DNA of 64,000 bases from a virus (IMGVR_UViG_3300042307_001176:1-64000); one strand, 5' to 3'; shown: positions 1 to 64,000, counted from the stretch's first letter. Numbers and translations are program-made. The notes: generated by a model from the letters alone, not told the origin.

Positions 1-8
1 AATTAAAT

Positions 9-518
9 ATGAAACACGTAAAATTATTTGAACAATTTATGAGTTCAGATTCTTCTGCTACTTATAAGGACGTTACAAGAATGGGAGAATCAGTATTCTT
101 ATTCCATGAAGAAGACTCAATTTGGTATGGTATATTTCCAAATGATGTTGCAGAGGAACTTAGAGATGTTTCCGAATCCTATAAAGAAGTTGCAGTTAAG
201 TTTGGATCGGATGAGAATTTATACGACATTTTGATTGACGGAAGAGAAGGACTTGCTTATATCGAATGGGAGAGTCAAAATGAATGGAGAGCTTGCACCA
301 CAGGAGAAATTAATGTGGATGATTACGAATACATTACTATGCCAGACGGAACGGATGTGGAGACAAAAGGCACACCGAAATATGGAGGTCTTCCTTTATT
401 TGCTTTAGAAAGAGGAATGATCACTCATTATCAAGGAAACAATGGAACAGAATCTATGTCTGTTGACGATTTCTTTGATCATTTAGATGACGAAAGCGAT
501 AATTGGGCTGGTATGTAA
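9..518 (+). CDS. acidic hypothetical protein with N-terminal MKHVKLFEQF tag
   Basis: 169 aa ORF followed by an intrinsic terminator; carries the shared N-terminal tag. Confidence 0.8.
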   Translation: MKHVKLFEQFMSSDSSATYKDVTRMGESVFLFHEEDSIWYGIFPNDVAEELRDVSESYKEVAVKFGSDENLYDILIDGREGLAYIEWESQNEWRACTTGEINVDDYEYITMPDGTDVETKGTPKYGGLPLFALERGMITHYQGNNGTESMSVDDFFDHLDDESDNWAGM

Positions 519-541
519 TCTCAGGATCTAAATAATATATT

Positions 542-566
542 AAGCCAGCTTCTAGCTGGCTTTTTT
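542..566 (+). terminator. intrinsic terminator
   Basis: AAGCCAGC-ttcta-GCTGGCTT hairpin followed by a T-run. Confidence 0.85.
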
Positions 567-610
567 GTGCGACAATAGTTTGCCCTCCGGGCTTTTAGAT
601 TTTTCTACAC

Positions 611-690
611 ACTTTGGAAGTGGCCCAGGGGGCCTTTAGCCTTAGATGGCTTGGAATTCTCTTTGGTTATGTGTGGATATATAAGATATG
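611..690 (+). repeat. ~78 bp imperfect direct repeat, copy 1 (promoter/leader cassette)
   Basis: actttgga..ggcccaggggcc..agatggctt.gaattctctt...tatgtgtg.atatataagatATG; matches 1205-1281. Confidence 0.9.
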
Positions 691-1173
691 ATTTACTTTG
701 TTAATGCTTGGGAGATTACAGATGGATCTGCAGGACCGTATCGCACTTATAGATTATATTCCGGTGATTCTCCTGATGAAATAAAATTTAATTTAGTTAG
801 AGATTTAAAAGACACATGGCTTGATGTTTCTAAGAAGATTGATAATTTTAAGAATCCCACTAATATGGATTTCGGACAGATCGGTGATTTCTTCACCGAT
901 GTTATAGATGGGAAGGATGATTACATAACGGATTGTCACATAGAAATTAGTGCACCTTATACTAATATACAAGAGGCTGCGAGATTTTATGGAAATCATT
1001 TGGATGATGATGAGGAGTTTCCTGATGCTGAATTGGAATTTTACTCTTATGGTGAATTCGCTAAAGAATTGGAGAAAGTGCTTCCTCTACTAAGTGCTTT
1101 AGTTAGGGACTATAATGTCCATATTAGTCCAGATATAGTTACCCGTCTTTTAGCAAGAGGACTGATAAAATGA
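688..1173 (+). CDS. acidic hypothetical protein
   Basis: 161 aa ORF after a GATATATA box; ends LLARGLIK, similar to the next ORF's MIKRGII. Confidence 0.75.
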   Translation: MIYFVNAWEITDGSAGPYRTYRLYSGDSPDEIKFNLVRDLKDTWLDVSKKIDNFKNPTNMDFGQIGDFFTDVIDGKDDYITDCHIEISAPYTNIQEAARFYGNHLDDDEEFPDAELEFYSYGEFAKELEKVLPLLSALVRDYNVHISPDIVTRLLARGLIK

Positions 1174-1204
1174 TCACATTTTTTATTCGAAGAAAATATT
1201 CTTA

Positions 1205-1281
1205 ACTTTGGATATGGCCCAGGGGCCGTGATCTAAGATGGCTTAGAATTCTCTTGAATTATGTGTGATATATAAGATATG
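1205..1281 (+). repeat. ~77 bp imperfect direct repeat, copy 2
   Basis: aligns with 611-690 through to the ATG. Confidence 0.9.
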
Positions 1282-1800
1282 AAAGGATGGATTATAGATT
1301 ACCAGGCCAATGGGGGTCCTGATTACACTTTTAGAAAGATCATGGTTATCATTGATAAGGATGAAGAATCTGCTAAGAAAATATTTATAGAGCATGATGA
1401 GTATCCTAATGGCGAAGATTATTTGTTATGGGGATTTGAGGCGATGGTTACTGAGATAGTTGAAGAGGATCCAGAAGAGTATATGACTGGTGCTGGTTGG
1501 TCAATGAGTGTTAATTCGTATGATTATTATGAACGTGTCTCTTCTAATGAGCCATCGTATAAAGATTTTTATTTCGATACGGAGGATCCTAGTATTAAAG
1601 ATTTATATGATAGTATGGTTGCTATACTTCCTTCTATCAATGATTATATCAAGGATAAAATCGGAATAAGTTCACATTATAAAATTGATGATTTAATAGA
1701 AAGTATTGATTTAGATAATGGTGAATTTGAATTTCTTCTAGTTCCTGGAATTTCTCCTGTGTCTATTTTAAAGACTATGATTAAAAGAGGCATCATTTAG
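1279..1800 (+). CDS. acidic hypothetical protein, probable distant paralog of 688..1173
   Basis: GGPDYTFRK vs AGPYRTYRL, similar C-terminus, duplicated leader. Confidence 0.75.
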   Translation: MKGWIIDYQANGGPDYTFRKIMVIIDKDEESAKKIFIEHDEYPNGEDYLLWGFEAMVTEIVEEDPEEYMTGAGWSMSVNSYDYYERVSSNEPSYKDFYFDTEDPSIKDLYDSMVAILPSINDYIKDKIGISSHYKIDDLIESIDLDNGEFEFLLVPGISPVSILKTMIKRGII

Positions 1801-1901
1801 ATCTATATTGAGGCTGTTAAGGGTTATAGAAAAAATTGTATCATTTGGGTTTATTTTTATTTACTAGGAATATTCTTAATCTTGGATATATAATATAGCA
1901 T

Positions 1902-2441
1902 ATGAAACACATTAGAATATTTGAATCATTTAATCTTAGCGAAGCAGGTACTGGATACAATTCGTGGAAGGCGTATGGAGATATTAATGATCTAGCTGAT
2001 ACACTTAATAAAAAAATAACCTTCGAAAGAAATATTAGAGCTACTTTTAAAGGAATTCCAGGAATGGAGAAGATTATGGCTAAAGCTAGAATGATAATGC
2101 CTGTTATTGTAAAGAATGCTTGGGACTTCCATAAATTTATGGAGGTATTTGATATATTAGGTAATCCTCCTATGGGCGTATTTGATTTATCTACATCTTC
2201 TGATTTAAGTTCATTAGAATCTCTTAATGATGCTGCTGAAGGATTCTATGTGTTACGCAATAGTACTATGGTGGATACGAATATTTTAAATAGGATTGGA
2301 CAAAAATCGCCTGAAGCTGTTTTTATTAAGATTGAAGAACGTAAATTATCATCTAGTGAAACTGATGAAGCTGTAAGATATGCTCAAGCAGGTAACTATG
2401 TGATGCTACAAGAAGACCCGGATTTCTTTATATTATTATAG
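1902..2441 (+). CDS. hypothetical protein with N-terminal tag (MKHIRIFESFNLSE)
   Basis: 179 aa ORF; GATATATA at 1885. Confidence 0.8.
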   Translation: MKHIRIFESFNLSEAGTGYNSWKAYGDINDLADTLNKKITFERNIRATFKGIPGMEKIMAKARMIMPVIVKNAWDFHKFMEVFDILGNPPMGVFDLSTSSDLSSLESLNDAAEGFYVLRNSTMVDTNILNRIGQKSPEAVFIKIEERKLSSSETDEAVRYAQAGNYVMLQEDPDFFILL

Positions 2442-2996
2442 GCTTTTTAACCTATCTAAAGGAAATCTCTCAATAGAATATTTAGTTACAATAGCACTAG
2501 AATCCCTTAGGCTTTGCATCAAGTTATTGTATACGTCTGAGATGTCTACGGTTTTTGTAATGATCATTCCTGCTTCTTGAGCTTTCTTCGCTATGAAGTT
2601 GGCATATATCTTAGATCTTCTTTCGTCTCCTTGAGATTCAGATTTAGCTACCACTATAATAGATGCTAGGTCTCCTCCTTTGCTTCTTTCTTTAGCCCAT
2701 TCCTTTACTGCCCACCACACACTTCCCATAACATCCTGCATGTTGTTTCTTCCTGTGAGTGAGTCTGAGTATTCTGTGTCTGTGATTTTTGATTTAGATG
2801 CAAAATGTATTTCCAGAGTGGCTGTGTTGTCTTCCCACCTTCTCACCATGATGAACACTTTGTATATAGCTCCGTCTATTTCAAATTCGTATGTGATATC
2901 TTCATCTCTTGCTGGGATTCTATTTATGACATTGATGTCTGGGATTGTGTCCCACATCTCATTAATGAATTTGGAGTATTGAAAAATATTTTTCAT
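2436..2996 (-). CDS. hypothetical protein with N-terminal tag (MKNIFQYSKFINE); start moved to 2996
   Basis: the internal Met gives the tag and lies just downstream of a minus-strand GATATATA at 3002-3009. Confidence 0.75.
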   Translation of the reverse strand: MKNIFQYSKFINEMWDTIPDINVINRIPARDEDITYEFEIDGAIYKVFIMVRRWEDNTATLEIHFASKSKITDTEYSDSLTGRNNMQDVMGSVWWAVKEWAKERSKGGDLASIIVVAKSESQGDERRSKIYANFIAKKAQEAGMIITKTVDISDVYNNLMQSLRDSSAIVTKYSIERFPLDRLKSL

Positions 2997-3001
2997 TCTA
3001 T

Positions 3002-3024
3002 TATATATCTTTTTTTGATATATA
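3002..3024. promoter_or_regulatory. back-to-back divergent GATATATA boxes (putative late promoters)
   Basis: TATATATC 3002-3009 and GATATATA 3017-3024, each 4-5 nt from a start codon on its own strand. Confidence 0.75.
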
Positions 3025-3028
3025 GCAT

Positions 3029-3469
3029 ATGATATTAGCATACGATAAATTTATACTCGAAAAAAAAGGACCTTGCTGGGCTGGCTACAAGCAAATTGGA
3101 ACCAAAGATAAAGACGGTAGACCTGTACCTAACTGTGTGAAAGAAAATTCCGGGGTAAACGAGGAAAAAGAGACCATTCAAGAATTTGCAGAAAATAGAT
3201 TAGCAGGTGCAACAAAAATATCTAAGGCTGCAAAAGAAAAAGGTGGCGATGCTTTATTAACATATCATCATTTTCATGTTAAACTTCCTTATTACCAAAA
3301 AAGTGTAGATGGCGAATTAGATATGGAGTCTCTTAAATCTGAGTATGACGATTTACTTACAGATCTTTATGAAGCCACTAGAAACTCTATGAATATATCT
3401 CAGGTGAAATTTCAAGAGCTTGTAGGTAAAATAGAGGTTGTAGGAGAGTTACTAATTGAAAATAAATAA
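3029..3469 (+). CDS. hypothetical protein with tag and CWxGY..GxxVPNCV module
   Basis: MILAYDKFILE followed by PCWAGYKQIGTKDKDGRPVPNCVKE. Confidence 0.75.
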   Translation: MILAYDKFILEKKGPCWAGYKQIGTKDKDGRPVPNCVKENSGVNEEKETIQEFAENRLAGATKISKAAKEKGGDALLTYHHFHVKLPYYQKSVDGELDMESLKSEYDDLLTDLYEATRNSMNISQVKFQELVGKIEVVGELLIENK

Positions 3470-3488
3470 ATAAAATTCTCGTAAAATC

Positions 3489-3512
3489 AAAAAGACCTTA
3501 GGGTCTTTTTTT
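3489..3512 (+). terminator. intrinsic terminator
   Basis: AAAAAGACC-ttag-GGTCTTTTT followed by T. Confidence 0.8.
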
Positions 3513-3540
3513 GTGTGATAATAATTAGATATATAGTAGT

Positions 3541-4788
3541 ATGAAACATCTTAAGTCATTTGCACTTTTTGAAAGTAAGACGCACAGTTTAGAGCTTCCT
3601 ACGAATGAGAATGAGTTAGCTAAATTAAAACAAATGCCATCCTTTAGAAATTTACAATCTCTAATACCCAGAATGGTAATCGACCTTAATATAATTAGAG
3701 GAGGTTCTATTAGAATAGATGGACCTTCGTATGATTTTAAGATCACTAAGAATGGTGTTTTTTATTATGGTGCTTATCAAGTGGGACCACAGAATGCTAA
3801 ATTGGATACATGGGATAAAGTTTTTGATTATGTGTACATTTATTATTTGGCTAATGCTTTATCAAGAGGAGTAAAATCTTCTGAATTTGAAGATTTTGTT
3901 TTTGGCGGAATTATTGGTAGTAACACATATAATAAGATAAAGGGCAACAAATTTTATCAAAATGTATTAGAACTTAGTAGAAAATATAATGGGGATTTAG
4001 CAGATCAAGCTGTTACTAAAGCGATGGCGGAATCAGATAAATATATTAGTGATCCCATGAAGGTTTTAGAGACTCCTTCATATAAGTTTTTCGATTCTAT
4101 TTTAGATTTCTCTCCTAGTATTTCTGATAATGATCCTTACGAATTAGTGGTCACATTAAAAAACGTAACACCGCTAGGAGTTTTTAATAAAGGCGAAGGA
4201 CTATTTCTTAATAGTAAAATAGATATCACATTAGAAGGATCTCCTGAGGTTGGAACTTTTAAAACGAAGGTTAAAACATTCAAAGGTTTAGATAAAGCAT
4301 TTCTAAATAAAATTAAAGAATTCTCTAAACAGACTATCGCAACATGGAGAATGGATGAGATTTCTGTAATAAAATCTAATACCGCTATTCAGATATTAAA
4401 AGATATTATAGCAGCATATGAATCCGGTGATTCCTACACCCCCGATCCTTTAGATATGGTCAAGGCGAAAATTTTAGAAGTGTTAAATAATTGGGATTAT
4501 AATAAGATAGAAGAATTCTTTAAAACTGTTTCTGAATTATTAGGTGATAAAGATCTAAGAGTGATTGTTGAGGAATATGCTAATAGTGAATCTGGTAAAT
4601 CTAAGATGCGTAAGATGTTATTAGATTTAAAAAATAATAATGTATTAGATTATGCTAAAGTGGGTAAAGAATGGGGTAACAATCCAATTTTTGCTGATGT
4701 ATTTAGCGATATAATGAGAGACGATGCTAGTATGATAAAAGGAGGATCTATGATGAGAAGATTTGGATTCGGAGATGATAAGAATTAA
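3541..4788 (+). CDS. hypothetical protein with N-tag and C-terminal KGGSMMRRFG
   Basis: 415 aa; GATATATA at 3528. Confidence 0.8.
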   Translation: MKHLKSFALFESKTHSLELPTNENELAKLKQMPSFRNLQSLIPRMVIDLNIIRGGSIRIDGPSYDFKITKNGVFYYGAYQVGPQNAKLDTWDKVFDYVYIYYLANALSRGVKSSEFEDFVFGGIIGSNTYNKIKGNKFYQNVLELSRKYNGDLADQAVTKAMAESDKYISDPMKVLETPSYKFFDSILDFSPSISDNDPYELVVTLKNVTPLGVFNKGEGLFLNSKIDITLEGSPEVGTFKTKVKTFKGLDKAFLNKIKEFSKQTIATWRMDEISVIKSNTAIQILKDIIAAYESGDSYTPDPLDMVKAKILEVLNNWDYNKIEEFFKTVSELLGDKDLRVIVEEYANSESGKSKMRKMLLDLKNNNVLDYAKVGKEWGNNPIFADVFSDIMRDDASMIKGGSMMRRFGFGDDKN

Positions 4789-4800
4789 ATTGGATAAATT

Positions 4801-5523
4801 ATGAAACATATAAAACTATTTGAAGCTTTTTTAGCTAAGAAAAATCCGGTCTATAAAAAACCAGAGTATGAGTTTAAAGAATTCTACCGAGTTTTTAAGA
4901 ATTATCCGGAGTTAAAGGCTCTTCTTCCTTCTGATATTGATCAGAAGATATTTGACATCAAAGCAGACGGATTTAATGGCGAGCCTAAATGGTTAGAAAA
5001 ACACGTAGATCCACCTAGTAAGTCTGACGAGATCACAACTGAAGCACTTTTAATACTAGCGGAGCAGAATGACCCAAGGTTTATTCCCCTTATTATTTGG
5101 TGTCGTGAATTGTTTGAACAAGGGGAGATGGAAAAGATGCCTTTAGATTATATACGTCCAAGATTAAGTTCTAATTTTAAGAATCACGATTGGGATGCTT
5201 TAGAAAAAAATCCAGATTTTTTAGATGAATGTGAGAGAGAATACAATAAAGCAATCGCTGCAGGATTAGATGATGCGACTATTAGTAACACATTAGGTCT
5301 TGTACAGAAGTATCCTGATATCACTATAAACATGGCTCAATTCTGGATTTACATAAAAGGATCAATAGCTCATTTTAATCGTGTCGAAGCCAGCGGAGGA
5401 GAATTACCTTGTACTCAGTTTATACTATATAGAGGTAACTATTACACTGTGGGTGGTAGAAGAAGAATGTTCTGGCATTTCTATAATCATGTTGATCCTA
5501 CTGTTTGGGTAATAGGTATATAA
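4801..5523 (+). CDS. tagged hypothetical protein, possible ParB/Srx-like C-terminus
   Basis: MKHIKLFEAF; YYTVGGRRRM weakly resembles the ParB-N GxxR motif. Confidence 0.6.
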   Translation: MKHIKLFEAFLAKKNPVYKKPEYEFKEFYRVFKNYPELKALLPSDIDQKIFDIKADGFNGEPKWLEKHVDPPSKSDEITTEALLILAEQNDPRFIPLIIWCRELFEQGEMEKMPLDYIRPRLSSNFKNHDWDALEKNPDFLDECEREYNKAIAAGLDDATISNTLGLVQKYPDITINMAQFWIYIKGSIAHFNRVEASGGELPCTQFILYRGNYYTVGGRRRMFWHFYNHVDPTVWVIGI

Positions 5524-5541
5524 TAATATAAAGAAATAAAT

Positions 5542-5949
5542 ATGAGAACCTTAAAAATTGGTCATATTGAATTAATCCCAATTGAGCCAAATAAGAGTTA
5601 CTTTCATTGTTATAGTGATCTTAAAGATTATTTAAGTGAATTGGGTTCCGAATATAAATTCACTTTAGTAGATGTTAGCTCGTATATAGTAGATGAATTT
5701 AGTAAATTAAAAATTTATCGAAATTTTAGTGATCTATACCAAGTTAGTGTCGTGACCCAAATTGATGTTGTTACAGATGATGGGAATTTGGTTATGATAG
5801 ATGACGAGGATGAAATAGAGAACTTTCATAAAGGAAAGGAATGTTATGGATTTGATGAAGATGGTGAAGAATCTGATGTTCATATGGACAGTTGTCAATC
5901 ATTTGAAGATACTGGATATTATTACTGTTTTATATATAGAAAAATATGA
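5542..5949 (+). CDS. hypothetical protein, paralog of 5946..6356
   Basis: MRTLKIGHIELIPI vs MSTLKLGHIELIPI; shared IDD..E.E.F and GY/FDxDG. Confidence 0.8.
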   Translation: MRTLKIGHIELIPIEPNKSYFHCYSDLKDYLSELGSEYKFTLVDVSSYIVDEFSKLKIYRNFSDLYQVSVVTQIDVVTDDGNLVMIDDEDEIENFHKGKECYGFDEDGEESDVHMDSCQSFEDTGYYYCFIYRKI

Positions 5950-6356
5950 GTACATTAAAACTTGGCCATATAGAATTGATTCCTATACATAGAGATTTCT
6001 CTAGCTATAAAGAATTCTTGGATTGGGGTGATTCACTGAGCGATGGTTTGAAAAGAGCTAATTACAAACAATCAAAATATATAATCAGCTTAAAGAAATT
6101 AGGTGTTTTTGATCATATCAAGAATAATTACTCAGTGACACTCACTAGTGAAATAGTATTACAAGTTGATAGTGATTTCGGATATGGATCAAGTGTATTA
6201 ATCGATGATCCTATAGAGGTTGAAAAATTTCTTAATTCAGAAGATGCAGTAGGGTATGATGGAGATGGTGGTGAGATTGACTTGAACAGGGATCAGGCTA
6301 AAATTATAGATTGGTCAGAGGAATCGAGTATATCATTTATTATAAGGACAATATAA
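5946..6356 (+). CDS. hypothetical protein, paralog of 5542..5949
   Basis: ATGA overlap; shared motifs. Confidence 0.8.
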   Translation: MSTLKLGHIELIPIHRDFSSYKEFLDWGDSLSDGLKRANYKQSKYIISLKKLGVFDHIKNNYSVTLTSEIVLQVDSDFGYGSSVLIDDPIEVEKFLNSEDAVGYDGDGGEIDLNRDQAKIIDWSEESSISFIIRTI

Positions 6357-6473
6357 ATCAATTTAATTCAGTTTCACGTTAAAATAAGATTACTTTTTAC
6401 TAATTCGTATCTTCTCTTAATTTTTTAGGAATATATAAATAAATGGGGGATTTCCTAAAAAATAAATAATCGA

Positions 6474-7199
6474 ATGATTAAATTATCGGATCAATTAACT
6501 ATCGTTATTCCTTGTAAAAACGAAAAGAATACCATTCTAAAAACCTTAGACCTTTTAAATTATCAATCAGGTATTAATGGTGTTAAAGTTATTGTTTGTG
6601 ACGCTTCTAATGACGGTGTAACAAAGCAAGATTTAATCGAAAGATTAGAGTATGGACGCACGACAGATATGTTTGATCTTCATTTAATGGACGGGGGACT
6701 TCCCGCAAAGGCAAGAAACAACGGATTTAAACTAGTTACAACACCATATGTTCTATTCATGGATGCAGATGTATTTCTGTTAGATCCCAAAGTGATTATC
6801 AGATCTATTATAAAAATAAACAAATACGTATTAGATTTAGTCACCACTAAATTTAGATCTGACAATGGTAAATATAATTATGTCTATAAGACATTCGATT
6901 TAATACAAATGGCATCTAAATGGACCACTCCTTTTTGTCTTGGTGGTTATATGTTAGTGAGATCAAATACTTTCAAAGAAATTGGAGGATTTGACGAGGA
7001 TATAAAAGTTGCAGAGGATTATATTTTTTCCAAACAAATAACACCAAAAAAATTCGGAAGAATAAACAATATTGTGTACACTCCTCCTAGAAGATTCGAA
7101 TCCAAAGGAATATGGTATATGCTAAAGTTGATGCTGGGATCTTTCTTTAACAGCAACAATAAGAAGTTTTTTGAAAGTGATAAAGGGTATTGGAAATGA
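6474..7199 (+). CDS. glycosyltransferase family 2
   Basis: TIVIPCKNE, ARNNG, LFMDAD (DxD), GGFDE..AEDY. Confidence 0.9.
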   Translation: MIKLSDQLTIVIPCKNEKNTILKTLDLLNYQSGINGVKVIVCDASNDGVTKQDLIERLEYGRTTDMFDLHLMDGGLPAKARNNGFKLVTTPYVLFMDADVFLLDPKVIIRSIIKINKYVLDLVTTKFRSDNGKYNYVYKTFDLIQMASKWTTPFCLGGYMLVRSNTFKEIGGFDEDIKVAEDYIFSKQITPKKFGRINNIVYTPPRRFESKGIWYMLKLMLGSFFNSNNKKFFESDKGYWK

Positions 7200-7909
7200 A
7201 AAAGTGGAGAACTATAATAATGAGCGACTTGCATCTAGGAGCAAGACAATCACAGACTGATAAGATTATAAAATTTCTAGAAGAGAATGAATCAGAGACT
7301 CTAATACTTAATGGAGACATTATAGATGGATGGGCATTGAAAGGAAGCAATAAATGGAAACCTGAATGCACAAAGGTGTTCAGAAAGTTTATGAAAAGAT
7401 CTGAGAAAGACACTAAGGTGATTTACATCAGAGGTAACCATGATGATTTTCTAAAACCATTTATTCCATTCACTTTAAATAATATAGAGATTGTTAGAAA
7501 GTACACACACATAGGAGCAGACGGTAGAAGTTATTATTGCTTTCATGGAGATGTTCTAGATTTTGTTATTATGAAAGTGAGATGGCTAGCAGTTGTTGGT
7601 GGATGGTCTTATGATTTCGTAATCAGATTAAACACTTTATACAACTTCATAAGAAAAAAATTTAATCTCCCTTACTATTCATTGGCAAAGACAATTAAAC
7701 AGTCAGTAAAGGGTGCAATTAACTTCATAGACGACTTTGAAAAAAATGCTAAGGGATTAACAAGGGAGAAAGGGTATGATGTTGCAGTATGTGGACATAT
7801 ACACCAACCAAAACTAGAGTCTGATTATATGAATAGCGGAGATTTCTGTGAGAATACCACATGTCTTGTGGAAGACTTCGAAGGTAAATGGTACATTATA
7901 GAAACATAG
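7196..7909 (+). CDS. metallophosphoesterase, UDP-2,3-diacylglucosamine hydrolase (LpxH/YbbF)-like
   Basis: SDLHLG, GDIIDGW, GNHD, HGD, CGHIH, NSGD; likely start at the ATGA overlap (7196). Confidence 0.85.
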   Translation: MKKWRTIIMSDLHLGARQSQTDKIIKFLEENESETLILNGDIIDGWALKGSNKWKPECTKVFRKFMKRSEKDTKVIYIRGNHDDFLKPFIPFTLNNIEIVRKYTHIGADGRSYYCFHGDVLDFVIMKVRWLAVVGGWSYDFVIRLNTLYNFIRKKFNLPYYSLAKTIKQSVKGAINFIDDFEKNAKGLTREKGYDVAVCGHIHQPKLESDYMNSGDFCENTTCLVEDFEGKWYIIET

Positions 7910-7952
7910 AATATCTTAAATCTAATATATAATTCATAGAGATATATAGTAT

Positions 7953-8591
7953 ATGAAGCATATTAAATCAATAGACCAATTTATTAATGAACAATTATTT
8001 CCGGATGCTAACATACTTGCTAAAGCATTAGGCTTCGGAGATAAATCAGAGGAGACCTCGACTTCTACTCCTAGCGGTCCTGTATCTCCTACAAGAAATG
8101 ATGAGTCTTCTTGTCCAAATAATGACTGTTGGACTCATTTTGGAAAGGAAGCATTTTGGAATGGGGTAAGTAAAGTTAACGATAAAACAGTTCCTAAGAT
8201 TGCTATAAATAAAACTCCTACCGCTTTTAATATTATTTATGATGGCCCACAATCCGGATTTCTTCTTAAACATGCTAAAGGAGGTAAAGGAGATACCATA
8301 CATCAGCTTCTGAATGTGCTAACTTTAGAATTAAATGAATACCTTAAAACTATTAGTGCCAAGCCAGATATTAAAAATATTAAAATGGAATTAGGAGGAA
8401 ATAAGTTAGTTGTGTCTGTTCCTTTAACAAAGATCCAAGATGGCAAACATTATGAGATAGCAAGAAGAGGAGGATTAGGTCATTCTGGCGATTATAGCGG
8501 ACTTGAAAAATATGAAGGTAAAGAAGGCTATGAAGAGGTTATACATAAATCTGGAAATCTCACCGAAAAATTCGTAACTGCAATAGCATAA
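7953..8591 (+). CDS. tagged hypothetical protein (MKHIKSIDQFINEQLF)
   Basis: GATATATA at 7941; S/T/P linker follows the tag. Confidence 0.8.
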   Translation: MKHIKSIDQFINEQLFPDANILAKALGFGDKSEETSTSTPSGPVSPTRNDESSCPNNDCWTHFGKEAFWNGVSKVNDKTVPKIAINKTPTAFNIIYDGPQSGFLLKHAKGGKGDTIHQLLNVLTLELNEYLKTISAKPDIKNIKMELGGNKLVVSVPLTKIQDGKHYEIARRGGLGHSGDYSGLEKYEGKEGYEEVIHKSGNLTEKFVTAIA

Positions 8592-8594
8592 TAT

Positions 8595-9071
8595 ATGAGA
8601 AATATTTCTAAATACGAAGACTTTGTAAATGAATCTGGAATTTATGCTCATCCCACAGGTGAAGCCACAGATTGGGTTCAGCTACATAAGCCAGATACTG
8701 CATATAAATTTTGTGTGGTTAAGAAGACAATGAGAAAACATGGTGAGGATTATGCTACACATTCTGCTCTTAGAATCAAAGGACCTAATGGTGTTAAAGA
8801 TTATAAGATCACTTCTAAATCTCCAATTTATCAAGGTGGAGTGACTCTTTCTGATTTTTGGAAAAGCACTAGAGGAGATTTCTATGTTATCAGAGACAAT
8901 GAAGGTGAAAGGAGAAAGATTGAAGCAGCGGATATGAAAAAGATTATTCAAATTTATAATTCAGAAGACAAACAAATCCCTGTACCCACATATGATAATT
9001 CTTCTGATGCTAAGTCAAAGATTGTAGATCTTATATTTAATATAACACCTGATTGGAAGAATATCAAATAA
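8595..9071 (+). CDS. tagged hypothetical protein (MRNISKYEDFVNE)
   Basis: 158 aa ORF, 3 nt after the previous stop. Confidence 0.75.
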   Translation: MRNISKYEDFVNESGIYAHPTGEATDWVQLHKPDTAYKFCVVKKTMRKHGEDYATHSALRIKGPNGVKDYKITSKSPIYQGGVTLSDFWKSTRGDFYVIRDNEGERRKIEAADMKKIIQIYNSEDKQIPVPTYDNSSDAKSKIVDLIFNITPDWKNIK

Positions 9072-9079
9072 TATAGATT

Positions 9080-9169
9080 ATGAAAGAAAATAAGAGAGAA
9101 ATACACCCGATTATTTATGTGATTATTTGGTTTTCATTTATTGGATTACTCGGATACTTTTTCGGTTAA
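9080..9169 (+). CDS. 29 aa single-TM micro-protein
   Basis: MKENKREIHPIIYVIIWFSFIGLLGYFFG; fills the gap exactly, stop overlaps the convergent gene's stop. Confidence 0.55.
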   Translation: MKENKREIHPIIYVIIWFSFIGLLGYFFG

Positions 9170-9609
9170 ATCGTTTTATCTATTTCTAGTAGCATCTTTT
9201 GATATTCGCAAGATAATAATGCCGATCCTTTTATCAAAAAATCCATATACTCTTTTACTGGAAGTAGTCCTTCCATTATATGTTCAGGCTGTGCTATATA
9301 AGTTATACACTTAATTGCTTCTCTGTCAGTTTCTATCTCTAAGATCTCTCTTCTATAATGTTTTGGTGCCCCTTCAAATTTATCAAGTAGTTTGAGATCG
9401 CTTTCTTTTATCGTAAAAACTAATCCTTCTACGATATCTCCTTCTGACTGTTCTATATTGGCAAAGCTCCAATCTCCTGCAGATGCTTTCTTATTAAATT
9501 TTAATTTCCAATTTTTTAGAGTGCCTTTGTGCCTCGTTTCTGGATTTACACCTCTATTAGATAGTCTTGTCATATCCATATTAGATCCGTATGCAAAATA
9601 TTTAATCAT
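9166..9609 (-). CDS. gamma-glutamylcyclotransferase family protein
   Basis: YFAYGSNM, VEGLVF, LDKFEG..Y motifs. Confidence 0.9.
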   Translation of the reverse strand: MIKYFAYGSNMDMTRLSNRGVNPETRHKGTLKNWKLKFNKKASAGDWSFANIEQSEGDIVEGLVFTIKESDLKLLDKFEGAPKHYRREILEIETDREAIKCITYIAQPEHIMEGLLPVKEYMDFLIKGSALLSCEYQKMLLEIDKTI

Positions 9610-9621
9610 AAGTTATATATG

Positions 9622-9658
9622 AATCATTTTTTTCTTTTTGGATTAATCTATACTTTTA
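9622..9658 (+). promoter_or_regulatory. class E promoter AATCATTTTTTT-N17-TACTTTTA
   Basis: one of 9 copies with a 29 nt offset between boxes. Confidence 0.75.
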
Positions 9659-9672
9659 CCAAAATTAATAAT

Positions 9673-9819
9673 ATGGAAATAGGAAAAATGACAATCAGTG
9701 AAGCATTACCACATTTAAAATGCGTAGCTTTTGCTTATGGACTTAGACTTAATAGGGCTAAAGATTTTAAATTAGCCAGGATAATATTAGCTAATCTTTA
9801 TAGCAGAGAATTAGTATAA
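9673..9819 (+). CDS. small hypothetical protein (start moved downstream of the promoter)
   Basis: MEIGKMTISEALPHLK... Confidence 0.6.
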   Translation: MEIGKMTISEALPHLKCVAFAYGLRLNRAKDFKLARIILANLYSRELV

Positions 9820-9846
9820 AGTATAATTAACCAAATAAACAAAAAA

Positions 9847-10029
9847 ATGAAACTTCATATAACAACCACATTATTATTATTAGCTCTAATAGGAGTAGTT
9901 ATTTATATACTCAATAGTCCTTTTATTATGAGCATAATCCTTCTTGTAGCATTGATCTATTTTGTGATCTGGGCTTCAATAAAAGTTTATAAAATGATCT
10001 ACCAGATGATAAAGAATTTTACATCTTAA
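9847..10029 (+). CDS. small two-TM membrane protein
   Basis: two hydrophobic stretches; A-rich leader. Confidence 0.65.
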   Translation: MKLHITTTLLLLALIGVVIYILNSPFIMSIILLVALIYFVIWASIKVYKMIYQMIKNFTS

Positions 10030-10031
10030 TA

Positions 10032-10068
10032 AATCATTTTTTTATACGATTTATGCTTTATAGATTTG
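10032..10068 (+). promoter_or_regulatory. class E promoter AATCATTTTTTT-N17-TAGATTTG
   Basis: perfect Bacteroidota -7 box TAnnTTTG at 10061. Confidence 0.8.
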
Positions 10069-10092
10069 CATCACAATTAAAAATTAAAAGAT

Positions 10093-10740
10093 ATGGAAGG
10101 AAGAAGTAAAAAACAGAAAGGGAGATTATTTTTAGGCACTGAATTTTTTTCTATTGGCGAGGATTTTTTAGAGACAGAGAATGATAGAAGGATTGGTAAT
10201 ATGATTAAACTCACTGCAACTCTCTATATGTGTAATACGAAGGAGTTTAGTGAATTAATTGGAGATCTTGGACATGGGACATTTGAATCTATGTGGAAAT
10301 GGTACACTGAGAATGTAACAAATAAAGTGAAAAATCCAGACATTAAATTCAGAAATACTGGTCTAATAAGACAGAAATATAGCAATATTGATAATGTGGA
10401 AGATGGGATTAAAAAACTGTATGATGGGCTTCCAGCAATTCCTTTTAATAATCTACAGGGATTTGTTTCTAATACGTTTGACACTAGATTTATAATGGAA
10501 TTGAAGGCGAAGGATGATATAAAAGATTATGAAGAAATTTCAAAAATGTTAAATATAGTTGCACTTTCCATTATGATTTCTTGTCTAAATAAAGATTATA
10601 TAGACACGGTGGAATCTATTATTATTAAAAGATCTCTTAAAGGTATAGAATCTCCAGATCGAGATGCAATAGTGGGAACAGACTACAAAAAAATTGAAGA
10701 TATTAAAAATAAATATTCAATACTTAATAATCTAAATTAA
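10093..10740 (+). CDS. hypothetical protein
   Basis: 215 aa ORF after a promoter. Confidence 0.7.
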   Translation: MEGRSKKQKGRLFLGTEFFSIGEDFLETENDRRIGNMIKLTATLYMCNTKEFSELIGDLGHGTFESMWKWYTENVTNKVKNPDIKFRNTGLIRQKYSNIDNVEDGIKKLYDGLPAIPFNNLQGFVSNTFDTRFIMELKAKDDIKDYEEISKMLNIVALSIMISCLNKDYIDTVESIIIKRSLKGIESPDRDAIVGTDYKKIEDIKNKYSILNNLN

Positions 10741-10741
10741 T

Positions 10742-11017
10742 ATGAAAGCTCACGGAATTTTATTAAAGTCATCAGGTAAATCAGAAAAAATAGAGTTTTC
10801 TGGAAAGATGATAACTTTAAAAGAAATGCAGGATTGCGTTAAAGGTTATATAGAATTTGTCAGAATTCCTGATAATAAGATAATGGTAGTTAACGAAGAG
10901 GGAAAGATTGATGGACTAGAATTTAACACCTCAGCAACTTTATTTTTGCAGAATAATGGAATTTCCCACATCATTGTTGGTGATGTACTAATAATTGATA
11001 GTAAATTCGTAAATTAG
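10742..11017 (+). CDS. DUF3846-like phage protein
   Basis: LKEMQDCVKGYIE, VVNEEGK..L..N..AT, IVGDVL. Confidence 0.85.
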   Translation: MKAHGILLKSSGKSEKIEFSGKMITLKEMQDCVKGYIEFVRIPDNKIMVVNEEGKIDGLEFNTSATLFLQNNGISHIIVGDVLIIDSKFVN

Positions 11018-11425
11018 TTATTTCAATTTATAATAATCTATTCCATTGGTGATTATTCCATAAAGCGGAGAATCAACAATGAACGAATAAGAGTTATCTA
11101 AAATTATTTCAGAAAGCTTAGAAAAATCTCTAGTTGATACTAGGATAACCGTGGGTCTTTCTCTTATATTATATCCGTGTGGACTTATTACTATCTGTTT
11201 GTTTAATATCTTAGATAGATCATTAACTCTTACCATAGTGATTGATCCTGGTTCTTGCCATTTATTAGATCCTGCAGAAATATATTCTGCTTCTATATTG
11301 GGATCTACTGCAACTATAAAAGGCGTTTTACCTTTATTAGATATCATAGATTCTATACCTCCTATTGATATTGGTGTAGGCTCTTTTTCATTAAAGAAAT
11401 TTTCAAAAAGTATTAAGTGTTTCAT
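11018..11425 (-). CDS. tagged hypothetical protein (MKHLILFENFFNE)
   Basis: 135 aa ORF coupled to the upstream gene. Confidence 0.75.
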   Translation of the reverse strand: MKHLILFENFFNEKEPTPISIGGIESMISNKGKTPFIVAVDPNIEAEYISAGSNKWQEPGSITMVRVNDLSKILNKQIVISPHGYNIRERPTVILVSTRDFSKLSEIILDNSYSFIVDSPLYGIITNGIDYYKLK

Positions 11426-12783
11426 ATTCTTGTCCAGTTGAGGTTATTAAGAATTTTATTTTTAATTAAATATTCTTTGTACATCTCTTTTATTTGTTCT
11501 TCTGACCCTATCCCTTTTTCTTTAGCAATCGATTTAATAGCAAAAGGTTGAGCAGCATCAATGTATCTATATTTTGGTATTTGCATTTTAACTTGATTTA
11601 TTAAAGCAAAAACTCTAGCTCCTATTTCTAATCTTTGTTTTGCTGTTAATGTATATGTTTCGTGTGATATTTGACTATTGAATGTGTACAGAACATACCC
11701 TATTATATTGTTTTCTATTCTTTTTTTAATAGATTCGTCATTAATATCTGGAATTATATTATCTATGTCAGCTTCTGCTTTTCTTATTGCATTACGTTTT
11801 TTGTAGTTGTCTATAATATTATCAAATAAATTACTGGATAATAAAGCCTCTTGTGTTTTATTTGAAGTGATATCTATTATTCCTGCAAGAATCTCGATTA
11901 TTTTATTTGATATATTTGCAAAATCTACAAAATGCTGGGTGTTATCATCTATTATGAGCATTTTTCCAGTATCCCCGTTTTCGTTACCAAATACGCAATC
12001 TACTACCGCGTCAACGAATTCTTCTTTTGCTGTATTATATTTAGGTCTAAGAAGGGATCTTACACTTCCTTTAATACCTGTTGATTTAATATTAAATGAG
12101 GGATTTTCTTCACCACCTTCTATTCTTTCTCTAAGACTTTTTGCTATTCTTTTTGCCCAATCTTCTACAAGAGAAGCAGTGGTAGAAAATCTATCTATAG
12201 GGTTTTTATCAGAATCAAATCTGGGTATTTCCATTTCCCTTTGGATAGCTCTTTCTAAAGCTTCTTTATCTATTGCATCATCTGCATTAAAGTAATCAAT
12301 CTTAGTTAAATCTATTACATTTGCTTCCGGGTATAAATTTAATAAAGAATCTCTCATAGTTTTTACTAATCCCTGTGATGATCCCACAGTAACTATATAG
12401 TTTATATTCTTCGATGATAAATTTTTAATTGCAGTTCCTTGAATAAATCCTTCTAACGTTTCTCCTGTGGCCATTGAAAAAATATCAGGGTTTGAATCTT
12501 TAAGATTATTCATGATGTATCCCTTAGCTCTTTGAGATGCTGGATCTCCGTTTGCTCCCCTTACCCCTGAATAAGGTGTTTTGGGATGTAATCCATAATA
12601 AACTTTAATACCTCCCATACCAACTTTATTAAAGTTGTCTCCATTTAGATATGGGGTTTTTAATAATTCGTTCGGATTATTAGGATCATTTTTTAAAGAA
12701 ACAAAAACTTTTACATTTTTCCCATTTTCCTCGTACCAAGCACCCTCGTTGATAAAATTTATAAATGATTTTAAATGTATCAT
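11422..12783 (-). CDS. tagged protein, possible phosphoribosyltransferase-like fold
   Basis: MIHLKSFINFINE; YIVTVGSSQGL and MLIIDDN resemble PRTase motifs. Confidence 0.6.
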   Translation of the reverse strand: MIHLKSFINFINEGAWYEENGKNVKVFVSLKNDPNNPNELLKTPYLNGDNFNKVGMGGIKVYYGLHPKTPYSGVRGANGDPASQRAKGYIMNNLKDSNPDIFSMATGETLEGFIQGTAIKNLSSKNINYIVTVGSSQGLVKTMRDSLLNLYPEANVIDLTKIDYFNADDAIDKEALERAIQREMEIPRFDSDKNPIDRFSTTASLVEDWAKRIAKSLRERIEGGEENPSFNIKSTGIKGSVRSLLRPKYNTAKEEFVDAVVDCVFGNENGDTGKMLIIDDNTQHFVDFANISNKIIEILAGIIDITSNKTQEALLSSNLFDNIIDNYKKRNAIRKAEADIDNIIPDINDESIKKRIENNIIGYVLYTFNSQISHETYTLTAKQRLEIGARVFALINQVKMQIPKYRYIDAAQPFAIKSIAKEKGIGSEEQIKEMYKEYLIKNKILNNLNWTRI

Positions 12784-12785
12784 TA

Positions 12786-12822
12786 AATCGTTTTTTTATT
12801 TCATTAGTATATTCTATATTTG
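12786..12822 (+). promoter_or_regulatory. class E promoter AATCGTTTTTTT-N17-TATATTTG
   Basis: 29 nt offset; precedes NADAR. Confidence 0.8.
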
Positions 12823-12841
12823 CTATATAAAATCTGTTAAT

Positions 12842-13336
12842 ATGAAGTATATATCATTCACTAAAGTTGCTTTACCTTATGGCTGGTTAGGTAATATGTC
12901 ACCACATCCAGTAACATACAACGGCGAAGTTTGGCGAACTACCGAAGCTCTATTTCAAGCTCTTCGTTTTAACGATCCCTTGATACAGAAAGAGATACGG
13001 GACGAGAAAAGCCCGATGGGTGCTAAATTGAAAGCTAAGGGTATAATGAAGCGTCTTAAAGAGTCTGGCGACATTAGTAAGATTGCAGTTACACCTCTAT
13101 CTTCAGAAGATTTAAAAAACATGGAGATGTGTGTGGAATTAAAAATATCTCAGCATCCTGATCTTTTAAAAGAGCTATTAAAAACGGATAATCTTCCAAT
13201 ATATGAGGATGTGGCTTCTCGTGGTAAAAGAGGAAGTAATTTATTTTGGGGTGCTCTAATTGAAGAAGATTCTTGGATCGGACAGAGTCATCTTGGGAAA
13301 ATATGGGAAAAAGCAAGGGCTAATTATTCTAAATAA
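12842..13336 (+). CDS. NADAR (YbiA-like) N-glycosidase; start moved to 12842
   Basis: YGWLGNM, WRTTEALFQALRF, SPMGAK, KISQHPDL..LL.T, FWG, G.SHLGKIW. Confidence 0.9.
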   Translation: MKYISFTKVALPYGWLGNMSPHPVTYNGEVWRTTEALFQALRFNDPLIQKEIRDEKSPMGAKLKAKGIMKRLKESGDISKIAVTPLSSEDLKNMEMCVELKISQHPDLLKELLKTDNLPIYEDVASRGKRGSNLFWGALIEEDSWIGQSHLGKIWEKARANYSK

Positions 13337-13372
13337 GAAATATTTTTTGTGTTCTTATATAATATATAGAAT

Positions 13373-13942
13373 ATGAAATACATTCTTTCTTCTAGACAAT
13401 TTGAAAATTTAGAATCTGGTAGTAATACTGATTTAAAATCATATCTAATCAGTTATGGTATTTCTATTAATGAATGGGGTAAAGGTTACGCAAAAACTAT
13501 AGAACATTTAGCGAAAGAAATAGAATCCAATGAATGTTCGCTGGTGGATAAAAATGGTGTTCTTGTAAGAGAGATAGAATTTGTAATGTGCGAGATATTT
13601 TATAAAGGTCTTAAACTAAAAGAAGAAAAACAAATATTTAAAGACGGAAGAGAAAGAACTAGAGTGAAAGAATCTTCAATGTCGGAGAAAATGGAAATAG
13701 GTGAAGACCCTTTGAATTCTTTAATTCGCGGAATAGCAGAAGAACTTGGTGTTGATGTCAGAGAGGATCAATTAATATCAGGTGGTTCAATAGACAGAGA
13801 AGGTGGATCTAGATCATTTCCTGGACTTACTACAAGATATATTGGGCACAAATACTCCTGTACTTTCGATGAATCTCAATATAATCCTGCGGGATATGTA
13901 GAGCACCAGAAAGATAAATCTACATATTTTATATGGGAATGA
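13373..13942 (+). CDS. tagged Nudix-fold-like protein
   Basis: EKMEIGEDP.NSLIRGIAEELGV resembles the Nudix box. Confidence 0.7.
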   Translation: MKYILSSRQFENLESGSNTDLKSYLISYGISINEWGKGYAKTIEHLAKEIESNECSLVDKNGVLVREIEFVMCEIFYKGLKLKEEKQIFKDGRERTRVKESSMSEKMEIGEDPLNSLIRGIAEELGVDVREDQLISGGSIDREGGSRSFPGLTTRYIGHKYSCTFDESQYNPAGYVEHQKDKSTYFIWE

Positions 13943-13954
13943 TTTTTTTTAAGA

Positions 13955-13991
13955 AATCATTTTTTTCTTTATAGATAAATCTATACATTTA
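13955..13991 (+). promoter_or_regulatory. class E promoter AATCATTTTTTT-N17-TACATTTA
   Basis: 29 nt offset. Confidence 0.75.
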
Positions 13992-14021
13992 CATTATTAT
14001 TAATTAACAAATATCATAATT

Positions 14022-14363
14022 ATGGCTGTTAAAATGCAATCAGCAGATTTGCTGAAAGATTACTTCAATGGTGTTCTAGGTAGAGCCGATCACCACGCTA
14101 AGGGCGTACAAGAGATTTCTTTAGCTCTTATGGGAGCAGTGATCTGGAAATCCGAAGGGGATATCGAGGTTAAGTCCGTAAAAGACGGGGGAATGGGAAA
14201 TATCCTTTGGTTCAATGCTGAAAGTGGAAGATACGCAATGTATTACAATCACGAGACTATTAGTATTGAGATGAGAGCTAGAACAATGAATGGTGATACA
14301 CTTCATGTGTTCAATAATGAAACACCTATTTCAGAAGTGTTTAGTGTTTTTAAAGATCTGTAA
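14022..14363 (+). CDS. integron cassette protein VCH_CASS14-like
   Basis: YFNGVLGRADHHA..V.EI.LAL.GAVIW, NILW, RYAM.YNH, FNNETP recalled from this family. Confidence 0.75.
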   Translation: MAVKMQSADLLKDYFNGVLGRADHHAKGVQEISLALMGAVIWKSEGDIEVKSVKDGGMGNILWFNAESGRYAMYYNHETISIEMRARTMNGDTLHVFNNETPISEVFSVFKDL

Positions 14364-14375
14364 AAAGATCTTTAT

Positions 14376-14496
14376 AGTCAGGTGGCGGAATGGTAGACGC
14401 TAACGTAAAAGGGTTCACATCCCGAAGATGAGCAAGTGTAATTGCTAACGTAGATGGTGTCATATCATCGTAGAGGTTCGAATCCTGTCCTGACTA
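14376..14496 (+). ncRNA. tRNA-like RNA (class II/Leu-like frame) with expanded anticodon domain
   Basis: acceptor AGTCAGG/CCTGACT, D-arm TGGCGGAATGGTAGACGC, long variable hairpin, T-loop GGTTCGAATCC; ~41 nt in place of the anticodon loop. Confidence 0.75.
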
Positions 14497-14511
14497 CAAA
14501 CTAATAAAAAA

Positions 14512-14733
14512 ATGAAATTAACACACGAGGAAAAAAAAGTTATTAGGGATCATTACGATTTTTATATAAAAGAAAGGGATCCTTCATTTGAGCATATACT
14601 CGAAATGTCAGTGAATCATATAATATTGGAAGGTGTTATAAATTTAACTGAAGATGAAGATGGATCGTGTGAGGAAGCATTAATTGCCGAATCAAGAATA
14701 TATTTGGAATCATTAATGCACCAAAAAATTTAA
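14512..14733 (+). CDS. small acidic protein, paralog of 14747..14956
   Basis: MKLT.EEK..I...YD and INLTEDEDG. Confidence 0.75.
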   Translation: MKLTHEEKKVIRDHYDFYIKERDPSFEHILEMSVNHIILEGVINLTEDEDGSCEEALIAESRIYLESLMHQKI

Positions 14734-14746
14734 TTAATAAAATAAT

Positions 14747-14956
14747 ATGGAACTGACAAAAAATCAAAAATCATCTATCGAAGAAAAATATGATTCGATG
14801 GATCCAAGAAATATAGAATTTGAAGATATGGTAAGCATTATTGTAGACGACTTGCTTGACGAGAATATAGTTGATATTTCAGGAGACGAAGATGGAGATG
14901 CACACGAGGATTTATATAATAGTGTTTGGGAGCATTTAGAATTTTACTTGAAATAA
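14747..14956 (+). CDS. small acidic protein, paralog of 14512..14733
   Basis: MELT.NQK..I...YD and VDISGDEDG. Confidence 0.75.
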   Translation: MELTKNQKSSIEEKYDSMDPRNIEFEDMVSIIVDDLLDENIVDISGDEDGDAHEDLYNSVWEHLEFYLK

Positions 14957-14974
14957 ATCTATTAATATAGCAGG

Positions 14975-15011
14975 AATCATTTTTTTGTTTTAATAGATGT
15001 TTCTATATTTG
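14975..15011 (+). promoter_or_regulatory. class E promoter AATCATTTTTTT-N17-TATATTTG
   Basis: 29 nt offset; perfect TAnnTTTG. Confidence 0.8.
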
Positions 15012-15029
15012 TTTTATAAAAATAACAAT

Positions 15030-15329
15030 ATGGATTTAAAAGCATACCTAGAGACAGAAGGATATTCAGAAATCAAAGAGATACCAGGAAAAGGTATTTG
15101 CGGACTGAAAGATTTTATTTTCACTACTGGATTAATAATAGGAATGACGGAAATTGGGTATCTAGGAAGATATTGTTATCCGACAGAATCAGAAGCTCTT
15201 GAGGCACTGAATAAATGGAACGGCGAAGGAGATCCTTCTGGCCCTTGGATTAAGTATAAAGGAAGTCCAGGAGAAAGAAGTAACCCATTAATAGAAAATG
15301 GATGCCTAACCTGTAAAGCAAATGGATAG
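15030..15329 (+). CDS. conserved phage hypothetical protein (GRYCY...W.G.GDP.GPWIKYKG)
   Basis: start moved downstream of the promoter to MDLKAY. Confidence 0.7.
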   Translation: MDLKAYLETEGYSEIKEIPGKGICGLKDFIFTTGLIIGMTEIGYLGRYCYPTESEALEALNKWNGEGDPSGPWIKYKGSPGERSNPLIENGCLTCKANG

Positions 15330-15528
15330 AAAGCCATGCAAAGAATGTCCATGGACTAAGGATGATTCACACAGTAAATCTTGGCCAGGGTACGTTAAAA
15401 CTATCGAAGGAATAGGAAAGATTCAAAACAAAAAACATGCTTGTCATATGATAACTTCTGATATATGGGGTTATAAAGAGGATATAACAGATAATAATGT
15501 CTGTATTGGTTCACTAAAATCTAATTAA
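15322..15528 (+). CDS. small Cys/His-rich protein
   Basis: KPCKECPW, HACH, VCIG. Confidence 0.7.
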   Translation: MDRKPCKECPWTKDDSHSKSWPGYVKTIEGIGKIQNKKHACHMITSDIWGYKEDITDNNVCIGSLKSN

Positions 15529-15534
15529 AAAATT

Positions 15535-16143
15535 ATGGATAATATAGTATTTGCACCAGAAGATATAAAAGAGATAGTATCTCCAAATATGGATTTTTTA
15601 AGTATGATGAAAAAAATGAGAGAACTTGATAATATCGGGGATATCTACGGAAGGAGAGAGAAATTCAGGGTAGGAACATCATGGCACGTACCAACACAGG
15701 AATTGATCACTAAATTATTAGAGTATGGTCCGATAGTTTCCGTTGGCTGTGGTTTTGGCTACACAGAAAGCATAGCAATAGTACAGGGAGCTGATATCAT
15801 ACCAACTGATATACAGCCAAATAAAAAAAATGGATGGTGTAGAGATGGTAAATTCCATTGTAAGATCGAGAAATTAAATGCTAGCGAAGCGGTCAAAAAA
15901 TATGAAGATCGTAATGTTTTTATGGCTTGGCCTCCTTATGATAATCCAATGGCTCATGAAGTTGTATCAAACATGAAAGTGGGAACATATTTAATCTATA
16001 TAGGAGAAAGTGATGGCGGATGTACAGGTGACGATAATTTTTTTGAAGCTCTTTATCGGGATTTTGAAGAATGTGACTATTTGAGTATACCTAAATTTGC
16101 AGGTATAAATGATGGATGCTGGATTTATAAAAAAATCAAATAA
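15535..16143 (+). CDS. SAM-dependent methyltransferase-like protein
   Basis: VSVGCGFGY, PTD, FMAWPPY, YIGE..GGCTG. Confidence 0.7.
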   Translation: MDNIVFAPEDIKEIVSPNMDFLSMMKKMRELDNIGDIYGRREKFRVGTSWHVPTQELITKLLEYGPIVSVGCGFGYTESIAIVQGADIIPTDIQPNKKNGWCRDGKFHCKIEKLNASEAVKKYEDRNVFMAWPPYDNPMAHEVVSNMKVGTYLIYIGESDGGCTGDDNFFEALYRDFEECDYLSIPKFAGINDGCWIYKKIK

Positions 16144-16145
16144 TA

Positions 16146-16505
16146 TTGAGAAATAGTAAAGGCCAATTCTCTAAAGGATTAATTCCGTGGAATAAAGGAA
16201 AGAAAGGAGTTAACGGAAAATCCGATACTGTATTCACTAAAGGAGATCACCATACGGGGGAAAATCATACATGTTGGAGTGGAGGTGTTCAGGTAATGAA
16301 AAAAGACTGCGCTTATCTTTGGAACGGTACAGGAAAAAGAGCTAGGAGACCCAGAGTTGCTTACGAGGAAACATTTGGGGCTATTCCAGAAGGTCACGTT
16401 ATTGTACATATAGATGGAGATCGATATAATGATGATCCAAATAATTTAGAAGCAATATCAAGATCAGAAAATCTAAGGAGGAATAATAAAAAAAAGGATA
16501 TATAG
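16146..16505 (+). CDS. HNH homing endonuclease
   Basis: PWNKG N-terminal repeat; IP.G.VIVHIDGDRYND..NNLEAISRSEN; TTG start. Confidence 0.85.
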   Translation: MRNSKGQFSKGLIPWNKGKKGVNGKSDTVFTKGDHHTGENHTCWSGGVQVMKKDCAYLWNGTGKRARRPRVAYEETFGAIPEGHVIVHIDGDRYNDDPNNLEAISRSENLRRNNKKKDI

Positions 16506-16525
16506 TCTATATTAATATATAGAAC

Positions 16526-17236
16526 ATGAAATATCTAAAAACATTCGAATCTATTACTGGACAGGATACAAGTAGTATTGACCGTATGAAAGCAAAATAC
16601 CCTAATGGTGTAGATATTCCTAAGGAAGTAAAAGCAACAGGATCAGGGAATTTTAAAATTGGTGTAGACTCTTTAGATCAAGCATCTAAGAAGTTTACTG
16701 AAATAGTTCAATTAATTAATGATCTTCTACTGAATACCAATGGCACAGTTAAAGTTGTTGTTGATAGCGGTGCTTCTGCAGTAGGAGCTAAAGGATTTGA
16801 TAATCAAGGATTAGCAGAAAGAAGAAGAGACAAAACTATAGAGGATCTAAATAATTACCCTTTTGTTGACAAAAAAAGAATTCAATTTATTAAAGGTAAA
16901 GCCACTGTAGGTAAAGCCACTATTAAAAATTCTCCAGAAGCTGAAGCTGAACAATTTGTTACTGTTTCTATATCAGGCACTGGCAGTATAAACGTTCCTA
17001 TTACGGGTGTACAAGGTGATAATACTAATGTTTATAGACCGGAATTATTTAAGGCAGATCTGATTAAAAAGAATGTAATAGATGATGATATAATTAATAT
17101 TAAGATAAAAAGAGTTTGTGTACAAATGCCCGAACAATATGTTGAGGATTTTAAAAAAGCTGTATGGAAATTTAAACAAGATCAAAGTATTACCAATCTT
17201 CCCTTAGGAGTCTATGATATAAATCCCAAAAAATAA
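16526..17236 (+). CDS. tagged protein with OmpA-C-like motif
   Basis: MKYLKTFES; SGAS...NQGLAERR...EQFV resembles OmpA-like N..LS..RA. Confidence 0.6.
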   Translation: MKYLKTFESITGQDTSSIDRMKAKYPNGVDIPKEVKATGSGNFKIGVDSLDQASKKFTEIVQLINDLLLNTNGTVKVVVDSGASAVGAKGFDNQGLAERRRDKTIEDLNNYPFVDKKRIQFIKGKATVGKATIKNSPEAEAEQFVTVSISGTGSINVPITGVQGDNTNVYRPELFKADLIKKNVIDDDIINIKIKRVCVQMPEQYVEDFKKAVWKFKQDQSITNLPLGVYDINPKK

Positions 17237-17256
17237 ATATATAAAAAAATAAATAA

Positions 17257-18819
17257 ATGGAATATCGTAACATATTAAATTTTAGCAGCTATACCCAAAT
17301 ATTTGAACAAGAAGCAGCAGGAACTGGTGCAACTGGTGGAGGTGGCACAGAAACAGAAAAACTTGCAGCAAAGAAAGCGGAGGAGCTTTTTGGATCTAAT
17401 AAAGGAGCATCTGGATCTACAGGAGGAACTGGAGGAACCGGAGGAACTGGAGGAACTGGGGGAACTGGAGCAGCAGGTGAAACATCAGGAGCAGTAAAAA
17501 CTATAAGCGAAGTAATATCTCTATTTTTTAAGTGCTATATGTTTGCAGCAACTAAGGCACCTAATTACCCAGATGTACTTGCGGATTTATTATCGGTATC
17601 GGAGGAAAAAGATCCTACTAAAAGAGCAAATACAATGGAAGCTGTAATTAAAAAGGTTTCCGATAAAGTAGATCCTAAATATGCAGCTGTAAAAGAAGAA
17701 GCTAATAAAGCAGCTTCATCTATTAAAGATCTTTATAATGATGTTGCTTCAACAGAAGAAGCTAAGAAATATAATGACGTAATCAATAAGATGGTTACTA
17801 GTAAGATCATAAGCTACCAAGATATTCTTAAAAACCAGCCATTAAAAGAAAATCGTAATGTCTCTCCTTATAAAAATCTATTAGGATTTGACAATTATCA
17901 TTACCCTTCACTTTACGAGAAAAATACATTTGATGACGAAAGAGATGCTCTTTCTGATAAAATGAAATCTATTTACTCTGAAATGATCTCTCAGCAAAAA
18001 AATCCTAGCAGTGAGACCTTAAAAGGTAAAGCTTCTGAGGTTATCAGTAAATTTGATGAATACCAAAAGTTACTCTCAGATAAGGGAGCTTGGGAGAAGA
18101 TGAAAAGGAAAGAAAGAAAAGACAAACTTGAATCAATGAATTCAGAAATTGATGAAATAATACAAAAAACTAACGATCTACAAAAATCAGAATTAACTAA
18201 AATTGGTGTTGATAAGAAGATAGCAGATACTATGTCTACTATTATCACAAGTATAAATTCAATGTCAGACAAAGCTAAAGAGATAGATGATAAAGCAATT
18301 GCTGATGCTAAAGCAAGTGAGTCGGAAAAAGCTATAGAATATAAAGCGGGTGATATAGTTAAATATAAAAGAGAAAACGGAGAGGAAGCTCAAAGCGAAA
18401 TAATTAAAATTGAGGGCGATAAGGTGTTCTTTAAAGATAAAGATGGAAAAGAATTTACTAAAGACAAAAAAGAGCTTACTGGAAAAGTAGAAGCGGGTGA
18501 TGAAAAAAAAGAGGCGGACAAAGATATTAAGAGTGGTAACGTCGAAAAGGGAAATCTTAAAAAAGATGGAGCTAATGCACCAGTCATTAAAAAATTCCAG
18601 GAAGATTATAACAATTTAGGAATAGGAATAAAATTAACAACAGACGGAGCATACGGTAAAAATACAGAGAAAGCTATAGTTAAAGTTGCTAACATGATTA
18701 AGAGCCTATCAGGAAAAGAAGTTAAAGTTGATGGAGGTAAGATACTTACAGGAGAACTTCAAGGATTAATTAAAAAGCTAATAGAAAATAAGGATAAGAT
18801 CAAGGGTCTTTTAGGATAA
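17257..18819 (+). CDS. large protein: tag, (GGT)n linker, coiled coil, SH3-like segment, C-terminal peptidoglycan-binding-like domain
   Basis: KKFQ.....L..DGAYGKNTEKAI; YKAGDIVKY. Confidence 0.7.
   Translation: MEYRNILNFSSYTQIFEQEAAGTGATGGGGTETEKLAAKKAEELFGSNKGASGSTGGTGGTGGTGGTGGTGAAGETSGAVKTISEVISLFFKCYMFAATKAPNYPDVLADLLSVSEEKDPTKRANTMEAVIKKVSDKVDPKYAAVKEEANKAASSIKDLYNDVASTEEAKKYNDVINKMVTSKIISYQDILKNQPLKENRNVSPYKNLLGFDNYHYPSLYEKNTFDDERDALSDKMKSIYSEMISQQKNPSSETLKGKASEVISKFDEYQKLLSDKGAWEKMKRKERKDKLESMNSEIDEIIQKTNDLQKSELTKIGVDKKIADTMSTIITSINSMSDKAKEIDDKAIADAKASESEKAIEYKAGDIVKYKRENGEEAQSEIIKIEGDKVFFKDKDGKEFTKDKKELTGKVEAGDEKKEADKDIKSGNVEKGNLKKDGANAPVIKKFQEDYNNLGIGIKLTTDGAYGKNTEKAIVKVANMIKSLSGKEVKVDGGKILTGELQGLIKKLIENKDKIKGLLG
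17419..17470 (+). repeat. 9 bp tandem repeat encoding (TGG)n
   Basis: acaggagga actggagga accggagga actggagga actggggga. Confidence 0.85.
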
Positions 18820-18823
18820 ATTT

Positions 18824-18860
18824 AAAAAAACCCCAGAACTTTAAAATTCTGGGGTTTTTT
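18824..18860 (+). terminator. intrinsic (bidirectional-type) terminator
   Basis: AAAAAACCCCAGAA...TTCTGGGGTTTTTT. Confidence 0.85.
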
Positions 18861-18923
18861 GTGCGTAGTGGTAGAAACTTAAGATCACATTTGGTGTATA
18901 AATTAATATTATTAAACTAAAAA

Positions 18924-19937
18924 ATGAAGTCGATCTTAATACTTGATGCTTTTATCACTGACGAGGTGGATGAAAAAATTTTAAATAACTTTCTTGATTC
19001 GTCAAAAAGCTTTGGAGATGATGTGTTATTAATGACCAATACTAAGATTTCCAAGGAAACCCAAGATAAAGTAGATTTTCTTTTTTATGATAAAAGAAAT
19101 CAGCTTTTTACTGGTGAATACGAATTCGATAATAGCAAATTAGTTAGTTATTATACCATTAATGAATCATTTAAAGTATCAAACATTTTTATACACTCGC
19201 AGCCTCACGGTCTTTCAGTTTTAATTAATATATTTAATGGTGTAAAAATTGCAAAAGATCTGGGATATACTCATTTTTATAAGATGGAATATGATGCTCT
19301 ATTAGGTAATGAGACTAAAAATAGAATTAAAGAGATGAATAATTCTTGTGAATTAAATAGTAAAAAGGGTGTTTTTTTTACAGGGAAAGATGGCGAAGGT
19401 GGAGTTGAAGCACATTATTTCTTTTGTGAAATTGATTTTTTCTTAAATAATTTTTGGAATATTAGTAACGAGCAGGACTATATCGAATATTTGAATCGGG
19501 AAAATGGTAATCGTAATTTTGTGACGATGGAAGAATTTATGTATAAAAATTTAATAAAATCAAATACTGACGAATTATACATCTATGAAGAATTGAGGGA
19601 AGTATTTTCAGATACACATTTAAACACAAAACACACTAAGGTTTATTATGATGAAAAATTTAAAGATTGTTACACACGTTTTTATTTAATTAGGGATAGA
19701 CCTACTGTAGCTATTTATAGTGTTAATAAAAAACCAGCACCAGATTTTAGAAAGATTATTGTAGTCTTTACTGATGGAAATCAGATAGAATTGAATCACG
19801 AGTTTTTGTCTTATGGAGAGTGGTGCTATCATATAGTTGATAGTAATATTGAAAAAATGATGGTTTATGATAAGGATGATGTATTCTTATACGAAGATTA
19901 TTTTAAAAACATAGCAAACGAAATAGAATTTTATTAA
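18924..19937 (+). CDS. glycosyltransferase-like hypothetical protein
   Basis: AKDLGYTHFYKMEYD (DxD-like); first gene of the glycan island. Confidence 0.55.
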   Translation: MKSILILDAFITDEVDEKILNNFLDSSKSFGDDVLLMTNTKISKETQDKVDFLFYDKRNQLFTGEYEFDNSKLVSYYTINESFKVSNIFIHSQPHGLSVLINIFNGVKIAKDLGYTHFYKMEYDALLGNETKNRIKEMNNSCELNSKKGVFFTGKDGEGGVEAHYFFCEIDFFLNNFWNISNEQDYIEYLNRENGNRNFVTMEEFMYKNLIKSNTDELYIYEELREVFSDTHLNTKHTKVYYDEKFKDCYTRFYLIRDRPTVAIYSVNKKPAPDFRKIIVVFTDGNQIELNHEFLSYGEWCYHIVDSNIEKMMVYDKDDVFLYEDYFKNIANEIEFY

Positions 19938-19938
19938 T

Positions 19939-20583
19939 ATGGCACAAGGAGTACATAAAATTACTGAAGATTTTGAAAGATCCCTGTGTGATTACACGGG
20001 ATCACCTCATGCAATTGCATTGGACAACATGAGTAATGCTTTATTTTTAGCTTTGTATTACGAAAAAAACATAAAGAAAAGTTTATCATCAGGAAAAGTA
20101 GATTGCCCATCTAAAACATACCCCTCAGTTCCGTGTGAGATTATTCATGCAGGTCTTAAGGTTAATTTTACTCCTGTTAAGGGAGATAAGATTAAAGGTG
20201 CATATCAGCTATCGCCAAGTAATGTTTGGGATTCAGCATTAAGATTTGATGCTGATATGTATATTCCGGGATCGCATATGTGTCTTTCATTTACTGGTCC
20301 TTATAAGACATTAAAATTAAGTAAGGGAGGCGCAATTTTAACTGACGATTACCAAGCTATGCTATGGTTTAAAAGAGCAAGGTTTAGTGGAAGGAGAGAG
20401 TGCTCATATCATGATGATAATTTTGATATGCTGGGGTGGAATTTTTATATGATGCCAGAGTTAGCTGCGAGAGGATTATTAATGATGAGTCAATTTTATA
20501 ATTTAGATGGCTCTAAAAAACATAATGTTGATTTGGAATTACCATACCCTGATTTGTCCAAATTTAAAATATACAAACAATGA
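19939..20583 (+). CDS. short DegT/DnrJ/StrS PLP sugar aminotransferase-like protein
   Basis: FE..L..YTG, WDSA, CLSF..YKTL...KGGAILTDD, GWNFYM. Confidence 0.85.
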   Translation: MAQGVHKITEDFERSLCDYTGSPHAIALDNMSNALFLALYYEKNIKKSLSSGKVDCPSKTYPSVPCEIIHAGLKVNFTPVKGDKIKGAYQLSPSNVWDSALRFDADMYIPGSHMCLSFTGPYKTLKLSKGGAILTDDYQAMLWFKRARFSGRRECSYHDDNFDMLGWNFYMMPELAARGLLMMSQFYNLDGSKKHNVDLELPYPDLSKFKIYKQ

Positions 20584-22241
20584 GAATAGAGCAAACTAGC
20601 GTTGCAGGATGCCTTGGCTTCTTTAAGCCAGGATTCCTTGATAGATGGAAATTGGACGATTATAATGATGTAAATAAACCCTGCTTCTTTCTTGGAATAG
20701 AGCAGGTTGATATCATTAATAATCATAGAGGATTAAAGATTATCTATCCAATAAGTCCATATGATTGTACATTCCTTGAAAGAATAGAATACTCGGACAG
20801 CATCATCCTTATAGGAAGTCCATTCTTACCAGAGAATACAAGATATAAGATTAAGAATGTAGAATTGGAGCTTAAAGATTACTCAGAATTTAAACCAAAC
20901 GTGTTAGGTGATAAAATATATTGTTATATTGGATTCGAGTCAAGAAAGAATGAATTTGATTTTGATAGGATATGCAGGATACAAGAAAGAATAAACTACG
21001 AGATCATATATGTAAATACCGGTAGTCTATATGGGTACCTTCCCCCTAAAACACTAAAAGAAAACTATTACGATAGATGCTTTGTAAGTATAAACCTCAA
21101 TGGAGGAACGGGAATGACCACCGTCAGGGAATTGGGTTTAATGGGAAGAAATACCATTACAAATTCGAGATATAATTTTCCATCTATGCTAGAATATAAG
21201 AGTGATGACGATATAATTAGTCTCATAAATTCGGAGGCTAAAAAAATAGGAACCGTACAGGATTCAATGAATTGCCATAATGTGAATGATGAATGGCTTG
21301 ATTGTGATTTCTGGACCAATAATAATGAAGATATGAAAATAATAGAAATGAGAAATTCCTCTAATACACAGGGACTGCTTGATCTGATTAAAGCCTTACC
21401 AGATAATATTATAATGGGTGAGATTGGGTGTTATGCTGGAGAAAGCACCAGCATGTTTATGAAATCAGGCAAGGTAAGAAAAATGTACGCTATAGATATA
21501 TGGGAAGATGAATTGAACGTGTATGAGAATATAGAAAAAAATCATAGCTTCAGACTAGTAGAAACCAAATTTGATGATGCAACAAGGGGTATGAATATAG
21601 TCAAATTAAAAATGGATGCTGAGAGTGCATTACCAGAACTACCAGAGCTTGATGTAATATACATAGATGCAAATCACGAGTATGATTATATTAAAAAAGA
21701 TATAGAGGCTTCACTAAAAAGACTGAGTCCGGGATCGATTATTTGCGGTCATGACTATAATTTAGATTCTCCTGGAGTTATACGTGCAGTTAATGAATTT
21801 TTTGGAAAACCTGATAGAATATTTTCAGATTCAAGCTGGCTTGTTAAATTAAAAAATATAAAACTGGTACAATGCTCAGAGACATATTGGGAATTTGTTA
21901 GGTTATTAAGACTTGACGAAAGGGTTATTAATGGATTTATTAAAACATCACATATAAGCGCAGAGGAGCAGAGCGAATATATGAAAGTACACAGCAAAAA
22001 TTATCGAGTTGCATTATTTGATGGATCACCTGCCGGGTATATTGGTGTTATTGATGATGATATTAGGATCTGCACGCATCCAGATTTTCAAAGAATGGGT
22101 GTTGGTAGATTTATGGTTAATGAATGTATGGAAATCTGGAAATCTGCTTTTGCTAAAATAAAATTGGACAATTATGAGAGTATTAGATTTTTTGAATCAT
22201 GTGGATTTGAAAAGAAATTTTACATTCTAAAAAAAAATTAA
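20580..22241 (+). CDS. fusion of GT-like domain, class I methyltransferase and GNAT acetyltransferase
   Basis: EIGCYAGES, YIDANHEY, ICGHDY; HPDFQRMGVG, N.ES.RFFE.CGF. Confidence 0.8.
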   Translation: MRIEQTSVAGCLGFFKPGFLDRWKLDDYNDVNKPCFFLGIEQVDIINNHRGLKIIYPISPYDCTFLERIEYSDSIILIGSPFLPENTRYKIKNVELELKDYSEFKPNVLGDKIYCYIGFESRKNEFDFDRICRIQERINYEIIYVNTGSLYGYLPPKTLKENYYDRCFVSINLNGGTGMTTVRELGLMGRNTITNSRYNFPSMLEYKSDDDIISLINSEAKKIGTVQDSMNCHNVNDEWLDCDFWTNNNEDMKIIEMRNSSNTQGLLDLIKALPDNIIMGEIGCYAGESTSMFMKSGKVRKMYAIDIWEDELNVYENIEKNHSFRLVETKFDDATRGMNIVKLKMDAESALPELPELDVIYIDANHEYDYIKKDIEASLKRLSPGSIICGHDYNLDSPGVIRAVNEFFGKPDRIFSDSSWLVKLKNIKLVQCSETYWEFVRLLRLDERVINGFIKTSHISAEEQSEYMKVHSKNYRVALFDGSPAGYIGVIDDDIRICTHPDFQRMGVGRFMVNECMEIWKSAFAKIKLDNYESIRFFESCGFEKKFYILKKN

Positions 22242-22243
22242 TT

Positions 22244-22870
22244 ATGCTACATAATCCATATAAGATAGTGCAGATGTTTGAGGAGGAGATTGCTGAATAT
22301 ACAGGATCAACCTACGCTGTATCGGTTGATAGCTGCACTAGTGCTATTTTTCTGTGTTGTAAATACCTAAATGTTGGTAGTGTTACTATACCATCAAAAA
22401 CATACCTTTCTGTGCCTATGAGCATAATAAATGCTGGAGGTGATGTCATTTTTGATACTAACCAGGAAACAAACCACTGGGTAGGCCAATACCAACTTAA
22501 GCCATATTCTATTTATGACTCAGCAAAAAGATTAACATCCAGCATGTATATTAGCAGTTCGTTTATGTGTCTTTCTTTTCATATCAAGAAACAGCTACCT
22601 ATAGGTAAAGGAGGAATGATATTGACAGATAATAAGGATGCAGCAGATTGGTTTAAGCGTGCAAGATACGAGGGAAGAAGTGAGAAATATTATAAGGATG
22701 ATAATATCGATATGATTGGCTGGAATATGTATATGACGCCACAGGAAGCTGCACATGGTTTATGTTTAATGCAAAATTATCCTAGACATAATTCGGATAT
22801 GAGCGAATTGAATGGCTATAGGGATTTAACTGAATTCACGATATTCAAAAATAATAAAATAATAAAATAA
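22244..22870 (+). CDS. short DegT/DnrJ PLP sugar aminotransferase-like protein (paralog)
   Basis: AVSVDSCTSA, YDSA, CLSFHIKKQL..GKGGMILTD. Confidence 0.85.
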   Translation: MLHNPYKIVQMFEEEIAEYTGSTYAVSVDSCTSAIFLCCKYLNVGSVTIPSKTYLSVPMSIINAGGDVIFDTNQETNHWVGQYQLKPYSIYDSAKRLTSSMYISSSFMCLSFHIKKQLPIGKGGMILTDNKDAADWFKRARYEGRSEKYYKDDNIDMIGWNMYMTPQEAAHGLCLMQNYPRHNSDMSELNGYRDLTEFTIFKNNKIIK

Positions 22871-22873
22871 TAT

Positions 22874-23500
22874 ATGAATAATATTATATACGATAATAGA
22901 TATGATTTAATTAGTGATTTAAAAAAATTAATTCCAAGCGGTAAAGGAGTTGAAATTGGTGTGTTTAAAGGAGAATTTTCTAAACACATTTTAAACAACT
23001 GGGAAGGAACCCTTTATATGGTTGATGTTTGGAGACCATTGGGTGATGAATATGAGGATGATAGTAATCATAAAAATCATATGGAAGCTTATCAAGATAC
23101 TATGGAAAATATTAAAGGTTTTGAGGATAAAGGTATTATGGTAAGATCAACTTCAGAAATCGCTGCGGATATGTTTCAAGACGAGTCATTAGACTTTATT
23201 TTTATTGATGCTAATCACGCTTATGATTTTGTTGTTGAAGACATTAGTTTATGGTTCCCAAAGTTAAAAAAAGGTGGTATCTTTTCAGGACATGACTATA
23301 TTAATATGGATTGGTATAATGACCCAAATTTTGCTCCGAACGGGAAAGATAAATATATTTATACCTCAAGATTAGATGGTACTCCAATATATAATGGGAT
23401 TTTTGGTGTTAATACTGCTGTTGATGAGTTTTGCAATAAACATGGATACACTCCTAATTTAACTAAAGAGTGGTTTGGTACTTGGTGGTTTATTAAATAA
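22874..23500 (+). CDS. class I SAM methyltransferase (Methyltransf_24-like)
   Basis: EIGVFKG, VDVW, LDFIFIDANH.Y, GHDY. Confidence 0.9.
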   Translation: MNNIIYDNRYDLISDLKKLIPSGKGVEIGVFKGEFSKHILNNWEGTLYMVDVWRPLGDEYEDDSNHKNHMEAYQDTMENIKGFEDKGIMVRSTSEIAADMFQDESLDFIFIDANHAYDFVVEDISLWFPKLKKGGIFSGHDYINMDWYNDPNFAPNGKDKYIYTSRLDGTPIYNGIFGVNTAVDEFCNKHGYTPNLTKEWFGTWWFIK

Positions 23501-23570
23501 TAAAATAATATATTAATAATATTATGTACGATCATGGAGCTGATTTATTAAAATTTAAAGTTTATAATCA

Positions 23571-24275
23571 ATGAAACAATTATTTTTAGAAGGATACCTG
23601 GATTATCTAAATCATATGCGGGGAGTAATACAGGATTATGATAATTCTGTAGGACACGGAACTCGAAGAAAACAATGTCAAACTTTAATCGATTCAATAA
23701 ATGACAGCTTCAAATTTGAAAATATTATTTTTTTAGAGACTGGTGCTTCTTCAAGTTATGGAGATGGGTTATTTGGCTTATTTTTAGGTTATGTTGCAAA
23801 AAAAACGGGAGGTAAAATGATCTCAGTTGATATATTTCCAGATATTACAGAAAAAAGTAAAGCAATATTTAAAAATGCAATTCCGGGATTAGATTACTCT
23901 ATTCACGTTGATGATTCTGTTTCTTTTCTAAAGGGGCTTGAAGAAATCCCAAATTTAGTTCATTTAGATAGTTGGGATTTTGATTTATTTAATCCGTTAC
24001 CAAGTGCGTTACATGGATGGGAAGAATTCAAATCAATCGAATCAAAAATGGAGAGTGGAAGTATTATAATAATCGATGATAATTATCGACAAGGTACTTA
24101 TCTTGAATGGTTTCATAACGATGGCCAAAGGGCTGACGATGTGATTAAATATCCAATGATCGGTAAAGGAGCTCATGTATATCAACATGTGTTAAATAAT
24201 GTTACTGATTGGAAATTGATTGGTGCTCACTACGATACTCACGATAACATTAAAATTATTATTCAGAAGAAATGA
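23571..24275 (+). CDS. methyltransferase-like protein
   Basis: LETG, SVDI, DSV.FL, HLDSWD, IIIDD, GKG. Confidence 0.75.
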   Translation: MKQLFLEGYLDYLNHMRGVIQDYDNSVGHGTRRKQCQTLIDSINDSFKFENIIFLETGASSSYGDGLFGLFLGYVAKKTGGKMISVDIFPDITEKSKAIFKNAIPGLDYSIHVDDSVSFLKGLEEIPNLVHLDSWDFDLFNPLPSALHGWEEFKSIESKMESGSIIIIDDNYRQGTYLEWFHNDGQRADDVIKYPMIGKGAHVYQHVLNNVTDWKLIGAHYDTHDNIKIIIQKK

Positions 24276-24850
24276 AAAGGGCATTAATCGGATATGGTGG
24301 ACACGCAAGAGAAGTCATGGCTCAAATGGGTGCTAAATTAACTTGTTTTGTTGACGACGAATATGTTGTGTACGGGACAAATCGAATATCTGAGTTTGAT
24401 CCTAATGAATATGATGTAATGGTTGCTGTTTCTAATTCAAAAGACCGATTTGATATTACCCAAAGATTACCTAAAGAAACAAAATATTTCAGCTGGGTTC
24501 ATCCAACGGCTTTAATTATGGATGAAAATATTGAAATAGGTGATGGGAGTTTTATTGGTGCTTATTCAATTTTAACTACAAATATAAAGATAGGTAAACA
24601 CGCAATTCTAAATAGAGGTAATCACATTGGACATGATTGTGAAATAGGAGATTACTTTAGTGCTATGCCGGGTGCGATTGTTTCTGGTAATGTTAAAATA
24701 TTTGATTGTGTTTATATGGGTAATAACTCATCTATAAGAGAAAAATTATCAATTCATAGTTTATCCACAATTGGTATGAATAGTGCGGTTGTTAAACATA
24801 TTGGAGAACCCGGAATTTACGTAGGTTGTCCTACAAAAATGATTAAATAA
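24272..24850 (+). CDS. NeuD/PglD-type sugar acetyltransferase
   Basis: IGYGGHAREV, HPTA, IGHDC and hexapeptide repeats. Confidence 0.9.
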   Translation: MKRALIGYGGHAREVMAQMGAKLTCFVDDEYVVYGTNRISEFDPNEYDVMVAVSNSKDRFDITQRLPKETKYFSWVHPTALIMDENIEIGDGSFIGAYSILTTNIKIGKHAILNRGNHIGHDCEIGDYFSAMPGAIVSGNVKIFDCVYMGNNSSIREKLSIHSLSTIGMNSAVVKHIGEPGIYVGCPTKMIK

Positions 24851-24851
24851 T

Positions 24852-25769
24852 ATGTTATTAAAGAGTAGTGAAAATAAATTAACTTTTATAGTTAACACGA
24901 TGATTTCAATCGGGTTAGAAAATAAAGGAGCATCTTTTGCTTTACATAAATTAGCATATGAGATAGCTTTAAAGGGGCATCATGTTTATGTGTTTAATAA
25001 CCCAAAATATAATCACGAGAATATTGAGGTTATACCAACACATGTCTCAGAAATTTTTGATGATGGGTGGAGAAACAATTTTACATGGGAAGGATTTAAT
25101 TTCAATTTAAGTAGAACAATATCCATTTCACCACAAACAACATATGGTAATCAATTTAATACTATGTACAATTCTAGATGGATATTACATGATTATTCAC
25201 AAGAACAATGGGATACATTTAATGTTGATGATGTTATTTTTAATTATGGTACCTTCAAAGTACCTGAAGGGGCCAAACAACTTCCATTGACCGTTTTTGA
25301 TTATAATTTTGATAAATTTTATAATACTAATAACCCGCGTCGAAAAGGATTCGGACATATTATACATAAAAATACACCTGATTGGGGAATAGAATTTTTA
25401 AATCATTTAGGGTCAACAGATATACCACATTATAATGGAAAAAAGGATCTAGATTATTTGTTAGATGAATTTAATAAATATGAATATGTTTTAACATTTG
25501 ACGATAAAAGTTATTATACTACCGCAGCTACATTATGCGGGGCTAAAAGTATAATACTAAATCCAAATAAAGATATTACACCTATTGAATATCGATTACA
25601 AAATCCAATTCAGATGTGCGGGGTTGCTTATGGTATGAATGATATTAAATGGGCTGAACAAACAATTGGGTTAGTTAAAGATAATTTATTAGAATTAGAA
25701 AAACGAGATGGTAGAACTATTGATGAATTTATAAAATATTGGGAAAATAAAATTTTAAAAAATGAATAA
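24852..25769 (+). CDS. glycosyltransferase-like protein
   Basis: LHKLAYE, FNKYEY...DD.SY...AA.LCG. Confidence 0.6.
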   Translation: MLLKSSENKLTFIVNTMISIGLENKGASFALHKLAYEIALKGHHVYVFNNPKYNHENIEVIPTHVSEIFDDGWRNNFTWEGFNFNLSRTISISPQTTYGNQFNTMYNSRWILHDYSQEQWDTFNVDDVIFNYGTFKVPEGAKQLPLTVFDYNFDKFYNTNNPRRKGFGHIIHKNTPDWGIEFLNHLGSTDIPHYNGKKDLDYLLDEFNKYEYVLTFDDKSYYTTAATLCGAKSIILNPNKDITPIEYRLQNPIQMCGVAYGMNDIKWAEQTIGLVKDNLLELEKRDGRTIDEFIKYWENKILKNE

Positions 25770-27627
25770 TAAAATAGTTTTAATACAAGTTTGGTTTGGT
25801 AAAATACCAGACTACTTTTGGTTTCATTATGAAACCACGAAAGATATTATTGGGTTTGACTTTATATTATTCACTGATCAAGATATTAAATTAGATTCTA
25901 AAAACTATACAGTAGTTAATACAACAAAGGATGATATTGAAATAAGACTGTCTGGTAAATTAAACTATAATATTAAGATATCGAATAATAAAAAAACTTG
26001 CGATCTAAAGGCAGCTTTCGGTGATATATTTGAGGAATATCTTGTAGATTATGATTATTTCGGTTGTTACGATATCGATACTTTATTCGGTGATGTCTAT
26101 AATGGAGTAAAACCATATTTGAATCATTATGATTTTATTACTATTGGCGAAGAAACTTTCCATAATAGATTAGCAGGTCCATTTTTAATTATAAAAAATA
26201 CTCAAGATTTACGAGATCTTTATAAAAAAGGTGATTATATTGGATGTATGTTAAGTGATAACGTTGAGTGTTACGAAGAACATACTTTAAGTGATTTGGC
26301 TAAAGAAAAATACAAGGTCAAGATCTTCAATTCAATGAATTGTGAATCCGAAAATGGAGGTAAGAACACCTATGATGTTTGTTGGAGTGGAGGTAAATTA
26401 ATAGTTGGTGATGTAGAAAAGCATCTCTATCATTTCATTAGAAAAGATCACACAATTTTTCAAAAAGTCGAAAATAAGATCTTTGGACGATACGACAAGA
26501 AGTTTATTGGCGATTTTTATTGGGTGTTTGGGTTTACGGAAAATTATTCCCATACAATTTCATTCTTAATGGATTCAATAAATAAATACTCCAATAGAAA
26601 ATGTATAATTTACTCTATTAATTTTGATTACAACATACCAAATAAATTCTTAACCAGTGATCAATTTATCTTTAAAAGAATTGACATAGAATCAGGAAAG
26701 AAAGATTCAAGAGGAAGGGATGAAAATATCATTAGTTGTAAGCCAAGATTAATGGTGGATGTTATTAATTTCTTACCGGATAAGAAATTTATATTCATTG
26801 ATAGTGATGTGTATTTAACAACAGCTTCTGACGACTTCGCATCATATTTTAATCAACTCGAAAATTATCCTCTAATTAATCAACACACTCATGATAGATT
26901 GTATTTGTGTAATATAATCGATGGTGAAGACTGGACTAGTACTGTTGATATTTTAGCAGAAGCAGCAAACGTAGAAGTTACTGTATTTCCTAGAAGAAAA
27001 ACAAACGTAATGTTATTCGACAAAAACTCCGAATGGTTTTTTAAAGAACAACTACAAATGTATGAGGAGTATAAGGATAGCAGACCCGGTATTTTTACAT
27101 TACATGATGAGGATTCAGCGAATGTTATTTTATCAAAATATGGTTTAAATAAATCATTACATTTATGTGATATAGAGGAATCATCAAACATTAACATGTC
27201 TAAATTTACAGATATGAATCATCCTTTCCATGCAACTGAACTTTCGGAGCATTTAATATTACCTAGTCATCAGAATGATGTATTTTGCTTTCATGGATTA
27301 AAACATGATTGGCAGTATAAAAACATCCAAGGTGATTATGGCAACTCTGTAATTGATTGCGAGGAGATTTTGGTTTACTATAAAGACAACAGCATCTCAT
27401 TCGATAAAAATTCTTTCTTGAGCACTAAAAAAATTAATGAGAATGTCGATTTTATTATTAAAACAATCGACGGAAAGGTGGTAGAATCTTTAAAAAATCA
27501 GAACTTATTTCAATATTGGTTATTTTACATATCAGATATAGAATTAACAGATAGAAGGTATATAGTTGAAATAGTTAAAACAAACAGCAGAGTAAAAATA
27601 TATAACAATTTATTAGAGATATCATGA
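25762..27627 (+). CDS. two-domain glycosyltransferase-like protein (DUF6625-like plus GT-A)
   Basis: WFGK.P.YF, K.CDLK.AFG.IF, GCYDID; second domain FIFIDSD, HDE. Confidence 0.75.
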   Translation: MNNKIVLIQVWFGKIPDYFWFHYETTKDIIGFDFILFTDQDIKLDSKNYTVVNTTKDDIEIRLSGKLNYNIKISNNKKTCDLKAAFGDIFEEYLVDYDYFGCYDIDTLFGDVYNGVKPYLNHYDFITIGEETFHNRLAGPFLIIKNTQDLRDLYKKGDYIGCMLSDNVECYEEHTLSDLAKEKYKVKIFNSMNCESENGGKNTYDVCWSGGKLIVGDVEKHLYHFIRKDHTIFQKVENKIFGRYDKKFIGDFYWVFGFTENYSHTISFLMDSINKYSNRKCIIYSINFDYNIPNKFLTSDQFIFKRIDIESGKKDSRGRDENIISCKPRLMVDVINFLPDKKFIFIDSDVYLTTASDDFASYFNQLENYPLINQHTHDRLYLCNIIDGEDWTSTVDILAEAANVEVTVFPRRKTNVMLFDKNSEWFFKEQLQMYEEYKDSRPGIFTLHDEDSANVILSKYGLNKSLHLCDIEESSNINMSKFTDMNHPFHATELSEHLILPSHQNDVFCFHGLKHDWQYKNIQGDYGNSVIDCEEILVYYKDNSISFDKNSFLSTKKINENVDFIIKTIDGKVVESLKNQNLFQYWLFYISDIELTDRRYIVEIVKTNSRVKIYNNLLEIS

Positions 27628-28172
27628 TAGAAAATATACATTTATGGAATGCGGACAGAGGAACTTATTTTGATCGAAATGTCAATATAATTTCTTGGAG
27701 CGATGAATACAAGATCAATGTTGGAAAGTATTGTTCAATAGGTAGGGATTGTAATTTCTTTTTACATGCTAATCATAGATCTGATTGGATAACAACAAGT
27801 TCACAGCTTCTAGGACCGGTTACTAATGAGATTGCAGAAATGCACATGGGAATGGGACATCCTTCTTGTAAGGGAGATATAACAATAGGAAGTGATGTCT
27901 GGATTGGCGCTAAATCAACTATAATGTCCGGTGTTAGGATTGGACACGGATCAATTGTTGCTGCTGGTTCTTTAGTCACAAAAGATGTTGAGCCATATTC
28001 AGTTGTAGGAGGAAACCCAGCAAAGCATTTAAAGTATAGATTTGAAGATCAGCAGATAATTGACTTATTAGACATAGCTTGGTGGGATTGGACCGAAACT
28101 AAGATAAAAGAAAATGCTATGATAATGTGGAGTCAAGACATAAATTATTTCATTAAAAAACATAAAAAATGA
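27624..28172 (+). CDS. CatB/Vat-type hexapeptide O-acetyltransferase
   Basis: GKYCSIG, IGSDVWIG, VTKDVEPY.VVGGNPA..KYRF, WWDW. Confidence 0.9.
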   Translation: MIENIHLWNADRGTYFDRNVNIISWSDEYKINVGKYCSIGRDCNFFLHANHRSDWITTSSQLLGPVTNEIAEMHMGMGHPSCKGDITIGSDVWIGAKSTIMSGVRIGHGSIVAAGSLVTKDVEPYSVVGGNPAKHLKYRFEDQQIIDLLDIAWWDWTETKIKENAMIMWSQDINYFIKKHKK

Positions 28173-29011
28173 TTACTGTAACATATAACACTGATGGTAT
28201 TAAAGTTAATGTAGGTGAAATTAGTAAATACAATAAAAATTTACCCCTAAGATTAAAAATAAAAAAACATGTAAGTGGTGAAGAACAATGGTCAACCGAG
28301 CTAAATGATAATTGGTTTGCTACTTTCCCTAATACTGAAATGTTCGATGTTGAGATATGTGATAGCACAGATAGGCTAGTTTATAAAAAAGAATGGGACA
28401 TTATGGAGCATGGAAATCATTTTTATAAATCTCTATACATATTTAATAAGAGCATTATATCAGCAGGAAAATTTCCAAGAGGACTTGTTATAGGAACTCA
28501 TGACGGCGAGTTTGGAGAATGGGTACCAATTGTCGAAAAAAGAGAGTGTGAGATTATACTGGTCGAAGCTTCAGATAAACAATATAATAGATTAAAGAAT
28601 AACTACAAGAATAATTCTCTAGTTAAAACAGTACAGGAATTAGTAACTACCAACGGAGAGGACGTTGAGTTTTTTGAAGGAGGCGCGGGATACACTAATA
28701 CGATTGTCGAGAATGTTATCAGACATTGGGAGACTGAAGAAATTAGTTCTTCGAAAAGAAAATCAATTAGTATTACTGATTTAATTATGAATGAATGCAA
28801 AGGGCATATTGATTGGCTACATTTAGATGTGGAAGGACTAGATGCTGAGCTGATTATGAGTATAGATGAATCCAAGATTAAATTGCCAGATCTTATCATA
28901 TTTGAAGATTATAATTTAACACAGGATAAAAAAGAAGAAATTTATAACTGGTTTCAAAGTCGGGGATATCAAACTTATTCCGATGGCGGAATTTGTGAAG
29001 CAATTAAATAG
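28169..29011 (+). CDS. FkbM-like methyltransferase
   Basis: IGTHDG, LVEA, DWLHLDVEGLD, IIFE. Confidence 0.8.
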   Translation: MITVTYNTDGIKVNVGEISKYNKNLPLRLKIKKHVSGEEQWSTELNDNWFATFPNTEMFDVEICDSTDRLVYKKEWDIMEHGNHFYKSLYIFNKSIISAGKFPRGLVIGTHDGEFGEWVPIVEKRECEIILVEASDKQYNRLKNNYKNNSLVKTVQELVTTNGEDVEFFEGGAGYTNTIVENVIRHWETEEISSSKRKSISITDLIMNECKGHIDWLHLDVEGLDAELIMSIDESKIKLPDLIIFEDYNLTQDKKEEIYNWFQSRGYQTYSDGGICEAIK

Positions 29012-29051
29012 AATCACTCTTTTATTTTTGTGCGATTTCGAAAGATAGAAG

Positions 29052-29088
29052 AATCATTTTTTTATAAAATAAGAATTTTCTACTTTAG
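29052..29088 (+). promoter_or_regulatory. class E promoter AATCATTTTTTT-N17-TACTTTAG
   Basis: 29 nt offset; precedes the sigma factor. Confidence 0.75.
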
Positions 29089-29115
29089 CGTTTATAAACT
29101 TTTAAAACCTTATAA

Positions 29116-29982
29116 ATGAGACAACTTAAAATCGGACAATCCATTACTAATCGTGCGGATAAGTCTTTGGAGAAATATCTGAGTGATATTTCAAAAGAAG
29201 AGATGATTACAGCAGAGGAAGAAACAATATTAGCAAGAAAAATTAGGAATGGAGACCAAGATGCTTTACAGAAGCTAACTAAAGCAAATTTAAGATTTGT
29301 CGTATCTGTTGCTAAACAATATCAGAATCAGGGATTACCTTTAATAGATATTATAAACGAGGGTAATGTGGGTTTAATAAAAGCTGCTAAAAAATTCGAC
29401 GAAACTAGGGGATTCAAATTTATTTCATATGCTGTTTGGTGGATCAGACAATCTATACTAGAAGCTCTTTCTGAAAAATCAAGAATAATAAGAATGCCGC
29501 TGAACCAAGTAGGTGTATTAGGAAAAATAAATAAGGTAGTATGTAAATTGGAACAGGATTTAGAAAGAATGCCTACACACGAAGAGATTTCTGCTGCATT
29601 AAATATATTAGAATGTAAAGTTTCCGAGACTATTACCGCATCATTAAAATCTTCATCTATTGATGCACCTTTAGGCGGTAACGAAGATTCTTCGTCTATG
29701 CTTGAAGTATTGGTTAATAATGATTCTCCTTTAGCAGACAGAATGTTAATACAGGAATCATTAAAAATTGAAATAGAAAGGAGCCTTAGCACACTAGATC
29801 CCCGTTCTAAAGATGTAATTAAAATGTTCTATGGAATAGATCATATATGTCCAATATCTTTAGATGAGATTGGAAACAAATTAGAGATCTCTAGAGAACG
29901 TGCAAGACAGATAAAAGAGAAGAGCATTAAGAAGCTCAGGGTTTCTACAAGAAGCAAATTACTAAAATCTTATCTTGGATAA
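29116..29982 (+). CDS. rpoD: RNA polymerase sigma-70 factor, Bacteroidota primary-sigma type (no region 1.1)
   Basis: MRQLKI..SITNR, ANLRFVVSVAKQY, KFISYAVWWIRQSI, SRERARQIKEK. Confidence 0.93.
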   Translation: MRQLKIGQSITNRADKSLEKYLSDISKEEMITAEEETILARKIRNGDQDALQKLTKANLRFVVSVAKQYQNQGLPLIDIINEGNVGLIKAAKKFDETRGFKFISYAVWWIRQSILEALSEKSRIIRMPLNQVGVLGKINKVVCKLEQDLERMPTHEEISAALNILECKVSETITASLKSSSIDAPLGGNEDSSSMLEVLVNNDSPLADRMLIQESLKIEIERSLSTLDPRSKDVIKMFYGIDHICPISLDEIGNKLEISRERARQIKEKSIKKLRVSTRSKLLKSYLG

Positions 29983-30024
29983 TATTTTTAAATTGGATAT
30001 ATAGTTTATATTATTTACAAAATT

Positions 30025-31650
30025 ATGAGTTATATAGAATCTTTTCAGTCTTTTCACTTAAGAAATATGGGGATAGACTATGACGACCTTTTTTCTTTAC
30101 AAGAAAATAAATCACAAGCAAAATATTCATTTCAAGAATTTAAAAATTACTTCTCCGACTTTCTTTTAGAAAGTGAGGGATATATTGACGAGTCTCTTTT
30201 AGAGAATTCTTTTGCTTTTTATGAATGCTCTATGCTTTACGAAGCAAAATCACATTGGTTTGAAGGAGCTGGGATTGGTAATTCTGATTATTTAGATTGT
30301 GGTACACATGCACTTGTTATTAAAGACGGGGAAGGATTTTTAATAGAGAAGATAACATTCAATAAAATAAACGAATGGCTTACCATGGATGATATCCATA
30401 AAGCTTGGGGAAATTTAAAAAAATCAGCAGGTAATGCCTGGGATAAAGGCGAAAAGATTATAAAATCAGCAGGTAAAGCAATATCTTACGGAGCAGAGAA
30501 AGCTTGGAGCTTTTTAAAATCTTGCGGAAATGCAGTAGTAAAATTCGTACAAGGAATGACATTCTTAGAATGGGCCGCACTAGTATTTAGTATACTTTCT
30601 GCAGTTCTTGGTATAGCTGGAGCTGGTGCATCTGCAACTGGTCTTGGAGCATTACTTATACCAATTGGCGGTCTATGTCAGATGATTTCTGGAGGTATTC
30701 ACCTATATGAGGGATGGCACAAATACGACGGTGCAATTAAAGCATTTGGTAAAGGCGGTATTAGTCCGGAGCAGAAATTTTATACTGCTTTAGCTACGGC
30801 TCTTCCTGAGGGTTTGGTTGGTACTTTGTTACTTCTATTGGGAATAAATGATGTTATAACAGGAGCAGGAGGATTAGTTGATCCTAGTGCTGGCGCAAGA
30901 GCAGTTGCAACTAACACTTCCGCTAAAATGACACTGAAAGGATTTTTAAAAGCACCGGGAGCAGCTATAGAAAAAGGAATTGAGGATTTAGGAATGCATG
31001 CTTTAAAAAAAGCTGGCATATCATTATCCCACGCAGCAGCAGAGGGAATGGGTAAAGTTGCAACAACAGTTTTTGCTACTGTAGCCCCTGCAATATTAAG
31101 TTCAATGTTTACATGGTTATTTAAGTCTTTGTTAGAAGTTGGTAGCGGGATAACAAAAGGGATAGATGCACTAATTAACATTCCTGCTAAAATATCGGAT
31201 TCAATTTCTAAATTCCAAAAAGGAGCAAAAGGAGGTTTAGGCGGATTACTAGCTAAGGGATTATCAACAGTTGTTAAACCTATGACTGATTGCGCAGCCA
31301 AAGTTATTAAAAAGTATATACAACCAATGGTAGACAATGTTAAAAATTGGTTTAAGAATCAGCTTGCATCATATGACAAGAATAAAAAAATAATGGACGA
31401 GTATATGCACGAATTGCATACAGGAAAGAAACACGATCACAAGGAAGAAAAAAAGGGCAAGCCTGTATTCAATGTCGACAAGATAAAAGAATTATCAAAG
31501 AAAGAGGTTGAGTTGATAAAAACTGCTGCAGATAAATCTAAATCCGAAACAGGATCGAAAGACAAAAATAACAAAAAGAAAAAAGTGAAAGAATCACAAG
31601 TCTGGGAAATGAACTATCTTAGATCATTTGATGATTTAGAATTTATTTAA
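30025..31650 (+). CDS. large Gly/Ala-rich protein with hydrophobic helices; tag-like motifs at both ends
   Basis: GATATATA at 29996; MSYIESFQSF ... MNYLRSFDDL; hydrophobic segments around residues 180-360. Confidence 0.7.
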   Translation: MSYIESFQSFHLRNMGIDYDDLFSLQENKSQAKYSFQEFKNYFSDFLLESEGYIDESLLENSFAFYECSMLYEAKSHWFEGAGIGNSDYLDCGTHALVIKDGEGFLIEKITFNKINEWLTMDDIHKAWGNLKKSAGNAWDKGEKIIKSAGKAISYGAEKAWSFLKSCGNAVVKFVQGMTFLEWAALVFSILSAVLGIAGAGASATGLGALLIPIGGLCQMISGGIHLYEGWHKYDGAIKAFGKGGISPEQKFYTALATALPEGLVGTLLLLLGINDVITGAGGLVDPSAGARAVATNTSAKMTLKGFLKAPGAAIEKGIEDLGMHALKKAGISLSHAAAEGMGKVATTVFATVAPAILSSMFTWLFKSLLEVGSGITKGIDALINIPAKISDSISKFQKGAKGGLGGLLAKGLSTVVKPMTDCAAKVIKKYIQPMVDNVKNWFKNQLASYDKNKKIMDEYMHELHTGKKHDHKEEKKGKPVFNVDKIKELSKKEVELIKTAADKSKSETGSKDKNNKKKKVKESQVWEMNYLRSFDDLEFI

Positions 31651-31660
31651 TTTAATCCGT

Positions 31661-31864
31661 ATGTATACATTGTTTGTTATTTTTATGACACTTATGTTAT
31701 CTTCTGGTATTATTGTGTGGTTGATATCTATATTTAACCAAAAAATAAAAAGACCATTGGTATTATTAATAGGATGTTTATTTTGGCCTTTGAGTCTAAT
31801 TTTTATTTATACCTACTTATTTTTATATAATAGGGTATTTTCTAAGGAATCATTTTTTTCTTAA
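31661..31864 (+). CDS. small membrane protein
   Basis: two TM segments, LFWPL. Confidence 0.6.
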   Translation: MYTLFVIFMTLMLSSGIIVWLISIFNQKIKRPLVLLIGCLFWPLSLIFIYTYLFLYNRVFSKESFFS

Positions 31865-31884
31865 CCGAATATTCTATAGATTTA
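31848..31884 (+). promoter_or_regulatory. class E promoter AATCATTTTTTT-N17-TAGATTTA
   Basis: 29 nt offset. Confidence 0.75.
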
Positions 31885-31899
31885 CGTAAAATAAAAAAA

Positions 31900-32340
31900 A
31901 TGAATAGAAATATCTTTCCTATATTATTTATTATCCCTGTTGTTTTAATGTCTCTTAATTCTTGTAATACTAGTCCCGAAGAGAAATTAAATAAGCCCAA
32001 TGTTATAGAAGTTACTAACTATGCCATTTACACTCTAGATGGATGCGAATACGTTAAAGTTGGACACGGGAACTTTTCTTGGGGATCACACAAAGGGAAC
32101 TGTTCTAATCCAATACACAAAGGACAGAGTTCTTCCAATGATCAATTAGAAATAGATGATGATTATTATATAGCCACTGACGAAAAGCACTTTGATTGTG
32201 TAGTAAATGAGGCTATTATAGAAAGAAGAGATAATCCACCTTATGCTTATATTACTGAATGTGGGATTCTTTTTTATTCCGACGTAAAATATAAAGTGGG
32301 AGATGTGATTGAAAATTTTAAATCAGGAAAGCACAAATAA
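31900..32340 (+). CDS. putative lipoprotein
   Basis: lipobox LNSC; DGCEY...HKGNC.NPIH motif. Confidence 0.75.
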   Translation: MNRNIFPILFIIPVVLMSLNSCNTSPEEKLNKPNVIEVTNYAIYTLDGCEYVKVGHGNFSWGSHKGNCSNPIHKGQSSSNDQLEIDDDYYIATDEKHFDCVVNEAIIERRDNPPYAYITECGILFYSDVKYKVGDVIENFKSGKHK

Positions 32341-32357
32341 TACACGATATATAAATA

Positions 32358-32990
32358 GTGAAAAACATAAAATTATTTGAAAATTTTGATTCTAAGTACT
32401 TATGGCCAGAAGCTAAATTTTGGATTGATAAGTTAGAACCGGAAGAATTATGTTTTCTTGGTGTTTATTCTTACATGTTAGAGAATGATAAAAAACAACC
32501 ATTATTTGAGACTGAATATGACGGAACAAATGAAACAGATCCCGATGAACAAGATGGCGATGGAAGTTTGGAAATGTCATTTACTTTCCCTGTAGCAAAA
32601 GCTGAATATTCTCCTAGTTTAACGTGTGAGATCATATTTAGCGGTGATTATTTACCTTATGATCCTGGAGATTATATGAATGCCCCAGAAGGAGGAGAAT
32701 ATGTATTAAATAACATTGATATTGAATCTGCTTATTATTTAGATAAAGACGAAGTCAACGATTACGAATTGGCCAATATGGAATATAAATCCGAATTTGT
32801 TACCAAATCGGATATGATTAATCTATTAAAATATATTGCTAGTTATTTTATAAGACATGACGAAGATAGTACGGATTCTAAACCCCCAGTTATTCCACAG
32901 GGTCTGAAAGATAAATGTGAAAATTTAAGGAAAGAAATGCCTAATGTTACTAAAGGGTATGGAATGATCAGTAGATTTACTGGTAAGTAA
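32358..32990 (+). CDS. acidic tagged protein with C-terminal KGYGMISRF
   Basis: GTG start 4 nt after GATATATA (32346); MKNIKLFENF. Confidence 0.8.
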   Translation: MKNIKLFENFDSKYLWPEAKFWIDKLEPEELCFLGVYSYMLENDKKQPLFETEYDGTNETDPDEQDGDGSLEMSFTFPVAKAEYSPSLTCEIIFSGDYLPYDPGDYMNAPEGGEYVLNNIDIESAYYLDKDEVNDYELANMEYKSEFVTKSDMINLLKYIASYFIRHDEDSTDSKPPVIPQGLKDKCENLRKEMPNVTKGYGMISRFTGK

Positions 32991-33203
32991 TTAATAATCT
33001 TTATCGTCTGCATAAGCTTTAAGATTTGATATTTCTATTTTAAGCCTTATTATCTCCTCGTTAAGCTCTCGTATTTCGTCTATCTTCTCTTTGACCATAT
33101 CAAACCCTAGATTTACTATTTCTTTCTCTGTATGGCTAAAATCATCTTCTTTTAGTGATACTCTTTCTGAGATTATTTTTATGTATTCTTTTTTTAGATC
33201 CAT
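32991..33203 (-). CDS. small coiled-coil protein
   Basis: 70 aa; stop abuts the convergent gene. Confidence 0.65.
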   Translation of the reverse strand: MDLKKEYIKIISERVSLKEDDFSHTEKEIVNLGFDMVKEKIDEIRELNEEIIRLKIEISNLKAYADDKDY

Positions 33204-33263
33204 TTTTTTTTATTTTTTCGGGAAACAAAAATATTCTATATTTATATAATATCCAAATATATT

Positions 33264-33539
33264 ATGAAAATCTTTTCCTTAAGCTTATTCTTATTGTTTT
33301 ATGCGACGTCATATACACAAGATTCATGGAACCAAAGAATATCTTTAGTTTCTCCTAATAGAGATACATTATGGCTTCTTAATAATGATATTGGTCATTC
33401 AATTGCGTATTCTTGGAAAAATTATGAAGATACACAGGAACAGAAGAAACCTGTTATACTTCTGGTAAATGCTCTTCCTTTAGATAGATATTGTTACACA
33501 AATAACAAGAAGAAAAATGAAAAAAGGAGAAGGAAATAA
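33264..33539 (+). CDS. small secreted protein
   Basis: N-terminal signal peptide-like stretch. Confidence 0.6.
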   Translation: MKIFSLSLFLLFYATSYTQDSWNQRISLVSPNRDTLWLLNNDIGHSIAYSWKNYEDTQEQKKPVILLVNALPLDRYCYTNNKKKNEKRRRK

Positions 33540-33672
33540 ATGTTTATATTGCGGGGATCCTAATTGTGATCTTAGTTGTAAACCTATTAGTGGTGTCAAT
33601 GAATTTTTAATTTTATTTATTCCTGTTATTTCATTAACTGCTTTATTATATTTTTGTTTTATACGAAAATAA
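33517..33672 (+). CDS. 51 aa Cys-rich protein with C-terminal TM segment
   Basis: MKKGEGNKCLYCGDPNCDLSCKPISGVNEFLILFIPVISLTALLYFCFIRK, translated by hand. Confidence 0.5.
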   Translation: MKKGEGNKCLYCGDPNCDLSCKPISGVNEFLILFIPVISLTALLYFCFIRK

Positions 33673-33701
33673 AGATATATAATCTATAAAAAAATATTAA
33701 A

Positions 33702-34136
33702 ATGAAATATATTAAGCTTTTTGAAAATTTTGATTCTAATATAGGAAGCACAGACGATCTAATTTTTGATTGGATGCCTTTCGACGATCAAATAACTAAT
33801 CCGATACAATCATCTATACCAGAGACTCTTTCTATTACTGAATTGGCAGATTTTTTAATGTCTGCAGAAAAAAATGGAAATGATTCACAAATATTAGAAG
33901 CAGGTCTTTTTATGTCTCATAGAAAAAACTCAGATGGGGGATTTAATAGATTTATTACTAAATCAATTTCTCCTTTAATGTTCGAGATTGAGGTATTTAA
34001 TTCAGATTTTGAATCTGTTAATAAATTTGAAAATGTTGATGCTAGTAAGATGGGTAATTTAGGTGCATTTAATAAAGGCGCATCTATGTTAGGAAAATTT
34101 GGTCTTTTTGGTAAAGGTGGAAAAGAACAATTATAA
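33702..34136 (+). CDS. tagged protein with C-terminal KGASMLGKFG
   Basis: MKYIKLFENF; GATATATA at 33674. Confidence 0.8.
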   Translation: MKYIKLFENFDSNIGSTDDLIFDWMPFDDQITNPIQSSIPETLSITELADFLMSAEKNGNDSQILEAGLFMSHRKNSDGGFNRFITKSISPLMFEIEVFNSDFESVNKFENVDASKMGNLGAFNKGASMLGKFGLFGKGGKEQL

Positions 34137-34160
34137 GTAAAACATTGTTAATAAATTATT

Positions 34161-34190
34161 AGCCTGCTTTTTAAAAAGCAGGCTTTTTTT
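34161..34190 (+). terminator. intrinsic terminator
   Basis: AGCCTGCTTTTT-AAAAAGCAGGCT followed by a T-run. Confidence 0.85.
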
Positions 34191-34246
34191 ATGCTTTTTT
34201 ATTTAATAATAGTTGATATATAATCAATAAATAATTTTTTTAAAAA

Positions 34247-34618
34247 ATGGAAGAATTCGGACCTCATATTACCCTAGATTTAAAAGGATGCCCAAAAGAG
34301 GTATTATCGGATTATAACTTGCATTTTGATTATTTAAAATCCCTTCCTGGGTTAATTCACATGACTCCTATAACTCAACCATATGTTTTTCCTTATTCGG
34401 GATTAGTCCCTGAGGATAAAGGAATTACTGGAATCGTTATTATTGCGGAAAGTCATATATCTGTTCATTCGTTTGAAGATAAAGGATATTGCTTCATTGA
34501 TATATTCTCTTGCAAAGATTTTGATGTTGAAAGAGCTATACAGATAACTAAGGATTTATTTAAACCAGAGAATTGCGAAATACACGTAGTTGCTAGAGGT
34601 AAAGATTTTCCTAGATAA
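34247..34618 (+). CDS. speD: S-adenosylmethionine decarboxylase proenzyme (pyruvoyl-dependent, class 1B-like)
   Basis: G.H..LDLKGC, GITG.V.IAESHIS.H, IDIFSCK; ES self-cleavage site. Confidence 0.9.
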   Translation: MEEFGPHITLDLKGCPKEVLSDYNLHFDYLKSLPGLIHMTPITQPYVFPYSGLVPEDKGITGIVIIAESHISVHSFEDKGYCFIDIFSCKDFDVERAIQITKDLFKPENCEIHVVARGKDFPR

Positions 34619-35137
34619 TTAATTCTTTTTTATCTTCTTTTTCATCTCATCTATCATAGATATAGTTGAACTGATCCGGGGTTTTTTGTAAACTATTACT
34701 TTCTCCTCTCTAGGTGATTCAGGTACAAGCATCATAGATACGGAGGAATCACCAACGGTGTATATTCTTTTTTCTTTTGAAATAGTATTAAGTCTTACTA
34801 TTCTTTCTTCTGTGTTTCTATTATTGCTTCGAATATCACCTTTTAATTGATCTAGCATTTGTAAAAATTCTTCTTCCCTGAATACTATTTGATTTGTACA
34901 TTCTTTTTCGTTTCTTCTTATACTAGATTCTAATGAATCAACATCAGATTCTAATTTCTCTATCTTCACATCTTGTTTTTTTATTTCACTATCTAATTCG
35001 TCCCTATCTAATGTTATTGATGATATAAAAGAAGGTGCTATACTAATTATTACAATTGCTAAAAGTAGCATGGAAAGAGCCACAATTTTTTGTGGAGTTG
35101 AGAATTGTGCTAGGATTTTTGAAATATATTTGAACAT
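34619..35137 (-). CDS. TM plus coiled-coil protein
   Basis: N-terminal TM followed by heptads. Confidence 0.7.
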   Translation of the reverse strand: MFKYISKILAQFSTPQKIVALSMLLLAIVIISIAPSFISSITLDRDELDSEIKKQDVKIEKLESDVDSLESSIRRNEKECTNQIVFREEEFLQMLDQLKGDIRSNNRNTEERIVRLNTISKEKRIYTVGDSSVSMMLVPESPREEKVIVYKKPRISSTISMIDEMKKKIKKN

Positions 35138-35175
35138 ATATTATATATTACACCTTCTTTAATATATAGTGATAT

Positions 35176-35484
35176 ATGAACAATATTATTTTAAATAGGC
35201 TAGAAATAATGTTTGAGGATCTTCCTAATAAAATGCCATGGACATCAGTTGCAGGAGAACTTGAAGCATTGGGGGGAAACGGATGGAGATTACCTACCGA
35301 ATTGGAATTTAAAGATATCTATAACTTTTCTAAATTAGGAATAGGTGGATTTAAGCCAGAAAAATATTGGTCAGCATCTTCATCTGGTAATAAAGCTTGG
35401 TATTACAATTTAGGCAAAGGATATTCACCACACATTACTAATCAATCTAATCAATTGTATGTGAGATTAGTTAGAAATATCTAG
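35176..35484 (+). CDS. DUF1566/Lcl-type (C-lectin-like fold) small protein
   Basis: GWRLPT.LE, KYWS, AWY, YVRLVR. Confidence 0.8.
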   Translation: MNNIILNRLEIMFEDLPNKMPWTSVAGELEALGGNGWRLPTELEFKDIYNFSKLGIGGFKPEKYWSASSSGNKAWYYNLGKGYSPHITNQSNQLYVRLVRNI

Positions 35485-35702
35485 TATTGATCCTGGTTTC
35501 TTATTCTAGACAAAGACTTATCTATGGATCTGTCTAAATCTTCCGTTGCTTTTCTTAAATCCTGATTGTGTATAGAAGATAAAGATCTTGCTATTTCATA
35601 TCTGTCTAAAAATACTTCGTATTTATAATTTTTCTCTTTTAAGATAACTTCATCAGCAATTTCTTTTCCAAATTCTTCTAATTGTTTTTCGTAAGACTTC
35701 AT
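35481..35702 (-). CDS. hypothetical protein
   Basis: 73 aa ORF. Confidence 0.6.
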   Translation of the reverse strand: MKSYEKQLEEFGKEIADEVILKEKNYKYEVFLDRYEIARSLSSIHNQDLRKATEDLDRSIDKSLSRIRNQDQY

Positions 35703-35811
35703 GGGGTTTTATATTAGTTTTTTGTAAATGTAAGAATTTACTACATATAATTGTATATTATATATTCGAAATAATTTCATTCTCTCACACTATAATTAAA
35801 TAAAAAAGAAT

Positions 35812-36792
35812 ATGGCAAAGAAGAAAGGTCCTATATCAATGTTTATAGAAAGAAATTACAAGCATTTTAATGCCGCTGCATTAAAAGATGCAGCAATTGG
35901 CTACGAGACTCACATAGATAAGGGAGGTAAAATGCTAGTTTCGCTTGCTGGTGCAATGAGTACAGCAGAGCTAGGTATTTCTTTAGCAGAAATGATTAGA
36001 GCTGGTAAAGTTGATATTATCTCTTGTACTGGAGCTAACTTAGAAGAGGATCTAATGAATCTCGTAGCACATTCACATTATAAAAGAATACCAAATTATA
36101 GGGATCTTACACCCGAGCAAGAAAGAGAATTGCTAGACCAAGGTTTAAATAGAGTTACTGATACATGTATTCCCGAAGAAGAGGCTTTTAGGAGATTACA
36201 ATCACATATCTATAATCTTTGGAAAGAAGCAGAAGATGTGGGAGAAAAATATTTTCCACATGAATTCATGTATATGTTAATTAATAGTGGTGTTCTCACA
36301 CAGTATTATGAGATTGATCCTAAGGACTCTTGGATGGTTGCTGCAGCAGAAAGAAATCTACCGATGGTTGTACCTGGATGGGAAGATTCAACATTAGGGA
36401 ATATATTTGCTTCTTATGTTATAAAAGGCGAATTAGACCCGAATACTGTAAGAAATGGTATTGAATATATGGTTTATCTTAGTGAATGGTACAGAAATAA
36501 TTGTTCAGAGCCTGGAATAGGATTTTTCCAAATTGGCGGAGGCATTGCTGGTGATTTTCCAATATGTGTTGTTCCGATGATGTATCAGGATCTTGAATGG
36601 GAAGATGTGCCATTCTGGTCTTACTTCTGTCAAATATCAGATTCAACAACATCTTATGGATCTTACTCAGGAGCAGTACCGAATGAGAAAATAACATGGG
36701 GTAAATTGGACGCAGACACTCCAAAATTTATAGTAGAATCTGATGCAACGATAGTTGCTCCTCTTATATTTGCTTGGATACTTAATCAATAA
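35812..36792 (+). CDS. deoxyhypusine synthase-like protein (possible homospermidine synthase)
   Basis: AGAMST, TGANLEED, NRVTD, DSTLG, IGGG, GSYSGA.PNEKITWGK, SDATIVAPL. Confidence 0.9.
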   Translation: MAKKKGPISMFIERNYKHFNAAALKDAAIGYETHIDKGGKMLVSLAGAMSTAELGISLAEMIRAGKVDIISCTGANLEEDLMNLVAHSHYKRIPNYRDLTPEQERELLDQGLNRVTDTCIPEEEAFRRLQSHIYNLWKEAEDVGEKYFPHEFMYMLINSGVLTQYYEIDPKDSWMVAAAERNLPMVVPGWEDSTLGNIFASYVIKGELDPNTVRNGIEYMVYLSEWYRNNCSEPGIGFFQIGGGIAGDFPICVVPMMYQDLEWEDVPFWSYFCQISDSTTSYGSYSGAVPNEKITWGKLDADTPKFIVESDATIVAPLIFAWILNQ

Positions 36793-36906
36793 ATACATTA
36801 TCAAATAAAACCCTCGTATTCTTTTGATATATAGTAGATGATAAGATCCTGTATTATTATAGGACTATTTTTTATATTAGGTTATATACATAATAGAAGT
36901 AATAGA

Positions 36907-37623
36907 ATGAAGCATTTGAAATCAATAGATGAGTTTAAACAAGTAAACGAACAATTGTTTGGAAACATTACTAGGGAGCTTACTAAAGGTATTTTAAAAA
37001 ATGATGATTCTAAATCTAAAGATGATAGTGGAGGAACAGGAGGAGCAGGAGGAGGAACAGGGCCTGCACCAGATAAGGCAGCAGGAGTTGTAGGAGATTA
37101 TGGCAAATTTAGTGATGGTGCAAGTAAATCATCGCCATTAGCTATTGTTTTTGGGGGAATTCCAGTAGGCGGGAAACAAAGTGGAGAGTATATGTACGAT
37201 TACTTTAATAAAACAGGAAACAAGTTTAATCTTTTTGTCGCATCTAATTCAAATGTCAATGGTAAGGCTTCTTATGATTCAGTAATTAAAAAAGATATAA
37301 CTCCATCTAAAAAGATACTTTATTTATTTTCTGGGGGATATAAACCAGGAATGGAATTATTAAAAAGTGTTGGTGCTGATAAATTTGATAAAATCTATCT
37401 AGTTGATATTTGGATGGGTAATTCTTCTGTATCAGATTTCTACACTAAACTAGCTAAAGACAATAAAGAAAAAGTTGAATATTATTATACCAGTTTTGGA
37501 GCAAATAATAATACAGCAAGAAATACTATCTCGCAGACTGTTTCAAAATCTGTAGCAAATAGCAAAAATAATCACATGGAGACAAACAATGATGCAGTTG
37601 AGGCATTGATAAAATATATTTAA
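36907..37623 (+). CDS. tagged protein with alpha/beta-hydrolase-like domain; start likely 36907
   Basis: MKHLKSIDEFKQVNEQLF, Gly-rich linker, IVFGG, LYLFSGG (nucleophile-elbow-like), LVD, C-terminal H. Confidence 0.65.
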   Translation: MKHLKSIDEFKQVNEQLFGNITRELTKGILKNDDSKSKDDSGGTGGAGGGTGPAPDKAAGVVGDYGKFSDGASKSSPLAIVFGGIPVGGKQSGEYMYDYFNKTGNKFNLFVASNSNVNGKASYDSVIKKDITPSKKILYLFSGGYKPGMELLKSVGADKFDKIYLVDIWMGNSSVSDFYTKLAKDNKEKVEYYYTSFGANNNTARNTISQTVSKSVANSKNNHMETNNDAVEALIKYI

Positions 37624-37625
37624 TA

Positions 37626-38399
37626 ATGAAACACCTTAAAACCATAGAGAATTTTAAAATTGTAAATGAACAATTATTTAAGGCTGATATAGCTATGTTT
37701 AATAAACTAATGGGAATATCTGTTGAAGAAACTGGAATAGCAGAACCTAATCTTTTTCCAGCCGAAGCTCCTTCTGGGTTAGGACAAGCATTAGCTCCTA
37801 TAGCTAATATAAATACTGACCAAATGGATTCTTACGGATCTACTGCGGGAATAATGGATAAGAATGACGGTGCTGATTATAAACAACCCCTTAGAGGTCC
37901 TATAGGAAATATAGTCAATTCAGCTTATGCTAATCTTAATGTACCAACAAGAAAAATACCAGGAACAGGAGGGGGTAATCTAGGATGTGCAGCAGCTGTT
38001 TCTATTATATTTTATAGAGCAACTGGATATGCTATAGCTGGATCTGGAGCTATCACTCTTGGTACAGGATCTCTTTGGAGTTACATGAGTAAAGAAAGTG
38101 AAAAAAGCGACGGTGTTTGGAAAAAAATAACAGATTGGAAAACAGGATCACAACCTGGCGACATAATTCTAACTGCTAGAGGATCAAAAGCTGGTCACGT
38201 AGGTGTTGTTATAAATGGAGGAAATATAATTTCTAATTCATCCGGGGGATTTAAAGGAGATAAAAAAGGACAGATTGAAATGAACTATAACTTGAATAGC
38301 TGGTCTAGTGTTGCTGCAAGAAATCCTTCACAAACTGCAGCATTCAGATATGTAGGTCCATATAAAAAAACATGGGGATCTGAAGCTCAGTTAGCATAA
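37626..38399 (+). CDS. tagged NlpC/P60-CHAP-like peptidoglycan hydrolase
   Basis: GCAAAVS, PGDIILT, GHVGVV, ISNSS. Confidence 0.75.
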   Translation: MKHLKTIENFKIVNEQLFKADIAMFNKLMGISVEETGIAEPNLFPAEAPSGLGQALAPIANINTDQMDSYGSTAGIMDKNDGADYKQPLRGPIGNIVNSAYANLNVPTRKIPGTGGGNLGCAAAVSIIFYRATGYAIAGSGAITLGTGSLWSYMSKESEKSDGVWKKITDWKTGSQPGDIILTARGSKAGHVGVVINGGNIISNSSGGFKGDKKGQIEMNYNLNSWSSVAARNPSQTAAFRYVGPYKKTWGSEAQLA

Positions 38400-38406
38400 T
38401 TTCAGA

Positions 38407-38443
38407 AATCATTTTTTTATACAACTAGAAGTTTCTATATTTA
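38407..38443 (+). promoter_or_regulatory. class E promoter AATCATTTTTTT-N17-TATATTTA
   Basis: 29 nt offset. Confidence 0.75.
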
Positions 38444-38458
38444 CCCAAAATAACTAAT

Positions 38459-38671
38459 ATGGGTGAAAAAATAATTAAGGTCCTGGATAATTACCGGACA
38501 AATCCAGAAAGCCATATTCCTGGCGGTTCTGTAGTAGAGACTTTTAACGACAAAGGTCTAAGATTAGTATATGACAAGATTAAAAATCCTGGAGCATATA
38601 TTAAAAGAATTACTAAAGACGAATCAATCATTAAAGTTTACGTTGATGGAGAACTCAAGTTTGAAAGATAA
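38459..38671 (+). CDS. hypothetical protein
   Basis: 70 aa ORF after a promoter. Confidence 0.7.
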   Translation: MGEKIIKVLDNYRTNPESHIPGGSVVETFNDKGLRLVYDKIKNPGAYIKRITKDESIIKVYVDGELKFER

Positions 38672-38736
38672 TTCTAATACATTAAATTGGGAAAATTGTA
38701 ATATTATCAAAATCTAATAAACTAATCTTAAATATT

Positions 38737-39078
38737 ATGGCACTAAATTATGACTTAAGGGAAATAAAGAATTACAAAAAATTGTGGGAAAGAAGTGAAA
38801 TTACACAAGAAAATACACAAATGAAGGAACCTTATCGTACAATAATTTTTTGTACAATGATAGTGGGAATGAGGGAGATAACGGAAGAGAACTGTTCTAA
38901 ATTCCTTGAGAGAGTTTCTTTCGTAGAGAAAACACAGGGTAGCTTTTTCTATAAGAATAAAAAACCTCTATACATCTCTGAGAAGGATATCAATAGAATG
39001 ATTGGTTTAAAAACTAATGCTTCACTTCTTACCAAAGCACAATTTATTAAGAGACACACACAAGATTTAAAGATCTAA
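38737..39078 (+). CDS. conserved phage hypothetical protein
   Basis: M.LN.D, TM.VG...ITE.N...F..R, IGLKTNA. Confidence 0.7.
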   Translation: MALNYDLREIKNYKKLWERSEITQENTQMKEPYRTIIFCTMIVGMREITEENCSKFLERVSFVEKTQGSFFYKNKKPLYISEKDINRMIGLKTNASLLTKAQFIKRHTQDLKI

Positions 39079-39094
39079 TTAAAAAATTAAAATC

Positions 39095-39604
39095 ATGACT
39101 TATTTAGATTACGAAGTAACGCAATTACCCAATAGTGTCGAAATGATCTTCTGTAAACCATTAGACGAAGATGGAGTGAGAAAAGGATTAGATGAAACAC
39201 AAAAAAAAATTATCATTAAATTACTTCAATTTTCACAGAGTGAGATAGATGAAATGTATGATGATATTAAGTCTCAGCATGGGATTTTATCAATATTAGA
39301 AGGTAGATTAAATAGTATTAACTGTAAGATTGATAAAGCATCAAGAATATTAATATCTCTTTCCTGTTCATCTCCGGGTGAAGCTGTCATGTATACATAT
39401 TACATAGCTTATATGATGAAAAAAAAGAATATAAGTGATTTGTCTTTAGATAGACTTTTTATTGATGTATTTCATGTTGGATTTTTTTCTGCAGAGTCTC
39501 TTTACGAATACTGGAGCAAACAAAAAGTTAATCAAGGAAAAAATCAAGGGGGTGACAATTTATTAGATTATCCGAAAGCATCAGAAAGTTTATTGATGAA
39601 ATAA
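39095..39604 (+). CDS. hypothetical protein
   Basis: 169 aa ORF. Confidence 0.7.
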   Translation: MTYLDYEVTQLPNSVEMIFCKPLDEDGVRKGLDETQKKIIIKLLQFSQSEIDEMYDDIKSQHGILSILEGRLNSINCKIDKASRILISLSCSSPGEAVMYTYYIAYMMKKKNISDLSLDRLFIDVFHVGFFSAESLYEYWSKQKVNQGKNQGGDNLLDYPKASESLLMK

Positions 39605-39638
39605 AATAGTTTTATCCCAGTATAATAAATAAAAGAAT

Positions 39639-39791
39639 ATGGGAGATAATAAAATTGACGAAATCGGAGCTATCGAAGAGATGGTTAAAAAATACCCAAA
39701 CGATTCAGAGCTGGGTAAAAAAATAAGAGAGCATTTTATAGCTAAAGGAATATACGAAAATACTGTAGCTGGGGTGAAAGCAAATAAGTAG
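39639..39791 (+). CDS. 50 aa hypothetical protein
   Basis: MGDNKIDEIGAIEEMVKKYPNDSELGKKIRE...; fills the gap between neighbours. Confidence 0.6.
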   Translation: MGDNKIDEIGAIEEMVKKYPNDSELGKKIREHFIAKGIYENTVAGVKANK

Positions 39792-39798
39792 TAAATTA

Positions 39799-40101
39799 AT
39801 GACCGAAAATCACCAAGCACCATCAGTAACAGATTGGGAAGCTTTTGTTAATAACGAAAAATCTATAAGTATAAAGATTAATGAATCTTTAGATATTACA
39901 GATAGTAAGATTAAATTCTTAGGGAAAAATCGGGAATTCTTAATTGAGATGAAACTTAACTCTCACAATATTAATATCTGCTTAGCTATAGGAAATCCGC
40001 TATTTGTGGAACTACATACGCCAAAGGGCGTTTCTGTACAATATGTAAAAGGATCAGGAAAAGATCACTATAAGAAATTGCAGGAAGAAAAAAATAAATA
40101 A
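39799..40101 (+). CDS. hypothetical protein
   Basis: 100 aa ORF in an operon. Confidence 0.65.
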   Translation: MTENHQAPSVTDWEAFVNNEKSISIKINESLDITDSKIKFLGKNREFLIEMKLNSHNINICLAIGNPLFVELHTPKGVSVQYVKGSGKDHYKKLQEEKNK

Positions 40102-40106
40102 TTATA

Positions 40107-40628
40107 ATGGAATCTGTTAATAAATTTTATGCTGGAATAGGTTCTAGAGAAACACCCCCAGGAATAGAGCCAATGATTGAAGAAGCTGCTCGGTTTTTAG
40201 GACTTTTTGGATACACTTTAAGATCAGGAGCAGCTCCTGGGTCTGATTTTATGTTTGAAACTCATTGCATTCACGACAAAGAAATATATCTACCATGGAA
40301 AGGATTTAATGATAATATCTCTGATCTTTATCTTGACAATATGGATCAGACTAAAGTAGCTGAAGCTAGAGAGATAGCTAAGGATCACCATCCTTCTTGG
40401 AACTATTTGTCTGAAGCTGCAAAAAAGCTTATGACTAGAAACACATTCCAAGTTCTAGGCAAGGACCTTAAAACACCCGTTTCTTTTATTGTGTGTTGGA
40501 CTAAAGGTGGTAGGATAGAAGGAGGTACTGGACAAGCACTTAGAATTGCTAAGAGAAACTTTATACCCATATTCAATCTATATAATAAAGATTGTTTACA
40601 TCAAATAAAAATACACATAACAAAATAA
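40107..40628 (+). CDS. SLOG/DprA-like Rossmann-fold protein
   Basis: YAGIGSRETP, LRSGAA.G.D..FE, RN..QVLG, GGTGQA.RIA. Confidence 0.85.
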   Translation: MESVNKFYAGIGSRETPPGIEPMIEEAARFLGLFGYTLRSGAAPGSDFMFETHCIHDKEIYLPWKGFNDNISDLYLDNMDQTKVAEAREIAKDHHPSWNYLSEAAKKLMTRNTFQVLGKDLKTPVSFIVCWTKGGRIEGGTGQALRIAKRNFIPIFNLYNKDCLHQIKIHITK

Positions 40629-40629
40629 A

Positions 40630-41202
40630 ATGTCAGAAACTATTAATTTGCCCAGTCCAAAAGAAAGAAAATTATTTCTTGATCGTCAGGTATCACAAAG
40701 TTCCATTAATGCTATCTCTAAAGAAATTATTGGAATTAACGACCACGATGAGTATATTGAAAGAATATACGAAGCTCATGATTTACAATACGTACCTAAA
40801 CCTATAAAGTTATATATAGATTCGTATGGTGGATTAGTCTATCAATGTCTAGGTCTTTTAGGAATAATGAAATCTAGTAAAGCTCCTATTCACACGATAG
40901 TTACTGGATGTGCTATGTCTTGTGGATTTTTAATTTCTATATCAGGGCATAAAAGATATGGGTATCCAAGATCAACTTATCTTTATCATCAAGTTGGGGG
41001 TGGAGCAGTTGGTAAGGTTAAAGATATAGAAGAAGAATTAGTTGAGATGCTAAGACTACAAAAACACGTAGAAGAAATTACTCTCGAGCAGACAAAAATA
41101 CCGGCTAAAAGATTGGAGAGAGTTTATAAATCAAAAAAAGATTGGTATATGGATTCAAATGAGGCAATTAAATTTAAAGTTATAGACGAGGTTATTTTAT
41201 AA
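40630..41202 (+). CDS. clpP: ClpP-like protease
   Basis: IKLYIDSYGG, G.AMSCG (Ser), YHQ (His), KDWYM..EA.....IDEV. Confidence 0.85.
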   Translation: MSETINLPSPKERKLFLDRQVSQSSINAISKEIIGINDHDEYIERIYEAHDLQYVPKPIKLYIDSYGGLVYQCLGLLGIMKSSKAPIHTIVTGCAMSCGFLISISGHKRYGYPRSTYLYHQVGGGAVGKVKDIEEELVEMLRLQKHVEEITLEQTKIPAKRLERVYKSKKDWYMDSNEAIKFKVIDEVIL

Positions 41203-41205
41203 AGA

Positions 41206-42642
41206 ATGAGCGGGGAAAAAGTTAAGGACAAAAAATACAAGTCAATAGTAGATATTTCCACATTAAATGGCGATCAGAAGAAATCTTTTGATGAATTGAA
41301 AGATTTTATTTATGATAGGAATGACGATAGTATTTATGTACTAAAAGGATGGGCAGGAACAGGTAAAACCTATTGTGTTAGTTTCTTGGTGAAGTATGTT
41401 CTTGACGTGATTTATCCGAACAAAAATTGGTATAAAATAGCAGTAACTGGACCAACTAATAAATCTGTTAGAGTTATAAAAAAGACTACAGGTATAAAAA
41501 ATCCTAGAGTAACTTTTCAGACAATACATAAGCTTTTGGGACTGACTGAAAGAATCACTTCCGACGGTCAACAGGAGTTTGTAAATCAAGGAGATTTTGA
41601 GCCTCAGATAAAAAAGACAAAGCTTCTTATAATAGATGAGGTTTCTATGCTTAACGATGATTTATTTCACGAGATTCTTAGATATAGAAGTGATATCAAA
41701 ATAATCTGCATGGGAGATCCGGCTCAAATTCCTCCGGTTGGAAAACCTGATTGTATTCCATTTATGGATGAATTATTAGAAATGTATGGTATAAAAACTT
41801 TGGAGTTAAAAACCATCATGAGACAGAAAGGCGATAATCCTATAATTGATACATCAGTATTAATTAGAACTGATTTGGAAAATCCTTATATAGAGACTGG
41901 TATAGAATCTAATCTAAATGATAGAGGAGAGGGAATAGAATTTCTAAATCTTAATTCTTCTTCGATAAGAGAATCTTTTAATGATATACTTTCATCGTAT
42001 TTTAATAGTGAAGAATTTAAAGAAGATCCTGAATATTCTAAAATAATTGCATGGAGGAATAAGACAGTAGAGAAAATGAATCAATTAGTAAGGAAAGTTA
42101 TATACGGGGATGAATCTATTGGATCTAAGATATTACTAGGAGAAAAGCTTATAGCAAATAATCCTATAATTGAGATGGGACAAATTCTTTTCAACACTAA
42201 CGATGAATTTACTGTTGATAAATTTGAAATAAAAACTGAGAAGGTTAAGGTTGCTGACGAAGAAGGAGGCTTAAAATATTATGAAACTGGAGTTACATTC
42301 TTAAATGATGAAGACAAAAAAATCACATATTTTATTGATATTCTTCACGAGGACAGCGAATCATATTTCTTTGTTCTAGCAAACAAATTAAAAAAGATAG
42401 CAATAGAGAAAAAAGGCAAAGAAAAATCTTGGATAAAGTATTACGACTTTATCAGAAGATTTGCAGATGTTAGCTATGCTTATTCTATAACTGCTCATAA
42501 ATCTCAAGGAAGCACATATACAACAGCTTTTGTTTTGGATGATGATATAGATGTTAACCCCAATGTTGTAGAAAGAAATAGAATAAAATATACAGCATAC
42601 ACAAGATCAAGTAAAAAACTATATGTACTTAAACGATTCTAA
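41206..42642 (+). CDS. dda: Dda/RecD-like SF1B DNA helicase
   Basis: GWAGTGKT, PTNK, TIHK, IIDEVSM, GDPAQIPPV, MRQ, AYSITAHKSQGST, YTAYTR. Confidence 0.9.
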   Translation: MSGEKVKDKKYKSIVDISTLNGDQKKSFDELKDFIYDRNDDSIYVLKGWAGTGKTYCVSFLVKYVLDVIYPNKNWYKIAVTGPTNKSVRVIKKTTGIKNPRVTFQTIHKLLGLTERITSDGQQEFVNQGDFEPQIKKTKLLIIDEVSMLNDDLFHEILRYRSDIKIICMGDPAQIPPVGKPDCIPFMDELLEMYGIKTLELKTIMRQKGDNPIIDTSVLIRTDLENPYIETGIESNLNDRGEGIEFLNLNSSSIRESFNDILSSYFNSEEFKEDPEYSKIIAWRNKTVEKMNQLVRKVIYGDESIGSKILLGEKLIANNPIIEMGQILFNTNDEFTVDKFEIKTEKVKVADEEGGLKYYETGVTFLNDEDKKITYFIDILHEDSESYFFVLANKLKKIAIEKKGKEKSWIKYYDFIRRFADVSYAYSITAHKSQGSTYTTAFVLDDDIDVNPNVVERNRIKYTAYTRSSKKLYVLKRF

Positions 42643-43012
42643 TATTAAACACCTGTTAGCCATTTTCTTCGGAATTGGAATTGCTGAAGAATTATCAATT
42701 CTATTTGATGTAAGAATGCCAATTTTAGCACTAACCTATGTTGTGTGTCTATTCATTGTGATATTCAATTTTTCCAAATTGAAAGAAGGTAAATACATAT
42801 GGGAACCTGGATTTGGATTAATAGGAATTTTTGCTATTCTATATCTTATATTTTTAGGTATTGGATACAAAGCCCAATTCTTTGGAAAATTATCAGCTGG
42901 TGTATCTTTAATGGTGTGGATAAGATCTATAAGATATTTAAGTGAAGATAAAACAGAAGAAAATAATGATCAAGATGATCAAGAAATAAATGAAGTAGAT
43001 GGAAATAAATGA
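42623..43012 (+). CDS. multi-TM membrane protein
   Basis: four hydrophobic segments. Confidence 0.65.
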   Translation: MYLNDSNIKHLLAIFFGIGIAEELSILFDVRMPILALTYVVCLFIVIFNFSKLKEGKYIWEPGFGLIGIFAILYLIFLGIGYKAQFFGKLSAGVSLMVWIRSIRYLSEDKTEENNDQDDQEINEVDGNK

Positions 43013-43433
43013 AAAATATAAACATATAGGATATTCATATCCAGGTGTTCCTAAAGGATGGAAGCATGTAGTTGAAAAAGCAATAGAGGATATTGAAAAA
43101 GCCATGTGGCCCAGTTGGATACCTATGTTTATTAAGCGTAAAATACACTTTTTAGCAACCGGAAATTCCGTTATTGGGATTAAGTATAGATTTTGGTATA
43201 AAGTGCGTAAGAAGCTAACTAACGGACAAATAGTAACGGATATTAAAGATAAGTTTGCAGGACTTAGAATATATGGACATTTTGGTCCAGAGATAGAAGA
43301 AATAGTAAAGCAAGCAGAAGATGAATGCTACAGAACTTGTGAAAGGTGTGGAAGCAATAAGAATGTAAGAACTATAGGTAAGGGATGGCTTTATAATCTA
43401 TGCAAATCTTGCAGATATAGTAAAAAGAAATAG
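42999..43433 (+). CDS. phage protein with C-terminal Zn ribbon
   Basis: KDKFAGLRIY, CERCG...LCKSC. Confidence 0.75.
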   Translation: MEINEKYKHIGYSYPGVPKGWKHVVEKAIEDIEKAMWPSWIPMFIKRKIHFLATGNSVIGIKYRFWYKVRKKLTNGQIVTDIKDKFAGLRIYGHFGPEIEEIVKQAEDECYRTCERCGSNKNVRTIGKGWLYNLCKSCRYSKKK

Positions 43434-43470
43434 AATCGGTTTTTTACTCAAGTATTTAAAATTAAATTTA
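43434..43470 (+). promoter_or_regulatory. class E promoter variant AATCGGTTTTTT-N17-TAAATTTA
   Basis: 29 nt offset; only 4 nt before the GTG start. Confidence 0.55.
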
Positions 43471-43474
43471 TAGT

Positions 43475-44296
43475 GTGAAAAAGATATTAACCATAGGAGA
43501 TGTTCACGGTCGTAATAAATGGATGTTTCATACTCACGGAAGTGATTATGAATTCAATCATTGGCTGACGATGGTCGAAAATGGTGTTCCCGCGGACGAT
43601 AAGGAATTTTGGAAAGAAATGCCTTATACCCAATATGATAAGATAGTATTTGTTGGCGATTATGTTGATAGCTATGATCTTAGTAACGTATTGATTCTAG
43701 ATAATCTTAAAAAAATTCTTCTATTTAAAAAAGCATTACCTGATAAAGTTATACTTCTACTTGGAAATCATGATATACAATATTTTGTTCCTAATGAAGT
43801 GTGTAGTGGATATAGAGCAGAAATGAAACCAGATCTTTATCAGATATTTACTGAAAATCGGGAATGTTTTAAAGTAGCACATTTAGAAAAAGATAACACT
43901 GGTGTTAAGTATTTATGGACACATGCTGGTGTTACTAGTGGATGGTTAAAAGACACTCGTAATGACATTTATAATCCAAGATATAGAAATTATGAAATAA
44001 CTAAAGATTTTGATACAGAGGATCTTGAAAAGTTTATAAATGATCTATTTGAGCTAAGAGTAGATAATTTATTTAATGTGGATGCTCATAGTGGAGGATA
44101 CAACTTATGGGCAGGTCCTTTCTGGGTTAGACCAACAATTCTTAATGACTTTCCTTTAGAAGGAGTTAATCAAATAGTTGGACACACACCACAGAAGATG
44201 ATAAAAGATGTTATTTGTGGAGAGGTTACTCACTATTTAGTTGATTGTCTTTGGGAAGATTATAATGATGTCTTAGTTTTAGATATTGATGTATGA
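43475..44296 (+). CDS. calcineurin-like metallophosphoesterase
   Basis: GDVHG, GDYVD, GNHD, HAG, GHT. Confidence 0.9.
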   Translation: MKKILTIGDVHGRNKWMFHTHGSDYEFNHWLTMVENGVPADDKEFWKEMPYTQYDKIVFVGDYVDSYDLSNVLILDNLKKILLFKKALPDKVILLLGNHDIQYFVPNEVCSGYRAEMKPDLYQIFTENRECFKVAHLEKDNTGVKYLWTHAGVTSGWLKDTRNDIYNPRYRNYEITKDFDTEDLEKFINDLFELRVDNLFNVDAHSGGYNLWAGPFWVRPTILNDFPLEGVNQIVGHTPQKMIKDVICGEVTHYLVDCLWEDYNDVLVLDIDV

Positions 44297-44613
44297 CAAG
44301 AAGATTTAAATTCTATAAGGAAGATAACAGATGGTTTGCTGATCTACCGGAATGGGAAGGAGAAAAAGACGATCTAGAGATGGTAATGGGTGCTGACATT
44401 TTATTAGAAATTCTTTCGGGAAATTCAGACTATTGTTATGTTACTTTTAGTGACGAGCCTTTTGATGATGCTAAGATTCTTTCTTACGATCATAACGAAT
44501 CTACTGCGGGATATTACAACAATGACGCGTGGCACGGTCCTTCTACTATTTGGCTTTGTTATGTGACTGAATTTGTTTTTGGAGGATATCCGGAGAAGAT
44601 TTATTTCTCGTAG
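44293..44613 (+). CDS. DUF6717-like hypothetical protein
   Basis: MV.GAD..L, WLC.VT.FVFG.YP..IY. Confidence 0.7.
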   Translation: MTRRFKFYKEDNRWFADLPEWEGEKDDLEMVMGADILLEILSGNSDYCYVTFSDEPFDDAKILSYDHNESTAGYYNNDAWHGPSTIWLCYVTEFVFGGYPEKIYFS

Positions 44614-45053
44614 TATTCTATCATCTTTACAGCATTTGATATTAACCAGGCATCAACTTCAGGGACTTTCATTAAAAAATTAAGTTCGTATCTGTAGCAA
44701 AGGGACTCTTCCTTATTAGGATCTAATTTAAAGTAAAGTTGCTTAATGTATAGATGCATGGATTCATGAACTAGTATAGCAGCTATATTATAGATATTGG
44801 ATGACTTTATATCATTAACAGCTATAGTTATCATCGAATCTCCCTCAGTTGTTGAAAAAGCCCCGTTCCAATATCCTATATTATGACACGTCTCTAATAA
44901 AACATTATATTTTTCTTGATCATATTTTTTTATTATTAAAATTGCACTATCTACTTTATTTTTCCACCCATCCCCGACATCTGCTACTTTTATTTGTGCA
45001 AATAAAGGGAATAAATTAAAAGATATTAATAAAATAATACATGATCTAATCAT
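44601..45053 (-). CDS. secreted HExxH zincin-like protein
   Basis: signal peptide; ILVHESMH and downstream EE..CY..E. Confidence 0.75.
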   Translation of the reverse strand: MIRSCIILLISFNLFPLFAQIKVADVGDGWKNKVDSAILIIKKYDQEKYNVLLETCHNIGYWNGAFSTTEGDSMITIAVNDIKSSNIYNIAAILVHESMHLYIKQLYFKLDPNKEESLCYRYELNFLMKVPEVDAWLISNAVKMIEYYEK

Positions 45054-45502
45054 AGTTTAGAAGCTGCTTCGTGTATTGCTTTTTTAAGCGATGTTGATAC
45101 AGTCATTTTTTCGAAAGGAATAGCTCCTTCCTGAACCTCTATCATAATAGCTCTTATTTCGGTATCTGATTCACCTATACCTTCGTACTTGTTACCTTTA
45201 TAGTATAGCCTAACACCTACCTGTGTTATTGTATTAGTTTTTTCTACACCAACTATTCTTATTGTCGTTTTAGGTAAGCCAAAATAGAATACCTCAACCT
45301 TAACCGGATCACCTTCGTCAGAAAGACAAAACTTCTGAGATAACTCCTCCTCGACTATTTGTTTTATACCGAATCTTATATCCCTAGATCCTAGCTCTCT
45401 AAGCTTTGCTGTAACGTAAACCGTGTCTACCTTTACACAATCTTGTGCTTGTGCTGTTATACCAATAAGTACAAGTCCGAAAAATATGATAATTTTTTTC
45501 AT
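45050..45502 (-). CDS. secreted short CsgG-like paralog
   Basis: FGIKQIVEEEL / GIGESDT / FEK.TVSTSLKKAI align with 49468..50214. Confidence 0.65.
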   Translation of the reverse strand: MKKIIIFFGLVLIGITAQAQDCVKVDTVYVTAKLRELGSRDIRFGIKQIVEEELSQKFCLSDEGDPVKVEVFYFGLPKTTIRIVGVEKTNTITQVGVRLYYKGNKYEGIGESDTEIRAIMIEVQEGAIPFEKMTVSTSLKKAIHEAASKL

Positions 45503-46095
45503 TATTTAATAATATATTTAGTGTAGTCAGTTGATGCTGGCTTTTCATTTTTAAAATAATATCTCTCAACATTATTTCCGTATTTAATTGTCTTAATGTA
45601 TCCATCAGGTATTGTTGCACCAGTTGGTAATACTATAGATTTGCTAGAAAATATACATCTTATCTCGACAGTAACTGTTTTATTAGTTCTAGCAAGTTCT
45701 CTTTCTCTTACTTCTAATAATCTCCAAGTTGTTCTATTTAGGTTTTCTTGCTGTAGTGAGCAGTTCAAATATGTGAATGTTTTATATAATAATTCCTTAG
45801 TGCAATTAAAGTCCGCTGCTGGAGCTAAATGTCCTTTATCGTAAGGGTTATTTTCATAATCCTTATTGTCTGAAGTCAAAATTGAATCACATATATAAAA
45901 ATCCATCCCAGTCCTCGGAGCAGTTCCGTTTGGACATTGTACAGTGTATCTGATAAATTTAGGCTGTTGTAATTTTTCTGAGTATACAATCTCAAACATA
46001 TTAGTTTTAATGTATACTGAATCTCTTAACGTTTTTTGCCCATAAATAAATAATGGGGTTGTAAATAGTAAAAATGATAGTAATAGATTTTTCAT
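45502..46095 (-). CDS. secreted DNA/RNA non-specific endonuclease
   Basis: YDKGHLAPAAD, TF.YLN..LQ...LNR..W..LE..ER, IP. Confidence 0.9.
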   Translation of the reverse strand: MKNLLLSFLLFTTPLFIYGQKTLRDSVYIKTNMFEIVYSEKLQQPKFIRYTVQCPNGTAPRTGMDFYICDSILTSDNKDYENNPYDKGHLAPAADFNCTKELLYKTFTYLNCSLQQENLNRTTWRLLEVRERELARTNKTVTVEIRCIFSSKSIVLPTGATIPDGYIKTIKYGNNVERYYFKNEKPASTDYTKYIIK

Positions 46096-47804
46096 TAGTC
46101 TGATTTTCCTGTTTTTATTATATAAAATACCGAAGACCCACCGGCCGTCGGATTAGTTAATGTTATGCTTTGTGATCCTGGATAAGATGGTACCGGATTT
46201 CCTGGGTGTGAATTTATTAATGTAAATTCTGTCTGCGTAATAATTCTATAATTAGGTACTCCAATAGGCCACGATAATCCATTTATTTTCATGTATATCC
46301 AATATATATCAGTAACAGAAAGTGTAGAATTAGTATTCACATCCATTCTATAGTAGTCCATTTTTTGAAAATTCTGATTCAATATTTTATCAATAAAGAA
46401 ATTTACGTCTAAATTATTTGGTAGATCTACAGACAAATTATCTAGTGTAACTTGAAAATCATAAATTGCTGTATCCAGCTGAGTAGTTATTGAAAAACTT
46501 CCTAATGAATTTGTAGTATAAGTCTGTAGTAACGTATATGTTAATCCTGATTTTAATTTATAAAATAACTTAACTGATATTCCAGGAACAGCTATAGATT
46601 TAGAGTTGTATATAATCCCTGAATACGTAAATGGAATAGGATAGTTTACTGTAGCAATGACTGGTGTTCTTGAAGAGCTAACACATCCACTTGTTGTGTT
46701 TCTTGACTGAGCATAGTATGTTGTTGTATTTGATATACTAGGTGTAGTGTAATTAGTAACACCTAGACCATTTGATAACACATTTCCCCCAATTGAGTTT
46801 GCGTACCAATCTACAGTAGATCCGGAAGGAGGGGTTGCAGATAAAGCAACAGTTCCAGCCAGCATCCTACTTCCGTTAATACCACCAGGAGCATTAGGAG
46901 CATTTGCAGCAGTACAAGATATTTGGTGGGTAACAAACCCGGTATAAAACTGTGTAAATGTTTGGTTAGCTGGATCAGTCCACGTACCGTATTCGATTAC
47001 ATAGGGACAAGAAAAATTATTTGGTAAATCGTTCCATTGGGATCCGTTCCATTTAGTAACAGCATAGTGTTCACCCCCTGCGTTATTAGGTTCTCCTCCA
47101 GCCCAGTTATTATATTGACCAGCTATGTTACCCGCAAATTGACCATTTTGAGTTTTAATTAAAGTTCCATTTTCTGGACCTGCATCTATTCTCCAATACC
47201 CTTCTTGAGCAACATCGGATAGTGCAAACCATATTTGAGACTGAGGTACATTATTATATATGAATGCGTCTTCGTCTGCTGATGTGATAGTTACTAAATA
47301 CCCAGTTTGCCCTTTAAACGTGGTAGCTGCAGCTGCAGATTTAGCTGAACTGTAAAATGCACCAGTTGAGATCGGTCTATAGAAATGTCCATTAGATGGA
47401 AGATAAAAGTACCCAACAGGATTCTCTGTAGCAGTTACTGCAATGTAAACATTACCTGGGATAGATCCAGTATTTAATCTTAAAGAAGCCAATACGCTAT
47501 TTACATTAGATAATGTCCCAGTAAAACTTATTCTCGTAAAGTTTGCTGTAATATTGTATCCAGTACTAGCAGTTACTCCTGCAGTTGTATTTAGTCTTAA
47601 TGTTGTTCCTGAAGGTGGATTAACCAATCCTATTGTGATTAGTAGAGTTGAAGAGGCATTAAATCCCGTTACTGAGAATCCACTTATAATTTGGTTAGAT
47701 GTATTTTGAGGGTATGATGATGCACTTGGTGCCACAACACTCTGTGCACTTAAAGAAGTCCAAGTGAATAATATTATTGCCCAATTACAAATCTTGTACC
47801 ACAT
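46095..47804 (-). CDS. secreted C-type lectin, Ig-like and dockerin-like protein; start likely 47804
   Basis: GYLVTITS..E, EG.W, WAGGEPNN, WNDL; TTTYYAQ Ig repeat; DVNTNSTLSVTD. Confidence 0.8.
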   Translation of the reverse strand: MWYKICNWAIILFTWTSLSAQSVVAPSASSYPQNTSNQIISGFSVTGFNASSTLLITIGLVNPPSGTTLRLNTTAGVTASTGYNITANFTRISFTGTLSNVNSVLASLRLNTGSIPGNVYIAVTATENPVGYFYLPSNGHFYRPISTGAFYSSAKSAAAATTFKGQTGYLVTITSADEDAFIYNNVPQSQIWFALSDVAQEGYWRIDAGPENGTLIKTQNGQFAGNIAGQYNNWAGGEPNNAGGEHYAVTKWNGSQWNDLPNNFSCPYVIEYGTWTDPANQTFTQFYTGFVTHQISCTAANAPNAPGGINGSRMLAGTVALSATPPSGSTVDWYANSIGGNVLSNGLGVTNYTTPSISNTTTYYAQSRNTTSGCVSSSRTPVIATVNYPIPFTYSGIIYNSKSIAVPGISVKLFYKLKSGLTYTLLQTYTTNSLGSFSITTQLDTAIYDFQVTLDNLSVDLPNNLDVNFFIDKILNQNFQKMDYYRMDVNTNSTLSVTDIYWIYMKINGLSWPIGVPNYRIITQTEFTLINSHPGNPVPSYPGSQSITLTNPTAGGSSVFYIIKTGKSD

Positions 47805-49471
47805 GTTATAGTATAATTTAAAGCGCTTGTTTTTAAATCCCAAGCTCCTCCGCCATTTATATTAAATTTGAATTTCTTAGTTATTTTTATGTTTGTTCCT
47901 ATACTTGGAAGCATCACATACGGTGATTTTAAAAGTACATCGTTATAATAACTTACATAAGGAGCATAAACCATTAAATTCATTAGTTTTATATCAAATC
48001 TTTTACCTACCCTAAAATCATATGTTCCACCCACTATTAATGCAGTTCCTAGAAATGATTCCCTATATACTGTACCGTATGAAACCGTGGCCATGTAAAG
48101 CAATTTAAGATTCTTTGGTTTTTTTATATTAAACATTTGTCCTGCTGCAAATGTTCCGTATAATGATCTATTACCTTCGAAACCTATTGTTAAAGTACCT
48201 GAAGTCAATATAATAGACTTAGGTCTTATCCATGCATAAAATGTTGTTATGTTAGGTCCTTTTAATGCTGATGTGTAATCTACAAGAGCACCATAGCTTC
48301 TTTTTCCGTCCCATCTCATCGATGTATATCCTCCTGTTGCTTTAGCACCAGTCTTAACTTCTGAGTTTTTAAAATTGAATCCTATAAAATCAGCACTTCC
48401 AACAACAGTTGGTTTTCCCCCTTCCTTACTAGTTGGTGTTGATTTAATTGTAGTAGAAGCACCTGCAGTTATATTTGTTTTGCCTTGTCCTTGTTCAGAT
48501 TGTGTGTTTGTTTGTCCTTCTTCCGTCTGCCCGTTAGAATTATTATTTCCTGAACCATTCCCATTATTCCCAGTGCTACCAGTATTACCATTGGGATTAT
48601 TATTACTAGATTCTCCATTTCCTGATGTTTGATTATTTGTTTGCGCATTCTCCGATTCTTGAGAAGTTGTATTACTGTTTTGCTGTTCCCCTTGTGTGCT
48701 TGTTGTTCCTTGAGTTTGTGTTGTTGTACCTTCCCCTGTAGTATTTGTTTGTCCGTTTTGAGTATTTCCACCACTAGTAGTTGTTGTGTTTCCTGGTCCT
48801 TGAGGTGTATTGGTTGTATTTCCTGTATTTTGTCCACCTTCAGGTTGGGATCCTGATCCTCCGTTTGTTGATCCTTGCCCTTCCTGTTGAGATCCAGATC
48901 CTCCGTTTGTTGATCCAGGTTCAGTATTTTGAGACCCTTCCTGCTGAGATCCTGTATTATTAGTCTGATTTTGAGATCCGTTTTCCTGTGTCTGTGTGTT
49001 ATTTGCTGATTCGTTATTGTTATTTTTTTTATTTTCTTTTTTTCCTTCACTCTTTCCTCCACCAGCATTAGAAACTGAATTTACTGATCCGCCTAATATA
49101 TTTGTTGATCCTGCTATATCTGATATAGTTGATAAAGAATTTAAAATACCTATTACATTTAATGCGGTACTTTGTGTTACGTTTACTGCTGTCCCTAGTC
49201 CAACTATTTCTGAGCAAGGACTATTTGTTCCGTATTGTGAAAATATGTTACTTGCCCACGCCTCAAAATTTCCATTAGTAAAATCGTTATAGCTAAAAGA
49301 TCCTATTGATCCATAATATCCTACTGTAACGTTTCCATTTATAGGGACTATTATTGTTTTATCGTTACCTGTACATGGATCGGTATAGGTGTAGTTGTAT
49401 GTCTGTGCACTTATTTTATAAGAACTGAATAGACAAACAAATAAGAGTAATATAATTGCATTTGGTTTCAA
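47774..49471 (-). CDS. secreted protein with Q/N/G/T-rich linker and C-terminal beta-barrel-like domain
   Basis: signal peptide; ~190 aa low-complexity tract; alternating amphipathic strands ending CGTRFVIGQ. Confidence 0.7.
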   Translation of the reverse strand: MKPNAIILLLFVCLFSSYKISAQTYNYTYTDPCTGNDKTIIVPINGNVTVGYYGSIGSFSYNDFTNGNFEAWASNIFSQYGTNSPCSEIVGLGTAVNVTQSTALNVIGILNSLSTISDIAGSTNILGGSVNSVSNAGGGKSEGKKENKKNNNNESANNTQTQENGSQNQTNNTGSQQEGSQNTEPGSTNGGSGSQQEGQGSTNGGSGSQPEGGQNTGNTTNTPQGPGNTTTTSGGNTQNGQTNTTGEGTTTQTQGTTSTQGEQQNSNTTSQESENAQTNNQTSGNGESSNNNPNGNTGSTGNNGNGSGNNNSNGQTEEGQTNTQSEQGQGKTNITAGASTTIKSTPTSKEGGKPTVVGSADFIGFNFKNSEVKTGAKATGGYTSMRWDGKRSYGALVDYTSALKGPNITTFYAWIRPKSIILTSGTLTIGFEGNRSLYGTFAAGQMFNIKKPKNLKLLYMATVSYGTVYRESFLGTALIVGGTYDFRVGKRFDIKLMNLMVYAPYVSYYNDVLLKSPYVMLPSIGTNIKITKKFKFNINGGGAWDLKTSALNYTITCGTRFVIGQ

Positions 49472-50214
49472 TTTTTAAATATCCCTTTCGTAATCATTCT
49501 GCTTACCACTCTTGACGATGCGGTTTCTAAAGCTTTCTTTGTGGATATACCTATAGTTGATTGATTAAATTTAACATCATCTGAAATATCACCTAAAATA
49601 TTAGATGTTTTTACTGTGCTTGCTTCACCTAATCCAGATCCCACAATAACTTGACTTGTTTCAGCATCTACGAATTTTATTTGTAATCCTAATCTTGTTG
49701 TTTGTGTAGTTGTTTGTTGTCCGTTAATCTTAACAACCTCATCTTCAGAAACACTAAAGTCATATACTTCAATGTATACAAAATATTTGGCTAGTATTAC
49801 ATTTCCTTTTACGTCTATTTTGTTAACTGATATACCCTTATCTGAAGCTTTATCTTGTGATATCATTCTTTGCTTAATATCTTCTTTTTCTTCAGTGAAT
49901 ATGAATCTACCAGTATACTCTAGATATTCTATAACTATATTGGTTACACCTAAGCCTACCCTTTTGTCTTTGAGCTCTGGATATAATTCATATAATTCCT
50001 CATTTATACCAATCTTTAAAAGCTGTATAGGAACTTGTATTGTGTCTGTATAATCTGCAACATCGTTTATAGATTGCTTTTTTTCAAACTCTGCCTGATA
50101 TTGTTCAGTTTTTACTGAGCCAATACCACCGCCATTATTTTGAGGTGGCTGTGCCTGTAAATTTTTACAACCAAATAAGCTTAATATTGATATTATGAAT
50201 ATTATTTTTTTCAT
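49468..50214 (-). CDS. CsgG/HfaB-like lipoprotein; start likely 50214
   Basis: MKKIIFIISILSLFGC lipobox; GVTNI...L..TGRF...E, VYDF, IKFVDAETSQV..GSG.G. Confidence 0.75.
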   Translation of the reverse strand: MKKIIFIISILSLFGCKNLQAQPPQNNGGGIGSVKTEQYQAEFEKKQSINDVADYTDTIQVPIQLLKIGINEELYELYPELKDKRVGLGVTNIVIEYLEYTGRFIFTEEKEDIKQRMISQDKASDKGISVNKIDVKGNVILAKYFVYIEVYDFSVSEDEVVKINGQQTTTQTTRLGLQIKFVDAETSQVIVGSGLGEASTVKTSNILGDISDDVKFNQSTIGISTKKALETASSRVVSRMITKGIFKN

Positions 50215-50216
50215 TT

Positions 50217-50858
50217 TTACTCTTCTATTTGACTTCTTAATAATCCACATGTTTGGCATTCTTCAAAACCATCACCATCTGAGTCTCCCCAAATATGCTC
50301 GCAATTTCTATGTTCAAAGTATTCATCAATATCTCCATCGCCATCAGTATCGTAACCGTCATTTACTCCGTCACCATCTTCGTCAACTTCAACTTTTTGT
50401 GATTCGTTTACAATATATTGTTCTACAGGAGAAAAATATTCAACTGCCGGTTCCTCTTCGTAAACTTCCTCTACGTCTTCAGTTTTTTTTTCGGCGGTAG
50501 GTGAATCCATGGAAGGATCAGCAACATTAGAAAGAGTTACACCATCTTCTTCGTCAACTTTTTGAATTAGCATTTTATCTCTATCTTCAGAATTGAACCA
50601 ATAATCTACTACTTTATTTAAGTTACCTACAAATGCTCCTAATAGTATTAATAGCATTTCTTTCCAATCTTCTCCGATGCTCTTTCCTAAAAATACGCCA
50701 GCATTAATACCTAATATAATAAGAGTAAATAATCCTAATACGATTGCTGTTATTCTCCATCTATTTGCTTGCATCTGTTGAAGCATGTAGTAGAACCTAT
50801 TTTTATCTTCTACTTTGACATAGTCAGTTTTACTGTTAAAGAAATTTTTAATTGCCAT
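50217..50858 (-). CDS. two-TM protein with acidic DxDGDG Ca-binding-like repeats and C-terminal CxxC
   Basis: LLILLGAFVGNLNKVVDYWF; DEDGDG.NDG.DTDGDGD; CEH..CQTC. Confidence 0.7.
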   Translation of the reverse strand: MAIKNFFNSKTDYVKVEDKNRFYYMLQQMQANRWRITAIVLGLFTLIILGINAGVFLGKSIGEDWKEMLLILLGAFVGNLNKVVDYWFNSEDRDKMLIQKVDEEDGVTLSNVADPSMDSPTAEKKTEDVEEVYEEEPAVEYFSPVEQYIVNESQKVEVDEDGDGVNDGYDTDGDGDIDEYFEHRNCEHIWGDSDGDGFEECQTCGLLRSQIEE

Positions 50859-50881
50859 TTTTTTTTATTTTTTTTATTTTT

Positions 50882-51223
50882 TTACCAAGATTCCTCTTCC
50901 TCTTTTTTAGGTTTAATAGGTTCTTGTGTTGTTGGTGCAGGTTTTTCAATAATTCTTTCGTGTATAATTGTATTACCTCCACCATTTTCAGTCTTTTGTT
51001 TATTCTCCTGATTTTGCTCTACATTGATAGTAATTGGTGCTTGTCCCCCAGATTGTTCTGTTTTATTTTCCTCTGCTGGTTCGTCGCTACCGCCTCCGAA
51101 CAATGTAGTACTTAACCATATTCCACCGCCTGCAATTACTGTAGTTAGTGTTCCGATGATTGTCTTTTTTAATCCAGACCAAGTTCCATCATTAGTCTCT
51201 GGTGCATTTGTTTCTTCGCTCAT
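50882..51223 (-). CDS. single-TM protein with disordered tail
   Basis: IIGTLTTVIAGGGIWL. Confidence 0.7.
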   Translation of the reverse strand: MSEETNAPETNDGTWSGLKKTIIGTLTTVIAGGGIWLSTTLFGGGSDEPAEENKTEQSGGQAPITINVEQNQENKQKTENGGGNTIIHERIIEKPAPTTQEPIKPKKEEEESW

Positions 51224-51227
51224 ATTT

Positions 51228-53159
51228 TTATTTTATTTTAGCTATTTTTTCCACTATAGTTTTTCCGTTTTCTGTAGATAGAGTTACGAAATATAATCCT
51301 GATTGTAATCTGCCAAGATCTGTACAGTAAGAAAATTGTCCATTTGGTACTTGACCAGTTAATATTGTAGCTAGCTTCCTTCCTTGTAAATCCGATACAT
51401 ATAAAGTAGCATTTGATGTTTCTGATAGGCTAAATGTTATTGTGACATCTTTTTCAAATGGATTAGGATAAACTATCATAGAGTTTGAATCTAATAATTG
51501 TCCATTAGATATCTTTAATACTTGAAGTATTCCATTTGTTGGTGTTAGAGTTAAATCTTTAGAATTTGCTGCATTTCCTGCAAATTTTCTGGTAGTGTAT
51601 AAAGGACTCTCATCCCATTGATTTTGCGGTTGAAGTGCTACGAATTGTAGTGTAACAACATCGTCTCCATTTTTTAAAGTATTCTGACTGTTAGTAATAT
51701 CATATCCTCCCCAATCTATTTCACCGTCGTTTGCATTAATATAAGTTAACCATTTCATTGCAGAAGATGATGAATAAACTCCTTTGAATAAAAGTAAGTC
51801 TGAATTATATTTCAATCCAAATTGTAGTGAGTTTAGTTCAATACCATTAGTTAATACTTTAACTGGTATATTTACTAAGTTACCCTCTTGAACTGATATG
51901 TGAGGCACATTAACTTCTATAGAAGATGTTGGGAAATCATATTCAACTTTAGTGTCTATTACATTATAGATCTGATTCTCTAATCCTGGTGCAGGTCCTA
52001 CAAGAACTTCAATTGGAGTTACACGAGCCATATGATAACCTGTACCATTAGCATCACCAGGTACAACTACGTAATAAATAACCGAATCTGGTTGACCTGG
52101 CAATATATCGAATGTAAAGTTTGTTGCTCCTGATATTGACGCAGTATAGTTAGTTGATGATCCATTAATAGTATTGTATTCTGTCTGTGTAAAGAATTTA
52201 ACATCTTCGGTATTATTAGGCCATACTGAGAATCTTCCAGAAATTCTACCGAATACCCCATATGCGTCAGATATCGTTATATTATCTGATTCATTAACAT
52301 CTGCTGCATAATAATTAAATCCTGTCATTGTACCGTTACCTAATACCCATTGATTTATTAACTGTGCATCTGCAGTTGAAATAACATTACCTACTGCCAT
52401 TGAATCTCCTTGTACTGCTAATCTTACATCCCAATAAGTAGTATCTAAAGGAACCGAGATAGCAAAGTCTCCGTTTATGTCAGTAGTATAAGCCGAGTGT
52501 TGTGTCCAAGTATTACCTCCTAGTGGTCTTCTCTGTAATGCTAATGTTAAGTTCTTAGCTGGTGTTCCGGTTACATTATTAAATGTTCCGTGATATGCAA
52601 AGTTTTGAAATATAAAGTTACCACCATAACTGTGTATATTTAAAGTCGTATCTGTTCCATCCTGTTTTGCTGAATACGGAGGAAATGTATTAGCTGCTGG
52701 AACAACCGACCAAGCTAATGGTGTGATAGATGCTAAGTTATTAAATATTGATGAAGCAGCGTGTGTGAAAGTAATCTCGAATCTTTCTCCATCTGGTAAT
52801 GTATATACAGAACTAGCTCCAGTATAAACTAATGTCATAGTTACATAACCGTTTGCGGCACTTGTTATATACTGAAAATCTAAGTTGGTTGGAGATCCTA
52901 AAAGAGATACAGTAGCATTAGTGAATGCTATTTTATCATAGAATACTCTGAATTGTACACCTGTATATTTAGTAAGAGTTGTATTTTTTAAAGTGACCTT
53001 TGCTGTGGTAAATCCTTGTGTAGTTGTACCGACTGTGTAATTAGTGTCGATTATGGCCCATATACCAGTAGAAGGTGCTGGTGGACCAGATTGTGAAAAT
53101 AAGTTAAGAGTTAGCGTCATAAAAAACGCTAGAACACTTAACATTCTTAATGTCCTCAT
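51228..53159 (-). CDS. T9SS-CTD secreted protein with cohesin-like and dockerin-like domains
   Basis: signal peptide; GVQFRVFYD and LQFGLKYN cohesin-like strands; DVNESDNITISD, GDANG; C-terminal VYPNP..DLQGR..SGLYFV..KIAK. Confidence 0.85.
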   Translation of the reverse strand: MRTLRMLSVLAFFMTLTLNLFSQSGPPAPSTGIWAIIDTNYTVGTTTQGFTTAKVTLKNTTLTKYTGVQFRVFYDKIAFTNATVSLLGSPTNLDFQYITSAANGYVTMTLVYTGASSVYTLPDGERFEITFTHAASSIFNNLASITPLAWSVVPAANTFPPYSAKQDGTDTTLNIHSYGGNFIFQNFAYHGTFNNVTGTPAKNLTLALQRRPLGGNTWTQHSAYTTDINGDFAISVPLDTTYWDVRLAVQGDSMAVGNVISTADAQLINQWVLGNGTMTGFNYYAADVNESDNITISDAYGVFGRISGRFSVWPNNTEDVKFFTQTEYNTINGSSTNYTASISGATNFTFDILPGQPDSVIYYVVVPGDANGTGYHMARVTPIEVLVGPAPGLENQIYNVIDTKVEYDFPTSSIEVNVPHISVQEGNLVNIPVKVLTNGIELNSLQFGLKYNSDLLLFKGVYSSSSAMKWLTYINANDGEIDWGGYDITNSQNTLKNGDDVVTLQFVALQPQNQWDESPLYTTRKFAGNAANSKDLTLTPTNGILQVLKISNGQLLDSNSMIVYPNPFEKDVTITFSLSETSNATLYVSDLQGRKLATILTGQVPNGQFSYCTDLGRLQSGLYFVTLSTENGKTIVEKIAKIK

Positions 53160-53265
53160 TTTTTTTAGTTATTTAGTTGGTTGTCTACATATATATTTTT
53201 TACCCGTAAAAAAACTGCTAGCATTTTAAAAAATATATTAAATATTTAAAATAATTGAATTAAAA

Positions 53266-53345
53266 TTAAAAAGGGCCAAGGTGGTTGCGATTTCCTTGAC
53301 CCTTAGATTATTACTTGCGTAACATCACGGTCCTAAGCCGTGTAA
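53266..53345 (-). ncRNA. three-hairpin structured RNA or attenuator-like leader
   Basis: CACGG-cttagga-CCGTG; TTAC-GCAA-GTAA; AAGGGTCAAGG..CCTTGGCCCTT plus U-run (G-U pair only on the minus strand); GATATATA upstream at 53387-53394. Confidence 0.55.
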
Positions 53346-53401
53346 GATTGAAATTTTCGAGTCTTTATATAGTATAAATATTATATTATATATCTAAAAT
53401 T

Positions 53402-53578
53402 ATGGAAGAAAAATTAGAAATAACACAGGGAAGAAAGTTAGAAGGAAGTAGATTAGAATTGTACGAGCTATTTAGAAAAAAACACCACAAAGGAAATAAA
53501 GAAGCACAAACAAAAATGTGTTTGCAAATAGCAGACGAAAGAATTAAAGTATATATAGACATATTTAAAGAAAAATAG
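53402..53578 (+). CDS. 58 aa hypothetical protein
   Basis: MEEKLEITQGRKLEGSRLELYELFRKKHH..., translated by hand. Confidence 0.55.
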   Translation: MEEKLEITQGRKLEGSRLELYELFRKKHHKGNKEAQTKMCLQIADERIKVYIDIFKEK

Positions 53579-53622
53579 AATTTTCTTTTTTTATATTAAA
53601 TATAAATACTTACATTTGGAAT

Positions 53623-53877
53623 ATGAGAAAAAAAATTTTAATATCATCATTAATTTCTTTATCATTTTTATCATCTTGCTTAGAAATCAAGGAGAAAAGA
53701 GAAATTATTAAATGCGTAGTTGTTTCATGTGAAGAAATAACTCCCGTTTCTATACACGACGAAATGAATATTCCTCTGGGATACAGATTAGAAACATCTT
53801 GCGGAAGATCATTTAAGAGTAAGGTCAAGTACTCCTCCGGGGACACTATAGATGTTACTCGCGTTAGTTATCGATAG
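53623..53877 (+). CDS. small lipoprotein
   Basis: lipobox LSSC; TSCG...KY..GD resembles the C-terminus of 31900..32340; TACATTTG upstream. Confidence 0.65.
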   Translation: MRKKILISSLISLSFLSSCLEIKEKREIIKCVVVSCEEITPVSIHDEMNIPLGYRLETSCGRSFKSKVKYSSGDTIDVTRVSYR

Positions 53878-53918
53878 TTTTTGTTAGACTGGGAATATAT
53901 AATGAAAAATATATTCTT

Positions 53919-54740
53919 ATGTTACTTAAAAATGGATCAAAAGGAGATGATGTAAAAAAACTCCAAGAAAAATTAGGACTGGCCTCAGATGGTTCTTTCG
54001 GTCCCGGTACAGAAGCTAAAGTTAAAGAATGGCAAGCAGCTAATGGATTAACAGCAGATGGTATTGTCGGCGATGGTACTTGGTCTAAAATGTTCGGTTC
54101 AGCACCAATTGCAGCAGCACCAATTTCTATTCCTTCTTCATCTTTTAAGTTGGAAAATTTAAAAGGACACGTTCCCGATTCAGTTCTTGCACAGATCCCA
54201 GATACAGCAGCTAAATTTAATATTACAAATACATTAAGACTTGCTCACTTCTTAGCACAGTGTGGTCATGAGTCTGGAGGCTTTAAAGCAGTTTCAGAGA
54301 ATCTAAACTACTCTGCTGACGGTCTTAAAAAAATCTTCCCTAAATATTTCCCCGGTAATCTTAATGAGTCTTATGCAAGACAGCCAGAGAAAATTGCTTC
54401 AAGAGTTTACGGAAGCAGAATGGGTAATGGCGATGAATCTTCTAAAGAAGGATACAAATTTAGAGGTAGAGGCTATATTCAATTAACTGGTAAATCTAAT
54501 TATTCTTCTTTTGATAAATTAGTAGAGGATGATATCGTAGGAAATCCAGATTTAGTTGCTACTAAATACCCTTTAATGTCTGCAGCATTTTTCTTTAATA
54601 ATAATAGCCTTTGGTCTATTTGTGATAAAGGAGCAGATGATGCTACAGTTACTGCAGTAACAAAAAGAGTAAATGGAGGTACTATTGGATTATCTGATAG
54701 AATTAAACACTTTAAAGAGTATTACGCATTACTTAAATAA
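53919..54740 (+). CDS. endolysin: PG-binding domain plus GH19 chitinase/lysozyme
   Basis: DG.FGP.TE..VK.WQ..GL.ADG.VG; HFLAQCGHES, ENLNYS, FRGRGYIQLTG, TKRVNGG..GL.DR. Confidence 0.92.
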   Translation: MLLKNGSKGDDVKKLQEKLGLASDGSFGPGTEAKVKEWQAANGLTADGIVGDGTWSKMFGSAPIAAAPISIPSSSFKLENLKGHVPDSVLAQIPDTAAKFNITNTLRLAHFLAQCGHESGGFKAVSENLNYSADGLKKIFPKYFPGNLNESYARQPEKIASRVYGSRMGNGDESSKEGYKFRGRGYIQLTGKSNYSSFDKLVEDDIVGNPDLVATKYPLMSAAFFFNNNSLWSICDKGADDATVTAVTKRVNGGTIGLSDRIKHFKEYYALLK

Positions 54741-54761
54741 TATAAATATTACAAAAAAATT

Positions 54762-56114
54762 ATGAAAAAAATTATATTAGGTCTATTAATGATTTTTGTA
54801 GGACTATTTATTGTACTATATTCATGTATTAAAAATAAAAAAATCACACCAGTTCAATTCCCAGATGTAGCAATCCAAAATTTTAAATTTCCAGAGGATT
54901 CAACAACTATTAATCAGTGGTTATCTAAACAAGACACCGCACAGATTATAAGTCATGCATGGGGTATTTGGGCAGGTTTAACTGAACCTACTGATCAAAA
55001 ATATAACGGCCAAACTTTATTAGTGTTTGAAACATGGTTAGGTATACAGGAAATAGCAAATTCGTCAAATAATAACACTTCTAAAATTAATAGAACTGCA
55101 TTAAATGTACCAAAACAATTCATCCATGGAGCATTAAAAGACCCACAAGTTATAGACACTACATTTCAAGTATTAGAAACTGTGTCATATGATCCATGGG
55201 CAGCAAACTTTGCAATATCTAATCAACTGTTGACTGGCTCAAAATTAAGATCTTATGCAGTAAGCGATGGAATTGGTTCTATACCAGATTTTCCCAATGC
55301 ATCTATTGTAACTAAACCTACATACTATACGGGAATACCAGATAAGAATAGTTTAATCAGAGTTCCTGTTTGGGTATCACCAGTTCCTGCTAAGGCGTTC
55401 AGGTCTTCAGATTGGAAAACTTGGGTTTATGCTGATATTAACAACCGTCAGAAACCCAATAAGATTTTAGTTCCTGTCACTTCTTCAAATCCCTCTAAAA
55501 AAGAGATTGAAAATGCAACATGCAACCTAAACGAATTTATTAACTACAAACTTGATGAAGAAGGTGCTGAGTATTTAAATCTACACGAGGATTTTAATAG
55601 TACCACTTATAAAGATGGTGATTATGTTTTATTGGTTGCTATGCACGTTGCGACTAAGGAAATTAAAAACTGGACATGGCAAACATATTTTTGGTGTCCA
55701 GATCCAAAAAATCCTCCATCACCAAGCTCAAAATTTGCAGCAGACTTAAAACCTAAAGAATTAAAAGGTGCAGCATCTCATTATGCAGTCAGTGTTGCTT
55801 ATGCAATGGTTTGGCCAAATCAACCAATAACGGGTGGCAGCGACAAAAACACAAGACCTATCATATCATTTAATCCTTATTTAGAAGGAGGTTTTGGACC
55901 TAAAGTTTTTAACTATCCTAACACATATAAACCAGAATTTATTTATGGAATGCAAACTAATTGTATGTCTTGTCATGCATTAGCAACATATAAAGGTACA
56001 GCCGGATATACGACAGATCAATACATAGATATGAAAAATTTAAAACTATTTAAAAACGATATCCAATTAGATTTTCTTTGGTCAATTCAAGGAAATATGG
56101 ATACGCTTAAATAA
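54762..56114 (+). CDS. exported/lipoprotein with C-terminal CxxCH
   Basis: signal with LYSC; AMHVATKE...WTWQT.W; TNCMSCH; DFLW. Confidence 0.7.
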   Translation: MKKIILGLLMIFVGLFIVLYSCIKNKKITPVQFPDVAIQNFKFPEDSTTINQWLSKQDTAQIISHAWGIWAGLTEPTDQKYNGQTLLVFETWLGIQEIANSSNNNTSKINRTALNVPKQFIHGALKDPQVIDTTFQVLETVSYDPWAANFAISNQLLTGSKLRSYAVSDGIGSIPDFPNASIVTKPTYYTGIPDKNSLIRVPVWVSPVPAKAFRSSDWKTWVYADINNRQKPNKILVPVTSSNPSKKEIENATCNLNEFINYKLDEEGAEYLNLHEDFNSTTYKDGDYVLLVAMHVATKEIKNWTWQTYFWCPDPKNPPSPSSKFAADLKPKELKGAASHYAVSVAYAMVWPNQPITGGSDKNTRPIISFNPYLEGGFGPKVFNYPNTYKPEFIYGMQTNCMSCHALATYKGTAGYTTDQYIDMKNLKLFKNDIQLDFLWSIQGNMDTLK

Positions 56115-56137
56115 AAATAAATAAATAAAAACAGATT

Positions 56138-56395
56138 ATGAACGATGAAAATATAATGGGCAGTATTATGCTATTTGCTGGAAATTTTGCACCACAAGGA
56201 TGGGCTTACTGTAATGGAGCAACATTGGAAATACAGCAATACGAGGCGCTATACGCTATTCTTGGAAATACTTATGGAGGAGACGGAGCTACCAATTTTA
56301 AATTACCAAATCTTGTAGGCCCAGTACCTACAATAGGAGTAGCACCTATGAATTACGTTATTTGTACTCAGGGAATTTTTCCAAGTAGATCATAA
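56138..56395 (+). CDS. phage tail collar domain protein (MdpB-like)
   Basis: GSIMLFAGNFAPQGWAYCNG..L...YEALYAILG.TYGGDG.TNF.LPNL. Confidence 0.9.
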   Translation: MNDENIMGSIMLFAGNFAPQGWAYCNGATLEIQQYEALYAILGNTYGGDGATNFKLPNLVGPVPTIGVAPMNYVICTQGIFPSRS

Positions 56396-56413
56396 TAAAT
56401 TATAGACTAATTA

Positions 56414-56713
56414 ATGGAGAATAAAGAGGAAAATAAAGATCAAACACCAATATCAGGATTTGCTGATGTATTTCTTTCAAAGCTAAAAGAGCAGTCATTT
56501 GTGATCATTCTTATGCTTGGTGTAATATATTACCAACACAGATTAATGGAAGAGAGAGTAGCATTTTGGCAAAAGCAATACGAAGAGAAAGAAGCTTATA
56601 TTCAACAAACAGTAGCAAGCGACAAAGAAATCATGTTAGATAGAATTAAGTATCTTCAAGATCAAAGGGATCAATATGCACAAGATGCAATAGATGAATT
56701 AAAAAATAAATAA
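56414..56713 (+). CDS. single-TM coiled-coil protein (holin-like candidate)
   Basis: FVIILMLGVIYY then a charged helix; near the endolysin. Confidence 0.55.
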   Translation: MENKEENKDQTPISGFADVFLSKLKEQSFVIILMLGVIYYQHRLMEERVAFWQKQYEEKEAYIQQTVASDKEIMLDRIKYLQDQRDQYAQDAIDELKNK

Positions 56714-56721
56714 AAACTGAA

Positions 56722-57537
56722 ATGGATTGGATGGAATCCGCACTAGGAGAAATTACAATATTTGCTGGATCATCAAGAAATCTACCAAAAGGGTGGATTT
56801 TTTGTAACGGTCAAACTCTAAATGAAATGCAAAATAATGCCTTATATGCAGTTATAGGAGATTCATACGGGACTAAAGATCCTAATCACCAAGTTTTTTA
56901 TATACCAAATATTACAAATATTTCTTCTAATGCTGAAGATTGGGATGATAGCCCAGCTTTAAGATATATGATGGGTATTAATTCTGATTGTTCTATGTGG
57001 CCTTATGCAGAATCAGATAACGATAATTCAATAATTAACGGAATAACCGGATCAATTATATTATTTTCTGGAATTTTTATTGAGGGATCTGATAATAAGA
57101 CTTTAGGTAAAAGCTGGAGACTCTGTGATGGAAGAATATTAGAAATAACAGATTATCCTATTCTATTTAAATTGATAGGAACTAAATACGGTGGAAATGG
57201 AATTACCACGTTTGGTCTTCCAAATCTCTCCGGTCCATCAAACAATTCGGTAAAATATTTTATGTGCGTTGATGGAATTTCACCTGATGATAGTGGTGAA
57301 GGATATTCAGGAGAAATCAGATTATTTGGTGGAGATACTGCACCACAAGGATGGATTTTTTGTAACGGAAAAGCTTTAAAAGTTCAAGACTATTCGCCTT
57401 TATTCTGTCTTATAGGATGTACCTATGGTGGAGATGGTGTACATACATTTGAATTGCCAAATATTCCTAGCCCAGAGGGAACTACATTAAAATATATGAT
57501 ATGTGTCAATGGTATTTGGCCAGTATCAGAGGACTAA
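56722..57537 (+). CDS. triple tail-collar domain protein
   Basis: three repeats of GxIxxF.G...GW..CxG..L.....L...IG..YG. Confidence 0.88.
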   Translation: MDWMESALGEITIFAGSSRNLPKGWIFCNGQTLNEMQNNALYAVIGDSYGTKDPNHQVFYIPNITNISSNAEDWDDSPALRYMMGINSDCSMWPYAESDNDNSIINGITGSIILFSGIFIEGSDNKTLGKSWRLCDGRILEITDYPILFKLIGTKYGGNGITTFGLPNLSGPSNNSVKYFMCVDGISPDDSGEGYSGEIRLFGGDTAPQGWIFCNGKALKVQDYSPLFCLIGCTYGGDGVHTFELPNIPSPEGTTLKYMICVNGIWPVSED

Positions 57538-57548
57538 ATAAAAAAAAT

Positions 57549-58154
57549 ATGAAAATAAACACACAAGAGCAAAGATTACAAGAATTAACTAACATTGCCC
57601 CAACAGTATCCGTCAAAATGGATATGGAGTGGTTGGGCTCAACAACTAACACTGCAGACTTCCTGATTCGTTTGACAAACACTGGTACATCAGTAGTTAA
57701 ATTAAATGCTTTAATTATACGCGGGGTTCATTCACCAAAGATAACAACAGGAACTATAACATGGAAAGCATTAAATGACAATACTGATCCTAAGTGGTTA
57801 GGTTGGCCTAAGGTAACAACTAACTTACCTTATATTTCAGGGCAAAGAAAATTAAATTTCTCTTCAGCAACAAATATCTTCACTAACGAAACAGCTCCTA
57901 TTATACCAACCGGAACAGGAGTAGTAGTTGGAACCTTTAGGGTTTCTACATCAACAACATGGAACCCAAATAGTGATTTTGGTTTTGTATGGGAAATGAC
58001 AACAGGTGGAGTAGTTGGTTACGTAAATTTCGACAAACCATCTACGACTTCAGCGTCACCAGTTGGTTTTTTACATTATGGTCCAATCACATCTAATTCA
58101 ATAGGTAAATGTTTAACAGTAACAGCATCAGTTAAACAAACATTAAATAAATAA
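57549..58154 (+). CDS. hypothetical beta-rich protein; start likely 57549
   Basis: MKINTQEQ follows an A-rich leader. Confidence 0.65.
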   Translation: MKINTQEQRLQELTNIAPTVSVKMDMEWLGSTTNTADFLIRLTNTGTSVVKLNALIIRGVHSPKITTGTITWKALNDNTDPKWLGWPKVTTNLPYISGQRKLNFSSATNIFTNETAPIIPTGTGVVVGTFRVSTSTTWNPNSDFGFVWEMTTGGVVGYVNFDKPSTTSASPVGFLHYGPITSNSIGKCLTVTASVKQTLNK

Positions 58155-58161
58155 AAATAAA

Positions 58162-59526
58162 ATGACAGACAAAAAACACAAACACGTTAATGCAGACGCT
58201 AACGTTTCAGTAGAAACTAATGATAGCGTTTCAACACAGACAGGAAATGAAAATGCTGGTGCAAGTGCCGATGCATCATATTCAGCAAGTGCAGAAGCTA
58301 GCGCTCATGCAGAAGCAGGTATAGACGGAACTATGGCATCTGCATCCGCTGAAGCTGGTGTAAGTGCAGAAGTATCCGCCGAGGCAAATGCCGAAGCTCA
58401 TGCTAATCAAGATTTAGGTGGCGGTGTTAGTATAGGTGCTGAGGCTGATGTAAGTGTATCTGCAAGTGCTTCTGCTGAGGCAAGTGCTGAAGCGCACGCC
58501 GAAGCTGGATGGGACGGATCTGATGCTAAAGTTGAAGGTGGTGCTTCAGTAGAAGCAAGAGTTGAAGTAGCTGTAGATGCAAACGCACATACTGAAGCTG
58601 GTCTTGATACTCCGCTTGGAGAAGTTAAAGTTGAAGCAGATGCTGAAGGACACGCAGGTGCTTATGCAGAAGCACACGCTGGCGTAGAAGGACATGCTAG
58701 TGTGGGTGAACACGGTGTAGATGTTGGAGGTGGAGCTATGGCTGGTGCCGGTGTTGGTGTTGAAGCTGGCGGAAGTGTTGGTGTCAATACTCCAATTGGA
58801 GGTGCGGAGGCAAACGCTTCAGCTGGAGCTAGTATTGGTGTTCAAGTTGGTGCTGAAGGAGAAGCTCATGGAACTTTTAATGATGGGGAAGTAAGCGTAG
58901 GAATTAGCGGAGAAGCTGCTTTACTCGTTGGACTTGACGCTGATATTAATGTTAATCTTGATTTGAATCCTGCTATTGATTTAGGCAATGCAATTGCTGA
59001 CGGTGAGGCTGAGGAAAAAGCTAAAATGGTAGCACAGGAAGCAGAAAGACTAGCAAACCAAGCTAGAGAAGATGCTTTAAGAGAAGCTGATAGATTAGCA
59101 CCAGAAGCAGAAAGGCTAGCAAAACAAGCTAGAGAAGATGCTTTAAGAGAAGCTGATAGATTAGCAGAAGAAACAGCAAGACTAGAAAATCAAGCTAGAG
59201 AAGATGCTCTAAGAGAAGCTGATAATCTAAAAAGAATTGCTGAAGAACAAGCTGAAGCTGCTCGAAAAGAAACAGAAAGATTAGCAAATGAAGCCAAAGA
59301 AGCTGCTGAAGCCGCTCAAAGAGAAACAGATAGATTAGCAAATGAAGCTAGAGAAGCTGCTGAAGCTGCTCAAAGAGAAACAGATAGATTAGCAAATGAA
59401 GCTAGAGAAGCTGCTGAAGCTGCTCAAAGAGAAACAGAAAGAGTAGCTAGAGAAGCACAAGATGCTTTAAATAAAGCTGCAGAAGATGCTAAAAAATCAA
59501 AATGGAACCCTAAAAATTGGTTTTAA
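58162..59526 (+). CDS. Ala/Gly/Glu-rich repeat protein with C-terminal coiled-coil repeats
   Basis: alternating AEAxA strands; 22 aa x3 and 18 aa x3 repeats. Confidence 0.8.
   Translation: MTDKKHKHVNADANVSVETNDSVSTQTGNENAGASADASYSASAEASAHAEAGIDGTMASASAEAGVSAEVSAEANAEAHANQDLGGGVSIGAEADVSVSASASAEASAEAHAEAGWDGSDAKVEGGASVEARVEVAVDANAHTEAGLDTPLGEVKVEADAEGHAGAYAEAHAGVEGHASVGEHGVDVGGGAMAGAGVGVEAGGSVGVNTPIGGAEANASAGASIGVQVGAEGEAHGTFNDGEVSVGISGEAALLVGLDADINVNLDLNPAIDLGNAIADGEAEEKAKMVAQEAERLANQAREDALREADRLAPEAERLAKQAREDALREADRLAEETARLENQAREDALREADNLKRIAEEQAEAARKETERLANEAKEAAEAAQRETDRLANEAREAAEAAQRETDRLANEAREAAEAAQRETERVAREAQDALNKAAEDAKKSKWNPKNWF
59038..59460 (+). repeat. coding tandem repeats (66 bp x3, then 54 bp x~3)
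   Basis: 54 bp units start at 59302, 59356 and 59410. Confidence 0.85.
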
Positions 59527-59565
59527 TTAATAAAAAAACAACTACAAAATAAATAAAATAAAGCA

Positions 59566-60165
59566 ATGTATACAAGAGAACAAATTGAAGGTGCGGTTAA
59601 AGCCAAGGGTTATGTCTATTTTGAAGACGCTAACAAAAAAGGATTTGATGTTAATATTATTGGAATTAGAAATTCTTCTACAGGACAGAAGGTTACTAAC
59701 GCTTTTGACGATCTATTAACTATATCATACAAAGATGAAACTGGAGCTTGGAAATATCACGAATGGCCAGCTACAACAGATCCAGGAAAAAAAGGTGTTT
59801 TGGAATACCACAATACAGCTGGTGTAGCTAGACTAGTAGAAGGTCAATATAGAGGATCTCACACAATTAGATTACATCAAGGTAAATATGAAGCATTAGG
59901 ACAAGCTAAAAACGTTAAAGTTTATAGAGATGCTAATAAAGATCTAAACTATGATGAGAATAAAATTCAAGAAGGAGTATTTGGTATAAATATACACAAA
60001 GCTGGAGCAGATTCAACTTATGTTGAAAACTGGTCTGAAGGATGTCAAGTATTTAAAAAATCAGCCGATTTTGAAGCGTTTATGAAAATTTGTAGAAAAT
60101 CAAAAGATTTACACGGCAATTCATTTACATATACATTAATTGAATCAACAGATATTAAGGTTTAA
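59566..60165 (+). CDS. L,D-transpeptidase-fold (YkuD-like) putative cell-wall enzyme
   Basis: TTDPG, FGINIH.A, WSEGCQV (His and Cys catalytic pattern). Confidence 0.75.
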   Translation: MYTREQIEGAVKAKGYVYFEDANKKGFDVNIIGIRNSSTGQKVTNAFDDLLTISYKDETGAWKYHEWPATTDPGKKGVLEYHNTAGVARLVEGQYRGSHTIRLHQGKYEALGQAKNVKVYRDANKDLNYDENKIQEGVFGINIHKAGADSTYVENWSEGCQVFKKSADFEAFMKICRKSKDLHGNSFTYTLIESTDIKV

Positions 60166-60260
60166 ATTCTATTAAAATTTATATAATAAATCTTTTAATA
60201 CATATTTCATAGGACTAATTTTAGCAACGGTGTTTAGTGATCTGATCACTATGAAATATC

Positions 60261-61718
60261 TTATACCTCGATTCCGTCTTGTATTGTCCATGATTTTATA
60301 CCTGTCAAGTAACCCTTTCCTACAGCACCTGCTGCTGTATAGTCTGCTGATCCAAAACTTATAGTTATTCCTGATTGTACTGTTTTAGGAGAAGCAATCC
60401 ATCCATTATAAATAGCATCTAAGTTAGCATTAGAGAAAGTAGCATTTGTTTTAGTAACCATAAAGTCTACAAAGTTTGTGACATTACCTACATTCCAAGC
60501 TCCTATGTTTTGATTGAATGCAGTAGCTGTATGGAACATATGATTCATATCAGTAACAGCTTCTGTGTCCCATGTACCAATAGGTTGATTAAAGACATAA
60601 CAAGAAGCAAACATAAAACTCATATCAGTAACAGCTTCTGTGTTCCATGAACCAATAGGTTGATTAAAGACATGACAATTAATAAACATAGACTGCATAG
60701 TAGTTACTAATGCTGTACTTGTAAATGTTAATGGTTGATTAAATACTTCACACGAACCAAGCATGGTATCCATATTAGTAACTGCAGAGGTGTTGAATGT
60801 TAATGCACTATTTAGTGATGTGCATCCTAAAAACATGGCCTCCATATCAGTAACAGCTGCTGTATTAAATGATAATGGTTGATTAAATGCTGCGCAACCC
60901 CAAAACATAAAACTCATATCAGTAATTGCCGATGTATTCCAAGAATTAATATTATTGATAGTAGTGAGAGATAAGCACTCCCAAAACATACCCTCAAGAA
61001 TGACAACCCCCGTCAAGTCAAGCACATCAGATACTGACGATAAATCTAAGTTGGCACATTCGTAAAAATAAACCCCTTGATTATTTCCGAATCGTAACTG
61101 TCCCCATTGTACTACTGATTTAATTTTTAATTTACTATCAGCGACTACTCCAAAATTCCAGCCAGTGCAAGTTCCATTTATTACCACTGTATATGTTCCT
61201 GCTGTTGTATATTGATGTGTTCTGTTATCATAGCTATTAGCAGATGTATTACCATCTCCCCAATCTATAGTGCCTGAATAAGTGCCTCCAACTAAATACG
61301 GTAATGTAATACTTTCACTTGGAGTTGTAGTAGCCCACGTAGTAGTGAAAATTCCAGCACCATATGATGTCCAATATCCATTAACACTTAGCCAACCTAA
61401 ACACAATCCAACAGTTGTAAAGCTCTGATTAAAATAAGAATTAACTAATGCAATAAATGACACATCAGTTAGATCAGAAGTTCTAATAAAAGCAACTGAA
61501 GCAGTAACACCAGATACTGGTGTTGGTTGGGAATCATCAGGTACGGGTCTAGCTATAATATAGCCTAAATTCTCATCTGGACCCATCCACCATTCAAGTC
61601 CAGTTGATGCAAATCCAGCAGTTGGTGTACCAATTGCTAGACTTCCTAGTTGAATTGTTCCGGGTATTGGTACTATTGGTGATCCATTATTGTATGCAAA
61701 CGGTCTACTTGTTGACAT
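60261..61718 (-). CDS. BspA/DUF285 repeat surface protein with PKD-like domain
   Basis: IDWGDG, H.Y..AGTY.V.I.G; repeats W.T.AVTDM..MF..C..FNQP. Confidence 0.88.
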   Translation of the reverse strand: MSTSRPFAYNNGSPIVPIPGTIQLGSLAIGTPTAGFASTGLEWWMGPDENLGYIIARPVPDDSQPTPVSGVTASVAFIRTSDLTDVSFIALVNSYFNQSFTTVGLCLGWLSVNGYWTSYGAGIFTTTWATTTPSESITLPYLVGGTYSGTIDWGDGNTSANSYDNRTHQYTTAGTYTVVINGTCTGWNFGVVADSKLKIKSVVQWGQLRFGNNQGVYFYECANLDLSSVSDVLDLTGVVILEGMFWECLSLTTINNINSWNTSAITDMSFMFWGCAAFNQPLSFNTAAVTDMEAMFLGCTSLNSALTFNTSAVTNMDTMLGSCEVFNQPLTFTSTALVTTMQSMFINCHVFNQPIGSWNTEAVTDMSFMFASCYVFNQPIGTWDTEAVTDMNHMFHTATAFNQNIGAWNVGNVTNFVDFMVTKTNATFSNANLDAIYNGWIASPKTVQSGITISFGSADYTAAGAVGKGYLTGIKSWTIQDGIEV

Positions 61719-61798
61719 TTTATAATATTTTTTTTAATGAAACAATAAATCCTTTTCTATTTAATCTATTAATGTCATTTAGTTTCATAAAGTATATA

Positions 61799-62071
61799 TT
61801 ATGTTGATCTAGTAATTTTAACATTCAAAGGAGTGGAACCTTTTATAATTCGGTGCCATTCCCCTTTTTTTATTTCTATAGTTCCTTCCATTTTAATTGG
61901 GAGCTGATCGTCAAATTGGAACTTCCAATCGTTATCATTTAGTATCTCTACTACTCGATCCTCCATATCTATATGCCATTTAAGTTCCTCGTCTATTAGA
62001 TCAGGACTAAAAGATCTTAAAGATATCTTATCTGAAATCCAGGATTCTTCAAATGGTAAATAATTATTCAT
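61799..62071 (-). CDS. small cupin-like protein
   Basis: ELKWH.D.EDR, W.FQ.D..LP, WHR.IKG. Confidence 0.75.
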   Translation of the reverse strand: MNNYLPFEESWISDKISLRSFSPDLIDEELKWHIDMEDRVVEILNDNDWKFQFDDQLPIKMEGTIEIKKGEWHRIIKGSTPLNVKITRST

Positions 62072-62186
62072 ATTTTATATATTAGAAGAAACACAATGGA
62101 ATAATAATACGTGATTGTAATATTAGAATTTATCTGTATACCTAATAAATAAGACAGCAATTTAAAAGGATTAAAATAATATTTAG

Positions 62187-62741
62187 CTACCCTTTTTCGT
62201 GCCTTTTCTTTGCAGCTACTGCATCTAAATACTCTAATAAGGTCATTTCATTAGAATCGTCAATAACGACAAAATTAGTAACTCCTAAATCACAATTAGA
62301 ATCGGTAGTTTTATCAATAATAGATGCACCTAAGATGTATTCTATTTCTTGCTTCATGCTATTTCTAGTAGAAGTCTCGTTAAACTCAAATTCATATTTT
62401 TCTAATACACCAGTGACTCTTTCTCTAAGTAAATGAGCTTCCACTGAAGATGGCAGAAGATTGTTTATGACATTAGAGTTGTATAGGTATTTTGCTAATT
62501 CTTTATTTGGAATCATTCTCATCATTACTACCGGTGAAAATGTTTCTTCGTCTATCCACGTATCAAATTCAATATCTTCAATTTTGTCTTTGTGTTGTTC
62601 AAGATAATCTTCTATTACTTCTATACATCCTTCTGGATCGTGTTTTAAATCCTCTAATGTGAATACGAAGAATTTATTTATTGTTGCGGGTTTATTTAAA
62701 AGCGATTCTATCTTATTAAATATCAGTTTCTTTACTTCCAT
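62187..62741 (-). CDS. hypothetical protein, weak tail-sheath C-terminal-like motif
   Basis: FEFNE..TR..., DKTT..N. Confidence 0.5.
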   Translation of the reverse strand: MEVKKLIFNKIESLLNKPATINKFFVFTLEDLKHDPEGCIEVIEDYLEQHKDKIEDIEFDTWIDEETFSPVVMMRMIPNKELAKYLYNSNVINNLLPSSVEAHLLRERVTGVLEKYEFEFNETSTRNSMKQEIEYILGASIIDKTTDSNCDLGVTNFVVIDDSNEMTLLEYLDAVAAKKRHEKG

Positions 62742-63525
62742 CTTTTATTTTATATTTTTCTTCTAGTGGTAAAAGTATTCTCCAGTTCTTTGGCAGGAAT
62801 TCATTTTTTTCTGGATCTATATGTACAAACTCTCTCCATTCTCCAAAAAGATCTTTGCCATTTTTTATTTTGTCAAATATATAATTCTCGTCTTTGTAAT
62901 AATCGGTATTATATTCTTGATGTGAAAAATCATTTAGCTTTGCTGATATCCTAGAAGGACCTCCAAAATAAGTAAAATGCCATCCGCCCTTTTCCCACCA
63001 TTGACAATCGAAAGTTAATCTACATCCTTCTATACTCCTAGATTTAAGATTTCCCCAGTTTATAACCTTAGGGTGATACCATTTATCCTTTTGCTTATTT
63101 GAAAGAGAACCGAAGTAGTTATCCATTTCTAATTTAAAAATGCCATTAAGATTGTATTCTTTTTTGATGTGTGATATTATTTCAGGATTAGGAATTTCAT
63201 CTAGGTCTGTGATAATAACTACTGAATTATCATTAAGACACATTGAATGAAGAAATGGTAATGAAGAATTTCTTTGATATTTTTCTCTGCTCCACGCATC
63301 AGTAAGATTATCAGGAATATAGACTTTTATGTGTGCTACTTTGTCCCACCACTTTTCAAATCTCCATTTGTTTTCTTCGAGTATAAAAGGCTTAAAATCT
63401 CCCTTAAATGTTTTGTTTGCCTCAACTATAATAAACTTGTCTACTACATCGTAAAGCTCCATAAACCTTAGCTCAAGAATCTCTAGTTCATTATAAAAAG
63501 TAAAACAATCTACTACAGTCTTCAT
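62716..63525 (-). CDS. glycosyltransferase family 17-like
   Basis: DCF.FYNE..LELR, EA..TF.G..KP, RE.YQRN, DLDEIP, GWHF.Y, FSH.E. Confidence 0.88.
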   Translation of the reverse strand: MKTVVDCFTFYNELEILELRFMELYDVVDKFIIVEANKTFKGDFKPFILEENKWRFEKWWDKVAHIKVYIPDNLTDAWSREKYQRNSSLPFLHSMCLNDNSVVIITDLDEIPNPEIISHIKKEYNLNGIFKLEMDNYFGSLSNKQKDKWYHPKVINWGNLKSRSIEGCRLTFDCQWWEKGGWHFTYFGGPSRISAKLNDFSHQEYNTDYYKDENYIFDKIKNGKDLFGEWREFVHIDPEKNEFLPKNWRILLPLEEKYKIKDGSKETDI

Positions 63526-63999
63526 TTATATAGATATAATTTTTTCCCATAGAGGTTTCTTAGTAAAAGAAACCTCAAATTTTATAAAATTCTTTTCCGA
63601 ATTTTCTGTGTGTACAAAAGACAATCTTTCATGAAGTGATTTCGATTTAATCATTCTATTATCTTCTATCATAGCAGTTTCTATAACCTCTCTAGCTCCT
63701 TTATTTTCTATAATATAAACACCAGGCTCATTCTCTTGCGTTTTTCTTCCTATTATTATAGTGTTATCAGTGAATCTTTGGAATGGGTTAATAAATACTT
63801 CCATATTTTCTCCTATACTTCCTATAGATCTGATTTCATCTGATGTCTTGTTGTATACATTATTTTCTAAATAAACAAAAGATGGATGTGTCTGTATTAA
63901 TGAGCCAACTGACCCATTACATATAATAAAATTTGCAGGTCCTCTTCTGCTTCTAGCACCGATTAGATTTGATTTAGTTATAATACTTGAAATTAATAA
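63526..63999 (-). CDS. partial (5'-truncated) T4 gp23-like major-capsid-fold protein, C-terminal part
   Basis: frame is open to the window edge: SNLIGARSRRGPANFIICNGSVGSLI...IGSIGENMEVFINPF matches gp23 AN.I...TRRG.GNFII.S..V...L...G.L...VYIDPY. Confidence 0.7.
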   Translation of the reverse strand, partial: LLISSIITKSNLIGARSRRGPANFIICNGSVGSLIQTHPSFVYLENNVYNKTSDEIRSIGSIGENMEVFINPFQRFTDNTIIIGRKTQENEPGVYIIENKGAREVIETAMIEDNRMIKSKSLHERLSFVHTENSEKNFIKFEVSFTKKPLWEKIISI

Positions 64000-64000
64000 T

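Follow-up and report, generated by a model that had tools for sequence, protein, structure and literature searches.

A short N-terminal peptide shared by about 30 unrelated proteins of an uncultured T4-type jumbo phage is a candidate head-loading tag

The window analyzed here (64,000 nucleotides, positions 1–64,000 of IMGVR_UViG_3300042307_001176) is part of a 154-kb contig that, as judged from its sequence, is a fragment of an uncultured T4-type jumbo phage of roughly 230–290 kb, whose host probably belongs to the phylum Bacteroidota. The contig, which is 66% complete according to CheckV, encodes T4-type portal, terminase, sheath and tube proteins and a phage sigma factor (PHROG 1740). Its close relatives by terminase identity are G019 (87%) and G020 (81%), and G007 is a complete relative. 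About 30 unrelated proteins of the contig, weaker variants included (18 encoded in the window and 12 elsewhere on the contig), share their first 10–13 amino acids, with the consensus M-K-H-[ILV]-K-x-[FY]-E-x-F and often [ILV]-N-E behind it. The initial annotation had listed the 18 N-termini of the window; all are present where, and on the strand on which, it placed them, the sole difference being a GTG start at 32358.

The first tagged gene (9–518, plus strand; 169 aa), at the contig edge, encodes a protein without known domain that begins MKHVKLFEQF and scores 25.5 bits. It is followed by a gene of 179 aa (1902–2441, plus strand; MKHIRIFESFNLSE) with GATATATA 9 nt upstream and by one of 186 aa (2436–2996, minus strand; MKNIFQYSKFINE) with GATATATA 5 nt upstream. 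A variant tag, MILAYDKFILE and then KKGPCW, opens a protein of 146 aa (3029–3469, plus strand; GATATATA 4 nt upstream); a tag-like start and KKGPCW also open P0105, one long homologue of the hydrolase encoded at 37626. The gene at 3541–4788 (plus strand; 415 aa; MKHLKSFALFE) is an operon leader with GATATATA 5 nt upstream, and that at 4801–5523 (plus strand; 240 aa; MKHIKLFEAF, 26.2 bits) is operon-internal, with no box of its own. A protein of 212 aa (7953–8591, plus strand; boxes 4 and 21 nt upstream of its gene) begins with MKHIKSIDQFINE and continues with QLF, as a member of the NEQLF subgroup. Next come two operon-internal genes of 158 aa (8595–9071, plus strand; MRNISKYEDFVNE) and 135 aa (11018–11425, minus strand; MKHLILFENFFNE), and one of 453 aa (11422–12783, minus strand; MIHLKSFINFINE) with a box 64 nt upstream. 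The gene at 13373–13942 (plus strand; 189 aa; MKYILSSRQFENLE) has AATATATA 4 nt upstream; its G007 homologue aligns from residue 20 and appears to have no tag.

Further along, the gene at 16526–17236 (plus strand; 236 aa; MKYLKTFES) has boxes 4 and 21 nt upstream, and that at 17257–18819 (plus strand; 520 aa) carries the variant tag MEYRNILNFSSYTQIFE; the G020 homologue of the latter opens with a similar variant ending in INE. A protein with three hydrophobic segments (30025–31650, plus strand; 541 aa; box 21 nt upstream) begins MSYIESFQSF. The gene with the GTG start (32358–32990, plus strand; 210 aa; box 4 nt upstream) continues with KNIKLFENF (24.7 bits), and that at 33702–34136 (plus strand; 144 aa; MKYIKLFENF; box 20 nt upstream) has a tagged homologue in G020. 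Both of the last two genes have tags continued by QLF. One (36907–37623, plus strand; 238 aa; MKHLKSIDEFKQVNE) has a box 81 nt upstream and also an in-frame ATG 23 codons upstream (36838) with a box of its own, and the other, operon-internal (37626–38399, plus strand; 257 aa; MKHLKTIENFKIVNE), encodes an NlpC/P60 (CHAP-like) peptidoglycan peptidase.

This peptide is confined to gene starts. A weight matrix built from 16 N-termini, Met ignored, was scanned over the whole contig (163,729 positions in six frames), the wider search that the initial annotation had in mind, and gave 27 matches of at least 9 bits: 23 are ATG or GTG starts of ORFs of 82–541 aa, one is a start shifted by one residue (M-L-K-H-L-K at 101550) and three fall in short non-coding frames. 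Random peptides with the N-terminal composition of the untagged genes, taken overall or position by position, predict 0.02–0.04 tagged starts among 219 genes, compared to 24 observed; therefore, AT-rich 5′ codon bias, which had been named beforehand as what could undo the claim, does not explain the tag.

The box [GA]ATATATA, which we infer to be a promoter, lies 4–21 nt before the start in 11 of the 18 tagged genes of the window; six others are operon-internal or operon leaders with the box further upstream (12783 and 36907), and gene 9 is at the contig edge, so that the box indeed precedes most tagged genes or their leaders, as first described. The GATATATA box is common to the tagged genes and to the tail sheath, tail tube, portal and neck-like genes, and the view that the tagged genes are late genes, expressed with the structural genes, is supported. 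Since this box often stands just 4–5 nt before the ATG of the tag, the tag might be a functionless remnant of a mobile cassette, made up of a late promoter and first codons, that recombined before new genes. This seems highly improbable to us, and codon choice largely refutes it: two occurrences of one amino acid within the tag share their codon in 62% of cases vs 56% expected from genome codon usage. The codons of the tag are thus as variable as genome usage permits, which points to selection on the peptide and bears out the earlier remark that conservation is at the peptide level. Furthermore, tags are found on the box-less operon-internal genes 4801, 8595, 11425 and 37626, homologues from genomes with 81–87% terminase identity retain the tag at the amino-acid level, and a box at 4-nt spacing serves untagged genes too. 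Overall, a portable tag under peptide-level selection is supported.

The proteins behind the tag are unrelated, as had been claimed: pairwise BLASTP of the bodies (residues 17 onward) gave nothing better than E = 0.02. A homologue in G007 was found for seven of the 30 tagged genes compared to 79 of the 153 untagged ones, and tagged genes are replaced faster than untagged ones, like the internal proteins of T4. The tagged proteins are mostly soluble, 28 of the 30 having no membrane segment. Most of the fold labels proposed at first were not reproduced: among 29 tagged proteins of the contig, the only Pfam domains are CHAP/NlpC-P60-like (37626), in agreement with the CHAP-like label, and PAP2 (69436, outside the window), and no Nudix, OmpA or PRTase domain was found. 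Tagged proteins of related contigs include a lysozyme, a Zn protease and nucleotide-modifying enzymes; the tagged NT5C, cytidylyltransferase and GNAT proteins look like ordinary cytoplasmic enzymes, for which a need of packaging is not obvious.

The best characterized cargo is the product of gene 37626 (Pfam CHAP, 25.3 bits; 143 homologues). In the alignment of its NlpC/P60 family, the Cys121/His191 pair is invariant, while the tag differs in sequence and length between clades; the Glu at the tag end is at least 90% conserved and precedes a variable linker, and some of the most distant homologues have hydrophobic, signal-peptide-like N-termini in place of the tag. The AlphaFold2 model shows residues 1–40 at low confidence (a helix, then disorder), apart from a body that has a confident NlpC/P60 fold (Foldseek). 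A separate endolysin (PG_binding_1 and GH19) is present and untagged.

The initial annotation had noted a resemblance to the T4 capsid-targeting sequence, and this likeness holds. The T4 ipII and ipIII products begin MKTYQEFIAE and then A (read from NC_000866); in IPIII, residues 4 and 7 serve targeting and residues 8 and 10 processing, and the cleavage motif of gp21 is L/I-X-E (PMC9026906). In both systems, a short N-terminal peptide is carried by unrelated, fast-evolving, late proteins, with a hydrophobic or aromatic residue at position 4 (Y4 in T4), Phe at position 7 (F7 in T4) and, often in the present tags, an [IL]-x-E end followed by a small residue. Gene 94643, beyond the window, even begins MKTFKDFIYE-KINE. 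Among 319 unique tags collected with a search pattern that partly fixes positions 4 and 7, position 4 is I, L or V in 97% and position 7 is F or Y in 97%; the 30 tags of the contig, found without this pattern, have the same residues there. An extreme N-terminal peptide shared by unrelated bodies, as in a T4-type system of clip-off propeptides, is what is found here.

The T-even phages differ from the present phage by having three to five tagged genes, compared to about 30 here on half a genome, and small basic cargo proteins, whereas the cargo here includes enzymes of 80–540 aa. The usual tag is also three residues longer than that of T4, with E-x-F between Phe7 and the cleavage triplet, and the preferred putative site is [ILV]-N-E. 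Positions 11–13, outside the search pattern, are [IVL] in 55%, N in 37% and E in 56% of the 319 tags; [ILVFM]-x-E stands exactly there in 152, and A, S or G comes next in 53%. On the contig, [ILVFM]-x-E occurs within residues 9–20 of 21 of the 30 tagged vs 35 of the 153 untagged proteins (Fisher P = 1e-6), and [ILV]-N-E in 33% vs 1%. The nine other tags have no [ILVFM]-x-E in residues 9–20, and would depend on the weaker site at Glu8 or go uncleaved. N-E endings are fewer among the tags of G007. As a short motif, [ILV]-x-E is common in this AT-rich proteome (23% of untagged N-termini, residues 9–20).

No gene for a prohead protease, a scaffolding core or a main capsid protein was found on the contig (154 kb, 66% complete), all three being found only in relatives; therefore, the link to the head, although consistent, is indirect and rests on these relatives. 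Portal, capsid protein and S77 protease of the lineage are all of the T4 type. In contrast to T4, the protease is fused to its own scaffold in this clade: G019, G020 and G007 all encode an S77 protease–scaffold fusion adjoining a Gp23 capsid gene. S77 is present in all five complete tag-bearing IMG/VR genomes, and the T4 portal in 20 of 50 further tag-bearing records, including all three with a completeness of 90% or more. Tenacibaculum phage PTm1, the nearest relative in culture, is without the tag. In line with a tag restricted to phages, its pattern matches more than 120 stretches in IMG/VR, compared to 38 across 596 Gb of genomes from prokaryotes, and these 38 are nearly all MAG contigs. 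In each of G019, G020 and G007, the fusion is the protein most enriched in [LIV]-N-E, the preferred ending of the tag (8 sites, P = 7e-6; 6 sites, P = 2e-4; and 8 sites, P = 3e-6, respectively). Its scaffold consists of 14-residue repeats carrying Y-[LIV]-A-E, and SLNE and then SAGAYN are conserved in the N-terminal region of the capsid protein in each of these relatives. The same motif is therefore found in the scaffold and in the N-terminal region of the capsid protein, as in a T4-type system.

We consider it fairly probable that the tag is an enlarged relative of the T4 capsid-targeting sequence, that the proteins carrying it are loaded into the head and that the tag is then clipped. The tagged proteins would be made late, from the promoter type shared with tail and portal genes. 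The amphipathic peptide (hydrophobic residue 4, Phe/Tyr 7, Phe 10) would dock them on the prohead scaffolding core, which in this clade would be the T4-type S77 protease fused to the 14-residue-repeat scaffold. After shell closure, the protease would cut behind the Glu of [ILV]-x-E, usually [ILV]-N-E at positions 11–13, releasing the mature protein inside the head, and at least some of the cargo, for example the NlpC/P60 wall peptidase, would exit with the DNA at infection. The address label for the head proposed by the initial annotation thus stands in being portable, peptide-selected, late and T4-like, while docking to the core, head entry, cleavage, head residence and ejection with the DNA are what we infer.

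It is unlikely, albeit less so than the cassette, that the tag docks another partner (a phage chaperone, tail or baseplate assembly, a site of the cell envelope) and that [ILV]-x-E is part of an amphipathic helix instead of a cleavage site. The tag is amphipathic (median hydrophobic moment 0.38 vs 0.28 for untagged N-termini, P = 4e-5), a subgroup of tags runs on with QLF and a second helix, and the nine tags without a site would suit such docking, which however leaves unexplained the enrichment of [LIV]-N-E in the protease–scaffold fusion and its conservation in the N-terminal region of the capsid protein, the small residues after Glu, and the residue-by-residue match to T4. We find it still less credible, a slim chance, that the tag is a control element through which a phage or host protease, by timed cleavage or degradation in the cytoplasm, switches late proteins on or off. 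According to PMC9026906, S77 proteases of the T4 type act within the assembled prohead, no protease except the scaffold-fused one was found to have the motif in common with the tag, and the conserved hydrophobic residues 4, 7 and 10 are needless in a pure degradation signal, although a conserved Glu before a flexible linker suits any endoprotease site and the lysozyme, Zn protease and nucleotide-modifying enzymes tagged in relatives could do harm if active early.

Loading of the head has parallels beyond T4. The N-terminal propeptides on head and ejection proteins of the giant phages SPN3US and phiKZ, which are not close relatives of the present clade, are longer and are not known to have one common sequence, whereas here one short consensus peptide is reused. 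The head of these jumbo phages is reported to pack many different proteins, which their prohead protease trims at a short motif ending in Glu (PMC5694885, PMC7411985, PMC10052503). There is no sequence similarity with the Dar system of phage P1. The Dar proteins are loaded in a set order through protein–protein dependencies, and are not known to share a short tag that is clipped off. In a parallel to the loading and delivery proposed here, anti-defence proteins are reported to enter the head of this myovirus through N-terminal determinants and to be delivered with the DNA (PMC9024508, PMC12810830).

More tentatively, and at odds well short of even, the tag might mark a clade-wide head-packaged set (6–15% of genes) that can be read from sequence, and might imitate one scaffold repeat. 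The F-x-x-F-[ILV]-x-E of the tag would then correspond to Y-x-x-Y-[LIV]-A-E of the scaffold, the two would co-assemble and the same protease would cut both. If true, wall hydrolases, an Acb1-like anti-CBASS enzyme, acetyltransferases and Nudix enzymes would belong to the packaged set, along with many proteins of no known function, and new cargo could be recruited merely by the gain of 13 codons.

All 18 N-termini that the initial annotation had listed as sharing a T4 capsid-targeting-like tag were found in the window. A weight matrix built from 16 tagged N-termini (Met excluded) and scanned at every six-frame position of the contig gave 27 matches of at least 9 bits, 24 of them at gene starts and three in short non-coding frames, with a clean gap between the scores of the tagged genes and those of all remaining genes. 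Counting weaker variants, about 30 genes of the contig carry the tag (10-13 residues, consensus M-K-H-[ILV]-K-x-[FY]-E-x-F, often followed by [ILV]-N-E). Twelve of them lie beyond the window, with starts at 66901, 68130, 68702, 69436, 85564, 87200, 90220, 90661, 94643, 95266, 101550 and 104574. AT-rich 5′ codon bias was ruled out as the cause of these starts, as 0.02-0.04 tag-like starts are expected from composition controls (random peptides generated with the N-terminal residue frequencies of untagged genes), compared to 24 observed. The bodies of the tagged proteins are indeed unrelated (best pairwise BLASTP from residue 17 on, E = 0.02), and hidden paralogy was ruled out by all-against-all BLASTP. 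The DNA is also synonymously varied, as claimed initially: 62% of the codons are identical within the tag versus 56% expected from genome usage. This codon choice, close to the genome expectation, argues for selection on the peptide and rules out DNA-level conservation or a recent copy. No further tag family was found on the contig, the remaining shared N-termini being those of true paralogues. Three DUF285-type proteins (window 60261-61718, minus strand; contig 92565-93416 and 93422-94198) have the common start M-[AS]-T-[ST]-R-[PA]-F-[SA]-Y-N, which was rejected as a portable tag because these proteins are truly paralogous. A literature search for the tag sequence found no published description.

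The window corresponds to the initial 64 kb of a linear contig (154,411 bp, 33% G+C, CheckV completeness 66%) that codes for a large terminase of T4 type, a tail sheath, a tail tube, a phage sigma factor (PHROG 1740) and two tandem T4-type portal proteins. The best portal matches are uncultured huge phages (LR756500, 47% identity), then Lak phages (33%); among cultured phages, the closest portal is that of Tenacibaculum phage PTm1 (28%), a phage devoid of the tag. Many terminase relatives are present in IMG/VR, and their completeness estimates imply a genome size of about 285 kb. Since we found no S77 (gp21-type) prohead protease and just one short Gp23-like ORF on the contig, the head module is probably located in the missing part of the genome; this absence of head genes is a weak point for the head-loading reading. 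This ORF (294 aa, minus strand, window 63526-64000, continuing to 64410) has a match limited to the central part of the capsid-protein family (50.9 bits) and is distant from the expected head-module site. The portal is usually a single-copy gene. The two portal (gp20) genes (L004:12085-13728 and L004:13735-15381, i.e., contig 136085-137728 and 137735-139381, outside the window) are 48% identical, and two portal genes are likewise present in the relatives G007 and G021.

A degenerate DNA pattern of the tag was found in more than 120 stretches among the IMG/VR matches listed. In prokaryote genomes (596 Gb), only 38 stretches carry the tag pattern, almost all of them on MAG contigs, which rules out a host-wide N-terminal signal. 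All five complete tag-bearing genomes encode an S77 protease. A T4 portal was found in 20 of 50 further tag-bearing records, including each of the three with a completeness of 90% or more; nearly all of these 50 records are fragments, whose completeness estimates imply large genomes. Our searches found no cultured relative with a virion proteome, and a phage collection gave no DNA match to the contig and no match to its NlpC/P60 cargo protein.

In T4, three small internal proteins and Alt are loaded into the head via a ten-residue tag, which is already in use to package foreign proteins for delivery; the internal protein IPI blocks a host restriction enzyme. In the T4 record, ipII and ipIII both start with MKTYQEFIAE followed by Ala. 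IPIII is incorporated into the head by virtue of its first ten residues alone: positions 4 and 7 are important for targeting, positions 8 and 10 for processing, and gp21 cleaves after L/I-X-E (PMC9026906). T4-like phages may generally use this capsid-targeting sequence to load varied proteins, as stated in the same review (PMC9026906). The tag of the present clade resembles that of T4 by a hydrophobic residue at position 4 and Phe/Tyr at position 7 but differs by its [ILV]-x-E triplet, which is located three residues later. Gene 94643 (L002:10643-11227, i.e., contig 94643-95227) starts with MKTFKDFIYE-KINE, identical to T4 at six of ten positions, with Phe instead of Tyr at position 4.

The end of the tag was analyzed in 319 unique tagged ORFs gathered with a pattern constraining positions 1-10 only. 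Positions 11-13 are [IVL] in 55%, N in 37% and E in 56% of them; [ILVFM]-x-E is found exactly at 11-13 in 152 of the 319, the next residue being A, S or G in 53%. In the contig, [ILVFM]-x-E is present within residues 9-20 in 70% of tagged compared to 23% of untagged proteins (P = 1e-6), and [ILV]-N-E in 33% compared to 1%. About 30% of the contig's tags are devoid of a clear [ILVFM]-x-E site, and this candidate cleavage motif is short and common; both are weak points for the head-loading reading. The head module of the close relatives G019 and G020 and of the complete relative G007 consists, in order, of a large unknown protein, an S77 protease-scaffold fusion and the Gp23 capsid protein. The scaffold is repetitive, with a 14-residue unit (I-S-Y-S-E-Y-L-A-E-N-L-D-K-N type) occurring up to about 16 times in tandem. 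In each of these three relatives, [LIV]-N-E enrichment is highest in the fusion, and all three capsid proteins carry SLNE then SAGAYN around residue 43. Hence, the ending preferred by the tag is the motif characteristic of the head-core proteins of this clade.

Overall, these observations are consistent with the tag being a T4-type head-loading and clip-off signal, used on a far larger scale than in T4, a reading of moderate probability; support is weakest for ejection of the tagged proteins into the host. Were the T4 device used for dozens of proteins in this clade, the cargo delivered before gene expression could be listed from sequence alone, and many unknown functions in first-minute counter-defence and host takeover could be sought in this list. 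Natural head loading would then prove to be open and modular. Packaging of foreign proteins could also benefit in practice from a second natural tag that has a protease site and a scaffold of its own, and [ILV]-N-E would provide a testable candidate cleavage motif for a phage group without any cultured member.

The S77-scaffold fusion is present in every tag-bearing genome examined (L213:7131-9176 in G020; also L128-L139 and L195), with five to about 16 repeats, whose pattern aromatic-x-x-aromatic-aliphatic-x-Glu resembles the second half of the tag. The protein encoded directly upstream of the protease (866-886 aa; L213:4444-7104 in G020, 58414-61014 on the minus strand in G019) has an internal tag-like segment (ILSFEDFYSVIEE) around residue 470 and, after it, long stretches rich in Gly, Ala and Thr.

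For the NlpC/P60 protein (37626-38399), 143 metagenomic homologues were found; their N-termini vary by clade in sequence and length (e.g., MKHLKTFDQINE, MKNLKKFKDLLNE, MNKIKNFKEWVSLSE and MYIKNFKSWNRMYE). All these examples keep the hydrophobic pattern and end with hydrophobic-x-Glu, usually followed by a small residue and then by a linker of variable length; the Glu is at least 90% conserved in 44 aligned sequences. In place of the tag, hydrophobic, signal-peptide-like N-termini are present in some of the homologues that are most distant. AlphaFold2 predicted a confident NlpC/P60 body with an invariant Cys/His pair, and a detached, low-confidence N-terminal helix followed by disorder. Taken together, these features are those expected from the evolution of a propeptide for targeting and cleavage. 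In a subgroup including this peptidase (window 7953, 36907 and 37626; contig 66901), the tag goes on into Q-L-F and a second short helix.

Among 29 tagged proteins, Pfam detected only CHAP/NlpC-P60-like (37626, slightly below the cut-off) and PAP2 (69436) domains, and PHROGs added nothing useful. The Nudix, OmpA and PRTase labels initially assigned are thus unsupported for this contig. Pfam domains were found in about 10% of 149 tagged proteins from related IMG/VR contigs and are varied: GNAT acetyltransferases, Nudix, NT5C, lysozyme, Acb1/2H-type phosphoesterase, LRV repeats, Zn protease and polymerase-beta thumb. Part of this cargo resembles ordinary cytoplasmic enzymes, another weak point for head loading. 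Membrane segments are absent from 28 of the contig's 30 tagged proteins, and their pI, slightly more basic than that of other proteins, is not informative. In G007, homologues were found for only seven of the 30 tagged genes, compared to 79 of 153 untagged genes. The tag is retained where homologues exist, except in those of 13373 and 66901 in G007, apparently devoid of it.

As reported initially, most tagged genes follow a [GA]ATATATA box, either directly or through their operon leaders; its distance to the start is 4-21 nt. The box count in the window is modestly above chance (16 versus 9.4 ± 2.7) and the placement is far from random, 14 of the 16 being directly upstream of a start in the correct orientation. 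This placement, and the presence of the same box upstream of sheath, tube, portal and neck-like genes, suggest that the tagged genes belong to the late class. The same box is used in G007 (290 kb), which has about 25 tagged genes. Among the untagged genes of the region are those of ordinary enzymes (glycosyltransferase, GGACT, NADAR) and that of a canonical endolysin (window 53919-54740), which has PG_binding_1 and GH19 (chitinase class I/lysozyme-like) domains.

The GATATATA box (window 3017-3024, 7941-7948, 16514-16521 and 32346-32353, among others) tends to be located at one of two distances from the ATG, 4-5 nt or 16-21 nt. Boxes at the 4-nt distance would generate leaderless or nearly leaderless late mRNAs. 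The tag was rejected as a translation requirement of such mRNAs, since untagged genes share the 4-nt spacing and operon-internal genes are tagged without a box. Gene 94643 has this box 4 nt upstream, and genes 7953 and 16526 have one at each of both distances. The in-frame ATG at 36838 also has the box 4 nt upstream (window 36826-36910); this ATG would put a hydrophobic 23-residue extension (MIRSCIIIGLFF...) ahead of the tag at 36907. This extension is absent from the 36907 homologue of G020, and a similar hydrophobic start is found on the gene at 45053 (minus strand).
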